A program made the translations under genes and the position numbers. Shown in pieces: positions 1-64,000 of a stretch of 64,000 bases of DNA. The DNA comes from Bdellovibrio sp. ZAP7 (GTDB taxonomy: Bacteria; Bdellovibrionota_B; Oligoflexia; Oligoflexales; RGVZ01). Position 1 is the stretch's first letter, and each line of letters starts with the position of its first letter. The DNA lies in contig CAMDKS010000003.1 in NCBI GenBank assembly GCA_945900755.1, forward strand, positions 17,031 to 81,030. Direction: 5' to 3'. The notes below the pieces were generated by a model. It saw only the letters and a program-made list of their open reading frames with translations, searched no databases and had not been told where the DNA came from.

Positions 1-916
1 CATTCGGCTTGTCAACTCCCATACCGAACGCGATCGTTGCGACCATCACATCAAGGCGATCTTCAAGAAACGCATCTTGAACCTGCTGCCTGTCCTGTGG
101 TGGCAGGCCCGCATGAAAGACTCCGGTGCGATGATATTTTTGAAGCTCAAGAGCCGTTGCCTCGGCAAGTTTACGGGTCGGAGCATAAACGATGCAAGGA
201 AGGCGAGCCTTATCCTTCAGAATGGACACGGCCGCTTCAAGGCGTGCTCCTGGCGTGAGTTCTAGTACCTCGATAGCAATGTTGTCGCGACGAAAGCCGT
301 GGATAAATACATCAGGATTTTTTAACGACAACTGTGCGACAATGTCTTTTTGCACTTCGGGCGTAGCCGTTGCGGTTAAGGCAATAAAATTTGCGGGCCG
401 AAGACGCTCTAGGCGAGGCCCTAGCTGACGATAGTCGGCCCTAAAATCATGACCCCACATAGAGATGCAGTGGGCTTCATCAACCGCAACAATGGCCGGC
501 TTATATTCTTCCAGAAATTCTAAAAATCCAGACACGCCCAGCCTCTCTGGCGCGATAAAAAGAAACTGGAGACGTCCCTCTCGCCAATCACGGCATGCAT
601 CTTGGGACTCAGATCTAGATCTTCCAGAATGAATTCTTGCCGCCGAAATTCCGAGTTGCAGCAGTTTTTGAACTTGGTCTTCAATCAAGGCAATCAACGG
701 ACTAATCACCAAAGCTCGCCCCTCTTGGCGGGCGATGGTTGGCAACTGATAACAAAGAGACTTCCCTGCGCCAGTAGGCATCACAAGGAGCACGTCTTTG
801 CCACGCCATGCGGATAGACACACCTCGCGTTGCCGCGCACGAAACGTCGCAAATCCGAACACGTCAATTAAGACGTGATCGATGGACGATAAAATTTCTT
901 TGGGAGCATTAGCCAT
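1..916 (-). CDS. recQ: ATP-dependent DNA helicase RecQ, N-terminal part (gene runs off the window start)
   Basis: Not in the ORF track because it is truncated. Reverse-strand translation from the ATG at 916 gives ...LLVMPTGAGKSLCYQLP... (Walker A), ...AVDEAHCISMWGHDFRADY... (DEAH motif II, RecQ signature) and ...LTATAT... (motif III). Its ATG overlaps the stop of the upstream gene (ATGGCTAA). Confidence 0.85.
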   Translation of the reverse strand, partial: MANAPKEILSSIDHVLIDVFGFATFRARQREVCLSAWRGKDVLLVMPTGAGKSLCYQLPTIARQEGRALVISPLIALIEDQVQKLLQLGISAARIHSGRSRSESQDACRDWREGRLQFLFIAPERLGVSGFLEFLEEYKPAIVAVDEAHCISMWGHDFRADYRQLGPRLERLRPANFIALTATATPEVQKDIVAQLSLKNPDVFIHGFRRDNIAIEVLELTPGARLEAAVSILKDKARLPCIVYAPTRKLAEATALELQKYHRTGVFHAGLPPQDRQQVQDAFLEDRLDVMVATIAFGMGVDKPN

Positions 917-2099
917 GCTTTATAACCGCCCTTTTGATGACGTTAGGCGTCGGAAATTGGGTGTATTCGAAAGCATTTTTGCCAAACCATTCATTATTTT
1001 CACAAAAATCTTTGAGGGCAAGGTCTTTCATTAGCGAGCGTTCGACGCCAATCATAAAGCCCTTTGTTTTCGAGGCTTCTGCGGCCTCTACACGCTGCTT
1101 TAGTTGACCTTTATGCCAAGGATGAAACAATTCTAGGGCCAAGGTTTTCTTGCCATATTTGACCACAAAATCTGGGAAACAATAACTCTGCTTTCCGAGA
1201 TGAATAAAATCTTCACCCGGCTCGATTTTCATTTCGTCCGAAGCATTTATGGCATGCATGACCTGCTCAAAATCCTTTGGAATATAACCACCGTGGGATC
1301 TCGAAGATTTGGTGACAACACCAGATTTTTGATCAAGGCAAAATAGAACTTTCTTTCCACGCCAAGTAATCAATGCCTCTAACTTCCATTCTGGCAGCGA
1401 AGCCACAAACGGGAAAAAATTTGCGATTCTCAAAGCGTAGCCCTGTGCCTTACCAAATAGCCTAAGAGGCCCACTTAGCTCGAGTGTCAAAGCCTTCGCA
1501 TCTTTATTCACTTCCACATCACTCATAAGCCTGTGGAACTTTAGGCGACGCATGAGTTCGCGTTTTTGCGCAATCGTCACATTGGTCACGGTCACGGCGA
1601 CATCGTCAGCGAAACAAAGAAACGTCGTAACGTGGGACAGATTATATTTGTCGATGAGGGCCTCGATCGAAAGCGGATCATACCTCTCAACCACGCGCGC
1701 ACTTGGCAGGTCAGAAAATAATTTCGCTTTTAAATCACCGGCCGCTTCGCCAAGTTCCGCGGCGACAGCCTCTGTAAACTCATTTTGAGATATACTGTCA
1801 GACTTCCTAAGTCGTTCTGAAACGGCAAAGGTTTTCCATCGGAAATCCATGATTTCAGCATTGGGCTCGGCCACCTCACATTGATCCATGAGTAATTTTG
1901 CAAAACCCCGGCTCCTTGGTGTTGAGACTGCTTCTTTTACTTCGTCTTCAAGGTCACTAACGACCCGACCGGCGGCGTCCGAAAAAAGCTCGCACAACTC
2001 CTTAGCCTCCGCACTGGCTGTAGGGTCATCTGATTTTATAAACCTTGGAAAAAGCTTCCCGCTACGAACGGTTGCCTGAACCAGATCCTTGGTAAGCAT
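909..2099 (-). CDS. DUF790 / Bax1-like nuclease (partner of XPB-type helicases)
   Basis: 396 aa. The N-terminus MLTKDLVQATVRSGKLFPRF and the C-terminal ...CFPDFVVKYGKKTLALELFHPWHKGQLKQR... match my recollection of the DUF790 PD-(D/E)xK-like nuclease end. It lies directly downstream of, and overlaps by 38 nt, an XPB-like helicase. Confidence 0.65.
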   Translation of the reverse strand: MLTKDLVQATVRSGKLFPRFIKSDDPTASAEAKELCELFSDAAGRVVSDLEDEVKEAVSTPRSRGFAKLLMDQCEVAEPNAEIMDFRWKTFAVSERLRKSDSISQNEFTEAVAAELGEAAGDLKAKLFSDLPSARVVERYDPLSIEALIDKYNLSHVTTFLCFADDVAVTVTNVTIAQKRELMRRLKFHRLMSDVEVNKDAKALTLELSGPLRLFGKAQGYALRIANFFPFVASLPEWKLEALITWRGKKVLFCLDQKSGVVTKSSRSHGGYIPKDFEQVMHAINASDEMKIEPGEDFIHLGKQSYCFPDFVVKYGKKTLALELFHPWHKGQLKQRVEAAEASKTKGFMIGVERSLMKDLALKDFCENNEWFGKNAFEYTQFPTPNVIKRAVIKHG

Positions 2100-3474
2100 A
2101 GTGTTGCCTTCGTCGTTGATTCACGTATGTTTCGGATGTCCCTCGCGAAATAATCTCATATAAAACAGCACTCTTCCCCGTTTTGTGGCGAAGAATTCGC
2201 CCGAGTCTTTGCACGTGCTCACGCACCGTTCCACTGCCAGAAAGAACCACGCCAATGCTGGCCTCAGGCACGTCGACTCCCTCGTTTAGGACCTTTGAGG
2301 TCGCTATTACCGAGATTTCGCCCGTTTTGAAGAGATCAAGAATTTTTGCTCGTTCGGCCGGCTTCGTATGGTGAGTTAATACAGGCACAAAAAAATCTCG
2401 CCCTATTTGGTAAGCTAAGGAATTCTCATCCGTAAAAACAATGATGCGTTCGTTTTTGTGAAGGGTCATGATTTTCCAAAGTTCCGATAATTTTCCTGAT
2501 GCCGCCTGTGCTTGGCGCTTCTGCACGCGGTAAGCCTTCATCGCCGATCGGCCTTGGGGCGAGCGAGAGGACAACGCAATAAACTGGGCCCAGCCGTTGC
2601 CATCCGAAAAATTAATGCGGTTTTGCTTAATAAAATTTTTATAGATCTCTCGGGATTCGGTATATGACTGGAGCTCGGAGGGCGTCATGTCCACCTCGAT
2701 CTGCACCACTCGATATGGGGCGAGTGTGTTTTCTTCCATCTCACTAAAGCGGCCTTCAAATACAACATCGCCGACTAAATCAAATAAAACTTCTTCACGC
2801 CCATCTGCCCGTTCAATCGTCGCAGAAAGTCCAAGTCGAAACGGTGCAATCAAGGACTGGGCAATTTGCGAATATCCTATTGCGGGCAAATGGTGGCACT
2901 CATCAAAAATCGCCAAACCAAAACGTGGGCCGAGACGATCTGCATGCATCGCCGCCGAATCGTAGGTGGCGATAGTGATGGCTTCGATCTCATGACTTCC
3001 ACCGCCTAACATACCAATTTTGGCATCGAAATATTTTTTCAAGACATCATGCCACTGGTTCATTAAATCGATCGTTGGCACACAAACTAACGTAGGCCTT
3101 CCGACTGCCGCCATGCACATCACGGCTAACATGGTTTTACCAGATCCAGTTGGCAAATTTACCACTCCGCGTCGCCCAGCTTCAGTCCACGAACGAAGAG
3201 CCTCCGTTTGGTGTGATCGCGGCGTGATGGGTTCTTTAAGGTCAAGTTTTAATAAATCATATTGCCGAGCATGATCCTGCCAATCAATTCCACTGTCCCG
3301 TAAAACAAGTGCAATCTCTCTATAATGGCGGCCCTCGGCTCGCCACTCTAAGGTCCTTTGATCTCGTCGGATCCAATCCTGTAGCTTTGACATGACAGCA
3401 GGATCAAAACCATCGACCACGATGGTACCTTGCTCAAACCGAATGGACTGAATTCCCTTGCCCATCATGGACAA
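2062..3474 (-). CDS. XPB/ERCC3(RAD25)-like SF2 DNA helicase
   Basis: 470 aa. N-terminal damage-recognition-like domain, then LPTGSGKTM (motif I), FDECHH (motif II), LGLSATIERADGRE (motif III / RED-like region) and QRLGRILR (motif VI). Confidence 0.75.
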   Translation of the reverse strand: MSMMGKGIQSIRFEQGTIVVDGFDPAVMSKLQDWIRRDQRTLEWRAEGRHYREIALVLRDSGIDWQDHARQYDLLKLDLKEPITPRSHQTEALRSWTEAGRRGVVNLPTGSGKTMLAVMCMAAVGRPTLVCVPTIDLMNQWHDVLKKYFDAKIGMLGGGSHEIEAITIATYDSAAMHADRLGPRFGLAIFDECHHLPAIGYSQIAQSLIAPFRLGLSATIERADGREEVLFDLVGDVVFEGRFSEMEENTLAPYRVVQIEVDMTPSELQSYTESREIYKNFIKQNRINFSDGNGWAQFIALSSRSPQGRSAMKAYRVQKRQAQAASGKLSELWKIMTLHKNERIIVFTDENSLAYQIGRDFFVPVLTHHTKPAERAKILDLFKTGEISVIATSKVLNEGVDVPEASIGVVLSGSGTVREHVQRLGRILRHKTGKSAVLYEIISRGTSETYVNQRRRQHYAYQGSGSGNRS

Positions 3475-3707
3475 ATCTCCTCAAATTTTTAGAACCTGCA
3501 ATTGGCGTTTAGTCTAGCTGAAGAGCATACCCTCCTAAGGTTTCAGAGCAACCTCGAAAGCATAATTAGACTGCAAATTTGTGGGATGTCTGAGCCTGCC
3601 TCAACACCGCTGTTCAATTTTATATCTAATCAGGCAGACAGCCCCTTAGCTTTTTGTGAGTGAAATTTTGGCAATCCGCAAGCTCCTGATACAATGAGAG
3701 AATCTAA

Positions 3708-5444
3708 TTGGCAGATAGGGCTCAAATGCTAAAACATTTTAAAAAAAACTGGATGCTAATCGTTGCGGGCGCTGCCTTATATTGGCTTGCACTTCCACCC
3801 ATGAAATGTCCGTGGGCCGCCTATCTGTCGATGGCCTGTTGGGTGCCCATTGTTGCTAACAAGACTGCTCCGACAAAAAAGGAGTATTGGCATTTGTGGC
3901 TCATTGGATTGCTGATGTGGTTGGGCATACTGCAGGGCATTCGCTTGGGCAACTGGGCTTTGTATTTTGGGTGGGCTGCACTATCAATGTATGTGGCCGC
4001 TTACCTTCCCCTTTATGTGTTCCTCGCTCGTTTCTTGCGTCACACAACAAAGCTACCTCTGAGTATGGCGTGCACTGTAGCGTGGGTTGTAGGCGAGTGG
4101 ATCCGCGCCCACTTTGCTACGGGTTTTACCGCCGGCATTCTCGCACACAGCCAAACGCCATGGCCTTGGATTTTGCAGATCGCCGCACACTTTGGAAGCT
4201 ATGGCGTGGGATTTTTTGTTGTCCTTGGCGGTACCCTAATTTACGAGTGCTCCGTATTAATCACTAGCTGCCGAATCGTCGGTGCTCCAATAGCAGCACC
4301 CAATCGCAAGCAATCGCTGCGATGCGCTCTATTGGCAGCTATCGTCATAGGAATGGGACTTAGCGCTGCATCGTCTCTGAACGAGTACGACCGCATGATT
4401 CTTGAAAAAGGTCCGATCAAGCCGCTTGCTCGCATCCTCCTCATACAGGAAAATATACCGATTAGTTTCATTAAAGTTATGAAAAACCTGCAAGATGGCT
4501 GGCTTCGATATGAACAACAGACGTCAATTGCAGCAAAAAAAGCAGGCCCATTGGGAGTCGACTTAGTCGTATGGCCAGAAGCGACATTTTCTGGTGGCAC
4601 GCCTTGGCTTGATTGGGACAAGAGTCCTGAAGTTCCTCCGGATCTATTGGGTGACTCCGAAAAATTCAAGAAGGCGACTCAAGCACTAGAACAAACCATG
4701 AGCTCCAAACTTCGACACCTGTTTTCACTTTTTGTAACCACAAAACCGCAGTTCATTTTGGGAACAGATTTGTTAAAAATCAGATCTGGAGTCACCTCAG
4801 CCTCCAATGCTGCACTGTGGGCTAGGACAGAAAATCCAAGTGATAGCAGCTACTACGCTAAACAGCATCTGGTTATGTTCGGAGAGTACATTCCTATTGT
4901 CTCAAGAATTCCCTTCCTTCTCAAATGGCTCAACTTTGGAAAGTATGAAGCCGGAACTGAACCGGTAACTTGGCAGCTACCCAACGGGGTCAAAATTTCT
5001 CCAAGCATCTGCTTTGAGAATTTTTTGCCACATTTAATTCAAGCTCACGTCCGAAAACTAACAGACAAGGGTCAATCGCCAGAAATTCTAGTTAATATAA
5101 CCAACGATGCTTGGTTTAAAGGTTCGTCCATGCTTGACCATCATGTGAATAGCGCAATTTTGACAGCCGTTGAAAACCGCCGGCCGATGTTGGTGGCAGG
5201 CAACCAAGGAATTTCTGCTTGGATCGACGGTAATGGGCGCGTCGTACAATCGTTAGCTCCGCTTGCTTCGGATTCGATTCTAGCAGAACCGATTGGCGAT
5301 GGACGGTGGGGACTTTGGCAGGTCGTGGGTGACACACCTGCAATGTGTTTAACGATATTGTGCGCCATAGCGCTATTATACAATTTTATCCGGCGGTCAA
5401 AATCTAGTGCCCGACATCCCAACGGCCGGGATTGCGTCCAATAA
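3708..5444 (+). CDS. lnt: apolipoprotein N-acyltransferase
   Basis: Polytopic N-terminus followed by a C-N hydrolase domain with VVWPEATF, SPSICFENF (catalytic Cys) and NITNDAWF. The start could instead be the ATG at 3726. Confidence 0.85.
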   Translation: MADRAQMLKHFKKNWMLIVAGAALYWLALPPMKCPWAAYLSMACWVPIVANKTAPTKKEYWHLWLIGLLMWLGILQGIRLGNWALYFGWAALSMYVAAYLPLYVFLARFLRHTTKLPLSMACTVAWVVGEWIRAHFATGFTAGILAHSQTPWPWILQIAAHFGSYGVGFFVVLGGTLIYECSVLITSCRIVGAPIAAPNRKQSLRCALLAAIVIGMGLSAASSLNEYDRMILEKGPIKPLARILLIQENIPISFIKVMKNLQDGWLRYEQQTSIAAKKAGPLGVDLVVWPEATFSGGTPWLDWDKSPEVPPDLLGDSEKFKKATQALEQTMSSKLRHLFSLFVTTKPQFILGTDLLKIRSGVTSASNAALWARTENPSDSSYYAKQHLVMFGEYIPIVSRIPFLLKWLNFGKYEAGTEPVTWQLPNGVKISPSICFENFLPHLIQAHVRKLTDKGQSPEILVNITNDAWFKGSSMLDHHVNSAILTAVENRRPMLVAGNQGISAWIDGNGRVVQSLAPLASDSILAEPIGDGRWGLWQVVGDTPAMCLTILCAIALLYNFIRRSKSSARHPNGRDCVQ

Positions 5445-6669
5445 TGACCGCCGCCATAAATTTAGGAACATACTCTGCTGTTTCAGTCGGGAGCAGGAAT
5501 CGTAAATGCCAAAAATCGACCACTTTTTCTTTGTTCACGGTTGATGCAATTTGATATCTCTTAACGCGATTTTGCCCTGTATTATAGGAAGCAATCGCCA
5601 ACAGGTAACGCTCGGTGCCAAACATTTTCAATAGACCCGTAAAGTATTTTGCAGCCGCGTCCGTCGACTTCTCCAGATTCATTCTTTGATCGTTTTTACC
5701 GCCAACGGCTAATCCATATTCTTTCGCAGTCTCAGGCATAAATTGCCACGGGCCCAAGGCTCCGACAGGACTTACGACCTCCAGTTGAAAATTAGACTCA
5801 ACCCAAACAATATAGCCCAGCTCAACCGGTAATCCATTCGCCACTAAAGCCTTCTCAATGATTGGCCAAAATTTTTCTTTTCTCTCCAGCATCAATTTAT
5901 GGTAGCCGCCCTTAGTAAACCGCCTGAGGTGTCGTTCCACTTCAAGAACAAATCCTGGATCCATCGCGCTGGGAGGAGGGTCTCCGAATCGCCGGGATAT
6001 GGCGACGATTTCATCCCAAATAAAAAGTTTATCCCCGATCATTTCGGTTGACGTTTTCGCCGCTCGTTTCGGTTTTTTTCCAAACAATTTTGCACTTAAT
6101 TTACCACTAAAAATGCCGAGGTCTTTGCCCTTGGCGGACATCAGGGCAGTCCGCTTGCTGGGGCCCTCTGGCGGCACTGTGCCTTGACCCTCTGAATTCT
6201 TGAAGCCAAATACAAAAAATGCAATGAATAGAAGTGCAGACCCGAAAGCCAAACTCATGCCTACCGTCTTTCGTCGATACCATAATTCGCTAGATACCGT
6301 TTTTGGACCTCGGTCATGAAGTTTGCTAAATTTTGTGAACGTGGTTGCTTGTAACGCATTCCAAAAACCATTTTGAAATGTTGTCGTCAGACCAATCGTA
6401 ATTCGGTCCCCTGGCTTAAGGTCTATATTTTGGGTAATCAATTTGCCGTTTCGCTTTGTTCCAAACTGACTTCCCATATCTTTAAAACGCACGACACCAG
6501 CGGGATCATGAAAAATACAGGCATGAGTCAAACTGATTGTTGGATCGTCCACGATTCGAATCTGACACGTCTCCGCAGAGCCGATAAAAGCGAATTCTCC
6601 AGGACCAATTGAGAAGCTTTGCCCCGCAGTTGGTCCCGATTTGAAATTTATACTAATTCGTCGATTCAT
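5404..6669 (-). CDS. FHA domain - TM - lytic transglycosylase (SLT) fusion protein
   Basis: N-terminal FHA pattern (FIGSAETCQIRIVDDPTISLTHACIF...FGTKRNGKLI), one TM segment (VGMSLAFGSALLFIAFFVFGF), and a C-terminal SLT motif set (VWVESNFQ...GPWQFMPETA...ASYNTG). Confidence 0.75.
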   Translation of the reverse strand: MNRRISINFKSGPTAGQSFSIGPGEFAFIGSAETCQIRIVDDPTISLTHACIFHDPAGVVRFKDMGSQFGTKRNGKLITQNIDLKPGDRITIGLTTTFQNGFWNALQATTFTKFSKLHDRGPKTVSSELWYRRKTVGMSLAFGSALLFIAFFVFGFKNSEGQGTVPPEGPSKRTALMSAKGKDLGIFSGKLSAKLFGKKPKRAAKTSTEMIGDKLFIWDEIVAISRRFGDPPPSAMDPGFVLEVERHLRRFTKGGYHKLMLERKEKFWPIIEKALVANGLPVELGYIVWVESNFQLEVVSPVGALGPWQFMPETAKEYGLAVGGKNDQRMNLEKSTDAAAKYFTGLLKMFGTERYLLAIASYNTGQNRVKRYQIASTVNKEKVVDFWHLRFLLPTETAEYVPKFMAAVIIGRNPGRWDVGH

Positions 6670-6678
6670 AGTCTTACC

Positions 6679-8301
6679 TTAACCGCCGATTGAATTTCTT
6701 TTTACCTCAAAGCGCACTGTCTGATTCCCAATCTGCAAAACACTCCCAACACCTAACAATCTTGGCTCATGAACAGTCCAGCCATTGATTCGGTCTCGAC
6801 CAACTTTACTTGGTAAATATAGCGCCTTGTGGCCATCAAGTTGAATTCTTCCGTGACCCCACCAAGAAATTTTTCGCCCACGAATTTTGACTCCCGCCCC
6901 ACCGCGAGGGAAGCGAGCGAGCAACGTCTCACCCTTTGCGATTGGTATCGTTTGCCCAGCATAAATGCCGCCAATCACAACCAACCTTGCAACACACTCG
7001 GGACTTCTAAAGGGGCAATTAGAGTAATCCTTTGAAACGCGATGCCCGCAGGAATTACAAGCCAAGGTTTTTGCCCGTACTTTAAACCAATGGTAGCCCT
7101 TACGTCCGAGCCAAACGGCAATGGCGAACGAGACTGCCAGCCAGGCAAAAAGCATGATCCTTTCTTCCAAAATTTTGGCGTCAGATTTATTAGATTCCTC
7201 TAATTGCTGCTCTGGGGTCAAAGCTTTCGGCAAAAATACAGTGCTAAGGCTTGGAATGACAAACCCAACATTGTGGTTTTGACTCTCGAAAATTTCATCG
7301 TGATAGGAAATTGTAATTTTCATTTCTAGCGGCTGATCTTCAAGCGCAATATCTGGCGCATTAACATCGATTACATATTCGTTTTTTAGAAGAGCCATTA
7401 TGTTTTTTACCGCAGCGCTCATTTCGACAGTACCGACGATGCGATGGACATAGCCTCCGCTCTCTTGGGCGACAGCCCCCAAATCAAAATTTGATTTTCC
7501 GTAGGACTGTCCAAAAGCAATATTGAAAACTCGAACACCCTGATCCATTAGGCTGCGCCAACAATTTTGCCCTCGATAGCGCTCCGTTGAAGGGCCATCG
7601 CCAGGACTAGAGATGATGACTAAGACCTTTTGATCCGATTTTTTAAATTGCGACAAATCCCAGGCATGAAACCTCTCGGCAGCGACGCACAGAGTATCTG
7701 CAAGGGCAGGCCCCTCGCCCTCCGGCTCAAGAGACTGCATCTGCTGCAGGATACGATTTACGTTATCTCCATTTTCTGGACTAACATTTGCGACGACCCG
7801 GGCACTATCCTGGGAAATCGCTGCCACGGTCAAAAGCTCTGATGGAATGCCCTTTAGAATTTCTCCCGTTTGCAACCGCAATTCCTCGACCTCCTTAGGC
7901 TTTAGCTTTCGGTGCAGACTAATGCCGATGTAAAGCGCACGTTTCAAGGAATCTCCTCCAGCCCCATGTAATAAAAGTGACTGAACGCTCTCTGGTGCTG
8001 TCGACGTATTGGTAAAATTTACTTTAACCATCGCCCGGTCAATGGTCGTGATTGGAAAACGAAGTAGCCCATCATGCTCCTGTGCATTAAAAATAATACG
8101 AAGATGATGGTCCTCTAAATGCTCTACCTGCAAAATTTCGATCGCACGAGTGACGGAACCTTTAACTCCAATTTTGTTGGTTTTGGATGTTGCGTTTGCC
8201 GGCAAAGAATTGCACACGAGACATGCTGAGGCCATGAAACCGACGACCTCGGATATTTTTGGACACTTTTTTTGCAACCAGCGTGTTACGAGCGAAACCA
8301 T
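6679..8301 (-). CDS. secreted vWA-like domain - TM - Cys4 zinc-ribbon - FHA protein
   Basis: Signal-like N-terminus. Periplasmic region has a vWA-like C-terminal half (VLVIISSPGDG...VRVFNIAFG...AQESGGY) but no clear DxSxS MIDAS motif. TM segment is LFAWLAVSFAIAVWLG. CNSCGH...CPFRSPEC ribbon. C-terminal FHA-like domain. Confidence 0.6.
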   Translation of the reverse strand: MVSLVTRWLQKKCPKISEVVGFMASACLVCNSLPANATSKTNKIGVKGSVTRAIEILQVEHLEDHHLRIIFNAQEHDGLLRFPITTIDRAMVKVNFTNTSTAPESVQSLLLHGAGGDSLKRALYIGISLHRKLKPKEVEELRLQTGEILKGIPSELLTVAAISQDSARVVANVSPENGDNVNRILQQMQSLEPEGEGPALADTLCVAAERFHAWDLSQFKKSDQKVLVIISSPGDGPSTERYRGQNCWRSLMDQGVRVFNIAFGQSYGKSNFDLGAVAQESGGYVHRIVGTVEMSAAVKNIMALLKNEYVIDVNAPDIALEDQPLEMKITISYHDEIFESQNHNVGFVIPSLSTVFLPKALTPEQQLEESNKSDAKILEERIMLFAWLAVSFAIAVWLGRKGYHWFKVRAKTLACNSCGHRVSKDYSNCPFRSPECVARLVVIGGIYAGQTIPIAKGETLLARFPRGGAGVKIRGRKISWWGHGRIQLDGHKALYLPSKVGRDRINGWTVHEPRLLGVGSVLQIGNQTVRFEVKRNSIGG

Positions 8302-9098
8302 TTTATGTATCCTTCCAAATGGTCAATACTTACCGCGTCCGAATCATTCAACACGGCATTTACTGCTGCTTCCACCCCGTTGATGTATAGCTTGTGACCC
8401 TCCATAATCCACTCGACCTTGCATTCTTTCGTCGTGACAGCGAAGGTCAAGGCATGCTTTGACAAGTGGCCATCAGGAATTGTTGCCTCTAGCCCGGGGT
8501 CGGATCCGATACGAAACCTGCCATTAATTATGCGGTAGTCTTGCCCCATACTTGCACCGCGGTTCAAGACCAACCATCCGCAAACGGTTTCTGAACGCAT
8601 CGCCTGGTTAGGCATGCTGAGTGGCTTTGCGGACTCTGGAGCCTCATAACCGCGAGGCATTTTCTCGGCAAACCGAAGAATGCAGTGCATTTCGCCAATG
8701 GTGATTAGTGCTCCATCCTCGCAGGAATGGGGCCCAGAGATCACAACATTATTTATTTTTACGACCCTAGACCCTGCACTTGGACAGATGCTCGCTTCGC
8801 CTATTCCCATGCGGATGAATGCATGTTTGCTTCCGATGCCGACACCCGTGATCACCGCATCCGCTTCCCAAGACGATCCTAGTACGGTCTCACCATCAGG
8901 AAGGCGAATATCCTCACCTCGGTGGCACCCGTTCATAAATACAAGCCAGCCAGCGGTACGTGGTCCGTGAAACCCAGTAGGGTTTTGCCCCGCACTCATG
9001 GCGTGAGTTAGTCCACGGTTTTGAACGCTGCCAACCCCCCAGTCACCTCTTGCGAGCATTGGACAGGTATCAAATTTTCTTGCAAGCGGCTTCGCCAT
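8286..9098 (-). CDS. cytoplasmic protein with two tandem FHA domains
   Basis: Two repeats of the FHA pattern (GWLVFMNGCHRGEDIRLPDGETVLGSS...SKHAFI and GWLVLNRGASMGQDYRIINGRFRIGSD...SKHALTF). Overlaps the next gene by 16 nt. Confidence 0.7.
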   Translation of the reverse strand: MAKPLARKFDTCPMLARGDWGVGSVQNRGLTHAMSAGQNPTGFHGPRTAGWLVFMNGCHRGEDIRLPDGETVLGSSWEADAVITGVGIGSKHAFIRMGIGEASICPSAGSRVVKINNVVISGPHSCEDGALITIGEMHCILRFAEKMPRGYEAPESAKPLSMPNQAMRSETVCGWLVLNRGASMGQDYRIINGRFRIGSDPGLEATIPDGHLSKHALTFAVTTKECKVEWIMEGHKLYINGVEAAVNAVLNDSDAVSIDHLEGYIKWFRS

Positions 9099-9357
9099 TA
9101 TGGTTCCATTTTCTTTGGCTAAATTTCTGTTTTCGGTCGTACAGATATCGGGTGATTTTTGAAATGATTAAGACAGAGACCTTCAGCAGGATTGGCAGAA
9201 GGCCGAATTCCGGCGGTATTTGGCTAGATATCAGCAGATTATGGCGCAATAGTGTTCATGAGGAGACTCATGTTCGAAATAGAAAATTTGTGTATTTTAG
9301 GGGCGCGTTGGAATCTGCAATCCTATTGGCAAAAGAACCACTTCGTCCATTGTGCGT

Positions 9358-10179
9358 TTATTTCCGGCTTTGGATCGACGTTCGTTGGCGCAAGGCTTCA
9401 TACATAAACACACCAGCGGCAACCGAAATGTTGAGACTGTCACAAAGTCCGTTCATCGGAATAATTGCGGATTCATCTAATTGGCTCATTGTAGCTTTGG
9501 ATAGCCCGGTAGCTTCACAGCCAAACAAGACGGCCAGAGGTCCACGCAAATCAGCATCATAGATACTTTTGCTTTCGGATGACAAGGCGGCACCGAGTAA
9601 TTTAACTCCCTGTTGCTTGCACCACTTAAAAAATTCTGGGCCTTCAGCATGAACTACTGGCATAGAAAAAACTCCCCCCAAACTTGAGCGGATTACATTT
9701 GCGTTCCAGACATCTACGGCTTTTCCAAGTACAACCACGCCGTGAGCACCTGCACCATCAGCCGTTCGAAGGACTGCTCCGAGATTTCCTGGTTTTTCAA
9801 CATCCTCGACCACAACTACAAATATTGGAGCCGTGGCCGCATTATTTTCGATGTCGGAAAATGCATTTTTCTTCTGCGAAAAAACAGCGACCAAACCGTC
9901 AAATCCCTCTCGGGTCGCGATTTTTGCAAAGGCCTCCTTCGAGACTTCCGCCCTGCGCGGGCTACTCACCGAGTCGACAAGCAACCTTCCGGAAGCATCC
10001 AGCTCTTGAGGGCAATAGAAAAAATCTTCCATGATAAAATTGGAAGCCATCGCTCTTTGAATTTCACGGCGACCTTCCACGACAAAGGAATGCTCGGCGC
10101 GTTCACCCCTACGGTCTTTAAGGCGCACGAGATCTTTGATCGTCTGATTGGATGGACTGGCGATAACTATGAGGCTCAT
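9358..10179 (-). CDS. TrmH/SpoU-family RNA 2'-O-methyltransferase
   Basis: SpoU motifs NLGAVLRTADGAG, LFGCEATGLS and IPMNGLCDSLNISVAAGVFMYE, plus an N-terminal substrate-binding domain. Confidence 0.85.
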   Translation of the reverse strand: MSLIVIASPSNQTIKDLVRLKDRRGERAEHSFVVEGRREIQRAMASNFIMEDFFYCPQELDASGRLLVDSVSSPRRAEVSKEAFAKIATREGFDGLVAVFSQKKNAFSDIENNAATAPIFVVVVEDVEKPGNLGAVLRTADGAGAHGVVVLGKAVDVWNANVIRSSLGGVFSMPVVHAEGPEFFKWCKQQGVKLLGAALSSESKSIYDADLRGPLAVLFGCEATGLSKATMSQLDESAIIPMNGLCDSLNISVAAGVFMYEALRQRTSIQSRK

Positions 10180-10182
10180 GGG

Positions 10183-11040
10183 TTACGACTTGTTTCGAAT
10201 GAACAATGCGCTGGCGCCACTTGGGAGTGCGCGTCCGGATTCTTGCTCAGCAATGGTCATCTCGCGAGTTTCGAGCACTCCTAAATTAGTATCTACAATA
10301 TCTGATAGCAAATTTTGAAGAGCCATTGGCGTGTATCCCGTGCTATGGCAAGAAAGAAGAATAAACAAGTAGTCGTCGTCAAGAATGAGTTTAAGATTTT
10401 CTAGTAGTAGCACCAAGTGGTCTTCGACCTGCCAGACTTCGTTATTAGTTCCGCGTCCAAAACTTGGTGGGTCAAGAATAATGCCGTGATACTTACTGCC
10501 ACGACGAACTTCCCGCTCAACAAATTTTTGAACGTCATCGACGATCCAGCGGATCGGTTTGTTGGCTACCCCACTCGCCTCGGCATTTTCCCGAGCCCAT
10601 GCCACACTTGTTTTAGAGGCATCCAGGTGCACGACTTTTGCCCCAGCAGAAGCACAGGCTAGGGTTGATCCTCCCGTGTAAGCAAACAAATTCAATACAC
10701 TAATTTCTTTTGGTTGGTTCAAAATTAACCGGTGCAGTGTATCCCAATTTGCATCTTGTTCGGGAAAAATTCCTAGGTGACCAAAATCCGTTAACGAGAT
10801 AACTAATTTTACCGGCCCTTGCTCTATCGTCCAATTTTGGGGAAGTGCGCGATTGTGAATCGTCCATTTTCCGTCGCCACCACTGGCACGATTAAAGGTC
10901 GCATCAACTTTCTTCCAGACATCATCCCCGAGCCGAGGCTTCCAAACCGCTTGAGCTGCTGGCCGCACGAATCTGTAGGGTCCAACTTGCTCGACTTTCT
11001 GAAAGTTTCCGCAGTCTATTAATTTATAATCATATTTCAT
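10183..11040 (-). CDS. class I SAM-dependent methyltransferase (RlmI-like catalytic domain, no PUA domain)
   Basis: LNLFAYTGGSTLACASAGAKVVHLDASK and IILDPPSFG motifs. 3-nt gap to the downstream TrmH gene. Confidence 0.75.
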   Translation of the reverse strand: MKYDYKLIDCGNFQKVEQVGPYRFVRPAAQAVWKPRLGDDVWKKVDATFNRASGGDGKWTIHNRALPQNWTIEQGPVKLVISLTDFGHLGIFPEQDANWDTLHRLILNQPKEISVLNLFAYTGGSTLACASAGAKVVHLDASKTSVAWARENAEASGVANKPIRWIVDDVQKFVEREVRRGSKYHGIILDPPSFGRGTNNEVWQVEDHLVLLLENLKLILDDDYLFILLSCHSTGYTPMALQNLLSDIVDTNLGVLETREMTIAEQESGRALPSGASALFIRNKS

Positions 11041-11217
11041 GAGCTAAAACTCCCTAGATTTGGCTTATTAACCATAAAATAGTATTGAAATCAATAGAAT
11101 ATGCTCTTTTTCAGGTCAAGATAGTAATAGATTTTAGTGCTAGACGTATTAGATTTGTAAAATCATGAGTTTAACCAAATCTCATGTGGAAGTGGACGGT
11201 CTAATCACCAGTTTTAA

Positions 11218-11245
11218 GCGGGCAGCATAATAAAGCGGTAGTACA
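11218..11245 (+). repeat. copy 1 of the 18-nt core repeat TAATAAAGCGGTAGTACA (28-nt match to copy 4)
   Basis: GCGGGCAGCATAATAAAGCGGTAGTACA differs at one position from the reverse complement of 47650..47677. Confidence 0.9.
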
Positions 11246-11296
11246 CCTTTTTTGTGGTAACATCAAGTGTAATGCTAGCACTCGGAGGACAGGCCA

Positions 11297-11701
11297 TTGA
11301 CAAAAACCGACGAGAAGAAATTAGTGCAATACTGGTCGACTTTGTCGGAGCACGATTGGGAGGTCATGCGTACGCTCTATAAAGGAAAAGTATTTGCTCA
11401 AGCACTATTTTTTCTTCATCTATCATTGGAAAAATTAATTAAATCGCAAATTGTGAAAGAATCTGGGGGGCACGCCCCATTTAGTCACGACTTGCCGTAC
11501 CTAGTAGGGAAAACAAGTTTGGAAGTTCCTGAACAAATCGTTGAGCAACTTAGGACAATAACAAGCTTCAATATGGAGGCTCGTTATCCGGATGAAAAAA
11601 TGGGGTTTTATAAGAAGGCTGACAAAAAATATACCTCCGAATGGATTGAGAGCGGAACAAGGATAAAGTTATGGCTAAAAAGTCAATTCGCAAAGAAGTA
11701 G
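11297..11701 (+). CDS. HEPN domain protein (toxin-like partner of the nucleotidyltransferase)
   Basis: 134 aa, helical, with an ...NMEARYPDE... motif typical of HEPN proteins paired with minimal nucleotidyltransferases. TTG start with GGAGGA 7 nt upstream. 31-nt overlap with the MNT gene. Confidence 0.65.
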   Translation: MTKTDEKKLVQYWSTLSEHDWEVMRTLYKGKVFAQALFFLHLSLEKLIKSQIVKESGGHAPFSHDLPYLVGKTSLEVPEQIVEQLRTITSFNMEARYPDEKMGFYKKADKKYTSEWIESGTRIKLWLKSQFAKK

Positions 11702-11988
11702 TCTCCCTCAAAAAGGCCCTCAAAAAGCGAAATGTGCCGGTAAAAATGTTGGTGCTATTTGGATCTCACGCCAGAGATATGGCGACTGAGCATAGTGATG
11801 TTGACATTTGTGTGGTTTGTGAAACTGGAAAAATCAAAGACCCAAAGAACCTACAAAGCCGCCTCAATTGCGATATGGGGTTGGCAGGCATTAATATGGA
11901 CGTTATTGTGACTACATATAAAGACTTCAAGCAGAACATGATTTCACCGATACTCCATGAAATTAGAACCTATGGTAAGGTGTTGTGA
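11671..11988 (+). CDS. minimal nucleotidyltransferase (MNT) domain protein
   Basis: LFGSHARDMATEHSDVDICVV matches the G[SG]-x(9-13)-DxD signature of the Pol-beta superfamily. Confidence 0.8.
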   Translation: MAKKSIRKEVVSLKKALKKRNVPVKMLVLFGSHARDMATEHSDVDICVVCETGKIKDPKNLQSRLNCDMGLAGINMDVIVTTYKDFKQNMISPILHEIRTYGKVL

Positions 11989-12013
11989 CCTGTAGTGCCG
12001 CAACAATCAATGT

Positions 12014-12040
12014 TAATAAAGCGGTAGTACAGGTAGTACA
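12014..12040 (+). repeat. copy 2 of the 18-nt core repeat, with a 9-nt internal duplication (GGTAGTACA x2)
   Basis: TAATAAAGCGGTAGTACAGGTAGTACA, in the same orientation as copy 1. Confidence 0.9.
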
Positions 12041-12051
12041 ATAAACAAAAC

Positions 12052-12084
12052 AAGGGCGAGGGAGTTGAAAACCCCCTCGCCCTT
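12052..12084. terminator. bidirectional rho-independent terminator
   Basis: Perfect 11-bp stem AAGGGCGAGGG / CCCTCGCCCTT with an 11-nt loop, A/T-rich on both sides, between convergent genes. Confidence 0.7.
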
Positions 12085-12101
12085 ATTTATTGGTGTCTAA
12101 A

Positions 12102-12803
12102 TTAGTTTGTACACTCACCGTCAGCAGCTTCGTGACCGACAACGCGAAGAACCCAATCACCGCGAAGGCCGTAAGCTACACTGTAGTTCCAACCGCCAGG
12201 AATAGCCATTAAAGTGTTTTTCTTAGGATTAGAAAGTCCATCAACGTCACGATAGACGCTTGGCAACCCAGCATGAGTAAACTCAAGAGCTGCGCCAATG
12301 AGTTCGCCGCCTTTTGCACAGCCAAGTTGACGACCATCACCGATTGCAGGAATATCATTCCAGTATGGGCCGGGAGTGATGTCAGCTGCGTTCTCGATAT
12401 CACGAGGCATAGACGGAGAATAGGCACCGTTTCCTGCGATTCCCATAGAAAAGAAAATAGCGGCACCGAGAATACTTGGATCAGCAGGCGTCATATTAAC
12501 ATTGCCCATTAAAACTCGGAAAAAATCGATTTTCATTTTTTTCACCGTGGCTGGAACTTCAAGCCAAACTCCAACTTGTTCGCCAGAAACAAATCCTTGT
12601 TGGATGAATGCAGAGCCATCATTGTCATTGAACGAATCGTTCTTAAGAACAATTTGAGTGGCCGAAGCAACTTCGGACATCGGTGTTTTAAACGTCATGA
12701 CCGACTCGCCTTTTGAACCGTCAAAAGCGAATGATTGGGATGCCATTGACAAGACACTTAGAGTAGATACAGAAAATACCAGAACGGAATGTGCTAGTTT
12801 CAT
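12102..12803 (-). CDS. secreted hypothetical protein
   Basis: ORF trimmed to MKLAHSVLVFSVSTLSVLSMASQSFA (signal peptide), with GGAGG 5 nt upstream of the ATG at 12803. I recognise no family. Confidence 0.5.
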   Translation of the reverse strand: MKLAHSVLVFSVSTLSVLSMASQSFAFDGSKGESVMTFKTPMSEVASATQIVLKNDSFNDNDGSAFIQQGFVSGEQVGVWLEVPATVKKMKIDFFRVLMGNVNMTPADPSILGAAIFFSMGIAGNGAYSPSMPRDIENAADITPGPYWNDIPAIGDGRQLGCAKGGELIGAALEFTHAGLPSVYRDVDGLSNPKKNTLMAIPGGWNYSVAYGLRGDWVLRVVGHEAADGECTN

Positions 12804-13005
12804 AATGCCTCCATGCAATTTTTGAAAAAAATAGTTTCTAATTTGAAGGTAGCAAAGGTTCATCGCCATGTCAAAACTATTTGACGGGCACTTTTTTTTA
12901 CAACTAACCTACTTATTTAATGCGCAAAGCTCAGTCAGCCGCAAGTGAAAATTCGCCCTATTTGCCGCAAATGGCCGCGTTAAAATGTATTACTTGTAGA
13001 AATGC

Positions 13006-13773
13006 TTATGACTCAAAAGATTCGTTTTTAATTTGCGCGTCAGGCACGCCCTTTGCTCGGGCAACCGCTCCCGTGAGGTCCATGATCGCGGTTGGGCCAC
13101 AAGACATAAATGTAGTATTGGCGAAATCATTATTGACCGCCTTAATGATCTGGTCAGACGTGATGCGACCTTGCCAGAAATTTGCGGGTGCCGATGGATC
13201 CCTAGACAAGGTAACAACGACCTGGCAACCGGCAATCTTGGCGAACGCTTCTAAGTCTTTAGCCAGAATTAAATCTTGTCGACTCTTGTAAGAGACCAAT
13301 AGAGTCATACGTTTTGGTGCGCCCGTCGTACCAATCTTGTCAGCGTACTCACGCATAATGCTGACAAAGGGAGTGACGCCACTTCCTGCAGCCACCATCA
13401 CGAGGTGTTCGCGATCTTTTTCAGGCTCGTAAATAAATCTGCCAATGGGCCCCCTAGCCCTTAAGACGTCACCAACTTTAATATTGTCACACAGCCAATT
13501 GGAGATGATTCCCTTTTCGACACGCTTAACCGTAAATCCACAGATGTCACCTTGGTTCGTTGACGATGACATTGTGTAACTTCGCACAATCGGCTTTTCG
13601 GCTACGCCATCAAATCTAAACGTTAAATACTGGCCCGCCCAATAATCCCAGGGACGTCCTCCTTCGTCGCTATCGACCAACACAAATGTTTTTGTGTCGT
13701 GAGTTTCCACGATAACTTGCTGTACTTTGAGATTCATCCAGCCGCGCTTTACGCGGCGATTTACGTTGTCCAT
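13006..13773 (-). CDS. ferredoxin-NADP reductase-type FAD/NAD(P)-binding oxidoreductase
   Basis: RSYTMSS (RxYS FAD motif) and MVAAGSGVTPF (NAD(P) motif). No Fe-S domain. Confidence 0.8.
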   Translation of the reverse strand: MDNVNRRVKRGWMNLKVQQVIVETHDTKTFVLVDSDEGGRPWDYWAGQYLTFRFDGVAEKPIVRSYTMSSSTNQGDICGFTVKRVEKGIISNWLCDNIKVGDVLRARGPIGRFIYEPEKDREHLVMVAAGSGVTPFVSIMREYADKIGTTGAPKRMTLLVSYKSRQDLILAKDLEAFAKIAGCQVVVTLSRDPSAPANFWQGRITSDQIIKAVNNDFANTTFMSCGPTAIMDLTGAVARAKGVPDAQIKNESFES

Positions 13774-13784
13774 TCTAAGTCCAC

Positions 13785-14789
13785 CTATCTAGGTAAATTT
13801 GAAACCGCTTGAGCGTACTCAACCACGAGCCTCGTCACTAATTCCTCACACGTCGGAATATCACGGATCATCCCTGATACTTGCCCGATTTCTAGTTCAC
13901 CATTTTCCAAATCCCCGTCGAGCATTCCGGCCTTGGCACGGCCTTTTCCGAGAAGGGTGTGGAGCTCCTCGACTGTTCCACCGCGTTGTTCCAGGGATGA
14001 GACTTCGTCGTAAAATTTATTTTTCAACAGGCGTACTGGCACACCCTTTTTCATGCACAGCATGGTTGATCCTGGAGTCGATTGGATAATGGCTTGCCGA
14101 AAATTTGGGTGAGCTGAACTTTCCACCGTTGCCGCAAATCGGCTTCCCATTTGAACGCCCGATGCTCCGAGGGCGAAGGCTGCACAAATTTGGCGGCCGT
14201 CTCCAATACCACCCGCCGCAATCACTGGAATTTTTACGGCGTCGACGACTTCAGGAATCAGCACCATCGTTGTAATTTCGTCACGTCCATTGTGCCCCCC
14301 CGCCTCAAAGCCCTCAGCGACGACTGCGTCAACGCCTGCGTCTTCGCATTTTTTGGCTAGGTCTGGCGTGGATGTTACATGGACAACAATGCAGTTGTTG
14401 CCCTTAAGCATTCCAGTGTATTTCTTAGGGCTGCCTGCCGACGTAAAGAATACCTTGATACCGAGATCAAGACACAAAGCAATCTGCTCCTCGATGCCGT
14501 GATAGAGAAGTGGAAGGTTTACGGCCAAAGGATTTTTTGTCAATGCCTTGGCCTTAAGAATATGATGTTTTAGCAGGTCAAGATTCATGGAGCCTGCTCC
14601 AATGATGCCAAGAGCTCCCGCATTGGACGCTGCCGCCGCAAGTTTGCCACCAGAGACCCAAACCATCCCCGCCTGAATAATGGGAAGGCGAGTGCCAAAC
14701 AATTTCACGACCCTGTTACTAGAGAAGTCTACGGATTGCGTGTGAGACTGGGACTTAACTCCTGAAAATTTATTCATGTCGGTTGCCAT
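13785..14789 (-). CDS. nitronate monooxygenase / FabK-family FMN oxidoreductase
   Basis: TIM-barrel FMN motifs: PIIQAGMVWVSG, EAGGH and AAGGIGDGRQ. Confidence 0.8.
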   Translation of the reverse strand: MATDMNKFSGVKSQSHTQSVDFSSNRVVKLFGTRLPIIQAGMVWVSGGKLAAAASNAGALGIIGAGSMNLDLLKHHILKAKALTKNPLAVNLPLLYHGIEEQIALCLDLGIKVFFTSAGSPKKYTGMLKGNNCIVVHVTSTPDLAKKCEDAGVDAVVAEGFEAGGHNGRDEITTMVLIPEVVDAVKIPVIAAGGIGDGRQICAAFALGASGVQMGSRFAATVESSAHPNFRQAIIQSTPGSTMLCMKKGVPVRLLKNKFYDEVSSLEQRGGTVEELHTLLGKGRAKAGMLDGDLENGELEIGQVSGMIRDIPTCEELVTRLVVEYAQAVSNLPR

Positions 14790-14946
14790 CCATGGGGCTA
14801 GGTTTCAAAATTCTTATTGGACGTGCCAAGCTATTGTAGAATATTGCAGGATATTGGTGAATTGAGCAAATGATTGCTGAGTTAGTGCAATTTTTGGTGA
14901 TATAGTATTCTGACATTTATTCTATAACAATCTGGAGGGCAGTCCA

Positions 14947-16830
14947 TTGTCTCAAATTCGAAGTGCCAACAATAGCCAGATTACCACATCTTTAGCGGCT
15001 TTGGGAGTTGTCTTTGGCGACATTGGGACAAGCCCTCTCTATGCCATGCGTGAATGTTTTACGGGTAGTCATGGCGTCTCGCTTACCCCATCTAACATTT
15101 TTGGAGTTTTGTCGCTTATCCTATGGTCTTTAATATTTATCGTCTCGGTGAAATATCTAGCGTTCGTTATGAGAGCCGACAATAAGGGCGAGGGCGGAAT
15201 TCTAGCCCTGATGGCTCTACTCCTGCCAAAGGATGACCGTAAAGTTCGGAAGTATATTCAGCCCGTGGTCGCCATGGGTCTTGCGGGTGCTGTGCTTCTG
15301 TACGGCGACGGAATCATCACACCAGCTATTACAGTCCTCGGGGCTGTCGAGGGATTAAAAGTTGTGACCCCACTTTTTGAGCCCTATGTCATGCTCATTT
15401 CCCTTGGAATCATCATCGGGCTGTTTCTTATTCAGAGCAAAGGCACTGCAACGATAGGCAAGGTTTTTGGCCCAGTGATTCTTCTTTGGTTTGTCGTTTT
15501 GGCGGTCATGGGTGTTTACGGTATTTCAATGAATACCGGAATATTTGCAGCATTAAATCCTGGTCACGGAGTTTCATTTTTACTCGAAAACAAATTTCAT
15601 GGTTTTGTCGTGTTAGGTAGTATTTTCTTAGTCGTCACAGGGGGAGAAGCTCTATATGCCGACATGGGACACTTTGGACTTAAGCCCATACAGATGGGCT
15701 GGTTTTTTGTGGCACTTCCTTCGTTGCTGCTGCACTATTTCGGGCAAGGAGCACTTCTCCTAACTGTGCCCGAAGCGATTGCAAACCCGTTTTACGCATT
15801 GGCACCGTCCCAGCTTATATATCCATTGGTGGCACTTTCCACGGCAGCAGCCGTCATTGCGTCGCAAGCTTTGATTACTGGAGCGTTTTCCCTAACTCAG
15901 CAGGCTGTCCATCTAGGATTTTTACCGCGAATTAAAATTAAGCATACATCTGCTACCGAGCAAGGACAAATTTATATTCCATTTGCCAATTGGGCACTGA
16001 TGATTGGTACCGTGTTTGTAGTGGTCATGTTCAAAAATTCTAGCGCACTTGCCGCAGCGTACGGTATTGCTGTCACTGGTACGATGGCTATTACAACGAT
16101 CCTAACCTGTTTGGTGGCCTATCGACTCTGGCACTGGAATCTTGTGGCCGTTTGGACTGCTGCAATAGTGCTGTTAACCATAGATTTGGCTTTTCTTGGT
16201 GCCAATGCCCTAAAGATTGTTCACGGCGGATGGTTTCCTTTGTTGTTGGGACTCGGACTTTTTGTAATCATGACAACATGGAAGAGGGGGCGCCAAATAT
16301 TAGCCTCTCGAGTTCTATCTGCCATGAAACCCTTGGACCGATTTGTTGCCGAGACGGTGCCGTTGGTTAAGTTCAGGGTGCCAGGTGTGGCCGTTATGTT
16401 GACGGGTCGAACAGAAGGAATTCCGCCTGCACTCGCGCATAATTTGAAAATCAATAAAATTATTCACGAAAAGGTTATTTTGCTGACCGTGCTCACTCTC
16501 GACGTCGCCCATTGCGACGTAGCAGCTGAGCTATCGGTAGAGCCGGTGGGACCTGATTTTTACCGAGTTATTGCTCGTTACGGCTTCATGGACGAGCCAA
16601 ATGTCCCTGATGTCATCAGATTGTGCCAACAAAAGGGCCTGCCCGTAGATCCCGCGTCAGCCATCTATATTATCGGACGAGAAACGCTCATAGCCACAGA
16701 GGATCCCGGAATGGCTCTTTGGCGCGAGCAGCTATTCGCGTTTATGACCAGAAATGCCCAGAGTGCAATGACCTACTTCTCGTTGCCCGAGAAGCAGGTC
16801 ATTGAAATTGGGGTACAAATAAGAATTTAA
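14947..16830 (+). CDS. kup: KUP/HAK/KT potassium uptake protein
   Basis: GVVFGDIGTSPLYA near the N-terminus, about 12 TM segments and a cytoplasmic C-terminal domain. TTG start. Confidence 0.9.
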   Translation: MSQIRSANNSQITTSLAALGVVFGDIGTSPLYAMRECFTGSHGVSLTPSNIFGVLSLILWSLIFIVSVKYLAFVMRADNKGEGGILALMALLLPKDDRKVRKYIQPVVAMGLAGAVLLYGDGIITPAITVLGAVEGLKVVTPLFEPYVMLISLGIIIGLFLIQSKGTATIGKVFGPVILLWFVVLAVMGVYGISMNTGIFAALNPGHGVSFLLENKFHGFVVLGSIFLVVTGGEALYADMGHFGLKPIQMGWFFVALPSLLLHYFGQGALLLTVPEAIANPFYALAPSQLIYPLVALSTAAAVIASQALITGAFSLTQQAVHLGFLPRIKIKHTSATEQGQIYIPFANWALMIGTVFVVVMFKNSSALAAAYGIAVTGTMAITTILTCLVAYRLWHWNLVAVWTAAIVLLTIDLAFLGANALKIVHGGWFPLLLGLGLFVIMTTWKRGRQILASRVLSAMKPLDRFVAETVPLVKFRVPGVAVMLTGRTEGIPPALAHNLKINKIIHEKVILLTVLTLDVAHCDVAAELSVEPVGPDFYRVIARYGFMDEPNVPDVIRLCQQKGLPVDPASAIYIIGRETLIATEDPGMALWREQLFAFMTRNAQSAMTYFSLPEKQVIEIGVQIRI

Positions 16831-16862
16831 AACTTATGAAGCATCAAGTCCACTAAACTGGA

Positions 16863-17627
16863 CTATTTCAAGTTTACAAATGGAACAGAGCTACCCATCA
16901 TATACTGGGGTAGCTTTCCATCCCATTTTTGAACGGCCTCGTAGTCGACGAGCCCTTTATTGGCCTGCAAAGCTTGGGAGCGAATTCTCATTGATTTAGC
17001 TTCCGCTTCGGCGGCGATTACTTTTTGTTTAGCTTGTTCTTCAACTTCAACGGTTTTGTTTTTTGATTCCGAAGCTTTTTGCACAGCGATCACTTTGGCC
17101 TCAACGGCTTTTTCGTAGCCATCATCAAAATCAAGATTCGTAAAATCAATTCTCGTCACGACGATGTCCCGAGTCCGAAGACTTTCGACGAGTTGTTTGA
17201 AAACTGCAATTTTGGCTTCCTCGCGCTTTCCAACAAGGTCATCAGCAATATACTTACCAACAACGTCTTTAATGGAGCCCAAGGTCGCCGGCATCACCAT
17301 TTTTTTATCCCAATCCCAACCAAACTGCCGGTATATTTCGTTTACCTTTGTAGGGTCCGGATAGTAGGTCATGGCAAATGTAATGTTTACATTTTGAGTG
17401 TCGCGTGTAAAAGCTGGAGTGGTGTGCTCTAGTTTCTGCTCACGCACCTCAAATTCAGCGATGGCCGATGTGATTGGATTGTAAAAATGAAGACCTTCCG
17501 GCAAAGGCTCTCCTACTACTTTCCCAAATTCAGTTTGAATTCCTCGAAATCCAGTGTTGACTTGTTTAAAGCCACAGCTCACTAACGAAATAGTTGCTGC
17601 AGATATTATTAAGATTGAGGTGTTCAT
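16863..17627 (-). CDS. SPFH/Band-7 (prohibitin-like) lipoprotein
   Basis: LVSCG lipobox, followed by an SPFH domain and a coiled-coil tail (EEQAKQKVIAAEAEAKS). Confidence 0.8.
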   Translation of the reverse strand: MNTSILIISAATISLVSCGFKQVNTGFRGIQTEFGKVVGEPLPEGLHFYNPITSAIAEFEVREQKLEHTTPAFTRDTQNVNITFAMTYYPDPTKVNEIYRQFGWDWDKKMVMPATLGSIKDVVGKYIADDLVGKREEAKIAVFKQLVESLRTRDIVVTRIDFTNLDFDDGYEKAVEAKVIAVQKASESKNKTVEVEEQAKQKVIAAEAEAKSMRIRSQALQANKGLVDYEAVQKWDGKLPQYMMGSSVPFVNLK

Positions 17628-17745
17628 GGTGTTAGTTTCTCCAGCTATTGTGTGTGGGTCCTGTCGGGGCCGAGCCTACAGTAATCAATCTTTCCTGCAA
17701 CACGTTTGGGCTTAAGATTTGTTCAAAACTGTGGATTTTCGACAT

Positions 17746-17779
17746 GTTACGCGCCAACAAAAATCCATTGGCGCGTAAC
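17746..17779. promoter_or_regulatory. perfect 12-bp inverted repeat in a divergent promoter region
   Basis: GTTACGCGCCAA-N10-TTGGCGCGTAAC. The loop sequence AAAATCCA is complementary to TGGATTTT at 17732..17739. Confidence 0.5.
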
Positions 17780-17986
17780 AAAGGGTACCCAATGGTATAG
17801 AAATGATATTCAATACGACATCTTGGCTTGTTCATTCATAAAACTCATGGAATTTACGTCAATATGGCTGAATTGTAATAGTTTTAATTGATTATGTAAG
17901 TAAATGTCTTGATAAAGGGGTCCACTTTAGGTACATCTGAATTTTTGAACATCGTCCAATGCACCATTATTTTTAGGAGAGCCCCC

Positions 17987-20900
17987 ATGAACCACTGCCG
18001 CAATAGACTTTTGGTAACAATCCTCGGGCACTCGCTTCCATTTATCCTACTCGTTTCTGCTATGACTGAAAGTTGTACCAGGAAAATCAAGCAAGTCATC
18101 TACGTGCCGGTAAACACCGAAACTAAAGTCATCGTTGTCCAAGCTGGAAGCCTACCAAGTCCCAACTCAGGCGGCGGTGACATCGCTTACCTTGGGGGCA
18201 CTATATCGACGCAGGTCATTGGCGGTAAAGTATTTATTCCGGTTGAAGGAACGTTCAGTGACGCGAGTTTTTCCGACGTCCTAGCCACGGCTAGCTCGCA
18301 AGGCCTTAGCACTGCTGAGCGTAATGCAGTGCTGTCTCAAGAGGTTGGCGGTGTGCTCAAAGCCATCAGCACTAAAATGCCGGTTCTTCATTCAAAGATT
18401 GTTCCCGAAATTGGATTTTTTACGGCCTTGATACCATTTGAAGACTACGGGCGCCTATCCACCGTGACTGGTCTTTCTCATAGAATTCTTTTGAATCCCG
18501 TCCTCAGCACGCTACGTGGCCCAGAAACACTAGGGTTAAAAGCAGCGACGACTATGGTTTCTCTCGGCATCCATTCAGATACGCAGTCGAATGATGAAAG
18601 TGGTCGTGGGAATAATGATTCATTTAGTGGCCTTGAGCGAATTGGAGTCGATGAATTTATTGCCGCCGTCAAGAGAGATACAGACAGTGTGCCTGATGGC
18701 TCTGGTGTAGCCGTTGGTGTTAGCGATACGGGCGTCACGTTGAATCATCCTGCATTTGTTGATGCATCTGGAATACCCCGCATTTCGTATATGAAGGACT
18801 TCACTAACGAAGGTCTCATTTATTTTGCGGACAAGGCGAATTTTTCCGTCGAGGTGCCAACAACGGTTCCTGATGGTGTGGACGGCAGTCAGGCACTCCT
18901 GATCTCGGCCCAATACCTTTTAAGTCCTGGCGGCGTAGCGCTTCCAGTCGGCGACAATTTCCGGGAAGTGACGTCTCAATTATTCCTTTTGAGTCCTGCG
19001 CTAAAAGCGTCCCTGTTAGCTGAGAATTCTGGGGCTCGGCTCGGGGTCTTTTCTGAGTCTTCCTTCAAAAAAACTGATGGCTCTGAGGCCGTCGACTTGA
19101 ATCACAATGGCAAAGTGGACGATTTGCTGTGGGCCATTTTGATTCCCGACAGTGATCCGGCCAAAAGCAAAATGTATTTGGATACCAGCGGACGCAGCGA
19201 CTTCCGCAAAAGTGCTCCCGTTCAGGATTGGAACGCATCCAAATCCACGATCAAGGTATTTTCCGAGACGGTTGGATTTGAAATTAAATCCTTTCCTCTG
19301 CTTAATGGTGCAGGCGAAGAGGTGTCAGCGACTGCTTCGGCGATTGTCGGCTTCGACCCGGGCAATCACGGATCACACGTTTCAGGCATCATCGGCGCCC
19401 GCAAGACGATTACTAACGACTCAGACTCAACCAACGCGCGCGGCGTTGCGCCGAACACTAAAATCATGGTTAATCGAGTTTGCGCTAACAATGGCGGCTG
19501 TAACGCCACTGAGGCCATCATTGATTTGTCCCAGCACGGAGCTGAGGTCATCAACATGTCTCTCGGTGGGCTTGGACCAACGAACGACGGATATGCCGTT
19601 CAAGAAACGATCATCAATCGCCTCACACTTCTCAACAATACTCTCTTCGTCATCTCTGCTGGAAACTCAGGGCCTGGCCGTCAAACCGTAGGCAGTCCAT
19701 CCGTTGCTCGCATGGCGCTGAGTGTGGCAGCAACAGCATCGAAAAAAATGATTGAACGCCAGTATCAGAATCCAGGAACTGGAAAGTCGTCAGCAACCAC
19801 AGCTGAAGATGATTTCATGCTTTATTTCTCGAGTCGTGGCCCTACTGCCGCCGGAGGTCTCAAGCCAAATATTTCGGCGCCAGGAACCGAGCTAAGTTCA
19901 GTCCAACTTAATTCCGCTCCCGGAGATCGTTCAGGACTTGACGTCTATTGGGGAACCTCGATGGCGGCTCCAACGGTTACGGGAGCAGTGGCACTCCTGA
20001 TTGACGGGATTAAACGTTACAACCAAAAATTTCCCGGCAAGGCTCTTTCATTAGATGCGAGAACTCTCCACCGGATTATTTCAGCTAGTGCCCGTACGTT
20101 TGATGTGAGCTCGTATGACGTAGTCAGCGGTGAGCGCAAGCAAGGTCAGTACTCATGGATCGACCAAGGCCACGGCATGATTAACCTGCCTGCCGCATGG
20201 GAGGCTTTGAAGGCTGAACGGGATACTAGGGCTGCAGGCGCAGTGTTTGCTGGCAGTCAAGTCATGGACCTTGACTACGAAGTGCGCGTATTGAGCAAAT
20301 CTCCAAACGGTGAAGACTACACTGGTAGCATTGCGAGCCCGACAGATGCGAATGGTGGGACTGAACCCAAATTTGGACGCGGTATTTACCTTGATATGAA
20401 TTCTAAAGCTTCGCTGATCGAGGTGCAGATTGCGCGAAGACTACCATACAACGCGCTCCAACGTGAGGACGTTGGTGACCTCCACCGTTTACTGGTGACC
20501 ACTGCTGATCGTTTCATACTTAAGACGGTTATTTATGGTTCCTCTGTCGTTTGGTTGAGAGCTGGTGTTCTGGCTGGGTTGGATTGTGACGGATCTTTGG
20601 TTTCGGACCTTACCGTTCTTGGCTTAGGCGCCGTGGATGGGATTCCTGGCGGCACAACACCATCTACCGGTTTAGGCGCCAGCAACCTTCAAGTTTGTCT
20701 TAGTCGAAATCTTATGGCGACACTTCCTCCGGGAGACCATGGAGCCATCATCCGAGCCTTTCGCGTTAACAGTGATGGAACCCCTGAATCCACGCCTGCC
20801 TTCGAGGTCCCGGTATACGTGGCTGTTCCGCACGCAACGATGGCCGGACTTGCCGGCTACACGGTTAGCGGAACCGCTGCGAGTCATTCCGTTACCAGAA

Positions 20901-21916
20901 ACTATGTGCAGATCCCTGAGGGAACAAGCGTCGTAAAAATTACTCTGGAGGTGCCCGCACCGAAGGTCGCCGGCAATCAGGTTACCGGTTGCGCTGGCGT
21001 CAAGCTAGTCGTTCTGGAAGGTCAAAACACCGCTGAACCCGCTGAACTAAAACTAAATTCGCGTGCGCAAAACTGTTTAAAAAATGGAGAGATCGCCGCC
21101 GCAAGTAAACGTGTGGTCTCTTATTCTCGAATGAATCCAAGGGCGGGACTTTGGGACATCCATGTGTTTGGACAGGCCATGTTTAAAGATAGTCCCTACA
21201 CCCTGACAGTAGAGTTTGCTAAAGTTGCGACGTCAATCTCTGCCATTGATGGTGACACGTCGGCCCTTACTAGCAGCATGCTTTTTGATATTGTTGACTC
21301 ATCTATGGCTGCCATTCCCTCGACACTTAAAAGTGAATTTGCCTTAACTGGCTTGGCTCAAAAACAGATACCAACCATCAAGCATCAAGAAAGGCTAATT
21401 TTGGCCGACTTAGATGGAGCCAAGGGTCGCACCTATGACAGCACCACAGCGTCCGTTAATTTTTCAACCGGCGGCGCAGCTGGAAGTGACTTGGATTTGG
21501 AGGTTCTTGAGTGTACAGATGGCGCAAATATCCCTGACTCATGCAAGCTGATTGGAGGTAGCGGCGGTATGACAGATGTGGAGTCCTTTGATTTCGTACC
21601 GATGCCGGGCAAACTTTATGCCGCTAGGATTATTGGATATGAGGTTGCCAGCCTCCAAACGCCACTGGAAACAACGTTTGAATTTATCGAAACTCGTAAA
21701 TTCATCACTCAAGATCCGGGCACTCTGACCATTGCCGTTGTCCCTGGAGCGACCGATAAGTATAAGATTGACTATGCCTTTGATCTCGCTGCTTCGCTGA
21801 TTCTTCGTGACCCTTGCTTTATCAGTAGCCAGTGCTCTGCCATCGGAAATTTGACCGTCAAAGATGACGCCGGTGCAAGTCTGGTTCGTGTACCGGTGAC
21901 GGTCCACGGTCCCTAA
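17987..21916 (+). CDS. large secreted subtilisin-like (S8) serine protease
   Basis: Catalytic triad contexts VGVSDTGV (Asp), GNHGSHVSGIIGA (His) and GTSMAAPTVTGAVALL (Ser). ORF trimmed to the ATG at 17987, which follows AGGAG. Confidence 0.85.
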   Translation: MNHCRNRLLVTILGHSLPFILLVSAMTESCTRKIKQVIYVPVNTETKVIVVQAGSLPSPNSGGGDIAYLGGTISTQVIGGKVFIPVEGTFSDASFSDVLATASSQGLSTAERNAVLSQEVGGVLKAISTKMPVLHSKIVPEIGFFTALIPFEDYGRLSTVTGLSHRILLNPVLSTLRGPETLGLKAATTMVSLGIHSDTQSNDESGRGNNDSFSGLERIGVDEFIAAVKRDTDSVPDGSGVAVGVSDTGVTLNHPAFVDASGIPRISYMKDFTNEGLIYFADKANFSVEVPTTVPDGVDGSQALLISAQYLLSPGGVALPVGDNFREVTSQLFLLSPALKASLLAENSGARLGVFSESSFKKTDGSEAVDLNHNGKVDDLLWAILIPDSDPAKSKMYLDTSGRSDFRKSAPVQDWNASKSTIKVFSETVGFEIKSFPLLNGAGEEVSATASAIVGFDPGNHGSHVSGIIGARKTITNDSDSTNARGVAPNTKIMVNRVCANNGGCNATEAIIDLSQHGAEVINMSLGGLGPTNDGYAVQETIINRLTLLNNTLFVISAGNSGPGRQTVGSPSVARMALSVAATASKKMIERQYQNPGTGKSSATTAEDDFMLYFSSRGPTAAGGLKPNISAPGTELSSVQLNSAPGDRSGLDVYWGTSMAAPTVTGAVALLIDGIKRYNQKFPGKALSLDARTLHRIISASARTFDVSSYDVVSGERKQGQYSWIDQGHGMINLPAAWEALKAERDTRAAGAVFAGSQVMDLDYEVRVLSKSPNGEDYTGSIASPTDANGGTEPKFGRGIYLDMNSKASLIEVQIARRLPYNALQREDVGDLHRLLVTTADRFILKTVIYGSSVVWLRAGVLAGLDCDGSLVSDLTVLGLGAVDGIPGGTTPSTGLGASNLQVCLSRNLMATLPPGDHGAIIRAFRVNSDGTPESTPAFEVPVYVAVPHATMAGLAGYTVSGTAASHSVTRNYVQIPEGTSVVKITLEVPAPKVAGNQVTGCAGVKLVVLEGQNTAEPAELKLNSRAQNCLKNGEIAAASKRVVSYSRMNPRAGLWDIHVFGQAMFKDSPYTLTVEFAKVATSISAIDGDTSALTSSMLFDIVDSSMAAIPSTLKSEFALTGLAQKQIPTIKHQERLILADLDGAKGRTYDSTTASVNFSTGGAAGSDLDLEVLECTDGANIPDSCKLIGGSGGMTDVESFDFVPMPGKLYAARIIGYEVASLQTPLETTFEFIETRKFITQDPGTLTIAVVPGATDKYKIDYAFDLAASLILRDPCFISSQCSAIGNLTVKDDAGASLVRVPVTVHGP

Positions 21917-21956
21917 CAAGATTTTGAGGAAAAAGGTAAGATTCTGCTCAAAAAGA

Positions 21957-21978
21957 CTCTGGCGCGAAAGCGCCAGAG
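21957..21978. terminator. bidirectional terminator hairpin
   Basis: CTCTGGCGC-GAAA-GCGCCAGAG between convergent genes. Confidence 0.6.
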
Positions 21979-21983
21979 ACTTG

Positions 21984-22967
21984 TTAAGTTGCCAGGTCGT
22001 AACCCATCATTCCACTAATCCCACCTGTATGGACCAGTAAAATGCGGCCTCTGCAGTTTTGTCCGGTGATGAGATCAAAGGCTCGCATAAATAATTTTGC
22101 ACTATAGACGGGGTCAACAAGGATCCCGTGACGTCTGGCCATGTGCCTGATGAATTCAAATAATTGGGCGTTTGTTGCGCCATAGGATCTCGGCTTTAGA
22201 GGGCGGTATACTCGCACAAAAGGAACCACATCATCCCAAGTAATTTTCGTGACGGGAGTTATCCAGGACTGAAAGGCCTTTTGAACTTGTTCTTCGAAAC
22301 CGGCCATTTGCACGATATGCAGTTTAGTCGATTTATGGGCACCACGCATCAGCAGTCCTGCAGCGAGACTGCCCGCACTAAGAGCGGTGCCACTGTCCAT
22401 AAAAATATGCGCCGGCGGAATATGATCCGGCCACTCTATTCGTGGCCTTAGAATATCTTCGGCAAGCGTCAGGCAACCTGCTACAGCGGCCTCACACCCA
22501 CCACCCTCATCAAGGATTAGTGACGACTCCCCTTTAGCTGTGAGCTCTGCTGCGAAGCAGCGCATGCGTTCAGATATCGAGTCCTTTTCGCTGCGCGCGA
22601 CAATAATGAGATTTTCTGGCGGCAGAGCCAAACGGATGAGCATGCGATTGCCAGTGCGTGGACCTGTTGCGTCGTCGTGGTCTTGCACTGCGAATGCGGT
22701 GACGGTCAATCCCGCTTCGGCACACAGCACAGCTGCGGCGGCCAAATTATTGGAGTTCACTCCGCCCGTGGTAATAATATGTGAGATATTGTTTTCGTGA
22801 CAAAATTTTGTGATCGAAGCGTATTTTCGAAATTTTGTGCCCCAAAAACCACCGAGCTCATCGTCACGCAAAACCCACAGACTGCGATCTGTCCATTCAG
22901 GAAGATAGGCATCACCCTCAATTAGATTTTTACCTAGTTTGGTTAAGCGAGATTCAAGTCGTTTCAT
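21984..22967 (-). CDS. PLP-dependent ACC deaminase / D-cysteine desulfhydrase family enzyme
   Basis: LRDDELGGFWGTKFRKY (PLP-lysine context) and a fold-type II C-terminal region. Confidence 0.75.
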   Translation of the reverse strand: MKRLESRLTKLGKNLIEGDAYLPEWTDRSLWVLRDDELGGFWGTKFRKYASITKFCHENNISHIITTGGVNSNNLAAAAVLCAEAGLTVTAFAVQDHDDATGPRTGNRMLIRLALPPENLIIVARSEKDSISERMRCFAAELTAKGESSLILDEGGGCEAAVAGCLTLAEDILRPRIEWPDHIPPAHIFMDSGTALSAGSLAAGLLMRGAHKSTKLHIVQMAGFEEQVQKAFQSWITPVTKITWDDVVPFVRVYRPLKPRSYGATNAQLFEFIRHMARRHGILVDPVYSAKLFMRAFDLITGQNCRGRILLVHTGGISGMMGYDLAT

Positions 22968-23008
22968 GGATTAATTTCTGCATGAGCAGAGGAGGATTCA
23001 GGAAGGGA

Positions 23009-23085
23009 TGGTGCGGGTACGCTGACTCGAACAGCGGACCTCCACGATGTCAACGTGGCGCTCTAACCAACTGAGCTATACCCGC
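23009..23085 (-). tRNA. tRNA-Val (anticodon GAC), CCA encoded
   Basis: Reverse complement folds as GCGGGTA|TA|GCTC-AGTTGGTTA-GAGC|G|CCACG-TTGACAT-CGTGG|AGGTC|CGCTG-TTCGAGT-CAGCG|TACCCGC|A|CCA. Confidence 0.9.
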
Positions 23086-23271
23086 GCACTATGTTGGAAC
23101 CAAGAGTTATAGACTGCTGCCCATGACTATGTCAAGGCTCTATAGGAAAGGGCTACTTCTTTCTGAATTTGGTCGTTGAAACGTCATTCTGCCACATCTG
23201 TAATAGTATTTACAGGCGCGTAAAATTTGGCGCCCATCGCCCGAATAGCATGCTTTTTATTCTCTGCACCT

Positions 23272-23311
23272 CCGCTTTATTAAGCAGGCGGCTTAATAAA
23301 GCGGTAGTACA
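23272..23311 (+). repeat. copy 3 of the core repeat, here as a complete hairpin
   Basis: CCGCTTTATTAAGC-AGGCG-GCTTAATAAAGCGG is a perfect 14-bp stem, followed by TAGTACA. Confidence 0.9.
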
Positions 23312-23414
23312 CAGCTTGCAACAATTCCGAGGAAGAAATACCTGCCACACTTTGATTTGCGATGGACTGCATGGCACCTAGAATAGCTATTTTTATCAGG
23401 TCGTTTGTAGTCAT
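23280..23414 (-). CDS. possible 44-aa small ORF ending inside repeat copy 3
   Basis: Below the ORF-track cutoff. GAGGGTAAA-ATG context. Translation is MTTNDLIKIAILGAMQSIANQSVAGISSSELLQAVYYRFIKPPA. No family recognised and it may be non-coding. Confidence 0.25.
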   Translation of the reverse strand: MTTNDLIKIAILGAMQSIANQSVAGISSSELLQAVYYRFIKPPA

Positions 23415-23430
23415 TTTACCCTCGCATATC

Positions 23431-23483
23431 AGCTCATTGTGAGCTAATACTGCAATATTAGCTCATATTGAGCTGATATTGCA
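23431..23483. promoter_or_regulatory. cluster of AGCTCA-N3-TGAGCT palindromes
   Basis: AGCTCATTGTGAGCT at 23431..23445. A 33-nt near-palindrome TGCAATATTAGCTCATATTGAGCTGATATTGCA at 23451..23483. A third AGCTCA half-site at 23491 and an AACCAA-N5-TTGGTT hairpin at about 23503..23519. Confidence 0.4.
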
Positions 23484-23571
23484 AAGAATAAGCTCAATAT
23501 GAACCAATATTCTTGGTTGACGTACCCAACCGCACGGTCTTGAGTATCAAGCCGAGGGAGTTATCGGGAAT

Positions 23572-24795
23572 TTACCGAACCGTTGGTGCATGTTGCCTAA
23601 AGTATTCACCTGCGACCAAAGCGGCAGCAATACCCACGTTTAGGCTTTGAACGGCGCCGGTACCCGGAATTGTAATCATGCCCTCTGAAGCCTTACGAGC
23701 GTCAGGCGAAAGCCCCCGTGCCTCGTTGCCAAGCATGACTGCGAGACGTGCAGGTAGCGCGCCTCCAGTACCTGGTTGATAAAGATTAATGCGGCCTTTT
23801 AATGCGGTGCCGAGCACACTCATGCCGCGCTGACGAAGCTCTGTCGAAATGAGGCTGATAGAAGGACCGGAAATAAATTCTACGGATTCGCCGCCGCCCT
23901 CAGCTGTGCGTAGCAATGCTGCGGAAGGTTTGAAATCCTTTTCGTTTGGTAGAACAACATAACGACATCCAAAATTTGCAGCACTGCGAAGAATGGCGCC
24001 GACATTGTGTGGGTTGGCAACGTCTTCCAGAATTAATACCAAGGAAGCGGCTGATTCGTTTTCATCGAGTTGCGCTAGAAAATTTACCCAGCTTGGTGGC
24101 AAGCGTCTTTTTGCGATAATGCATACGCCCTCGTGGTGCGTGCTCCCAGAGATCTTGTCCATGTCTTCTGAGGTAACCACATGGTAGGCCTTCCGCTTGA
24201 GGCAACATGATTTCACGAGTTCGGAAAATTCTTCGAGACGAGCTTCTACGAGATACACGCGAATGATATCGTGAGGCCGAGAGTCATGTAATTTTTGACA
24301 GGCGTTATACCCACAAAGCTTAATTTCATCAAGATTTCCCTTACCCCGTGCCACTTCAGGCATGGCGCGAAGTGGACGAACATAGGGAATGGCCGTTGTG
24401 GAAATCGTGTCGCGAGCTGTGGAGACGGGAGCTGGGGTCATAGCTTGTGCAGAACGGCTAGGTGCGGCCGTCGATGTGCTTGAATAGACTGGACGGTCTG
24501 AATTCCTTTGGGGAGGCTGACTTGAATAGCTTGGACGATCTGAAGACCTAGGAGCCGACGTGCTGGAATAACTTGGACGATCTGAAGACCTAGAATCTGA
24601 CGTACTGGAGTACGAGCCCTTTGAGGGCGAGGTGCTTGAGTATGATCCTTTGCTCGAAGAATCTGAGGTGCTGGAGTATGAGCCCTTAGACGACGAGGTG
24701 CTCGCGTAGGAGCCCTTCTGTTCTGATGCTTGGTTGGTTCTAAATGGCATGGAAGTCCTTTGCTTTATTGGGAAGTCTAGGTCATTCTGGTTCAT
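23572..24795 (-). CDS. RlmB-like SpoU rRNA methyltransferase with a Ser/Tyr-rich tandem-repeat N-terminal extension
   Basis: The C-terminal 250 aa carry SpoU motifs (NPHNVGAILRSAANFG, MLGNEARGLS, IPGTGAVQSLNVGIAAAL). The N-terminus contains KGSY(A/S)STS x4 and SDRP(S/V)YSS x3. Confidence 0.8.
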   Translation of the reverse strand: MNQNDLDFPIKQRTSMPFRTNQASEQKGSYASTSSSKGSYSSTSDSSSKGSYSSTSPSKGSYSSTSDSRSSDRPSYSSTSAPRSSDRPSYSSQPPQRNSDRPVYSSTSTAAPSRSAQAMTPAPVSTARDTISTTAIPYVRPLRAMPEVARGKGNLDEIKLCGYNACQKLHDSRPHDIIRVYLVEARLEEFSELVKSCCLKRKAYHVVTSEDMDKISGSTHHEGVCIIAKRRLPPSWVNFLAQLDENESAASLVLILEDVANPHNVGAILRSAANFGCRYVVLPNEKDFKPSAALLRTAEGGGESVEFISGPSISLISTELRQRGMSVLGTALKGRINLYQPGTGGALPARLAVMLGNEARGLSPDARKASEGMITIPGTGAVQSLNVGIAAALVAGEYFRQHAPTVR

Positions 24796-25094
24796 TTATA
24801 CGGCTCCCTGGATCTCCGCTTTTAGGCGGCAGATATAATTAACGAATTAATTAAACATTTCAGGGGCTGGTCATACATGGTTTTCATGTTGGGCTCAATA
24901 GTTTTATTGGTTTTTATCATTATTTAAAGACGCCTCCCTCGAATTTGTATTGACTTATAATAGGCCCACCCCAAAAAGCACCACTTTCTTAGAAATATTA
25001 CAAAAACAGATTGAAATCAATACTAAGCCTTGCTATATGGAGCGTTCCCAGATAGCGGACACCAGTCCCATAAATAGCACCCTAAGGAGCATGT

Positions 25095-26273
25095 ATGAAT
25101 AGCAGTCAACTTCCCGTCGTTAAAATGAAAACCCCAAAGAGATTTTCTCATCCCTGGGTTTTCCAAAAAATGGTGGAACGTCCGAATGCAGAAATTCGTC
25201 CGCGCAACGGCTCTGTTGTTGATCTTGTCGATACCGATGGAAGTTGGATTGGGCGAGGCCTTTACAATGGCCATTCACGCATTGGGGTTCGACTACTTAC
25301 AGACAATAGCTTTGAAGAGATCAACGAAGATTTTTTCGTCGATCGTTTTTACCGAGCATTAAAACTCCGTCGCGATGTTTTAAAATTAGATGACGTAACC
25401 AACGCCTACCGCCTCATTCACTCCGAAGCTGATGGCCTAAGCGGGTTGGTCATCGACCGTTACGGCGATTTAATCGTGATCGAATATTTTTCAAGCGGCA
25501 TGTACCGTTTGCATAAAGTGATTGAATCAGCCCTTCTTAAGATTTTTCCGGGTTCAAAAATTTATTTCTTTGCGGAAGAACACGTCCAAAAACAAGAGTC
25601 CATAGACATTCGAAGTCCCCAGCCACCAGAGCCAGTGGTCATTCAAGAGCATGGCTTAAACTTCCGAGTGGCACCAGGGTCCAAGCACAAAACAGGATTC
25701 TTCTGCGATCAGCGTGACAATCGCAAGTTGTTAGCCGATATGACGCAAGGTGGTCGTGTGCTTGATATTTGCTGCAATAGCGGTGGATTTGCTGTGTACG
25801 CGAAAACCTTGGGCGGCGCCAGTGAAGTCACGGGTCTTGATCTTGATGAAGACGTCATTGAGTTAGCGAAAAAAAATGCAGACTTAAACAATGCCGATAT
25901 CAATTTTGTGCATGCGGATCTTTTTCCTTGGTTGCGTGAAGCTGCGGCAAAAAAGCAAACGTGGGACATGGTTGTGCTAGACCCATCCAAGCAAACCAGA
26001 AGCAAAGATGATATTATTGGTGCACTAAAGAAGTACTGCGACATGAACCGTAGCGCGATTTCCGTCGTGAAGCCGGGCGGGGTCTTTGTGACATTCTCCT
26101 GTACAGGGCTCGTTAGCGAAGAAGATTTCCTTGAGTCGATTCGGCGTGGAGCGTTTCAAGCCAAACGTGAGCTTCAGATTTTCAAAATTACGGGCGCCGC
26201 AGGCGATCACCCTCACTTGGTCAATGTTCCAGAGAGTCGTTACCTCAAGGCTGTCTGGGCTCGCGTCTGGTAA
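25095..26273 (+). CDS. rlmI: PUA-domain class I SAM-dependent rRNA (m5C) methyltransferase, RlmI-like
   Basis: PWVF...G.V..V N-terminal PUA-like region, then VLDICCNSGGFAVYA and VLDPSK motifs. Confidence 0.75.
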   Translation: MNSSQLPVVKMKTPKRFSHPWVFQKMVERPNAEIRPRNGSVVDLVDTDGSWIGRGLYNGHSRIGVRLLTDNSFEEINEDFFVDRFYRALKLRRDVLKLDDVTNAYRLIHSEADGLSGLVIDRYGDLIVIEYFSSGMYRLHKVIESALLKIFPGSKIYFFAEEHVQKQESIDIRSPQPPEPVVIQEHGLNFRVAPGSKHKTGFFCDQRDNRKLLADMTQGGRVLDICCNSGGFAVYAKTLGGASEVTGLDLDEDVIELAKKNADLNNADINFVHADLFPWLREAAAKKQTWDMVVLDPSKQTRSKDDIIGALKKYCDMNRSAISVVKPGGVFVTFSCTGLVSEEDFLESIRRGAFQAKRELQIFKITGAAGDHPHLVNVPESRYLKAVWARVW

Positions 26274-26276
26274 GTT

Positions 26277-27029
26277 ATGCCGGTAGATTTTGTATCGAAG
26301 CCGTTGGAGGGTCATCCACTCACCGAACTTCAATACGAGCTAACGCCCGTAGTAGTGGAAGCTCACGGTCAAACTCTTAATTTAGTGGCCCTAGCAGACG
26401 TGGAGCGAGCGATTGATCAGGTATTCAATTGGCTAGATGCGTCAGGACGTGACGCCAACGAAATTGAACGCCTCGCTCCCTATTTTGGTGCTGTTTGGCC
26501 TTCAGCCCTTGCCCTAACCGATTATTTACTTCACGAAAAAAACGTAAAGAACCTCGTTGGCACAAGGGTGCTAGAGCTTGGCTGCGGTCTCGCAATCCCG
26601 TCCATGATGGCAGCACGCTCAGGCGCCGACGTTTCCGCTATGGATAATCACCCTGATGTTCCTCGTTTTTTGCAGGTCAACGTCCAACAAAATGAACCCC
26701 TCAGCCTTCGTTTTATTGCCTCTTCGGAACCCCAGAGTGCTAATTCCATTGAGATGAATCGCCATAGTTTCGATCTAATCATGGCCAGTGATATCCTCTA
26801 TGAAGCGAGACTAGCCGAGCATTTTGCAAATGAAATCACGGCCTATTCAAAGCCTTCCGCAACCGCCATTATTGCAGATCCCGGAAGGCCGCACGTAGAT
26901 ACTTTTATCCATGCTATGACGCTCCGTGGGTGGAAATATGAGCTTATAAAACAGTCACATCCCATTAATATCGCCACGGTTCTACCCCCCCCCGTAGAAA
27001 TACTCGTACTGAAATTTGTCCGCCAATAA
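26277..27029 (+). CDS. class I SAM-dependent methyltransferase (protein-lysine MTase-16-like)
   Basis: VLELGCGLAIPSMMAARSGADVSAMD and ASDILYE. Starts 3 nt after the rlmI-like stop. Confidence 0.6.
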   Translation: MPVDFVSKPLEGHPLTELQYELTPVVVEAHGQTLNLVALADVERAIDQVFNWLDASGRDANEIERLAPYFGAVWPSALALTDYLLHEKNVKNLVGTRVLELGCGLAIPSMMAARSGADVSAMDNHPDVPRFLQVNVQQNEPLSLRFIASSEPQSANSIEMNRHSFDLIMASDILYEARLAEHFANEITAYSKPSATAIIADPGRPHVDTFIHAMTLRGWKYELIKQSHPINIATVLPPPVEILVLKFVRQ

Positions 27030-27117
27030 ATTCAGGGTACAATATTAGTACATGGGAAAATGGACGATGATTCATGTCGACAAAAAATGTCTTTTGCAAA
27101 TGAGCTATTAGAACTAA

Positions 27118-27819
27118 ATGGGAATGACTGTGGCTGAGATTTCAAAAAAATCAATTGAAGAACTCAAATCTGAGGCAAAAAATGGCGACCTAAATGCGCA
27201 GTCTGCGCTTGGTCTGCTATTTGAATTAGGGTTAGAGGTTGCTCCAGATCCCAAAGAGGCGGCAAAGTATTGGGGCATGGCTGCAAAATCAGGTGATGCG
27301 ACAGCGCAGTTTTCGCTGGCTCAAATAATCTCAAAAAGTTTCGAAGATACTGACGAGAATAGAGCGATGGTCCAAGCCCTCTTCAAAAAGGCAGAAGACC
27401 AAGGAGTCGTACGTCCTGAAAAGATTATTCGAACACTTCAACAGACCAAAGGTAAAGCGATCAAAGTTTTGATCGTTGAAGACGTTGCCTCAATTAGGGT
27501 CCCTTTGCGCGCTTATTTGGAGGCCGAGGGGTGTCAGGTATTTGAAGCGGAAGATGGTCAACAGGGACTTAATATTCTCAAAAAAGACCCTTCATTCAAA
27601 TTAGTATTTAGTGAAATTAACATGAAGGTCATGGATGGTTTTGAAATGGTGAAATGCGCCAGCCTCATCGACTCAATTAAAAACATTCCCATAGTCATGC
27701 TCACCTCTGAAAATAGTGATGCTGCGGTCCTGCGAGGAAAACAGCTAGGCGTAAAAGGCTGGATTGTTAAACCTGCCAAGCCTCATCACCTGAGAAAATA
27801 TTTAGTAAAATACACTTAG
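27118..27819 (+). CDS. Sel1-repeat + receiver-domain protein with Glu at the phospho-acceptor position
   Basis: N-terminal Sel1-like repeats (GDLNAQSALGLLFELG, AAKYWGMAAKSGDATAQFSLAQ). The receiver reads VLIVEDV...LVFSEINMKVMDG...MLTSE...IVKP. Confidence 0.7.
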   Translation: MGMTVAEISKKSIEELKSEAKNGDLNAQSALGLLFELGLEVAPDPKEAAKYWGMAAKSGDATAQFSLAQIISKSFEDTDENRAMVQALFKKAEDQGVVRPEKIIRTLQQTKGKAIKVLIVEDVASIRVPLRAYLEAEGCQVFEAEDGQQGLNILKKDPSFKLVFSEINMKVMDGFEMVKCASLIDSIKNIPIVMLTSENSDAAVLRGKQLGVKGWIVKPAKPHHLRKYLVKYT

Positions 27820-27967
27820 AGTTCGGAATATTTTTCGCAAAACCAGACGCCGCTTATTTTCGATTTAGACAAGGAAGACAAAATTCGGGCCGAGGGAGTG
27901 GACACCCAAGTCCATGACCGAGGGCCGATTGAAGTCTGACGAAGTATAAAATGAAAAGAAGCAAGTA

Positions 27968-28044
27968 TGGTGGGGAAGCACAGACTCGAACTGTGGACTT
28001 CCTGCTTGTAAGGCAGGCGCTCTAACCAACTGAGCTACATCCCC
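27968..28044 (-). tRNA. tRNA-Val (anticodon TAC), CCA encoded
   Basis: Reverse complement GGGGATGTAGCTCAGTTGGTTAGAGCGCCTGCCTTACAAGCAGGAAGTCCACAGTTCGAGTCTGTGCTTCCCCACCA folds as a cloverleaf with anticodon loop CTTACAA. Confidence 0.9.
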
Positions 28045-28214
28045 TCTTGGAAGGGGACTGTTATCGCAGGGTGACGAAATTTTGTCAACCACTTACATTT
28101 AGTCTCTTCACAGGCCAGCCTTCGCCTGCTTTGTAGGCAGCCGTAGTCGCCTCCGAGCTTATTAATCACGGTCACAACATGTAGTTGCTGTGATATCCGT
28201 GAGACAAAGTCCAG

Positions 28215-28898
28215 TTACTTGGCTCGTCCATTTTTGCGAGTTTTGGCCAAATTGAAGGTAATGCCGTCTGCGCCGAATACGGCGTTAGTTTGTTTTATCA
28301 TTTTCGCTAGTTCTGCCTGAGACTGTGCCTTCATCTTTTCAAGTATGCCATTAATCGAGCGTTCGATGGCTCGAATATTGGTGCTAAGGCTTTTTGCGAT
28401 GACGGCGCTAGGTTGATTATCAGCAAACATTATCGATGTGCTGAGGTCTCGGGGACTGAGGTTTTGTAAGTCAATCCAGACCAACGCGTCTTTTTTATAC
28501 TGTCGCCAAACTTGCTCGTTCCAGTCCAAGGCTTCCCTGACTCGTAGAACTATTTCACTAAGTGAAACTGGTTTTTCAACGATATCGAAGGCGCCTGTTT
28601 TAATGACAGAGTCCGCCAAGCCATCACTTGCGAAGCCTGTTATCAAAATGGCTGGATAGATTGGTAGCCATTTTGATATTATCGTTAACGTCTCACTACC
28701 TGAATGACCAGGCATTCGTTCGTCCATCAGTATGCAGCCTCGCTGCATCGGGTCAAATACATCCAAAAATTGCTCCGCAGTCCCTGAAGATATAACAGAA
28801 TATCCCGTCTGAGTTAGCCTTTCAGCGACTTCATCTCGATAATCTGAATCATCATCAACGACGTAAACTCGGTAATCCATGGACAAAAATCGCCTCAT
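28215..28898 (-). CDS. FixJ/LuxR-type response regulator
   Basis: Receiver domain (VYVVDDD...ILMDERMPGHSG...EKP) plus a C-terminal LuxR-type HTH. The start may be the internal Met at 28880. Confidence 0.8.
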   Translation of the reverse strand: MRRFLSMDYRVYVVDDDSDYRDEVAERLTQTGYSVISSGTAEQFLDVFDPMQRGCILMDERMPGHSGSETLTIISKWLPIYPAILITGFASDGLADSVIKTGAFDIVEKPVSLSEIVLRVREALDWNEQVWRQYKKDALVWIDLQNLSPRDLSTSIMFADNQPSAVIAKSLSTNIRAIERSINGILEKMKAQSQAELAKMIKQTNAVFGADGITFNLAKTRKNGRAK

Positions 28899-29057
28899 TA
28901 TTAAGAATCCGTTACTAGCACCACTCTTCTGAGAAGTTTAGCACGATTGCCTGACAAGAACAAAACACTAGTCCCGATTGCAAAAGATGAATTTTTCCCT
29001 ATAATCATTAGACACAACCTCCGCAATAATTTGAGCTTTTTAGGGATTATTTTCACA

Positions 29058-29546
29058 ATGTCAAAACTAACTCTTATTTTAATGCGGCACGGTGAGGCCT
29101 CGATGGGCGCCGGCACGGATCATGCTCGTGCACTGACCTCCACTGGATCTGCCGAATCAAAAAAAATGGGCCTCCACGTAGGCCGTTTTGCAAAAGACTG
29201 CTGCCGAGCGATTGTCAGTGACGCAACCCGAACAAAACAAACAGCCGAGCAGGTGTTTGAACATTTTCGACCCTCTGCCGTCCATTTTGAGCCAAAACTA
29301 TACTCGGCCAACAACTCTAACGACATGGCCGAGGCCATCACTCGCCACGTCAAGCCCTCTGACAAGACCGTCTGCGTCATCGGCCACAACCCAATTTTGA
29401 GCGAGATGGCTACAACACTGTCTGGACAGAGTTACAACTTTTCACCCGCTGAATTCGTAGTATTGTCCCTCGACTCTGATAGCTGGCATACGGCTCTTCA
29501 ATCTCAAGACTGCTGGGCTCCGGTCTCCGAGGAAAAATCCATATGA
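29058..29546 (+). CDS. sixA: SixA-type phosphohistidine phosphatase
   Basis: LILMRHGEA (RHG motif) and VIGHNP. ORF trimmed to the ATG at 29058. Confidence 0.75.
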   Translation: MSKLTLILMRHGEASMGAGTDHARALTSTGSAESKKMGLHVGRFAKDCCRAIVSDATRTKQTAEQVFEHFRPSAVHFEPKLYSANNSNDMAEAITRHVKPSDKTVCVIGHNPILSEMATTLSGQSYNFSPAEFVVLSLDSDSWHTALQSQDCWAPVSEEKSI

Positions 29547-29613
29547 ATGCATACCACAGCGGCACAGCCTATCGCTACGACATGAGCTTACCTAAATTAT
29601 TAAATGCGGTCTC

Positions 29614-31080
29614 TTAGACGACCGTTTTTTTAAAGCCTGTGCCTGCCGCTAACTTTTGCGCACAATCTCTAAATCGAAAGCGCGTCATTTCTCGACCGAT
29701 GAGCTCCATACTTTCAAACAACGGAGGAGAATCTTTTCTCCCAGTCGCAACCATTCTCAGCGTCATAAAAATATCCTTAGGCTTCCAGCCGAGCTCGTCC
29801 TTGTAGGCCTCAACGACAGCCTTGATACGCTCGTGCTCCCATTCATATAGATCATCCAATTTTTCCACTAACCCAGTCAACATCCCCATGATGTCAGCCT
29901 CTGTTTTTCCTTTTGGTATGATCTCGACCTCCGAATAGTCAAGGGCTCCATTAAAGAAGAACATATTGTTGCCGACAAACTGCTCGAAGCGCGTCATACG
30001 TTCGAGCACAAATGGTTTTAGGGCTTTAAGGTACTCGGTGGAAAATATTTCGTTGCGTACGTAATCAACGAATTTGGACTCGCTCATTTTGTGCATATAA
30101 TGCGAATTCATCCAAGTTAATTTTACCGTATCAAAAACTGGTCCACCAAGGTGAATGTCTTTAAATTCAAACTTCGCCATCATTTCTTCGACCGTGAAAA
30201 ATTCGACATCGTTGCCGAAATTCCATCCCATGTTGCCAAGAAAATTAAGGAGCGCCTCTGGTAAAATTCCGGCACGCTGATAGTAAGTTAATGCGACTGG
30301 ATTTTTCCGCTTTGAAATTTTTGATTTGTCTGCATTTCGAAGCAACGGCAAATGGGCGAATTTAGGACGTTCCCAACCAAACGCTTCGTATAAGGCGACG
30401 TGCTTGGGCGTCGAATTGATCCATTCTTCTGCACGAATAACATGTGATATTTTCATTAAGTGATCGTCCACCACGTTCGCCAAATGGTAGGTCGGGTAGC
30501 CGTCACTCTTAAGAAGCACTTGATCATCCATGCGACTGTTTTCAATTTCAACCACACCGCGAATTTCATCCACAAAACTAGTCACCCCTGATGTTGGCAT
30601 TTTAAGGCGCACCACATGAGGAATATTTTTGTCAAGATTGGCACTAACCTCGCCACTAGTTAGGTCTCGACAATGCCGGTCGTAGGCGGTGGTGACACCG
30701 GCCTCCCGTTGTTTTGCGCGAACGCCGTCAAGTCGCTCTGACGTACAAAAACAGTGATAGGCACTCTTCGACTTTAGCAGCAAGTCCGTGTGTTCTCGGT
30801 AAATAGCCGTACGTTCACTTTGACGATAGGGACCGCACGAACTGGCTTTATCTGGACCCTCGTCCCACTCGATACCCAGCCAACGCAGGCTTTTCATAAT
30901 CATGGCCTCAGAGCTTGATTTCGCTCGGACTTGATCGGTGTCCTCGATTCTCAGGAGGAAGTCTCCACCATGTTTTTTGGCAAAAACGTAGTTAAATAGA
31001 GCAACATACGCCGTCCCAACGTGGGGATCTCCGGTCGGGGATGGAGCGATACGGACTCGCACTTTCTTAAAATAACTCAT
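29614..31080 (-). CDS. gltX: glutamate--tRNA ligase
   Basis: RIAPSPTGDPHVGTA (HIGH region) and KISKR (KMSKS region). Confidence 0.9.
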   Translation of the reverse strand: MSYFKKVRVRIAPSPTGDPHVGTAYVALFNYVFAKKHGGDFLLRIEDTDQVRAKSSSEAMIMKSLRWLGIEWDEGPDKASSCGPYRQSERTAIYREHTDLLLKSKSAYHCFCTSERLDGVRAKQREAGVTTAYDRHCRDLTSGEVSANLDKNIPHVVRLKMPTSGVTSFVDEIRGVVEIENSRMDDQVLLKSDGYPTYHLANVVDDHLMKISHVIRAEEWINSTPKHVALYEAFGWERPKFAHLPLLRNADKSKISKRKNPVALTYYQRAGILPEALLNFLGNMGWNFGNDVEFFTVEEMMAKFEFKDIHLGGPVFDTVKLTWMNSHYMHKMSESKFVDYVRNEIFSTEYLKALKPFVLERMTRFEQFVGNNMFFFNGALDYSEVEIIPKGKTEADIMGMLTGLVEKLDDLYEWEHERIKAVVEAYKDELGWKPKDIFMTLRMVATGRKDSPPLFESMELIGREMTRFRFRDCAQKLAAGTGFKKTVV

Positions 31081-31217
31081 AACTCTTAACCTTCACATAG
31101 TAAGTCTTGAAATCTTCTCAGACCCATTGTATACAAACGACGCTTTAGTCTTTTAATCCACAGCTCCGGAAAACAATTCGGTAGCAATGACATAGCAGAG
31201 ACAAGGAATTCTTTCAA

Positions 31218-32198
31218 ATGAACGGTCTAAATTCTCAAAATAATTCGACAACGACCCCAGATGGCTACCCATTTTCTGAGGAAACAGCCGTAAATGACCG
31301 TGTAAGCACCTTATTTGTGCGAGATGTGGGTAAAATTGACTGCGCGATGTTTGATCCTAGCTTTGGAATCATTGGCCAAAGCTGGTATGTCGATGTTTGG
31401 CTTACAGGAAGCCTCGATGATAACGGATTTGTATTTGATTTCAGCCCTTTAAAAGCACTAATTCGCCACACCCTAGCGACCACGTTGGACCACGCCCTGA
31501 TTATACCCGTGGGAAGCCAATGCGTCCAATATACGGAATTGGATCAAGGGGAACGTTGGACCTTAAAAAGTAAGGCTCGGGGCGATCTGGCGGAATCTCG
31601 TTGGGATTATATCTCGGCCAAGGGCTCTGTTTTCCCAATCCATACCATTGCCCTCAAGACCGCAAATATCGAACAAGAATTTGCTCGCATCATTCGACAC
31701 CGCCTCCCTCCGTCAGTGCACCAATTGGTAGTTAAACTACGCGAAGAGGCTATTGCACCAACTGAGGCTAGCTATCGGTATACCCATGGAATCACTGGCC
31801 ACAACGGGCTTTGCCAGCGATTATTCCACGGCCACCGAAGCCGAATCGAAATTTTTATTGGAGACGAACGCCGGCCAGATCTTGAGCACTATGTCGTACG
31901 AGAAGTATTTGCGACGAATGTCCACATTGCCACTCTAAACCAGATTAAATCTGGGCACGGAGACGTAGGAACTCGTGGAAAAACCAGTGAGCCGATAACC
32001 TTAGCTTACACAGGATCTCTTGGTACGTTTGAAGCAACGCTGCCTGCTAACCGAGTCTTCTTTGTTGAGGGCGAAACAAGCGTCGAGGCTTTAGCTCGCG
32101 AAGTAGCACTCTTAATTAAACGAGAAGAGCAAACCAACGAAAAAATTCGAGTGGTTTGCTACGAAGGTATCGATAAGGGCGCTGAATTCACGGTCTAA
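31218..32198 (+). CDS. tandem T-fold protein of the 6-pyruvoyl-tetrahydropterin synthase / QueD family
   Basis: The N-terminal half has GFVFDFSPLK...LDHALI but GQS in place of the HGH zinc ligands. The C-terminal half retains CQRLFHGHRSRIEIFIG. Confidence 0.5.
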   Translation: MNGLNSQNNSTTTPDGYPFSEETAVNDRVSTLFVRDVGKIDCAMFDPSFGIIGQSWYVDVWLTGSLDDNGFVFDFSPLKALIRHTLATTLDHALIIPVGSQCVQYTELDQGERWTLKSKARGDLAESRWDYISAKGSVFPIHTIALKTANIEQEFARIIRHRLPPSVHQLVVKLREEAIAPTEASYRYTHGITGHNGLCQRLFHGHRSRIEIFIGDERRPDLEHYVVREVFATNVHIATLNQIKSGHGDVGTRGKTSEPITLAYTGSLGTFEATLPANRVFFVEGETSVEALAREVALLIKREEQTNEKIRVVCYEGIDKGAEFTV

Positions 32199-32220
32199 AT
32201 CAGACTGATTCGGCCCATGA

Positions 32221-33075
32221 TTACATTCCCACGGAAATCTTTGCAAGATAGGACCCTTGGGCGTCTCCAGTTCTTTTTGATTCAATCGACACGTCACACA
32301 GAGCTGGAATTATCTGCACTTTCAATCCAACGCTTCTAGATTTTCGAAACAAGACGCGACTGACCGTATCTTCATATTCTCCATTTAAAGACATAACCGA
32401 GCCAAAACCAGCACCTGATCGCACCTCGATTTGATGACGACCCGCACCCATGGTTCCATAAAGAGTCAGTATTCTCAGGAAGCCATAGCTTGCGACCCCT
32501 TCCATCGTGACGCTTGAGGCATCAGTGGTCGCTAGCCCCAGTACCCGATTGTAGCCGCCGCGAACCGCAAAGGCAGGCATGGCAAATCCCTCGTAAATGG
32601 TCCATTGCATATAACCGGATGCGAGTGTGGCTTTACTAAATGCATCTTTACCGAAGCCTCCTCCCACATCGATAGATCCAGGAAGGCCTTTATGGATTTG
32701 AAAACGAGGAATGACCACCTGTGTTAAGGGTGCTGTCTGACTTTGGCTCACAGGTTGATTCGCCCCGCGCCAATGCTCACGCATAACATCGGAATTTGTG
32801 GGCGCACTATAACCAGCAAGCCCTACCCCCACACCAAAGCCAATGGTGCCATGACTCCCGCCATGCTCAAGAGGAGAGTAATCGTTGGCGCGAGCCAAGA
32901 ATTCAAAATATTCATCCGTTGCCGCAGCATCAATTGAGGCGAAGCCTGAGCCTGCGTTGGATAAAATCAAAGGCAGCGCCATTAAAGCAACACCCGTTAG
33001 ATTCGTTAATTGAGTCAAATATGTATTCAAAGTGCCGCTTTTCAATTTGTAACTAGACCAAAGCCTGCAAATCAT
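32221..33075 (-). CDS. hypothetical secreted / outer-membrane-like protein
   Basis: Signal-like ALMALPLILSNAGSGFA and Gly/aromatic-rich alternating segments. No family recognised. Confidence 0.35.
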   Translation of the reverse strand: MICRLWSSYKLKSGTLNTYLTQLTNLTGVALMALPLILSNAGSGFASIDAAATDEYFEFLARANDYSPLEHGGSHGTIGFGVGVGLAGYSAPTNSDVMREHWRGANQPVSQSQTAPLTQVVIPRFQIHKGLPGSIDVGGGFGKDAFSKATLASGYMQWTIYEGFAMPAFAVRGGYNRVLGLATTDASSVTMEGVASYGFLRILTLYGTMGAGRHQIEVRSGAGFGSVMSLNGEYEDTVSRVLFRKSRSVGLKVQIIPALCDVSIESKRTGDAQGSYLAKISVGM

Positions 33076-33129
33076 GTTTTATCTCCTTGAATTTGAACTC
33101 GACGAAACCAGTGAAACTGGAGGCGCCCA

Positions 33130-33753
33130 TTGAAGATTGCGTTCATTGATCATTATGACAGCTTTAGCTACAATGTACTAGACTGGCTGCAACGTGCGGC
33201 CGGCGTTTCGCTCGAAATTACGCACCTCACCTGTGACAACGAAATCGCTTTGTCTCGTCTCAAAAATAACCCAATTCCTACAGTGATCTCACCTGGTCCA
33301 GGCACACCTACAGACTATCCACTTACTCTCGATGTGCTGAAAAGCATTTATCAAAAAGTTCCCGTATTGGGAATTTGTTTAGGACATCAAATGCTTGGCC
33401 TTCTCGCCGGCCACTCCATCGCCAAAGCCCAAGATCCTTGGCACGGAACCAGCGAAGAAATCCATGTTCATCAAAAAAATTGGCTTACAGCAGGGCTACC
33501 TGCTAGTTTTCGGGCGACGGTTTACCATTCGTTAGTCGTAAAATTAAATGTCCCTCAGACCGACCCTTTGCTAACACCGCCCCATGAACAGTGGCTTCCC
33601 CTTGCTTTTGACTCAAAAAAGCAACTCATGATCTTATCTCATCGTGAGTTGCCAGTCGCCTCAGTCCAGTTTCATCCGGAATCCTTCGGCTCACAGTCGT
33701 TAGAAATATTAGCCAGAAATTTTATCGACAAAACAGCAGACTCTCTAAAATAA
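33130..33753 (+). CDS. glutamine amidotransferase component II of anthranilate / aminodeoxychorismate synthase (TrpG/PabA)
   Basis: GICLGHQ (catalytic Cys) and VQFHPES. TTG start. Confidence 0.85.
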   Translation: MKIAFIDHYDSFSYNVLDWLQRAAGVSLEITHLTCDNEIALSRLKNNPIPTVISPGPGTPTDYPLTLDVLKSIYQKVPVLGICLGHQMLGLLAGHSIAKAQDPWHGTSEEIHVHQKNWLTAGLPASFRATVYHSLVVKLNVPQTDPLLTPPHEQWLPLAFDSKKQLMILSHRELPVASVQFHPESFGSQSLEILARNFIDKTADSLK

Positions 33754-33782
33754 AAAATCTTTGGACGCAGGCACCAGCGCCA

Positions 33783-34310
33783 TCAGTTCACCGACGCCTC
33801 CACTCCTGCCACAATCCAATCTTCAACAGATAATTTTGACTTAGACGCAGCTAGTACCGCTTTCTTCATGAGTTCCTGCGATAACATTAGATGCACGACC
33901 CTTGGCGACGGCACAGATGCTGAATCATAAATAAAATCAGAGCCTTTTTGAAGCAATTCAGACAAACCGTTTATGAAGTCTTTTCGGTTCAATGGTTTTC
34001 TCAGGCAAGCATTGGCTCCGACCTTCCACGCCTGCTCAAGCATGTATTCATCAGCATGCCCAGTAACGACGACAACTGGTATCTTTAGCTGCCTAATCCT
34101 AATCTCCCTAAGAAATTCTATGCCATTCTTATTTGGCATCGCAATATCAGTCACAATCAAATCAGGTTTTTGTTTCAGCACCAGCTCTAACGCTTTATCC
34201 ACTGATTCGGCAGAAATAACCTTCACGTCGAGATCACTCATCTTAATATAGTCGACCATCACCTCAATGATGCCAGGCTCATCGTCCACAATCAAAATTT
34301 TCTTAGCCAA
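33783..34310 (-). CDS. single-domain response regulator with a short C-terminal extension
   Basis: ILIVDDEPG...LIVTDIAMPNKNG...VVTGH...RKP. Confidence 0.8.
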   Translation of the reverse strand: MAKKILIVDDEPGIIEVMVDYIKMSDLDVKVISAESVDKALELVLKQKPDLIVTDIAMPNKNGIEFLREIRIRQLKIPVVVVTGHADEYMLEQAWKVGANACLRKPLNRKDFINGLSELLQKGSDFIYDSASVPSPRVVHLMLSQELMKKAVLAASKSKLSVEDWIVAGVEASVN

Positions 34311-34361
34311 AATAAACCCCCAAATATTCCATTAAATGCAACCTAGCGTTCTCATATTAAT

Positions 34362-35426
34362 TTACTGAGCACAGGCGTCCATCAAAATTTTCACAATCCG
34401 ATTGGGCACCATCTCAATGGAAGCCGACGACTGTTTGCGAGACATATCTGCACCTGCACGACTTAATTTTTCAATCGCTTCCAATAGTCCATTTCCAGTC
34501 ATCGTCGTTTCACTAAGGATCTGGGCCCAACCATTGGTCGCAAAACTCTTCGCATTCAAGACCTGATCTCCCCGACTGCCTAACTCCAACGGGATCAGAA
34601 GCATCGGCTTTTCTAGTGCGAGCAGTTCAAAAATACTATTGGCTCCAGCTCGGCTTACTACAATTTTAGCTGCTGCAAATATATCCTTCAGCTCCTCTCC
34701 AACAAATTCAAAAGCACGGTAGCCTGGATGCGAGTAACCGATAGATTTACCTTTTCCTGTCAAATGTACCACATCCCATGAAGCCACCAACTTCGGAAGA
34801 ATTTCCTTTAAGGAGTCATTAATTCGCTGAGCACCCTGACTGCCGCCCATGACCAATAGAATCGGCTTGTCACCTTCAAAGCCACACAAATCTAGTCCTC
34901 GTTTAGCATTTCCCTCAAACAATTCCTTTCGAACGGGCGTTCCTACATGCATAGCCTTATGGGGTGGCAATGAGCTCGCTGTTTCGGGAAACGTGTACAA
35001 AATTTTTCGAGCAAATAGGGCAATGATTCGGTTCGCAAGTCCTGGCGAATAATCCGACTCATGAGTCACCACGGGTATTCGACAAAGCCAAGCGCCGAGT
35101 GTGACCGGCACAGCCACAAATCCACCCTTACTAAACACGATTTTGGGTCTTAGTTTTAGCATAATTAAAATCGCCTGAAAAAAACCTGCGGCCAAGCGAA
35201 ATAGATCAAAGAAATTTTGGAGGCTAAAGTATCGCCGAAGCTTCCCAGTAGAAATCTGATGAAAGGGAATTCCCGCCTTCGTGATTAACTCTTTTTCAAT
35301 TCCGCCTGAGCCCACATAGTGAACCTCAAAACCAGAGCGCTTCAGTTGGTCAAGTATCGCCAAATTAGGCATTACATGACCCGCTGTCCCCCCTCCAGTC
35401 AATACGATTATGGGTGCTGCACTCAC
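34362..35426 (-). CDS. murG: undecaprenyldiphospho-muramoylpentapeptide beta-N-acetylglucosaminyltransferase
   Basis: LTGGGTAGHVMPNLA N-terminal motif and a GT28 C-terminal domain (GGSQGA...RAGANSIFEL). GTG start overlaps the upstream stop (GTGA). Confidence 0.9.
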   Translation of the reverse strand: MSAAPIIVLTGGGTAGHVMPNLAILDQLKRSGFEVHYVGSGGIEKELITKAGIPFHQISTGKLRRYFSLQNFFDLFRLAAGFFQAILIMLKLRPKIVFSKGGFVAVPVTLGAWLCRIPVVTHESDYSPGLANRIIALFARKILYTFPETASSLPPHKAMHVGTPVRKELFEGNAKRGLDLCGFEGDKPILLVMGGSQGAQRINDSLKEILPKLVASWDVVHLTGKGKSIGYSHPGYRAFEFVGEELKDIFAAAKIVVSRAGANSIFELLALEKPMLLIPLELGSRGDQVLNAKSFATNGWAQILSETTMTGNGLLEAIEKLSRAGADMSRKQSSASIEMVPNRIVKILMDACAQ

Positions 35427-35971
35427 GGCGAACCACTCTTTAGCATTGACACGCCTTCGAGGAGACTTGGTAGTTGCAGGTCCAAAGGATAATGCCTTTG
35501 AATCGCTGCGATGATTTCACTATGCTCCCCAATAAAGGGCTCAACCGTTTTTCCGGTAAGAATCTCAAGATTGCGAATGGTATTAGGATCCGAAGGATCC
35601 GCAAAAACAACATGAAGCCGTTGAGCCTCAGTCAATTCAAACGGAAAAACCGCCATATCCAAGGCTAAACTAAAGGGAATCAAGGCCAAAATTTCTTTGG
35701 GTACACTCATTATTTTCACACGGGTCAATCGGGGAAATCCAAGTTTATCTGCAAGAATTTCAGCAATTTGACTTTCGTTAGCCATATGTGTTTCAGTCAA
35801 TGCCTTGAAATTTGAAATTCCCCATTTCGCTGCAAAGCCCGCAACAATCTTTTGCATCGACGGCGATAAAATCCCACGCGAGCGCAAAATATCAAAAATA
35901 TTTGAACTATTTTCTATATTTTCCGTAGTGGTCATTAATTCCCTCATCCCAAGTGACAAACTATTCAACAA
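35423..35971 (-). CDS. stand-alone T2SS/T4P ATPase N-terminal (GspE_N / MshEN-like) domain protein
   Basis: ILADKLGFPRL...ILALIPFSLALDMAVFPFELTEAQRLHVVFADPSDPNTIRNLEILTGKTVEPFIGEHSEIIAAIQRHY follows the T2SSE_N pattern. There is no ATPase domain. Confidence 0.65.
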   Translation of the reverse strand: MLNSLSLGMRELMTTTENIENSSNIFDILRSRGILSPSMQKIVAGFAAKWGISNFKALTETHMANESQIAEILADKLGFPRLTRVKIMSVPKEILALIPFSLALDMAVFPFELTEAQRLHVVFADPSDPNTIRNLEILTGKTVEPFIGEHSEIIAAIQRHYPLDLQLPSLLEGVSMLKSGSP

Positions 35972-36647
35972 TCGTCCACTTAGCCCTGTATTCTTTTACC
36001 CCGGATATCGTCATCGTGACTGAACCGTTGGCTTCCAGTCGCTCGATCATTATTTTTCGTCGAAAAAATCCAAATATCCCCCCCCATTCTAACATGACTC
36101 GACTTTTAATGTCACCACTGTGAAAGGTCCCACCACTGTTCGCAAGCTCCACATTCACAACGATTTTACGCAGCCTATCGCTGCCCGTTAACTCCATGCC
36201 TGCGGAAGAGCTAACTTTAGCATCGAGTGTATTCAACCAGCTTGCAGGCCAAACACCCGTAAGGACGCATCCGACCTCATCTGATTTGAGGGGAATCTCG
36301 TAGCCACCGACTTCAATAACTCCTTGAGCATTCTCTACGATACTAACGCCCTCAGAGCCCAAGACACTCCACGAACTTCCTTTTCGGCTAACTTGAAACA
36401 TCGTATCGCCGAGAGGCGAGTTAAACTGAATGTCTGCGCGCTCATGAGTGGGGAACGACCAAACCATCGTCGCGGAAAAAAAATTAACTCCTGCGTTGGC
36501 CATCGTCAGCGTGGCTTCGCGGTCCAGGGGCGCACAAGCCATAAACATAGGCTGATAAATCACGGGAATTGACACGCTTTCCGTAGGGCGATGTAGGGTC
36601 ACACAAGAGTTTAGCAACAACTGACCGCTCACCATTAGGCCTGCCAT
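35961..36647 (-). CDS. lipoprotein, possibly LolB-like
   Basis: ORF trimmed to MAGLMVSGQLLLNSC (lipobox). About 228 aa and beta-rich. The LolB assignment is tentative, based on size and context only. Confidence 0.35.
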   Translation of the reverse strand: MAGLMVSGQLLLNSCVTLHRPTESVSIPVIYQPMFMACAPLDREATLTMANAGVNFFSATMVWSFPTHERADIQFNSPLGDTMFQVSRKGSSWSVLGSEGVSIVENAQGVIEVGGYEIPLKSDEVGCVLTGVWPASWLNTLDAKVSSSAGMELTGSDRLRKIVVNVELANSGGTFHSGDIKSRVMLEWGGIFGFFRRKIMIERLEANGSVTMTISGVKEYRAKWTIVE

Positions 36648-36684
36648 TATATTAATTTTGGAATTAAAATGACCGCCGAGCAAT

Positions 36685-38544
36685 TTACTCACCTGCAGCT
36701 TTGTTAGAAGAAATCGAGTCAATTTTTTTCTGGATTCGCAATTGGTCTTTTGAATCATTTTTGCACTTTAAGCCAGCTCGATACTTCTCTAGCGCAACTT
36801 TTTTGTTCCCGAGTGCCAGCAGCGCATCTCCTGCATGCTCCCAAATAACTCCCTCCTCGGCCTCGAGGACTAGCGCTTTCTCGAGGGTAGACAGTGCCAA
36901 TTTGTAATCTCGCTTCTGATAGAATATCCATCCGAGCGTGTCTAAATACCCGCCATTTTTAGGCTGCAATACCAAAGCTCGACGAACCAACTCTTCGGCC
37001 TCTTCTAATTTTCGGCCATCCTCCGCCAACAGGTAGGCCACAAAGTTCAAAGCGGGAGCATCCTTTTGATTTTTTTCAATGACCAGCCTCATGGTGACTT
37101 CACTTCCAGAGCGGTCGCCAGATTTTTCCTGATACACACCCTTTTCAAAGATCAGGTCTTCAGCGGTAGGAAAGCGCTGGATGGCTTCCGCAATTACCTC
37201 GACGCCAGCTTTAAAGCGATCGTCACTCGCCAAAAGAGAGGCCCAAAATCTGTAATTTTCAACGGTCGCATTTGGATTAGAACACAAGGTTTTGGCCAAT
37301 TCTAGGGCTTCGTCCATTTTACCCAATTGCTTTAAGGCAAGGGCATGAGACGTCATACCGTCAGCCTTTAAGGGTGATTCTGGAGGAATCTTCGCAAAAT
37401 ATGGAATCGCATCCTCAGGTCGACCCACAATGACAAGGGCGACACCGACCGTGTACATCGCACGGTCAGATTCCGGCACTTCGGCAATCAATTCCTCCGC
37501 CACTTTGAGTGCCTCGATATTTCGACGCATCTCCCATAGGATCAAAATCTTTTGCATTTTCAAACCTGGCACTTCGGCACGGCTATTCTCAATCATGTCG
37601 TCAATTAAAGTCAGTGCGGAAGGCAGACTTCCAAGCTCTTTGTAAAGATTAAGCATTCTCTGCACTAGCTCTGTGCTACCCGGATTGAACCGATATAACT
37701 GTTCATAAAGCTTTACGGCATCTTTGCTGCGATGGTTCAAATCAAGAGTCAAGGCATAGAGCAGTGCGAGCTCTGGATTATTCTCTTGTAGTTCCCAAGC
37801 TCTTCGAGCAGGCTCTAGTGCTTCTTTGGCCCGCTTCTCAGAAATCAAAATTTTGCTGAGAATCACCCAGCCTTGAATGCTTTGAGAATTCGCCTTTGTC
37901 AGTGAGCGAACGGCTCCAATAGCGGCTTCAGTATTATTTTGCATCTGATAGCATTTACTTAACGTGGTATAAGCTTCTTCAAGCTGAGGGTTTAGAACAA
38001 TAGCCCTTTTTAAATGGGTTTCCGCCTCTTTTGATTTGTCAGCCATTAGCAACACTTGACCAAAAAGCAAATGTAAGTCGGCATTATTTGGGTAAAGTAG
38101 AGACATCCGACGGGCCTCGTCGATACCTTTGCCATTTTTAGGATTGGCCAGTATTTTAGATCGCACCAAGCGTGCGCCCGTAAATGAGTTTGGCTCTAGA
38201 TTATAGGCAGCTTCAAAATAGGGCTCCGCTCCCGCAACATTGTCATTAAATATCAATTTCTGAGCCACCAAAAATTGATACATGGCCGTCACTCTCCGAG
38301 TGGCCGGAGACCACATTGTGGACGGATCCCCACTACCACTAGATGCCTCATTTCCGGCATCCTCCATGCCCGGCTCAATGACCGTAGACGGATCAGTCTT
38401 CACCTCTTTACCATTCAGGATTTCCGAGGATTTTTTAGTTGATTGCGTCTGACATCCGCTACTCATAAGACAAATTAAAAAACTGCTTATTAAAGTGCAA
38501 ACTCTATTGTTGAAACTACGAAGAAGCATTTTCGATTCCGCCAT
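36685..38544 (-). CDS. TPR-repeat lipoprotein
   Basis: LMSSGC lipobox, followed by about 12 TPR-like A/Y/L-patterned repeats. Confidence 0.8.
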   Translation of the reverse strand: MAESKMLLRSFNNRVCTLISSFLICLMSSGCQTQSTKKSSEILNGKEVKTDPSTVIEPGMEDAGNEASSGSGDPSTMWSPATRRVTAMYQFLVAQKLIFNDNVAGAEPYFEAAYNLEPNSFTGARLVRSKILANPKNGKGIDEARRMSLLYPNNADLHLLFGQVLLMADKSKEAETHLKRAIVLNPQLEEAYTTLSKCYQMQNNTEAAIGAVRSLTKANSQSIQGWVILSKILISEKRAKEALEPARRAWELQENNPELALLYALTLDLNHRSKDAVKLYEQLYRFNPGSTELVQRMLNLYKELGSLPSALTLIDDMIENSRAEVPGLKMQKILILWEMRRNIEALKVAEELIAEVPESDRAMYTVGVALVIVGRPEDAIPYFAKIPPESPLKADGMTSHALALKQLGKMDEALELAKTLCSNPNATVENYRFWASLLASDDRFKAGVEVIAEAIQRFPTAEDLIFEKGVYQEKSGDRSGSEVTMRLVIEKNQKDAPALNFVAYLLAEDGRKLEEAEELVRRALVLQPKNGGYLDTLGWIFYQKRDYKLALSTLEKALVLEAEEGVIWEHAGDALLALGNKKVALEKYRAGLKCKNDSKDQLRIQKKIDSISSNKAAGE

Positions 38545-38564
38545 TTTGCTTGACTGCGGTCATT

Positions 38565-39410
38565 TTAAATCCAAGCGCCACCTAATGATAGATTATACCC
38601 GTTTCTTGAGTTTTCATGCAAAGTTGAGATCGGCAAATCGTCATCATAGAAAACCTTGACCAAACATAGACCACAAGCTGGGGCGGTTGCAGGCGCAAGC
38701 CGACGGTCTTTTCCCTCCATAATGCCCCTAATTTCACCTTTGTCGACCTTCCCTCGGCCTACAGCAACAAGCAAACCAACCATATTTCTGACCATTTGCT
38801 TTAAAAACCCGTCCCCTAACACCCAAATTTCGAGCATCGGGCCACGGTCAAAGATTTCTATTTCGCGCACCCGCCGTATTTTTGATTTCGCAGAACTATC
38901 GGCCGCACATAAACTCGTAAAATCATGGGTGCCAATAAATTGACGAGCAGCCTCCGCCATTAGCGAGATATCTACTGGATGGTACATTCGCCAAGCATAC
39001 GGCGAAACAAACGGGCTTTCGCCTGCAACCTTCCAGATTCGGTAGCGGTAGGCCTTTCCGGTGCTATTAAAAGTGGGGTGAAAACTATCCGCTATGACCT
39101 GTACATTCATAACTCGAATATCTGGATCCAATAAGGAATTTAATGCTTTCGCGATCCTGAAAATATTGAGACCGAAGGCCCCTTTAAAAGTGACCACTTG
39201 GTGCTCGGCATGAACTCCAGTATCGGTTCTACTTGCAGACGTGACTCGCACTGGATGGCGGCAAAATGTCGCCAGCGCCGTTTCGAGGTGATCTTGGATC
39301 GTATTCCCATTCGGTTGACTTTGAAATCCATAGTATTTTTCACCGATGTAGGACAAATCCAATCGGTAAAGTGATTGAGCTAAAATCGCCGATTCACTTG
39401 GCTGTTTCAA
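38565..39410 (-). CDS. truA: tRNA pseudouridine(38-40) synthase
   Basis: YRLDLSYIGEKYYGFQSQ and SASRTDTGVHA (catalytic Asp). The tracked ORF (to 39563) overlaps the upstream gene by 170 nt. No in-frame ATG lies near the conserved start, so I place the start at the TTG at 39410 (uncertain). Confidence 0.8.
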   Translation of the reverse strand: MKQPSESAILAQSLYRLDLSYIGEKYYGFQSQPNGNTIQDHLETALATFCRHPVRVTSASRTDTGVHAEHQVVTFKGAFGLNIFRIAKALNSLLDPDIRVMNVQVIADSFHPTFNSTGKAYRYRIWKVAGESPFVSPYAWRMYHPVDISLMAEAARQFIGTHDFTSLCAADSSAKSKIRRVREIEIFDRGPMLEIWVLGDGFLKQMVRNMVGLLVAVGRGKVDKGEIRGIMEGKDRRLAPATAPACGLCLVKVFYDDDLPISTLHENSRNGYNLSLGGAWI

Positions 39411-40482
39411 AGGTAAACCCAACTCCGGCAGAGTTTCGGGCAAAGGAAAGACCAGAAGACACTGACCTGACCGACACTGAGCTGACCGATTCTCCGAAAA
39501 CTGTAAGGTAGACGTAACCAATGCCCAAGGTATCAACCATGCTATGGACGCCGCGTTCATCAAGGGGATTCATTAACAGGTGAACAGAGGCGCCCACACT
39601 CGATCCGAGTTTTGAGCCCGAATTAGTAAATACTTTGGTTGCAGCTGACAACGAGGTCGACCTCACATTCATTGGGACGATCATCGCTGTGGGCGCATCT
39701 CTGGTTTCCTGCCACCAGCCGTACTCGCCAGCCACCCAAAAATCAAAAACTAGATATTTACGATTAAAAGGCGACATTTGAATCTTTAGGCCGAGCTGTA
39801 TCGGGATGAACTGCAAGGTCGTATGGCTATTTTCGTCTGGTACGAGTGCACTACAAGGCTCGCTAGCAGGAGCACCTGAGGAACTCACCATCGCTTTCCC
39901 CCTTGCACTGATCGAACCCATTTTAAACATGACACCTGGATTGACGGCCCAATCTTTTGGAAACCAATCGACGCCCATAGAAACATTAGATTCCTTGCCG
40001 CCATAAATATCTTTATAACATTTTTGCTTTGCGCCAAACGTAGATTTATTTGCGGCAAGCTGAATTTTTTCTCTTCCATAAAATCTGCCACCATAAATCC
40101 CCTTCCGTGGTGCGTCCACTTCCTCAGGGGTCGCCTCTGCTTCCACGGTAGAAACCGTCATCGGCGGCGGAGATGGCTCGGACTTGACCTCTTCCGTTTT
40201 AGTTTCTTGTGGATCGGGCACATCCGACGTCACGGCCTCGTCAGCCGGCTTACCGTCAGTGGTTGCCGCGCCCTCATCCTCAACGCCCTCAACGCCCTCA
40301 TCGTCCTCCTCCTCGGCGACCTTATTTCCAGGATCGACAATTTCATCCATTGCTTTGAGCGTCTCTTTATTTGAATCTACGGCCTCCTGTGCATTGGAGG
40401 ATGTAGGATGCAGCAAAGTGCCTCCTACAACGAAAAAAATCAGTGCGGAATAAATCACTGCGAACTCGCTCAATATACGCAT
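39394..40482 (-). CDS. secreted hypothetical protein with an acidic low-complexity N-terminal region
   Basis: Signal peptide, then an E/D-rich stretch (EEEDDEGVEGVEDEGAA), then a beta-rich C-terminal region. Confidence 0.4.
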   Translation of the reverse strand: MRILSEFAVIYSALIFFVVGGTLLHPTSSNAQEAVDSNKETLKAMDEIVDPGNKVAEEEDDEGVEGVEDEGAATTDGKPADEAVTSDVPDPQETKTEEVKSEPSPPPMTVSTVEAEATPEEVDAPRKGIYGGRFYGREKIQLAANKSTFGAKQKCYKDIYGGKESNVSMGVDWFPKDWAVNPGVMFKMGSISARGKAMVSSSGAPASEPCSALVPDENSHTTLQFIPIQLGLKIQMSPFNRKYLVFDFWVAGEYGWWQETRDAPTAMIVPMNVRSTSLSAATKVFTNSGSKLGSSVGASVHLLMNPLDERGVHSMVDTLGIGYVYLTVFGESVSSVSVRSVSSGLSFARNSAGVGFTFETAK

Positions 40483-40557
40483 TTAAAGTCTCCAACCAAA
40501 AAAGGAACACTCAACATCCACACTCATTCTCAAGTCGTTAGCGTTAAAGGCTTCCGA

Positions 40558-41562
40558 TTAGCTCAGTGCCTCAAGAATTTGAACGGCATTCGTCGCCGCT
40601 CCCTTCTTAAGATTATCTGCCACTACCCAAAACTGAAGCCACTGGCTTACTTCCTGATCAATCGGCGTTCTTACTCGCGCGACGTGCACACCTCTGTCCC
40701 CAGCAATCGTTCGTGGCGTAGGAAAGGACCCATGATCGTTTTCTAGGTGCATGGTAAGACCAGCAAACGAAGACATGACCGCAATCGCCTCAGTTCGTGA
40801 AACTTTTCGCGACAACTTCACCGAAACAGCCTCTCCATGGCAGTGATAGACGGGCACTCGCACGGTCGTCGCAAGAATCACAAGATTTGGCAACGAGAAT
40901 ACTTTTCGTGTTTCGCGCACCATTTTTTCTTCTTCAAAACAGTGACCGCGGTCGTCTAGAACATCAATGGCCGGCAAAATATTAAAGGCAATTGGTTGTG
41001 CGTAGACTAGAGTCTTAGGCTCCGAAAACTTAAACGAAGATTCCACTTGATTCGCTAATTCTTTAATTCCTTTTTGACCAGTTCCAGAAACTGATTGATA
41101 GGTCGCAACGTGAACCTCCTCAAGGCCAAAGGCATCAAGGAGTGGCTTCAACGCAACCACCATCTGAATGGTCGAACAGTTTGGATTGGCTATGATCGAT
41201 CCCTTTGGAAGGGATTTAAGAGTTGCAGCATTTACTTCCGGCACAACTAAAGGAACACTTTCAGTCATTCGCCAAGCCGAGCTATTGTCGATGACAGTGA
41301 CTCCAAGATCAGAAATAGCTTTTCCATTTTGTTTGGAAAAAGCGCCCCCAGCACTCATCAAACAAACGTCAAAACCCTTGAGCTCATTCAGCTGATAGGC
41401 TTTAACTTCAAACGATTTACCTCGGAAGGTTAGCATCTCGCCTGCGCTACGTTGGGACGCAAAAAAACCAATTTGGATATCCTTGATTTTAGAATCTTCC
41501 AAATCAGAAAGCATTTCTCGACCAACAGCTCCCGTTACCCCAATGATTGCAACCCTCATCAC
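40558..41562 (-). CDS. asd: aspartate-semialdehyde dehydrogenase
   Basis: GVTGAVG and IIANPNCSTIQMV (catalytic Cys). Confidence 0.9.
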   Translation of the reverse strand: MMRVAIIGVTGAVGREMLSDLEDSKIKDIQIGFFASQRSAGEMLTFRGKSFEVKAYQLNELKGFDVCLMSAGGAFSKQNGKAISDLGVTVIDNSSAWRMTESVPLVVPEVNAATLKSLPKGSIIANPNCSTIQMVVALKPLLDAFGLEEVHVATYQSVSGTGQKGIKELANQVESSFKFSEPKTLVYAQPIAFNILPAIDVLDDRGHCFEEEKMVRETRKVFSLPNLVILATTVRVPVYHCHGEAVSVKLSRKVSRTEAIAVMSSFAGLTMHLENDHGSFPTPRTIAGDRGVHVARVRTPIDQEVSQWLQFWVVADNLKKGAATNAVQILEALS

Positions 41563-42401
41563 GGCTCCTCGTCAATGGTCGATTCAGCAAAAATTTCGTC
41601 TTCATCAGTCAGTTTAGTCCAACCAATAGCCCAAGCGACCGGCCCCGATAAAACGTAGAAAAATATAAGACAAAATCCCACCACCTCGGGAGCATAATAC
41701 AACAGAGAAATGAGCATGACAAAAAGAACTAGCATTTGAAATGGTCTAATCGATTTAAACTTCAATACCTTATGGGATTTAAATATGATGTTACTGACCA
41801 TCAGCAACGCGAGCGTAGGGCTTAAAAAAGCCAAAAATGTTCTTCTGAATTCCGGTGTCAATAGGTACTCCATCGCCGGCCAATTGGATAAATGTTCGGC
41901 TAATTGGCGTTGGTCCAAATCCACCATTAAAGAAACAAAACTAGCCACTGCAATCGCAGCCATCGGAATGGGAAGACCCGTAAAATCCCCTGAAGCTTTG
42001 CCAATGGCTGTGAGTACATTGAATCTAGCTAATCGTAACGTACCACACGCCATAAACACAAAGCATGCGACCCACCCCATTCGACCAAGGCTTACCAAGC
42101 CATACTGGTACATCAAAAACGCTGGCGCGACTCCAAACGAAACACAGTCACACAAGGAGTCATACTGCACCCCAAACTCACTTGTGCCCTTTGTAAGTCT
42201 AGCCACGCGGCCGTCTAACACATCGAATATGGCCGCAAGAAAAATAGCGCCTGCAGCCCAGCCAAAATTACCATTCAGACTCTTAATAATTGAAAAGAAT
42301 CCGAAAAACAAATTACCGGTGGTCAACAAATTTGGAAGAATGTAAACAGCACCTCCAAGGCGGCGCGGACGAGTCACTGAATCTTTTGAACTATCACTCA
42401 T
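41559..42401 (-). CDS. pssA: CDP-diacylglycerol--serine O-phosphatidyltransferase
   Basis: CDP-alcohol phosphatidyltransferase motif DVLDGRVAR...G...DSLCD. Polytopic. Confidence 0.85.
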   Translation of the reverse strand: MSDSSKDSVTRPRRLGGAVYILPNLLTTGNLFFGFFSIIKSLNGNFGWAAGAIFLAAIFDVLDGRVARLTKGTSEFGVQYDSLCDCVSFGVAPAFLMYQYGLVSLGRMGWVACFVFMACGTLRLARFNVLTAIGKASGDFTGLPIPMAAIAVASFVSLMVDLDQRQLAEHLSNWPAMEYLLTPEFRRTFLAFLSPTLALLMVSNIIFKSHKVLKFKSIRPFQMLVLFVMLISLLYYAPEVVGFCLIFFYVLSGPVAWAIGWTKLTDEDEIFAESTIDEEP

Positions 42402-42424
42402 AAATACGAAACCCCTTTGACACT

Positions 42425-43159
42425 TCAGTGTCGATCAATTCTTTCTCGTTCACTATGCTCAAGGTCGAACTTTTCCTCGACTGAAGATTTCCTTAAATAA
42501 ATGGCCTCTGGAATTTCCTTTGACCAATTCACCGTGCGCCCTTCAGTCACCAGATCAGCAAGACACTTCAAAACCATTTCGCTGGCCGCTTTAGCGTCAA
42601 TCACAGCGGAAATACCAGCACCCAATAAATCTGCTGACGAAACCAGCTGAGCCCAATCTCCAATCACCATCCAATACTTCGGAAATCCCTCTGAGAAACT
42701 AGCCGAAGATAGGTCAACTGGCAACATTCGACTGACACCCTTTTGCACAATCGCTGCATAGCCGCTTGTTTTTGTTGCAGGAAGGAAAACTACAACGTCA
42801 CACCGCTCTCGAATCGCAGTCGATTCGGCCAAAACGAGTAAAGACGATGCACCTAACACCCTCAAATTTTGATTTGATGCCGAATCGTTTAAACCCAGGC
42901 TAAAGCCGTAGGCGAATGCAAGTCCAACACGAATTCCCGTAAACGAGCCGGGCCCCTGAGAAACCACAAGAGCTCCGACGTCACGACTGGTGGCGCAAAG
43001 ATCTTCAAGACCTCTTTTGACCATGAGTGGTAATTGTCGAGCGCTGTCCTTGATGTCTTCTGACACTTCAAAAAAAGCTAATTTTTTTTCACCAGGACGC
43101 AAGAGGCCGACAGCGGCTCCGCGAATGGACGTATCGATGATCAAAGTAAGCTGTTTCAT
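42425..43159 (-). CDS. tsaB: tRNA t6A37 biosynthesis protein TsaB
   Basis: SQGPGSFTGIRVGLAFAYG. Trimmed to the ATG at 43159, which overlaps the rseP stop (ATGA). Confidence 0.8.
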   Translation of the reverse strand: MKQLTLIIDTSIRGAAVGLLRPGEKKLAFFEVSEDIKDSARQLPLMVKRGLEDLCATSRDVGALVVSQGPGSFTGIRVGLAFAYGFSLGLNDSASNQNLRVLGASSLLVLAESTAIRERCDVVVFLPATKTSGYAAIVQKGVSRMLPVDLSSASFSEGFPKYWMVIGDWAQLVSSADLLGAGISAVIDAKAASEMVLKCLADLVTEGRTVNWSKEIPEAIYLRKSSVEEKFDLEHSERERIDRH

Positions 43160-44880
43160 TTCGCACCAAAAATACTCGCCACCATACTGCCCCAAAAACG
43201 ACTGAGGTCATTATAAAGCGCGACAACCACTAACGACATCACCATCACGAAACCAATTTTTTGAACGTTCTCAATCGTCGATTCCGAAATAGGAGATCCC
43301 TTAACACCTTCGACCGCAAGTAATACCAGCTGTCCACCGTCAAGCACAGGAATAGGAAATAGATTGACTAGGCCCAAGTTTATTGAAATCACAGCCATCG
43401 TAGCTAAAAAAGCTAGCCCACCCGCTTTGGCGGAATCTCCAGCAACTTTAGCGATCATCATCGGCCCGCCCAGAGCTTTAATGGGCGTCAAACCGGTAAC
43501 GATTCTCCACAGGGCTACGACCATCACTGACGTTTGATTATACGCTTCCGCAAGTCCCATTCCTGCGGCCTTAATGGGATTAGACTCTTGTGTAATCTCT
43601 GGATCTGGCGTCGTGGATTGACCGAGCATGGCCACGTCTAGGGAGTAAAAGGTCACGGCTCCTTCTGGCAGCTGCACTTCGATTGGATCGAGCGAAACTG
43701 TAACCGCTTGTTCCTTCAAATCCCGAACTACAGTCAATGTGACCTCTGGCAATTTCCAGGCCTCCATAATTTCTTGAAGGCGGAAAATGTTTTGAATCGG
43801 CTTTCCATTCCAAGCAATCATTCTGTCTCCTGGCTTCAGCACACCGGATGCCTTGCCCTTCGCTATTCCAACGGTTAGGTGACTATCGACGGCGCCAAGT
43901 AGGGCCGCATAAGCGCGGTCTGTCTCAGCGTTGATCTTTGGCCATTTAGAGACATGTAGCGTCACTTCGCGAACATCTTTAGCGCCGCGTTCTACCGGTC
44001 GCCCTTTATCATCAGCAATGATCGTGACTGGACGTACCGTGACTCTTATTTCAGGAACCGCCGTGCGAGACCAATCGCCAAACATCGCAAATGTTTCGTG
44101 TAGCCCATGAATTTTGTGCACGGCACCGCTTGCGTCGATCCAAGATTCCAGCCTATCGCCGGAGGTGATACCGTCTAAGGCCATCACCGATGCTGCAGAG
44201 GTAATGGTAACGACCGCACTCGGATACGCTAGTGCGACTCCAAGGCGACCAATTTTGGACATAGAACCGAAAATAGTTCGACCAACGACAGCCTCTGGGG
44301 TCACGTTTTTTTCAATAAGAATACCCTTGCGAAGAATGGTCATTTTCAATGGAGTATCGGGATTCTTCTGAAAAATTCGTTCGATATCCGACCATCCTTT
44401 TATGGACTGACCCTCAATCTCAACAAATTTATCCCCAGGCATAATTCCTGCTAGTTGTGCGCGCCCCCCCTCGATAACATCTCCCACAAGTGCAGGCGGA
44501 TGTTCAAGCCCATGCATTATCATTCCCCAAAAAATCACAAAGGCCAAAAGAAAATTTGCAAGGGGGCCCGCGGCAACAATAAGTGCGCGCTTCCACAAAG
44601 CTGCTTTCCAAAACAAGGTGCCGGTGACACCCTCGGGTACGTCTTCATTGCGGGTACTACCATAAAACTTGACATAGCCACCCAAGGGAATCCAGCCAAT
44701 CAAATAATCCGTCTGACCGCGGCGAAATGCTGCGATGCGGTGCCCAAAACCAATGGAAAATTTCTCAATCGCAACACCACACCAACGACCCACCAGATAG
44801 TGCCCAAGCTCATGAAATAGAACTAATCCGCCAAGCATAATCAGCATTGCGACAATTGGATTTGACAAAATATTTTGCAT
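43156..44880 (-). CDS. rseP: RIP site-2 zinc metalloprotease RseP
   Basis: HELGHY, PDZ domains, and a C-terminal NLFPIPVLDGG motif. Trimmed to the ATG at 44880. Confidence 0.85.
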   Translation of the reverse strand: MQNILSNPIVAMLIMLGGLVLFHELGHYLVGRWCGVAIEKFSIGFGHRIAAFRRGQTDYLIGWIPLGGYVKFYGSTRNEDVPEGVTGTLFWKAALWKRALIVAAGPLANFLLAFVIFWGMIMHGLEHPPALVGDVIEGGRAQLAGIMPGDKFVEIEGQSIKGWSDIERIFQKNPDTPLKMTILRKGILIEKNVTPEAVVGRTIFGSMSKIGRLGVALAYPSAVVTITSAASVMALDGITSGDRLESWIDASGAVHKIHGLHETFAMFGDWSRTAVPEIRVTVRPVTIIADDKGRPVERGAKDVREVTLHVSKWPKINAETDRAYAALLGAVDSHLTVGIAKGKASGVLKPGDRMIAWNGKPIQNIFRLQEIMEAWKLPEVTLTVVRDLKEQAVTVSLDPIEVQLPEGAVTFYSLDVAMLGQSTTPDPEITQESNPIKAAGMGLAEAYNQTSVMVVALWRIVTGLTPIKALGGPMMIAKVAGDSAKAGGLAFLATMAVISINLGLVNLFPIPVLDGGQLVLLAVEGVKGSPISESTIENVQKIGFVMVMSLVVVALYNDLSRFWGSMVASIFGAK

Positions 44881-44926
44881 TTTATTCCTTCCTTCGCCTC
44901 TCAAAATCGAGGCAAAAGGTACGAAG

Positions 44927-45835
44927 CTAGTTCAACGAATTCGAAACTTTCGAAATATACAGAACCAGCCAAACAACTGGTCCAGCAAACAATACTCCAT
45001 CAATTCGGTCCAAAAGTCCACCGTGGCCAGGCAGCAAAGACCCGGAATCTTTAACACCAGTAAACCGCTTTATGACCGACTCCACGAGGTCACCCATTTG
45101 TCCAGAGATGCCGCCACAAAAACCGCAAGCTAAGGTAGTGCCAAGGCTAACAGTGCTTTGTTCGGGATTATAGACATACCACATCCATGCACCTGCCACA
45201 CTTGCCAGAAGTCCTGCAAAGGCTCCTTCCCAAGTCTTTTTGGGACTTTTATGTGGTGCTAACTTATGCTTTCCAAAAAACCTACCGCCGAAATATCCGC
45301 CCGTATCTCCCATCCAAACGACGATGAGTACCAAAATCAAATATTGAGCATTTTGCGCTTTTGCATACAGCTCCCAAATGACCAACCAAGGGAATCCTGC
45401 ATAAACAAGGGTAATAATAAAGCCCAAAATCCGCGCCATTTCGGCCTCGATACCGCGGGTAGCAAACACACCCGCCAACATGGCAAAAATCAAGCCAAAA
45501 ACCACAATTCCTCGTCCAGCCTCTAAATCATAAAAAGCTGAAACGACAAAAATCACGTTCATAACTAAGCTACAAAACAAAGCCAGATGTCGGTAGTGTG
45601 CCGAGCCTTTAGCCGCCACATAGACCTCCTTCGCCTCACCCTGGGCGCCATCAACAGCGGCATAATTTCGCAGCAATTCATCCAATCGCGGCTGAATCAT
45701 CATCGACATTTCACCGACGGAAATGGTGATGAGGATCACGAGAAATATCGCAACACCCCATGCAGGACCATAAATTAATAGTGCGAGAAGCAACGGCAAC
45801 AAGACGGCCGCAGTTAGAATTCGGGCTTTCAGCAT
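44927..45835 (-). CDS. cdsA: phosphatidate cytidylyltransferase
   Basis: Polytopic protein with C-terminal SVIKRFTGVKDSGSLLPGHGGLLDRID. Confidence 0.85.
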   Translation of the reverse strand: MLKARILTAAVLLPLLLALLIYGPAWGVAIFLVILITISVGEMSMMIQPRLDELLRNYAAVDGAQGEAKEVYVAAKGSAHYRHLALFCSLVMNVIFVVSAFYDLEAGRGIVVFGLIFAMLAGVFATRGIEAEMARILGFIITLVYAGFPWLVIWELYAKAQNAQYLILVLIVVWMGDTGGYFGGRFFGKHKLAPHKSPKKTWEGAFAGLLASVAGAWMWYVYNPEQSTVSLGTTLACGFCGGISGQMGDLVESVIKRFTGVKDSGSLLPGHGGLLDRIDGVLFAGPVVWLVLYISKVSNSLN

Positions 45836-46632
45836 AATGGAAGGCCTTGATTAGTGGCTGGTGAATGGCTATCCACCACCTTTGGCCGACCATCAATCAA
45901 TCCAAAACGTCGCTCCCGAGAATAGAATTTTTGCAAGGCCAAAGAAAATTCAGCTCTTGAAAAATCTGGCCACATGACAGGAGAAAAATGAAACTCTGCG
46001 TAAGCAGATTGCCAAAGAAGAAAATTACTAATGCGCATTTCACCGCTAGTTCTTATGACAAGATCAGGATCTGGAAGTCCTGTCGTATCCAAGTTCAGGG
46101 AAATCATTTCTGCGGTTATGTCCTCGGGTTTAATTTCGCCACGAGCGACTTTGTGGGCTAGGGCTTGAGTCGCTCTAGTAATTTCTGCACGACCGCCATA
46201 ACTGAGGGCTACGTTTAAAATCAGTCCGGTATTGCTCGCCAGCATTCTCTTAGTTTCATCGAGCAAACGTTGCAAGGTAGGAGACAACCGCGAATAATCA
46301 CCAATAATTTGACATCGGACATTTTGGCGATTGAGTTCATCGCGTTCTTTTCCAAGATAGTGTTCGATGAGTTTCATGATGACGCCGACTTCTTCCGCCG
46401 GCCGCCCCCAATTTTCATCACTAAACGCATAAAGAGTGAGTACTTCAATGCCCCATTGGCCTGCTTGCTCAACAATTTCGCGAACACGTTCGGCGCCATG
46501 CTTATGCCCGAAAACGCGAGGCCGCCCTTGTTGTTTGGCCCAACGACCGTTTCCATCCATAATCATAGCAACATGACGAGGCATGGCGTCGCAAGGAATT
46601 GGAAATGGTAATGAAGAACCAGAAGAGGACAT
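45829..46632 (-). CDS. uppS: undecaprenyl diphosphate synthase
   Basis: HVAMIMDGNGRWA and RTSGEMRISNFLLWQ. Confidence 0.9.
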   Translation of the reverse strand: MSSSGSSLPFPIPCDAMPRHVAMIMDGNGRWAKQQGRPRVFGHKHGAERVREIVEQAGQWGIEVLTLYAFSDENWGRPAEEVGVIMKLIEHYLGKERDELNRQNVRCQIIGDYSRLSPTLQRLLDETKRMLASNTGLILNVALSYGGRAEITRATQALAHKVARGEIKPEDITAEMISLNLDTTGLPDPDLVIRTSGEMRISNFLLWQSAYAEFHFSPVMWPDFSRAEFSLALQKFYSRERRFGLIDGRPKVVDSHSPATNQGLPLC

Positions 46633-46762
46633 TTAAAAATTCCAAAATAACTGACGATAAATTCAGTATATTATTGCTGACACAAAATAGCCCCGAGGTG
46701 TAACATAAAGACCATTCAGCGTCTAGAACATTGCGGAACCAACTCTAACATATGGAAATTAA

Positions 46763-47605
46763 ATGAATAATGTAAAAAATGCACCCCAAATGGGTACCCT
46801 TTGGATGGCTGCGACGACGCTTGGGGATATGCGAGATATACCGCTGAGATCATTAGAAGTTCTTCGAGATTGCCCGTTCCTTATTTTTGAGGAGGATAAG
46901 CAAGCTCGGCAGTTTTTAAAAGCAGCGGGCGTTCAGAGGCAATGGATGCGCTACACCGAACAGCGCGAAGCCTTCACCCTCGAAGAGCTAGAAATGGAAC
47001 TTCGTGCGGGCCGTGACGCTGTCTACATGAGTGATCAAGGAACACCAGGCCTTGCAGATCCGGGCCGAGATTTGGTCGAGGTTGCCATTCGCATTGGAGC
47101 GAGGCTGCGGGTGGTACCTGGCCCAAGCTCATTAACCGCAACCATTTCCGTGTGTCCTATTGATTGCCGGAGGTTTCAGTTTGCAGGTTTTGCACCACGA
47201 GATGAGGAGGACCGCGAGGCCTTTTTAGTTCAGCATTTAGATCACCCGTGGCCAGCCGTTTTTTTTGACACTCCGTACCGAATGAAGCATTTTTTCGAAA
47301 CTCTGGCCAAAGTTTTAAAGGGGTCTGAACGCAAAGTTTTTGTGGGCGTAGACATCAGCGGCGAAAAAGAGGCCTTTTGGTGGGACATCGCTGAAAATCT
47401 ATTGAAAAAAGTGGCACTCCTTGAAGAGAGGCAAAACTATGTGGTTATCGTCCAAGGCAACGGCCGAGAGCTGATCAAAACAAAATCCGCACTTCCCGGC
47501 AAATCATTTGCTGGTCCCAAGCCCAAAAATCGCGAAGATCGCTCTCAGGCGGCTCAACAAAAATTACGAAACAAAACCCCACGCAAGCCAGGAAGCCGTC
47601 GATAG
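46763..47605 (+). CDS. rsmI: 16S rRNA (cytidine1402-2'-O)-methyltransferase, with a basic C-terminal tail
   Basis: Tetrapyrrole-methylase fold motifs DQGTPGLADPG and VVPGPSSL. Confidence 0.8.
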   Translation: MNNVKNAPQMGTLWMAATTLGDMRDIPLRSLEVLRDCPFLIFEEDKQARQFLKAAGVQRQWMRYTEQREAFTLEELEMELRAGRDAVYMSDQGTPGLADPGRDLVEVAIRIGARLRVVPGPSSLTATISVCPIDCRRFQFAGFAPRDEEDREAFLVQHLDHPWPAVFFDTPYRMKHFFETLAKVLKGSERKVFVGVDISGEKEAFWWDIAENLLKKVALLEERQNYVVIVQGNGRELIKTKSALPGKSFAGPKPKNREDRSQAAQQKLRNKTPRKPGSRR

Positions 47606-47649
47606 GCTCTGGTGCAAAACTGTATTGCCATAATAAACAGAAACTGCCC

Positions 47650-47677
47650 TGTACTACCGCTTTATTATGCTGTCCGC
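47650..47677 (-). repeat. copy 4 of the core repeat (inverted orientation)
   Basis: TGTACTACCGCTTTATTATGCTGTCCGC is the reverse complement of GCGGACAGCATAATAAAGCGGTAGTACA. Confidence 0.9.
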
Positions 47678-47737
47678 AGTTCCTGTTGTAGCAGTGAATT
47701 TTTACGGAATTATAAACTCCCGAAATGATGATGCCGT

Positions 47738-49144
47738 TTATTGAAAATCAGCCAGACTCAAAATGTAGTCGAAGTACTCTGACTCTTTGACGGCTTTGGT
47801 AACCCCGTTCATGGTCACCAAGGATTTCTGAACAGTACGATTGCATGTGATTTTCAATCGTTCTATTTTTTGGGTCATTTCGTGCACAACCTCTAGCCCC
47901 ATTGGCTTTTCTGTAAATTTAAATTCTAGGAAATGATAGTTTCCATTCCGGAGTTCAATAACCATGTCAATCTGAACTCCGTTGTTCTGGGCTGTCTTCT
48001 GTTGAAAGAACGGTCCAAAATTTCGAACGTCTCCCAGATCTAAATCTATTTTCTCAAGAATCGTCAAAAACGACGCTTCACAAAATTTTTCAAACTGCAA
48101 ACCGAGGTATATGGGCAACTTAGGAGTGACACTTTTTGAATAGAGATCCCGATCAGTGTTTAAGTTGATCATTTTTCTATTCGGTTCAATAAACCAAAAA
48201 TAGAAATTTAGGAACGGGTCCGTAAGGCGGTATCGAATTGTCTTCGTTTTCTGACCCTCGGTAAAACTAAAGGACTGGTACTCGCGGATAAAATTAGCCT
48301 GAATCAAATTCGTCAGATAGTTTTTGAGTCCACCGCCTCTATCGACACCAAGCCCTTTTGCAATTTCTGAAATAGATGCAGAATTTCGACTTAAATTCCG
48401 AACTATAGCTTCATAATACTTCGTGGACCTAAACTGTTCTTTAAAAAGAGTCTCAAATTCATTTGTAAAAAATCCGTTGCGAGTTAAACATAGTTGATTT
48501 ACGTTTTTTTCAATGGAGAGTGACGGACTAACCTGTTCTAGATACTTTGGGATCCCTCCAAAAAACATATAAAGCATGGCTTTGTCTTTAAATCCTTTTT
48601 TCTCAACAAAGCTTCCAGCCTCTCGAGGTTCAAGGGGGGGTAGGCAGATTTCTAGTGTTTTGCGATTATGCAGGGCCTTGGAGTGAACAACGTGCCTCAC
48701 CATAAAACTCGCTACTGAACCGCATAAAAACACCACTAATTTAGGGTTTTGTTGTGCCCATCGATCCCAAAAAAACTTAAACTCTGCGACCAGCCGACTC
48801 TGCTCTGACGCCATCCAAGGTAGTTCATCAATAAAGACGACCCATCTGCCAGTGTTGATCGTCTCCTCAAGTCCTAACAAAGCTTCATGCCAATTTTTTG
48901 CAGCAATTTTTACACGCCCCGTTTGACGTGACAGTTCAGACACAAAATGTTCGATCTGGGCTGCCTGTCGCTCACCTTCGATGCCTTCGAAATAGAGGAT
49001 GTTGGCTTCTGATTTGATTGCTTCACGAATAAGACGGGATTTACCGACGCGGCGACGTCCGTATAAAACAATGAGTTGAGCATGACGCTGATCATGCATC
49101 TTTTCTTTAATCTGACTTAGCTCTTTTGTGCGTCCAATGAACAT
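47738..49144 (-). CDS. AAA+ 'archaeal-type' ATPase with a DUF234-like C-terminal domain
   Basis: FIGRTKEL...LYGRRRVGKS (Walker A) and VVFIDELPW (Walker B). C-terminal region ends ...QIDMVIELRNGNYHFLEFKF (nuclease-fold-like). Confidence 0.7.
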   Translation of the reverse strand: MFIGRTKELSQIKEKMHDQRHAQLIVLYGRRRVGKSRLIREAIKSEANILYFEGIEGERQAAQIEHFVSELSRQTGRVKIAAKNWHEALLGLEETINTGRWVVFIDELPWMASEQSRLVAEFKFFWDRWAQQNPKLVVFLCGSVASFMVRHVVHSKALHNRKTLEICLPPLEPREAGSFVEKKGFKDKAMLYMFFGGIPKYLEQVSPSLSIEKNVNQLCLTRNGFFTNEFETLFKEQFRSTKYYEAIVRNLSRNSASISEIAKGLGVDRGGGLKNYLTNLIQANFIREYQSFSFTEGQKTKTIRYRLTDPFLNFYFWFIEPNRKMINLNTDRDLYSKSVTPKLPIYLGLQFEKFCEASFLTILEKIDLDLGDVRNFGPFFQQKTAQNNGVQIDMVIELRNGNYHFLEFKFTEKPMGLEVVHEMTQKIERLKITCNRTVQKSLVTMNGVTKAVKESEYFDYILSLADFQ

Positions 49145-49157
49145 TTCCTAATTATAC

Positions 49158-49198
49158 AGATGTGCATACAGAAAAATTTGAACTCTGTGTGCACATCT
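49158..49198. promoter_or_regulatory. 14-bp inverted repeat immediately upstream of the ATPase gene
   Basis: AGATGTGCATACAG-N13-CTGTGTGCACATCT (1 mismatch). On the coding strand it is followed by TATAAT, 6 nt before the ATG. Confidence 0.45.
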
Positions 49199-49327
49199 AA
49201 AAATGGATAAAATAGCCTTGCCATTTTCAAGTAGTATCCGTTTGACGGTCTTCTCGTGCACATGGATGCTAATATTCGCCGGGATCCTTCGCCTGCAGCT
49301 CAGGACACGTCGCTGGCTAAATAAAAC

Positions 49328-50443
49328 CTATAATTTTCCATCGGATACAAACCATTTCGAATCGCGATAAATTGGCAGTCCAACTTTGAAAAAAGCCTTA
49401 ATAATCGCCGCACCAGGGATGGCTAGTAAGACACCCCAGAATCCAAACTGCGAGCTGGAGGCTATGACAGTCAAAATAACGACCATGGGGTGGAGTCCCA
49501 CCTTCGACCCGATTAATTTTGGCGTAATAAGGACCCCATCCAAAATCTGAACGGCGACAATAACTCCCACCAACCACAAAACTGTCACATTCGGTAAATG
49601 CTGCGTAAAAATATAGGTTAAACCTAGCGTGAGACCGACGACCACGTCCATATACGGGATAATTCGGCAAACCCCCGCCGCGATGCCGATAGCCGCACCA
49701 GCCTGCAGGCCGATGGCTGAAAAACCGATCGCGTATAGGCACGCCAGTGCAGTGGCCACCTTTAAATGGCCACGAATGACGTTGGCCAAAGCCTCATCGA
49801 CAATACTTAGTGCTCGCAAGCAATAGGGTCGAATGTCTCGAGGTGTAATGCGTCGAAGGAACATTGTGATGGCCGGCTTCTCGGAAACAAAATAATAGGC
49901 TAGAATTGGGGTCAAAACCACATTCAAAACAGAGTTCAAGAGGCCTGCCCCAACACCAAAAACTCCTTGCCCCGCCATTTGCAAACGAGCTAAACCCTGT
50001 TCCACAAGATTTATTTTACCCATAGCTCGGTCAATGGCGCCATTATCGCGAACACCGTATTCTCGCAATGTTTCTCGCAGTAGTCTTCCAACACTCTTTG
50101 CTAAATTATCAAGCAAAGCTGGAACTTCCTGAATAAGATCGACCAGCTGTTCATACAAAAATGGAAAAATTCGGATGGCAGCCCACGCGATGAAGGCAAA
50201 AAACAAGGACAGAATAATGATCGTTGCAAAGGATCTATGGAGTTTTCGGAGTTCTAGAGAATTCACAAGAGGGTTCATTAGGTAAGCAAGGAATGCGGCC
50301 AAATAAACTGACATCATGACTCGTTCATAGTAAAACGCCCCAACGAAACAGAGCGAAAACAGAAGTGCCAAGAAAATAAAAAAACGCGTCAAAGATTTCC
50401 AATTATGAACCCGAATAATATTTTTTCGCGTTTCTGTCGTCAT
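49328..50443 (-). CDS. AI-2E family (PerM/UPF0118) transporter
   Basis: About 8 TM segments with characteristic size and layout. The call is from overall pattern only. Confidence 0.7.
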   Translation of the reverse strand: MTTETRKNIIRVHNWKSLTRFFIFLALLFSLCFVGAFYYERVMMSVYLAAFLAYLMNPLVNSLELRKLHRSFATIIILSLFFAFIAWAAIRIFPFLYEQLVDLIQEVPALLDNLAKSVGRLLRETLREYGVRDNGAIDRAMGKINLVEQGLARLQMAGQGVFGVGAGLLNSVLNVVLTPILAYYFVSEKPAITMFLRRITPRDIRPYCLRALSIVDEALANVIRGHLKVATALACLYAIGFSAIGLQAGAAIGIAAGVCRIIPYMDVVVGLTLGLTYIFTQHLPNVTVLWLVGVIVAVQILDGVLITPKLIGSKVGLHPMVVILTVIASSSQFGFWGVLLAIPGAAIIKAFFKVGLPIYRDSKWFVSDGKL

Positions 50444-50459
50444 GTACCACCCAAATATA

Positions 50460-51368
50460 CTAGGGACGTTCGGCGCAAATAACTCGGTCGTGTCCGGCTA
50501 GATCTTTTACTATTTCTATTTTCCTCCAATTAGAGTCTTTCAGCAACTGAGCAACTTTTGCCGCCTGATTGAGACCGATTTCTAGGAATAGTTTGCCGCC
50601 CTCACGCAAGGCTTTTTGACTGCGAGTGGCAAAAACCTGGTAGAACTCAAGCCCCTCATCGTCAGAAGAAAATAGCGCCAATTTTGGCTCGTAATTTAAA
50701 GTTTCCCGACTCATTAACTCGACTTCATGCTTAGCTACATAGGGGGGATTTGAAACAACAATATCAAACAAATCTTGCTCAAACACTCCCAATTCGAGAG
50801 CGTCACGATGGATCAAAGTCAAATTTTTCACGCCAATATCCTGCATATTACGACTAGCCACTGCAAGTGCCGCATTGCAAATATCCCACGCCACCACGGT
50901 AGCGCGGGGAACTTCAGAAGCTAGGGAAATGGCCACGCATCCAGACCCCGTGCCGACCTCTAAGATGTGCGGCGCCTCCAGGGCACTAGCCGCCTTCGAC
51001 GCTAGCTCGACTAGTAATTCGGTGTCTGGACGAGGAATTAGTACCGCAGGCGAAACCACAAAACGGTGACGATAGAAGTCGCGATAACCAAGAATATAGG
51101 CCACCGGCTCACCCTCGGCTCGCCGGCGCAGGAGAATTTTGTAGGAATCCCGCTCAGATTTTAAAAGTGGACGATCCAGCTGCAAATATAGACTCATGCG
51201 ATCCAACTCTAAAACGTGAGCTAAAAGTAACTCCGCCTCAAGTTTTGGATGGCTATAACGATCCGTTGATTTTTCCTTCAGCCACGTGGCCGACCACTGA
51301 AGTATGCGCTGAACATTCCATTCATCAGGATTGGCTACAGGCTGTTTTTCATCAGGAATAGTGCCCAC
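50460..51368 (-). CDS. prmC: release-factor glutamine N5-methyltransferase
   Basis: ILEVGTGSG and VSNPPY. Directly downstream of prfA. Confidence 0.85.
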   Translation of the reverse strand: MGTIPDEKQPVANPDEWNVQRILQWSATWLKEKSTDRYSHPKLEAELLLAHVLELDRMSLYLQLDRPLLKSERDSYKILLRRRAEGEPVAYILGYRDFYRHRFVVSPAVLIPRPDTELLVELASKAASALEAPHILEVGTGSGCVAISLASEVPRATVVAWDICNAALAVASRNMQDIGVKNLTLIHRDALELGVFEQDLFDIVVSNPPYVAKHEVELMSRETLNYEPKLALFSSDDEGLEFYQVFATRSQKALREGGKLFLEIGLNQAAKVAQLLKDSNWRKIEIVKDLAGHDRVICAERP

Positions 51369-51378
51369 AAAAATCCGA

Positions 51379-52449
51379 TCAATATGATTTCTCTAGTTGT
51401 TCCTTGAGAAGTTCTGCCTGATGGTGCGTACCAAGCTTATCCAACACGTCATTAATATCGCCATTAAGCGCCTCAGGAAGATTATAAGCGGTATAATTAA
51501 TGCGGTGATCGGTCACGCGACCCTGGGGAAAATTATAGGTCCGAATGCGTTCACTACGATCACCTGACCCGACTAAACTTTTGCGAGTTGCTGAGATTTG
51601 GGCATCCTGATCCGCTTGAGCCTTGGCCAACATTTTTGCTTTAAGAATTTTTAGACCGCGTTCTTTATTTTTAAGCTGGCTTCGTTCTTGCTGGCATTCG
51701 ACCACGATTCCAGTAGGAATGTGAACGATTCGCACGGCGGAGTCTGTAGTATTTACGTGCTGACCTCCAGCACCTGTGGAACGGCAAACCGTAATGTCTA
51801 GGTCTTGAGTCCGAACTTCGACTTCGATCTCATCGGCCTCAACCAGTACGGCAACCGTACAGGCCGACGTATGAACACGCCCCTGGGCCTCTGTTTCGGG
51901 CACACGCTGAACGCGGTGGACACCGCTTTCAAATTTCAGGCGACTGTAAACTTTGTCGCCCTCGACGATCATGATCACTTCCTTAACCCCTCCACGATCG
52001 GCCATCGTGCTGGAAAGGATTTCGGTGCGCCAACCAATTCTCGATGCATACCTCGTATACATACGCAATAAATCACCAGCAAACAATGCGGCCTCTTCAC
52101 CGCCTGTGCCCGCACGGATTTCAACCATTACATTTTTATCGTCGTTAGGATCTGTCGGCAGCATGAGAATCGTAAGCGCTCGCTCCGTCTCCTCAAGCTT
52201 CAACGTGACGTCCTCTAGCTCCTCTTTAGCGAGTGCGCGCATCTCCGAATCCATCTCATTGAGCATGACTTTGGCATCGTCGCGCGCCCGCAAGAGAGCC
52301 TTGTAGGCCCGCCAGGTGACCACAATCTCCTCGATCGAGGCGCGATCTTTCGAAAGCTGCGTGAGCTTCCGCGAGTCGAGTCCATCTTGCGACAACGCCG
52401 CCTCGATATCCTCGAAGCGGCGCTCTACTGAATCTAATTTAGTAAACAT
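51379..52449 (-). CDS. prfA: peptide chain release factor 1
   Basis: PET tripeptide context (RVPETE) and GAGGQHVN (GGQ motif). Confidence 0.95.
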   Translation of the reverse strand: MFTKLDSVERRFEDIEAALSQDGLDSRKLTQLSKDRASIEEIVVTWRAYKALLRARDDAKVMLNEMDSEMRALAKEELEDVTLKLEETERALTILMLPTDPNDDKNVMVEIRAGTGGEEAALFAGDLLRMYTRYASRIGWRTEILSSTMADRGGVKEVIMIVEGDKVYSRLKFESGVHRVQRVPETEAQGRVHTSACTVAVLVEADEIEVEVRTQDLDITVCRSTGAGGQHVNTTDSAVRIVHIPTGIVVECQQERSQLKNKERGLKILKAKMLAKAQADQDAQISATRKSLVGSGDRSERIRTYNFPQGRVTDHRINYTAYNLPEALNGDINDVLDKLGTHHQAELLKEQLEKSY

Positions 52450-52483
52450 CTATTATTTTTACCGTGAGTTCATAACCAAGATC

Positions 52484-53944
52484 TTAGCCATTCATTGAAG
52501 AAATGAACTCAGCATTGGTCTTCGTTTTTTCCATTTTTTCTAGCAAAAATTCCATAGCGTCAACTGTGCTGCGTGGAGCCAAAAGCTTTCGCAGGATCCA
52601 CATACGGTTCAGAATATCTCTTGGAATCAAAAGATCTTCCTTACGAGTTCCAGACTTATTGATGTCAATTGCAGGATAAACCCGCTTTTCTGACAGCTTG
52701 CGGTCCAGATTCAATTCCATATTACCAGTACCTTTGAACTCCTCGAAAATAACCTCATCCATACGAGATCCCGTTTCGATCAACGCCGTAGCGATAATAG
52801 TGAGTGACCCACCATTTTCGATATTTCGCGCCGCCCCAAAGAAACGCTTTGGTTTATCAAGAGCGTTAGAATCAACACCACCCGACAAAATCTTGCCCGA
52901 CGGTGGAACCACTGAGTTATAGGCACGAGCCAGGCGAGTTATCGAGTCAAGTAAAATGACAACGTCTTTGCCATGCTCAACCAAACGCTTAGCCTTCTCA
53001 ATAACCATCTCTGCCACTTGAACGTGACGCTGAGCTGGTTCATCAAACGTCGAGCTAATAACTTCACCGCGAACACTTCGCTGCATGTCTGTTACTTCCT
53101 CAGGACGTTCATCGATCAAGAGAACAATGAGCACCACTTCAGGATGGTTCTTTGCAATCGCTGTTGCGATATTCTGCAAAAGAACAGTCTTACCGGTACG
53201 CGGAGGGGCAACGATCAAAGCTCGCTGTCCTTTTCCAATAGGCGCCATCAGATCAATAATACGAGTGGCCAAATTATTTGGGTCGTATTCCATCTTGAAT
53301 TTTTCCATTGGATACAAAGGAGTTAAGTTATCAAAGATAATCTTCTCTGCGCTTTGATCTGGAGATGTGCCGTTGACCTTCTCTACTTTGAGAAGTGCAA
53401 AATAACGCTCCCCATCTTTTGGAGGGCGGATTTGACCCGAAACCGTATCTCCTGTGCGCAGGCTAAATCGACGAATTTGGCTTGGAGAAACATAAATATC
53501 ATCTGGTCCCCAAAGATAATTGTAATCCGGAGCCCGCAAGAAACCAAAACCGTCAGGCAATGTTTCGAGAACGCCTTCTCCATAAACAACGCCACCACGC
53601 TCCGAAAGATTCTTAAGGATGGCAAACATCAGCTCGTTTTTACGAAGGTTTGCGGCACCTTCAATTTCAAGTTCGCGTGCAATCTTGTTAAGGTCATTAA
53701 TATGACGATCTTTCAATTGCTTTAAATTAATTTCGCCCGCAATGGCATCAACAAGTGTCTGGGGAAGTGGACGAACCACTTCCGGACCTGCAGGCCGAGG
53801 GGCCGCAGTTTGCTTTACTGATTCTACTTCCACGGCAGACACTTCAGTCTCGACCTTAGGGTCATGGTGCTGTGGGCGGGCTGGGCGGGCAGGCCTTTTT
53901 TTGGGAGTCGAATCGTCGCCGTTGTTGCCTTGGGTCATGGGCAC
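52484..53944 (-). CDS. rho: transcription termination factor Rho, with a basic/Pro-rich N-terminal extension of about 65 aa
   Basis: RNP-like FGFLR, Walker A PPRTGKT, and the Q- and R-loop region. The ATG at 53938 (9 nt after GAGGA) is a likelier start than the GTG at 53944. Confidence 0.95.
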
Positions 53945-53975
53945 TATTCCTCAATATCTTGGGTTACTTATATTA

Positions 53976-54025
53976 TGGTTAATCGAATGGTTAATTGAAC
54001 GGTTTTATTGAATGTTTTTATTGAA
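53976..54025. repeat. four tandem 12-13-nt units upstream of rho
   Basis: TGGTTAATCGAA | TGGTTAATTGAA | CGGTTTTATTGAA | TGTTTTTATTGAA. Confidence 0.85.
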
Positions 54026-54257
54026 TTTATGTATGGAGATTGGGCTCTTAGGGAATTTGTCGTGATGGGATTGAAACTGAATTTAAAGGCGACTGACCAT
54101 GCTAAATTAATGGTTTGGAATGATATAATCACAAATTCAGAGCAAGGCAAGTATTTAGTTTACAATCACGCCTTTACTTCGAGTACGAGGTTGTAGGATA
54201 ATAACTGTAACATCTCGAATCATCTAACGTAATTGCTGGTTTTAAAGAGGGGGATTT

Positions 54258-54668
54258 ATGCTTAAAAAAATTGCTGTGCTCTTATGCTTTTCAATTCTTG
54301 GAGTCTCCGCCCAAGCACTGGCAGACTCTGAGATTGAGTCTAATTTTCAAGATATGTTTGTCACTGCCGGATACTCTGCAGCTGCAGGCGCCGCTATTGG
54401 GGCTGCACTGCTAACCTTTCAAGAGGAGCCACTTCACCACCTGAAATTTATGTCGGTGGGTGCATCCATAGGCTTCCTCGGCGGGATGAGCGTCGGAAGC
54501 TGGATGGTCATCGCACCTATCTTCGTCGATAAGTCAGACTCGTCCCCCGTCCCAACAAAGCTGGCACAAAATTCTAATCACAGCCAACTTGTGATTCGTC
54601 CGTGGCTTGATGTGGCTAAAAACACCGTTTCGGGACTAGAGGCAGGACTCGTGTTCGCCTCATTTTAG
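54258..54668 (+). CDS. small hypothetical membrane/secreted protein
   Basis: Signal peptide MLKKIAVLLCFSILGVSAQA, followed by two Gly/Ala-rich hydrophobic segments. Confidence 0.4.
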   Translation: MLKKIAVLLCFSILGVSAQALADSEIESNFQDMFVTAGYSAAAGAAIGAALLTFQEEPLHHLKFMSVGASIGFLGGMSVGSWMVIAPIFVDKSDSSPVPTKLAQNSNHSQLVIRPWLDVAKNTVSGLEAGLVFASF

Positions 54669-54674
54669 GATGAG

Positions 54675-56024
54675 CTAGTGAACCACTCGGCCCACTAAGT
54701 CGTATTCGTAGGATTCAGTAATTTCTACCATTTGAATTTGGCCAGCTTTTAGTGGACCATCATTGAGATAAACGATGCCGTCAACCTCTGGTGCCTGAAC
54801 ACTCATTCGTCCCTGCCATATCAGTTCGCTTTCCTCACTAGGACCGGCAACTAGTACGGGAATTCTCTTACCAACAAATCGTCGCAATTTTTCACGGGAA
54901 ATTTCTTTTTGAATTTCCATGATTTGAGCTAAACGGTCTTGCTTAATTTCTTCGTCAATTTGATTAGTCATGCGACCGGCAACTGTGCCTTCCTCTTGAC
55001 TATAGGAGAAGCAGCCAAGGTGCTCAAACTTGAGTTCTTGGACGAGAGATTTAAGATCTGCAAATTCCTCGTCTGTTTCCCCAGGAAAGCCCACCATAAC
55101 AGAAGTACGAATCGCAACAGAAGGCACCATTTCTCGCAGAGATTTCACCGTTGAAATAATCTCTTCGCGAGTTACGGCACGGTTCATTCGTTTCAAGATA
55201 GCATTGGATCCATGCTGTACAGGAATATCGAGATACTTTACAATTTTGTCTTCTTTGGCAAAGAATTCTAAAAATTCCGGGCTTATGTTTTCAGGGTAAA
55301 CATAAAGCAAACGAATCCACCTTAGATTATCAATTTGAACCATAGCGCGTAGTAATTCAAGAAGATCGGTCTCCCCGTTTTCTCGCCCATAAGCAGCCAA
55401 ATCCTGCGCAATTAAATTGATTTCCTGCACACCAGTATCCACCAAATTCATAACTTCTTTAATGATACTGTGCACGGGGCGACTTCGAAGGCGACCGCGA
55501 ATGGCAGGAATGATGCAAAATGCACAGTTGTGCTGACAGCCCTCTGCAACCTTAACGTAGGCACTATGAGACGACAGCGTGTTGACTCTTGGCATTTCTT
55601 CATTATAGAGATAATTTGTGCGCTTAGCGTGAATAGTCCCTTTTTGAATCGGGGATGCAAGTAGATCTCCAATGCGAGAGAATTCATCCGTACCAATAAA
55701 CAAATCGACCTCAGGCAATCCTTTGACCAACTGAGATTTATAACGCTGCGTTAAACATCCAGCGACGATCAGCTTCATGTTTGCGTTGGATTTTTTGAGC
55801 TCTGCCATTGACAGTATCGTATCGATACTTTCTTCTTTTGCTGACGCAATAAATCCACAGGTATTAACAATGACTGCATCCGCTGATTCTGGATCGTCCA
55901 CTGATTGCCAGCCATCACGCAGCAAAGTTCCAACCATAACTTCGGAATCCACTCGGTTTCTAGAACAACCAAGCGAAACTAAATGAACTTTTTTGATACC
56001 TTCGGATGATATGGTCGCAGTCAT
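54675..56024 (-). CDS. rimO: ribosomal protein S12 methylthiotransferase
   Basis: SLGCSRNRVDSE (UPF0004 domain), radical-SAM CQHNCAFC, and a C-terminal TRAM domain. Confidence 0.8.
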   Translation of the reverse strand: MTATISSEGIKKVHLVSLGCSRNRVDSEVMVGTLLRDGWQSVDDPESADAVIVNTCGFIASAKEESIDTILSMAELKKSNANMKLIVAGCLTQRYKSQLVKGLPEVDLFIGTDEFSRIGDLLASPIQKGTIHAKRTNYLYNEEMPRVNTLSSHSAYVKVAEGCQHNCAFCIIPAIRGRLRSRPVHSIIKEVMNLVDTGVQEINLIAQDLAAYGRENGETDLLELLRAMVQIDNLRWIRLLYVYPENISPEFLEFFAKEDKIVKYLDIPVQHGSNAILKRMNRAVTREEIISTVKSLREMVPSVAIRTSVMVGFPGETDEEFADLKSLVQELKFEHLGCFSYSQEEGTVAGRMTNQIDEEIKQDRLAQIMEIQKEISREKLRRFVGKRIPVLVAGPSEESELIWQGRMSVQAPEVDGIVYLNDGPLKAGQIQMVEITESYEYDLVGRVVH

Positions 56025-56187
56025 AGAACCTCTCTATTAATAGAATAGGGGTGATTTCTACCACATTATATTAATAATTCAAGAATTTTATTGGTTTCCG
56101 GCGCAATTTATAGGCGTGCCGTCTTCAAATTTTCGAAGCTGATTCCAAAAATCGTACAAACAACTGAATATGTTAAGAAAAATTACG

Positions 56188-57108
56188 TTACGAAAGTTGG
56201 TCTCGGTGCAATTTGCTACTGGACGCCTGCCCACCTAAGCCCCCTACGTCGACTCCCTCGTTGGCGAGCCCTAGGCTCAGCCATGTCTTATAGAGGCGAG
56301 CAACGTGATGAAAAACCGCCTGACCTCGAAGCGAATGAAGGCGATGCCTCCCAATTTGGGTCACAGGGATCAATCCACTAACACTAGAGGTCAAGAACCC
56401 TTCATCAAAACCAGGAATTTCATCCTGAGAAATAAGTCGTTCAGTTACCGGAATCTTAGCCGAATTTAAAAGCTCCATCACTCTTTGACGAGTGATGCCG
56501 GCCAGTATTCCTGAAGATTGCGGAGGAGTCGCAATTTCTACCAAATCTCCCGTTCGGCCAATCAAAAATACATTGGATGAGGTGGCTTCTGCGATCTCTC
56601 CGTCACCATTAGCCCACAGCACATCATCAAAGCCTGAGTCTTTAGCCTGTTCCAATTGGAGACCTCTTTGGCCGAGAATTCCGGTCTTAACGAGTCCTCC
56701 GCGCGGCCACGCCTTGTCGTTGACTAACGACAGCTTGACGCCTTGCGCCTGCCTCTGCTCAATCGCAAGGGCTTGCTCAGAGGCCACTGAAATCATGTGG
56801 TGTTGCAATCCAGATTTATCTTTGAAGATTATGACCCGAATTCGGCAAAGCTCTGGTGCCTTAAGTTTTTGAATCATAGATTCAATTTCGAATTTTAAAT
56901 GTTCTATTTTCGGTAACGCACTTAGATTCATAGCCTCGGCATGTGCTGTAAGTCTCGCCATATGACGAGCAAAGTCGACAATCCAGGGACCCTGTGACTG
57001 CATCGTGGTGATGACGCGAGTGCCATTAAAAAAACCTGCCTCACTAATCAAAGCCCAGTCGACAGCCTTAGATTCCTGACCATCCATCGCATATAGCACC
57101 ATGCTCAT
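56188..57108 (-). CDS. class IV (fold-type IV) aminotransferase / aminodeoxychorismate-lyase-like enzyme
   Basis: EATSSNVFLI...TPP...ILAGITR pattern. Confidence 0.7.
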   Translation of the reverse strand: MSMVLYAMDGQESKAVDWALISEAGFFNGTRVITTMQSQGPWIVDFARHMARLTAHAEAMNLSALPKIEHLKFEIESMIQKLKAPELCRIRVIIFKDKSGLQHHMISVASEQALAIEQRQAQGVKLSLVNDKAWPRGGLVKTGILGQRGLQLEQAKDSGFDDVLWANGDGEIAEATSSNVFLIGRTGDLVEIATPPQSSGILAGITRQRVMELLNSAKIPVTERLISQDEIPGFDEGFLTSSVSGLIPVTQIGRHRLHSLRGQAVFHHVARLYKTWLSLGLANEGVDVGGLGGQASSSKLHRDQLS

Positions 57109-57151
57109 ATTTCCTTAATCGCAAATTCTTAATCTCGAATCCTAGCTCGCC

Positions 57152-57192
57152 GCAAAACAAAACGAGGCGGTCTTTTTACAGGCCACCTCGTT
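57152..57192 (-). terminator. rho-independent terminator after fliW
   Basis: On the minus strand: AACGAGGTGG...CCGCCTCGTT (10 bp, one G-U pair), followed by TTGTTTTG. Confidence 0.6.
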
Positions 57193-57217
57193 GATAAAAA
57201 TCACTACATATCAAACA

Positions 57218-57754
57218 TTAAGGCTTCTTGGTTGTTCCCGTTTTAACTTCTGATCCAGCCTTCTCAGCTTGAGCCTGAAGCACTGCTTCCTGAATCGTGG
57301 AAGCATCTTCGCCTGCTGTACGCTTACGAACTTCTTCCATGATATTATGGCGAGTCGTATACGTGCTGGCATTCAAAATGACTTGCTTGCCGCGACGATT
57401 TTTAAGATTAAAAATAAGGGGTGCCTTTAGATTTGCCGTCATGTTCTGAGGATTACTTGGAACAGTGACGATAACTGAAATCACGAGGTCTTCCTCGGTC
57501 AAAACTTCAAGCTCTGAAAGTTCTGCGTCGGTCACTTCTGCAACATACTCTGGATTGAAAAGTAGAGGATCAATCAGAACAAATGCAATCGCACCGTCCT
57601 CGATAGATTGAAACCATTTGAATGGGGAATCCTTATCGTGATCCAGAAGGACGTATTGTTTTAATTCAGGAAACCCGATTAGACCTGACGGTAGGTGAAT
57701 CACATCGCCTTCCGGAACTTCAATCTCGCCGAACCTTGTAGTCTTTACATTCAT
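57218..57754 (-). CDS. fliW: flagellar assembly factor FliW (CsrA antagonist)
   Basis: MNVKTTRFGEIEVPEGDVIHLPSGLIGFPELKQYVLL...PFKWFQS is the FliW N-terminal signature. Confidence 0.85.
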   Translation of the reverse strand: MNVKTTRFGEIEVPEGDVIHLPSGLIGFPELKQYVLLDHDKDSPFKWFQSIEDGAIAFVLIDPLLFNPEYVAEVTDAELSELEVLTEEDLVISVIVTVPSNPQNMTANLKAPLIFNLKNRRGKQVILNASTYTTRHNIMEEVRKRTAGEDASTIQEAVLQAQAEKAGSEVKTGTTKKP

Positions 57755-57809
57755 CAAGACACGACTCCTTTTTCACAACATGGTCATTAGCATTCACTAC
57801 CATCGACAC

Positions 57810-57837
57810 AGCTGGCACTTAATTCTTCCTACCAGCT
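57810..57837 (-). promoter_or_regulatory. GGA-in-loop hairpin in the fliW leader
   Basis: Minus strand AGCUGGUA-GGAAGAAUUAAG-UGCCAGCU, 55 nt upstream of the fliW ATG. A second GGA lies in the SD (AAAAAGGAG). Confidence 0.45.
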
Positions 57838-57967
57838 TAACTTTTTCACGTGCGATCAATTAAGACTTTGACGGTCACAATCATCTCATGGGCACTCGGA
57901 AAACTAGTATCTCTTTTATATATATATTAAGTCTAAGCCAGACAACCTGTAGAAAGCAAGCCCTTTG

Positions 57968-58011
57968 AAAAAAAATGCACATATTTCCTGTTTCCACCAG
58001 ATTTCCTGTGC
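57968..58011 (-). terminator. terminator-like hairpin after csrA, with three GGA motifs in its loop
   Basis: Minus strand GCACA-GGAAAUCUGGUGGAAACAGGAAAUA-UGUGC-A-UUUUUUUU, starting 3 nt after the csrA stop. Confidence 0.5.
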
Positions 58012-58013
58012 TT

Positions 58014-58316
58014 CTATTCATCGCCGTCATCCCCATCAGGCTTTGCTGGCCTTACAATCCGGCGCACAGCCGGCGGACGACTCTCATCGGGCCGTGAGAA
58101 GATTAAACCCGCTTCCGATACCGTCGCCGCGTCAGGCACCGAAGCAGCACGGTTCTCCTCCAAGATTCGCTGGTACACCTCCCCACGGTGCACTGAAATA
58201 TTCGCTTTGGCTTTAATGCCAAGGCGAACCTGTTTTCCTTTAATCTGCATCACGACAATGGTTATGTCGTCACCGATTGCAATTTCCTCACGCTCTTTTC
58301 TTGTTAGCACTAACAC
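58014..58316 (-). CDS. csrA: carbon storage regulator CsrA, with a C-terminal extension of about 40 aa
   Basis: (GTG)MLVLTRKEREEIAIGDDITIVVMQIKGKQVRLGIKAKANISVHRGEVYQRI is the canonical CsrA core. AAGGAGGG lies 7 nt upstream of the start. Confidence 0.9.
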   Translation of the reverse strand: MLVLTRKEREEIAIGDDITIVVMQIKGKQVRLGIKAKANISVHRGEVYQRILEENRAASVPDAATVSEAGLIFSRPDESRPPAVRRIVRPAKPDGDDGDE

Positions 58317-58364
58317 CTTAATACCCTCCTTGGTATCGCCCTATTATGCAGGGCCTCATACACG

Positions 58365-58381
58365 ATGCATTTCCAATGCAT
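58365..58381 (-). promoter_or_regulatory. GGA-in-loop hairpin in the csrA leader
   Basis: Minus strand AUGCAU-UGGAA-AUGCAU (perfect 6-bp stem), 48 nt upstream of the csrA start. Confidence 0.5.
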
Positions 58382-58477
58382 AATTATCCAAAAAACACAC
58401 CATCGACATCTTCCCAAACGACCTAGAAACCATATTTCACTAAATTCCTATAGACCCATCGCCCAATAAACTATCAG

Positions 58478-59377
58478 CTACTGTAAGAAGTTAAGCAGCG
58501 ACGGCTGCAGTACCTTATTTGAAGCCAAAAGAGTGCTCTGTAAAATCGCCTCAGTTTTCTTAAAGTCACTCATGACCTGAAAGGCATCGGCATCCTCAAT
58601 CTCGCTCAAGGTGACCTTGGTCGCCTCGGCATTGCGTGCCACTTGGGTTTGAGTATTATTAATAGAATTCCACATACCGCCGATGGTTGCCTGAAAGCCA
58701 ACTACTTTTTCCAAGTGAAACTCAAGCTCACTCATATCCTTTTGAATCTCCCCTTTGTCATTCTCCATCATGCCCTCGTACAAATTCTGGAGCGCATGCA
58801 CCATGTTGAAATGCCCCTGAGCACGATCATCTTCATCAGGCACAAATAGATTTCGAGCTGGGACATTGACCGGCTTAAATGTCCCAGGAGTCACTTGCAC
58901 GAATATTTTTCCATCATCACCAATAAAATTTCCATCTTCTGTTAAAGGTGGGGTCTCATTTCGGAAACCAGCAAAAACAAATTTTCCGTTATAATTTGCG
59001 TTTCCCGCCATTACAACCTGATCAATGATCTCACGAATCTCACGAGATGTAGCCATCCGACTTGACGCGTTGTTCGTGTCGTTGGCCATGGCGACCGCAA
59101 GCTCTTTTGCGCGAATTAAACTATCCGTAAGGCTAGTCAAAGCCTGTTCGGACGTATCCATATATCCCTTGCTCATGTCCATATTTTTGACGTTTTGGTC
59201 AGCATTACTTATCTCATCTCGATAACGAATGGTTCTAGTAAGCCCAACGGGATTGTCCGAGATTGTACGAATAGATTTTTGAGTCGACATATCGTCAAGC
59301 GAGCGTGCGTTATTAGACTTTGCCATTGAGACTTGCTCATTAACTTGTCGATAGCGCTGATTTTCCGCAACCCGCAT
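58478..59377 (-). CDS. flgL: flagellar hook-associated protein 3
   Basis: Flagellin-like N-terminus (MRVAENQRYRQV...) and C-terminus (...ILQSTLLASNKVLQPSLLNFL). Position after flgK. Confidence 0.8.
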   Translation of the reverse strand: MRVAENQRYRQVNEQVSMAKSNNARSLDDMSTQKSIRTISDNPVGLTRTIRYRDEISNADQNVKNMDMSKGYMDTSEQALTSLTDSLIRAKELAVAMANDTNNASSRMATSREIREIIDQVVMAGNANYNGKFVFAGFRNETPPLTEDGNFIGDDGKIFVQVTPGTFKPVNVPARNLFVPDEDDRAQGHFNMVHALQNLYEGMMENDKGEIQKDMSELEFHLEKVVGFQATIGGMWNSINNTQTQVARNAEATKVTLSEIEDADAFQVMSDFKKTEAILQSTLLASNKVLQPSLLNFLQ

Positions 59378-59389
59378 TTAGGTCTTCCC

Positions 59390-60817
59390 CTATCGTTTCA
59401 AATTCAAAACAGTATCTAACATCTCGTCAACTGTTGTAATCACTTTCGAGGATGCTGTAAAATTCGATTGCCACTTCATCAAGCTGACGGCTTCCTCATC
59501 AAGTGAAACACCAGCGACGGCCTCCCTTTGACTTTGAAGATCATTAACAACCATGTCATTGGACTCTTTTAAATGAGCCGTCCGATTAATTTCAATGCCG
59601 AGATTTCCGACATAATTTGCGTAAAATTCAATAAAATTAGAATTCCCGCCGTCCATCAATTTGTCGTTTTTCAAACCAAGTAATTGAGTCGCAACAATGT
59701 TGTCACCGGCCGCCATGGGAGTACCGGCGATAGAAATGGCTTCCACACTTTCAGTCACTTCATCAGATAAATCCATGTCCCTAGCTGCACCGGCCAATGA
59801 GGTCGAAGGCTTGAAAAAATTGCGCCCAATGGTCTCCTCAAAGCCCTTAATACCGTATCCCTGAGAATGGACTTCATTCACATGCCCGACAAACGTCGCA
59901 GCCATCTCATTATTTTTTGCGATAATGTCTGTACATATATTATCGCGGACATCAATAGTGCCTTTCAGTCGCCCACCTTCCAGTTGCCGCGTGACATTTC
60001 GTTTATGCAGACCATCAACATCCGTGACCAAAATATCTGCAAATCCGTCATTTTTTTCGCTATTCGACGCCCCAAACTGACTTAAATATCCCCGATCAAT
60101 CAGGATAATATCCGAAGGCCCGCGAACACAGAAATTTCCAAACTCATCTTCATAGCTATTGATGTGGACTTTTTCGGTCAACTCTCTCAGTAGCAAGTCT
60201 CGTTGATCTCGAAGATCATTGGCAAAGGCACCAGGGGTGATCTCTATCTCTTGAACCTGCAAATTCAGTTTTGCAATGCCCTGTAATTTTCCATTAATAT
60301 CAGAACACTCCTGAATGACAATGTCATTCATATCGGCCCGTCGTTGCCGCACTGCTGAATCAACACGTTTAAAAGCCCCAACTACGTTGCGACCATTCTC
60401 ACGCACCGAAGTACGAATTGCAGTATCGTTTGGGTTCAAACTGAGATCTTGAACCGCATTGAAAAAATTTGTGATCTCATCGCTAACACCAGCAGCAAGT
60501 TGAGGGCTAAAAATAGATTCTAGTGTTTTCAGACCTTCGTGCCGTCCTGTGGCTTCACCACTAATTTGGTGGGCACGATTGATCTGTTTCTCTACGAACT
60601 GATTGTGGCTTCGCGTAATATCTTTAATGTATGCGCCTGCACCGATGACTACACCGTGAGTCCATTGCGGATCCCGAGAACGCAGGTTAATACGTTGCCG
60701 GCTATATCCTTCCACGTTGGCATTGGCAATGTTATGCGACGCCGTATCGACTCCCTGACGGGTCGTATAGAGCGCTTGCTCACCAATATTCAGCGTATGG
60801 AATAATCCAGACCCCAT
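59390..60817 (-). CDS. flgK: flagellar hook-associated protein 1
   Basis: N-terminus GLFHTLNIGEQALYTTRQGVDTASHNIANANVEGYSRQR, and C-terminus ...VSLDEEAVSLMKWQSNFTASSKVITTVDEMLDTVLN. Confidence 0.85.
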   Translation of the reverse strand: MGSGLFHTLNIGEQALYTTRQGVDTASHNIANANVEGYSRQRINLRSRDPQWTHGVVIGAGAYIKDITRSHNQFVEKQINRAHQISGEATGRHEGLKTLESIFSPQLAAGVSDEITNFFNAVQDLSLNPNDTAIRTSVRENGRNVVGAFKRVDSAVRQRRADMNDIVIQECSDINGKLQGIAKLNLQVQEIEITPGAFANDLRDQRDLLLRELTEKVHINSYEDEFGNFCVRGPSDIILIDRGYLSQFGASNSEKNDGFADILVTDVDGLHKRNVTRQLEGGRLKGTIDVRDNICTDIIAKNNEMAATFVGHVNEVHSQGYGIKGFEETIGRNFFKPSTSLAGAARDMDLSDEVTESVEAISIAGTPMAAGDNIVATQLLGLKNDKLMDGGNSNFIEFYANYVGNLGIEINRTAHLKESNDMVVNDLQSQREAVAGVSLDEEAVSLMKWQSNFTASSKVITTVDEMLDTVLNLKR

Positions 60818-60821
60818 TAAC

Positions 60822-61427
60822 TCATGCCCTCACAATAATAGTGGACGCACCTGTGGCAATTTTATTCTGTGTACCTTGAGGAGAATAAGTGGCCTGCGCC
60901 TGCTCACACAACTCAAATAAAACACGAGTACTTTCTTGGTAGCTACGCACGATGCCACCGAGGGCAGAGCGATTCATTTCAATTTTGGGCTTAATCAAGA
61001 TTGACTGTGCTTTGAAGGCCGTAAATTCCTCGGTAAACCTAAGGATTTGACGTTCAAGCACATTAGATGCGAGATCCCCGTGCCGGTCGACAATGACTCG
61101 ATGGATTCCCTCAAGCATTTTAATGCAATTTGAGAGATCGCCAGGGTAAACGGCCGTTCCCTCACACTCTGCGTCGCCCCAAATAGTAAACACCTGCTGC
61201 GCCAATTGCTGAAGGTCATCAAAGGCTTCTGTTATAACTTCAGATAAATGTGTTTTTTCCTGACATAGAGCCTCAAGGCGCACTGTGTATGTATGCGAAT
61301 AAATCATGGCGTGCTCTTCGTCTATTAGACGAGGAAAATCCGCATAGGCTGCACGCATTTTGGCTACGGCAGTAATAAGCTTGTGTGTAATCTCAATGAG
61401 ATAGTTAAACCTTGAAGCCGTCATCAT
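60822..61427 (-). CDS. hypothetical protein in the FlgN (FlgK/FlgL chaperone) position
   Basis: Assignment is by synteny only (flgM - X - flgK - flgL). Helical composition. Confidence 0.4.
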   Translation of the reverse strand: MMTASRFNYLIEITHKLITAVAKMRAAYADFPRLIDEEHAMIYSHTYTVRLEALCQEKTHLSEVITEAFDDLQQLAQQVFTIWGDAECEGTAVYPGDLSNCIKMLEGIHRVIVDRHGDLASNVLERQILRFTEEFTAFKAQSILIKPKIEMNRSALGGIVRSYQESTRVLFELCEQAQATYSPQGTQNKIATGASTIIVRA

Positions 61428-61522
61428 TTTACACCTCCATCCATAAAAAACTTGCCAGATTCAGAGAAAAACCCCTTTGATTCAAGTCGACTCTTATTAG
61501 AGGACGGACATATTGTCAGTGA

Positions 61523-61894
61523 TCACAGATCCTTGCTTGTCGCCAAGTGCTCCATCATCGCCTCACGAAGCATGCCGTCTGCTATTTTTCCAGAATCTAC
61601 CTCGTATGTGCCTGCAGCAATTTTCGCCTTAATGGCAGCCACACGATCCTCACGCACGTCCGGAGTATTTTTAGCGATTTCAAATGCTTTTTTCTGGTCA
61701 ACAGCGCGCGATCGCGCGCGGTCACTTAACTCAACTCCATAATTCTTATTTGCGCTACCTACATTGGTCGCCGTTTGCGCTATAGAAATTGGATTACCAA
61801 TTTCTGGAATGACTGATCCTTTTGCGCCTTCGGAATCTTTGGTTTTTCCAATGCCAACATTCGATGTTGGGCTGCCGACATTTTTAATGGCCAT
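61523..61894 (-). CDS. flgM: anti-sigma-28 factor FlgM
   Basis: C-terminal REDRVAAIKAKIAAGTYEVDSGKIADGML matches the FlgM signature. Confidence 0.75.
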   Translation of the reverse strand: MAIKNVGSPTSNVGIGKTKDSEGAKGSVIPEIGNPISIAQTATNVGSANKNYGVELSDRARSRAVDQKKAFEIAKNTPDVREDRVAAIKAKIAAGTYEVDSGKIADGMLREAMMEHLATSKDL

Positions 61895-62373
61895 TACTCA
61901 ACTCCTCCCAATTTTTTAGCCTGCATTAATGCAGTTGATTTATCTAATTTCATTGTGACTGGTTTTTGTTCAGGCCGCAATGTTGTGCCCCCCACTCGCT
62001 CATAGTTTTGTGCGGCAGCTTTTCGTGCTGAAATGGGTGAAGACTCTGATTTTATACCCATTGTTTGTAAGAGTTGGCGTTCAATCATCTGTGCCAAGCC
62101 CCCCGTTCCCCCAGATGACATCTGCTTGGCGTACTCGGTATCCAACATAGATGTGTAGATTTCCTCGGCATTGCCACCGTCGATCAAGCCCGACTTTTGA
62201 ACCGAGGAACGCATGGAATGAAAAATTTGTTCCATAAAAATCGACTCAAAATCAGTCGATAATTTTTTGATCTTCGAGATGTCTTTTTCTCGAGACCCTC
62301 GCGACGTTAATTCGTCAACCTTGGACGACGCCGTTTGACTGAGTGAATTTAAAATTGTGGCTTTAACATCCAT
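61894..62373 (-). CDS. flgJ: rod-binding protein (FlgJ N-terminal domain only, no muramidase domain)
   Basis: DFESIFMEQIFHSMRSS rod-binding motif. 159 aa. Confidence 0.7.
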   Translation of the reverse strand: MDVKATILNSLSQTASSKVDELTSRGSREKDISKIKKLSTDFESIFMEQIFHSMRSSVQKSGLIDGGNAEEIYTSMLDTEYAKQMSSGGTGGLAQMIERQLLQTMGIKSESSPISARKAAAQNYERVGGTTLRPEQKPVTMKLDKSTALMQAKKLGGVE

Positions 62374-62454
62374 GTAAGCCTCCCCTGTTATTTTTGTCCT
62401 TCTCTTTCTCTTTTATCTACCAACATGCTCCCAGGGCCGGCGGCAGACGACTCA

Positions 62455-63507
62455 TTACATAAACTGCAATTCTCCCTGCAGCGCACCAGCAGATTGCAAA
62501 GCCTGCATCACACCAATTAAATCTGTTGGTTTCATGCCCATGGCGTTCAACCCCTCGATCAATTTTGAGACACTCGATCCACCTACTTTGACAATGGACG
62601 CACCATTCTTCTTGCCTCCGCCCCCAGATCCCCCAACACTAATGGTCAAATCACCGTGTGCGATCGTCACTGGCGATACCGCTACATCTCCACCCATTAC
62701 AATCGTTCCGGTACGTTCATTGATGATAACCACGGCCTTTTGATCCACGCCAACTTTGAGCCCCTCGACCTCCGCCATAAAGTCGACTGTCCTGCCCGCG
62801 TAAATGGGTGGGATATCCACTGAAATCGCATGTATGTCGACAGAATTTGCAAAGAATCCTTTAAAATGTTTATTGATGACTTCGACTAAACGGCGGTTAG
62901 TTGTAAAGTCGGGACGGATTAAACTCAAAGTGATCACTCCATCCTTATCAACCACAGGTACAAACTCACGTTCAACCGTTAAGCCGTTTGGAACATTAGC
63001 CACCGTTTGAACTTGTACACCTGTGCCACTAGCCTGCCCCACGACAACGGGACCCTGAGCCATACCGTAAACTTGAGTATCCTGACCTTTTAGGGCCGTG
63101 CTCATCAATATTCCACCAGACAATGCCTTTGCATCACCTAATGTCGACACACGAACAGTGGCCCGGTCGCCATTGCGCGAAAACGCCGCTAAATCGACGG
63201 TTACCATGACAAGGGCCGCATTGCCGCCCGTCACCTGTTGGTCAGTAACCTTTAGTCCCATTCGTTGCAGCATCGCGGCCGTTGCTTTATTTGTAGATAA
63301 CGAAGCCGCTGAATCGCCAGACTTGTTGAGACCGACCACAAGCCCCACGCCCATAAGTTGATTGGAGCGGACGCCCCGCACATTGACCAAGTCCTTAATG
63401 CGAACGTCTTGAGCTTGCGCCATGTTAGACAGACCAACGAGGGCACTTGCGATAAAAATTATCGCTGCGATTGAGAAATACTTCTTTTGTAAAATGAGCA
63501 TATGCAC
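62455..63507 (-). CDS. flgI: flagellar P-ring protein
   Basis: RIKDLVNVRGVRSNQLMGVGLVVGLNKSGD and C-terminal ...LNAMGMKPTDLIGVMQALQSAGALQGEL. Confidence 0.9.
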   Translation of the reverse strand: MHMLILQKKYFSIAAIIFIASALVGLSNMAQAQDVRIKDLVNVRGVRSNQLMGVGLVVGLNKSGDSAASLSTNKATAAMLQRMGLKVTDQQVTGGNAALVMVTVDLAAFSRNGDRATVRVSTLGDAKALSGGILMSTALKGQDTQVYGMAQGPVVVGQASGTGVQVQTVANVPNGLTVEREFVPVVDKDGVITLSLIRPDFTTNRRLVEVINKHFKGFFANSVDIHAISVDIPPIYAGRTVDFMAEVEGLKVGVDQKAVVIINERTGTIVMGGDVAVSPVTIAHGDLTISVGGSGGGGKKNGASIVKVGGSSVSKLIEGLNAMGMKPTDLIGVMQALQSAGALQGELQFM

Positions 63508-64000
63508 TATCCCTTCGCCGCTTTAGGCTTAGCCGGCTTTGCGTCAGCCTTTTTGGTTTCTTTTTTCTTTTCAGGTTCAGCCTTTTTGTCTGCTTTTGCG
63601 TCCGGCTTTTTAGCAGCAGTCTTAGCCGTCTTTTTGTCTGCTTTTGGATCGGCCGCTTTCGCATCTTCCGGTTTTTCTTTGCTATCGGATTTAGCATCTT
63701 TTGCTTTTGAATCCACAAGATCGGCATCCTTAGGCGGATCCTTAGGACTCAAGTCTTCAACTTTCTGCTTAAGACCTGCATTTTCGGCATTCAAGTCCTC
63801 AATTTTAGCATTGTCTTTTGCCTTCGCATCAAGGAGTCCCGCCCGTTCTGTGGTCATAATTTTTCGCTCACCGTCAAACGCTTTTAGCTCATTTTCAAGC
63901 TTGTCACGCACGATTTTGAGTTGCTCGCGTTTCTCTTCAAGCCCCGCTGCCAGTTTGCTCTTGGTCTCATCAAAGCCACTGATGCGAAGGCTGTACTCGT
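63507..64000 (-). CDS. coiled-coil protein with a Lys/Ala/Asp-rich tail (5' end outside the window)
   Basis: The reading frame stays open to the window edge. The tail reads ...KADKKTAKTAAKKPDAKADKKAEPEKKKETKKADAKPAKPKAAKG. Confidence 0.4.
   Translation of the reverse strand, partial: EYSLRISGFDETKSKLAAGLEEKREQLKIVRDKLENELKAFDGERKIMTTERAGLLDAKAKDNAKIEDLNAENAGLKQKVEDLSPKDPPKDADLVDSKAKDAKSDSKEKPEDAKAADPKADKKTAKTAAKKPDAKADKKAEPEKKKETKKADAKPAKPKAAKG

Follow-up and report, generated by a model that had tools for sequence, protein, structure and literature searches.

A recurrent 18-nt motif is very probably the outer end of a decayed IS481-like insertion sequence in an Oligoflexales genome

The 18-nt motif that recurs four times in the window (the whole 64-kb stretch of DNA analysed here) very probably forms the outer end of an insertion sequence (IS) that resembles IS481 and that has multiplied and since decayed in this Oligoflexales genome. 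The copies would then be ordinary transposon scars, which mark the rearrangement or gain of toxin-antitoxin (TA) and defence genes. The motif consists of the 3' end of a transposase gene together with the inverted repeat of the element; the limits of the element, the pattern of its decay and the breaks in synteny were likewise observed directly.

Results

The original prediction placed four exact copies of the 18-mer at 11228..11245, 12014..12031 and 23294..23311 (+ strand) and at 47650..47667 (- strand), and all four were confirmed there. By chance none would be expected in the window, and 100 shuffles gave 0 matches. The genome-wide count over 2.9 Mb was 27 exact copies, or 55 when up to 3 mismatches were allowed. 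All genomic copies continue inward into a longer common sequence, and on the outside they diverge right after ...GTACA.

Read on its own strand, the motif gives ...TPEVDGLITSFKRTA-TAA-TAA, after which come ...GCGGTAGTACA as the terminal bases. The 18-mer comprises the tandem stops of the transposase (TAA TAA) and the outermost 12 bases of the right terminal inverted repeat (...AGCGGTAGTACA), and the same-strand translation, ...YFNGRRPHQG...TPEVDGLITSFKRTA with two stops, is a DDE transposase C-terminus. The suggestion that the motif is the conserved 3' end of a gene was thus correct as to the gene end, but the gene is the transposase of the element itself and lies on the strand opposite to the one translated earlier. 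The antisense peptide VYYRFI(M/K)(L/P)PA with its stop is literally there; however, it is a by-product, and the real coding strand is that of the 18-mer (...SFKR(T/A)A with two stops). An antisense gene ending in YYRFI...PPA was rejected at copy 3, where a 44-aa minus-strand ORF (23280-23414) merely runs into the element, and at copy 1, where no gene enters from that side.

A 1,062-bp IS copy was reconstructed by joining contigs C5 and C13 via a 149-nt exact overlap. Its left repeat starts TGTAGTGCCGCAATAATCA and its right repeat ends TAATAAAGCGGTAGTACA; the tips are TGTA...TACA and the inverted repeats are imperfect. The element codes for one HTH and DDE (rve_3) transposase of ~310-330 aa, which nearly fills it. 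Intact homologues of 312-331 aa, 66-77% identical, were found in metagenomes. Their DNA has the ends TGTAATACCGC...GCGGCAGTACA, and since these ends carry different flanks in different contigs, the tips of the element are fixed. In the intact relatives P0002-P0004 and P0008 (312-331 aa), the transposase is a single ORF without programmed frameshift, which for P0002 was checked on four contigs of ~1.0-1.2 kb. The terminal inverted repeats are of the TGT...ACA type (TGTAGTGCC... and ...GGTAGTACA in this genome, G000; TGTAATACC...GCAGTACA in L071-L074), and the element in L071 is ~1,033 bp long.

The reconstructed product scored 97.5 bits against the NCBIfam IS481 model versus 65.7 for IS3, with Pfam matches to rve_3 and HTH_32. 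For the transposases of the intact relatives, IS481 (103-116 bits) was the top match over IS3 (66-95 over all queries). IS481 elements are ~1-1.3 kb in size. The element resembles this family in its single-ORF rve-type DDE transposase with an N-terminal HTH, its TGT...ACA termini and its length of ~1.03-1.06 kb (PMC10045372), but differs in that its IS481 scores (98-116 bits) all fall below the curated NCBIfam cut-off of 224 bits, at about half of it, and in that its host lineage here (Oligoflexales, Bdellovibrionota) holds only decayed copies. This IS481-like element of Oligoflexales apparently has no existing name.

Copy 1 is a 57-nt right-end stub (IS positions 1006-1062; 11189..11245, + strand), recognised by BLAST and translation. 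The final 13 codons of the transposase (EVDGLITSFKRAA) are followed in it by TAA TAA and by the right inverted repeat, whose tip is at 11245, and the similarity of the stub to ~35 other right ends begins at 11189 and ends at 11245. Copy 2 (11991..12031, + strand) is a 41-nt minimal element, in which a left tip (IS 1-24, TGTAGTGCCGCAACAATCAATGTT), matching ~30 other left ends, is fused to a right tip (IS 1045-1062). The 9-nt internal duplication noticed earlier in copy 2 is a tandem duplication of the right tip, with a second GGTAGTACA at 12032..12040 (+ strand). Similar tip duplications were seen in L007, L016 and C2:66028-66119.

The 745 nt from the right tip of copy 1 to the left tip of copy 2 are occupied by a HEPN and MNT nucleotidyltransferase toxin-antitoxin pair (11297..11988, + strand) of low GC (0.39). 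HEPN lies at 11297-11701 (Pfam HEPN, 1.2e-11) and MNT at 11671-11988 (NTP_transf_2, 8e-11; assigned to PDC-S09 by PADLOC). At this locus, the pair was absent from the sister species G002 and all other relatives examined. As in a composite transposon, the pair takes up exactly the stretch from one IS remnant's right tip to the left tip of the following remnant, the two being in direct orientation, and PIN, DUF6036 and Fic/DUF4258 cargo is bracketed likewise elsewhere in the genome. Altogether, 7 segments of the genome have outward-facing tips on both sides, and TA or defence genes are present in 4 of them. Copies 1 and 2 may have formed the inner ends of a composite transposon, since decayed, with HEPN-MNT as its cargo. 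Unlike in such transposons, the flanking IS now measure just 57 and 41 nt, which leaves any mobility as a unit hypothetical, and two separate insertions next to a cassette already in place would give the identical picture.

The exact bracketing of HEPN-MNT by two direct copies, and the recurrence of TA or defence genes between tips elsewhere, would also suit a recognition site of att- or attC-like site-specific recombination that assembles accessory cassettes. We regard this reading, raised in the original prediction, as highly improbable, as the motif has been demonstrated to be a DDE transposase gene end with its inverted repeat. The genome search found only one tyrosine recombinase (Phage_integrase) and one serine recombinase (Resolvase) gene, at C18:10.8 kb and C26:8.7 kb, neither of them consistently near the copies. 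Cassette arrays were not found in the genome either, and the copies point either way and include stubs of every length.

Copy 3 (23265..23311, no strand assigned) is a palindromic mini-element of 47 nt, in which 5 nt separate an inverted right tip from a second right tip (IS 1062-1031 / 1031-1062). The perfect 14-bp hairpin described for it is present as a core (CCGCTTTATTAAGC / GCTTAATAAAGCGG), and the full arms are 24 nt with 83% complementarity. Its homology to a paralogous G012 sequence stops exactly at 23264/23265; this is the one boundary of copy 3 that paralogues confirm. The hairpin, its intergenic position and the adjoining GTAG recall the palindromes of REP type that a RAYT (Y1) transposase spreads, in which GTAG would be the tetranucleotide of the cleavage site, and the genome does carry one Y1_Tnp gene. 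This reading has, in our judgement, next to no chance of being right. The GTAG simply belongs to the IS inverted repeat. Palindromes are limited to the mini-elements, where two IS tips abut, whereas most copies are non-palindromic and the long ones extend into the transposase coding sequence, being transposase gene ends. The Y1_Tnp gene (C5:15180-15500) is >13 kb from any copy, the nearest copies on C5 lying at 1.8 kb and 63 kb, and no RAYT gene is associated with the motif. Moreover, the copies number tens, not hundreds. REP/RAYT was accordingly rejected on the anatomy of the long copies and the distance of the Y1 gene.

Copy 4 (47650..47677, - strand) is a 28-nt right-end stub (IS 1035-1062) with the tip at 47650 and the element interior to the right. 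As had been noted, it matches copy 1 over 28 nt with a single difference, GCGG[G/A]CAGCATAATAAAGCGGTAGTACA. A second piece of that IS, from its interior (positions 365-421; 49216..49272, - strand) lies 1.5 kb away in the same orientation as copy 4, with 91% identity to the reconstructed IS. Between these two pieces of one IS copy lies an ATPase_2/DUF234 gene of 468 aa (47738..49144, - strand; Pfam), which resembles the defence candidate PDC-S27 (PADLOC, 328.7 bits) and is absent from G002 by synteny. The gene has 11 paralogues in the genome. Three of the 11 were within 200 nt of IS fragments versus a background of 2.8% (p ~0.003), a weak link, for which the shared location of both in accessory regions is the best explanation.

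Gene order was compared with the sister species G002 and five other relatives, which are different species (~70-80% nucleotide identity), so that gene order, and not precise empty sites, is the basis for the history of insertions. An inversion with inserted genes (HEPN-MNT and orf255) at the breakpoint was found at copies 1 and 2. Beside tRNA-Val, an insertion of ~425 nt (23147-23571), which contains copy 3 and extends between tRNA-Val and a SpoU gene, was lacking in G002. At copy 4, there is a 1.7-kb ATPase insertion with the copy at its edge. At the right-hand breakpoint of the inversion (14790-14946), no recognisable IS remnant was seen. The comparison with the sister species, which lacks the insertions at all these sites, upheld the claim that the motif sits at the border of accessory genes; neither result that the original prediction had named as refuting, a uniform scatter of the motif across the genome or relatives without insertion/deletion polymorphism at these sites, was seen.

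Within the genus, the element is confined to G000, G010, G012 and G013. Its coverage in this genome is U-shaped, with 32 and 33 copies of the two tips versus 3-6 of the interior, and every left-right derivative has its own deletion junction. The best local IS copy has a disrupted start and a frameshift, and the local copies are pseudogenes. No intact IS copy was found in G000, 30 relatives or the JGI metagenome contigs; the 12 JGI contig matches were mostly chance, with L087 the only true remnant by appearance. Copies 1 and 4 are exact break points of independent assemblies, as is expected from a multi-copy repeat, and exact-protein look-ups gave only contigs ending at repeats.

The whole picture is one of ordinary IS decay, and its one oddity is the lack of detectable target-site duplications. 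IS481 elements normally make duplications of 2-15 bp, mostly 6 bp (PMC10045372). In contrast, none was detectable here in the 24 elements keeping both tips, when anchored direct repeats (exact up to 28 nt, and identity at 4, 6, 9 and 15 nt) were compared with partner-shuffled controls; just a preference for C/G at the base outside each tip was seen. Palindromic targets were looked for alongside, and none was found.

Discussion

The suggestion of a MITE-like hairpin held in so far as copies 2 and 3 are miniature inverted-repeat remnants, while its REP/RAYT part was unsupported. Known MITE families measure roughly 100-400 bp, and the derivatives here are far shorter and differ also by having no target-site duplications. 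Small, non-coding pieces bounded by inverted repeats of the parent IS, as in IS-derived MITEs and solo inverted-repeat remnants (PMC10969869), are represented by copy 2 (41 nt, left and right tips) and copy 3 (47 nt, right and right tips). Dispersed copies of one architecture exist for the palindromes: seven 46-47-nt right/right palindromes occur at unrelated loci in G000, and others are present in G010. Palindromes such as copy 3 may have moved as miniature elements.

It could further be proposed that the four copies are active non-autonomous MITEs, which were inserted at these sites as miniature elements and mobilised in trans by a transposase, rather than the product of in-situ decay of full-length insertions. 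Besides the palindromes, the ~8-fold over-representation of the tips versus the interior speaks for this proposal. Nevertheless, we consider it unlikely. The left-right derivatives, copy 2 included, all have unique deletion junctions and were not amplified from one master; copies 1 and 4 are single-tipped, and with one end only a piece is unable to transpose. The genome search revealed no intact transposase, target-site duplications are lacking, and the U-shaped coverage is equally expected from neutral deletions which cannot enter the selected flanks. Because the copies are only 80-95% identical, any amplification must be old.

We favour the decay of full-length insertions. The IS would have multiplied in one branch of an Oligoflexales genus, its activity in this lineage being judged solely from copy number, and this genome now keeps dead copies only. 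Deletions within the selectively neutral interior have very probably shrunk the copies to end stubs and to left/right or right/right tip remnants, and the four copies in the window would be the scars of at least three insertions. IS copies may then have served as entry points or as portable homology for the inversion and for the gain of the HEPN-MNT pair and the defence-like ATPase. The order of these events is our reconstruction.

The lack of target-site duplications and the palindromic mini-elements of 47 nt are the sole points of possible interest to transposon specialists, the rest being mostly housekeeping. As a speculation to which we give a small chance, this IS481-like clade may integrate without target duplication, recognising only a C/G base beside each tip, with a 21-nt terminal repeat being enough for mobilisation. 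If so, the right/right palindromes of 47 nt would function as MITEs, at a size far below that of the known families, and the tip pairs would be a portable system which shuttles TA and defence cassettes in Oligoflexales.

The identification of the motif as an IS end accounts for a striking repeat and for several breaks in the assembly of this MAG, and it supplies boundaries for an IS481-like element of Oligoflexales. In addition, the accessory HEPN-MNT pair and the PDC-S27-like ATPase are found to be located in scars of transposons, which is of help in defining how much of these genomes is mobile.

The 18-mer marks the end of a mobile element

The original prediction had placed four exact copies of the 18-mer TAATAAAGCGGTAGTACA in the window, at 11228, 12014 and 23294 on the forward strand and at 47650 on the reverse strand, and all four were recovered there (0 expected by chance). 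Its description of the copies also held: copies 1 and 4 had 28 nt in common with a single mismatch, copy 2 carried a duplicated 9-nt GGTAGTACA, and copy 3 formed a hairpin with a perfect 14-bp core. The assembly of the source genome G000 (2.91 Mb, 65 contigs; window at C3:17031-81030) contained 27 exact copies, and 55 at up to 3 mismatches. When aligned, the copies had a common sequence on one side, extending up to ~60 nt or beyond (...ACGCCTGAAGTGGACGGTCTAATCACCAGTTTTAAGCGGACAGCA-TAATAAAGCGGTAGTACA), and diverged right after ...GTACA; this one-sided similarity with abrupt divergence is the signature of a mobile-element end. Outside G000, 17 of the 20 loci with the exact 18-mer belonged to three sister Oligoflexales MAGs, and the upstream sequence was unrelated at the remaining 3. 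Independent assemblies break at the repeats.

The parent insertion sequence

On the motif strand, the common sequence translated as ...YQEYFNGRRPHQG...TPEVDGLITSFKRTA followed by TAA TAA, which is the C-terminus of a DDE transposase with its stop codons within the terminal repeat. Contig C5 starts inside the same transposase gene and overlaps the end of contig C13 by 149 identical bases. By joining C13 and C5 across this overlap, we reconstructed a 1,062-bp element, whose left end was TGTAGTGCCGCAATAATCAATG and whose right end, ...CATAATAAAGCGGTAGTACA, was an imperfect inverted repeat of it. The top NCBIfam match of its product was IS481 (97.5 bits, cut-off 224), followed by IS3 (65.7); Pfam rve_3 and HTH_32 were also matched. 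Intact homologues of 312-331 aa (66-77% identical) were found in a large protein database, mostly on 1.0-1.5-kb contigs. The DNA of a stromatolite-metagenome homologue begins with TGTAATACCGC and finishes with GCGGCAGTACA, and since its flanks vary from contig to contig, the tips of the element are fixed at TGTA...TACA.

Compared to these intact relatives, the best G000 copy is missing the start codon, and its N-terminal region is frameshifted. Neither G000 nor 30 relatives yielded an intact copy. Among same-genus genomes searched for the transposase, six gave no match and four others gave distant matches only (28-30% identity, or one short fragment). The explanation of the window copies is an ordinary one: an IS481-like insertion sequence, apparently unnamed, has decayed and left its ends.

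Other readings of the repeat were rejected. For a REP/RAYT system, the sole Y1 transposase gene was separated from every copy by >13 kb, and the copies were mostly non-palindromic. For an att-type recombination site, the genome search found one tyrosine and one serine recombinase, neither linked to the copies, and there were no arrays. Separately, the profile search of G000 returned a single Phage_integrase-type match (C18:10782-11282), which is unexpectedly few because a XerC/XerD pair would be missing; this scarcity may reflect the first-look filter of the search or the 90% completeness of the MAG.

Decay of the family

A BLAST search with the reconstructed element detected 87 fragments in the genome, totalling 10.5 kb. 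Coverage along the element followed a U: each tip was present in 32-33 copies but the interior in only 3-6. Both tips were retained in 20 elements. The internal junction differed in each left-right element, for example positions 1-56 joined to 402-478 and 976-1062, 1-24 joined to 988-1062, or 1-138 joined to 1047-1062; in window copy 2, 1-24 was joined to 1045-1062. Since all junctions differ, the left-right elements are independent deletion products. The U-shaped coverage is consistent with neutral deletion confined to the element, presumably because deletions reaching selected flanking genes are lost. Dead copies shrink through internal deletion, with the tips remaining as scars.

Seven palindromes of 46-47 nt consisted of an inverted right tip, 5 nt and a right tip (positions 1062-1031 joined to 1031-1062). 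They occupy unrelated loci, and the relative G010 holds some too. The common architecture suggests a small MITE-like family that includes window copy 3; it is possible that these are active MITEs, a reading which applies to the 47-nt palindromes only. Tandem tip duplications were found in copy 2, in loci L007 and L016, and at C2:66028-66119. In a 1,274-bp structure at C26:36818-38091, a small HicB/UPF0150-like gene lies on the opposite strand between two inverted right ends of the element, one of 113 nt and the other of 665 nt.

IS481 members normally generate target duplications of 2-15 bp (PMC10045372). In contrast, no target-site duplication was detectable in 24 two-tipped elements, as judged by exact matching up to 28 nt with offsets allowed, by identity at 4-15 nt and by mirror symmetry. 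The sole preference seen was for C (62%) or G (28%) as the base outside each tip. Only two features are unusual: that target duplications are missing and that the palindromic derivatives are so small.

Copies 1 and 2 at the HEPN-MNT locus

We compared the gene order with that of six relatives, among them G002, a genome of the same genus in 8 contigs. The genes upstream of copy 1 were collinear through a methyltransferase gene (10183-11040). Then follow copy 1, a 57-nt right-end stub (11189-11245), a low-GC HEPN-MNT toxin-antitoxin pair (11297-11988), copy 2, a 41-nt left-tip/right-tip remnant (11991-12031), a terminator (12048-12088) and orf255, all absent at this locus in the six relatives. 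Past orf255, the next genes, an FNR-like gene and orf334, were inverted relative to all six, and no remnant of the element was found at the right inversion breakpoint (14790-14946). The HEPN-MNT pair exactly fills the interval from a right tip to a left tip in direct orientation, which corresponds to the interior layout of a composite transposon. Two separate insertions might also have left this arrangement.

Beyond the breakpoint, a block at 14947-21916 encodes a Kup K+ transporter, an SPFH/Band-7 protein and a 1,335-aa S8 subtilase, and has no counterpart at the syntenic place of G002. The neighbouring block (21984-27029) was inverted and moved by ~55 kb relative to G002. A second dispersed repeat of ~65 nt (ATTCGCCGAGATCCTTCGCCTGCGGCTCAGGACACGTC-CTGGCGCTTTCGCGCCAG), unrelated to the IS481-like element and with a GC-rich hairpin at its end, has at least 20 genome copies (window 21954-21987 and 49272-49317; C7:82217, C31:8053, C1:37702, C23:6973, C6:26556 and others). 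In the window, it lies at the right edge of the 14.9-21.9 kb block without a syntenic counterpart in G002 and also beside the element fragment at site 4. It is directly adjoined, at the end of the subtilase gene, by a third repeat of ~40 nt (21911-21953), which has copies on C12, C30, C14, C15, C35 and C27.

Copy 3 at the tRNA-Val locus

Copy 3 sits within ~425 nt (23147-23571) missing from G002, where the tRNA-Val(GAC) and SpoU genes are directly adjacent. Homology with a paralogous sequence of the relative G012 ends precisely at the outermost base of the mini-element. The same segment holds a 116-nt non-coding element (23149-23264; AGGGCTACTTCTTTCT..TTGAAACGTCATTCT...), which has two paralogues in G012 and is also represented by paralogues in G010 and G004. 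Its features are a promoter-like TTGAAA-17-TGTAAT and a hairpin (GGCGC/GCGCC) with a T-run after it, and in G012 an AGGAGA ribosome-binding site lies downstream. It gave no Rfam match at the gathering threshold, and may be a conserved promoter, leader or small RNA. A 44-aa minus-strand ORF (23280-23414), the end of which runs into the mini-element, is closely preceded upstream by three overlapping, operator-like inverted repeats (ATATCAGCTCA..TGAGCTGATAT type; 23426-23511).

Copy 4 and the ATPase gene

Copy 4 is a 28-nt right stub (47650-47677), followed by a 468-aa ATPase_2/DUF234 gene (47738-49144) that G002 lacks and that matches the PADLOC defence candidate PDC-S27 along its entire length. 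Beyond the gene, at 49216-49272, lies a 57-nt piece from the interior of the same element, oriented like copy 4. The ATPase gene therefore lies between two pieces of one element. The 2.9-Mb G000 genome has 11 paralogues of this gene (28-36% identical), at 47738-49144 and 10 other loci, and five sister genomes hold further ones; 3 of the 11 lay <200 nt from fragments of the element, against a background of 2.8% (p ~0.003).

Cargo and proposed mechanism

Genome-wide, toxin-antitoxin or defence-type genes were carried by 4 of the 7 segments bracketed by outward-facing tips: HEPN-MNT; PIN; HTH with DUF6036; and DUF4258, Fic and AAA/DUF4143. In IS481/IS3-type elements, the transposase binds both terminal repeats and moves the element. 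By homology, the transposase of the G000 element would bind its two terminal repeats and cause transposition, and the 18-mer would be conserved because it is the putative transposase-binding tip and at the same time overlaps the 3' end of the transposase gene. Copies of the element may serve as entry points and as portable homology, which would account for the position of the scars at an inversion breakpoint and at inserted cassettes.
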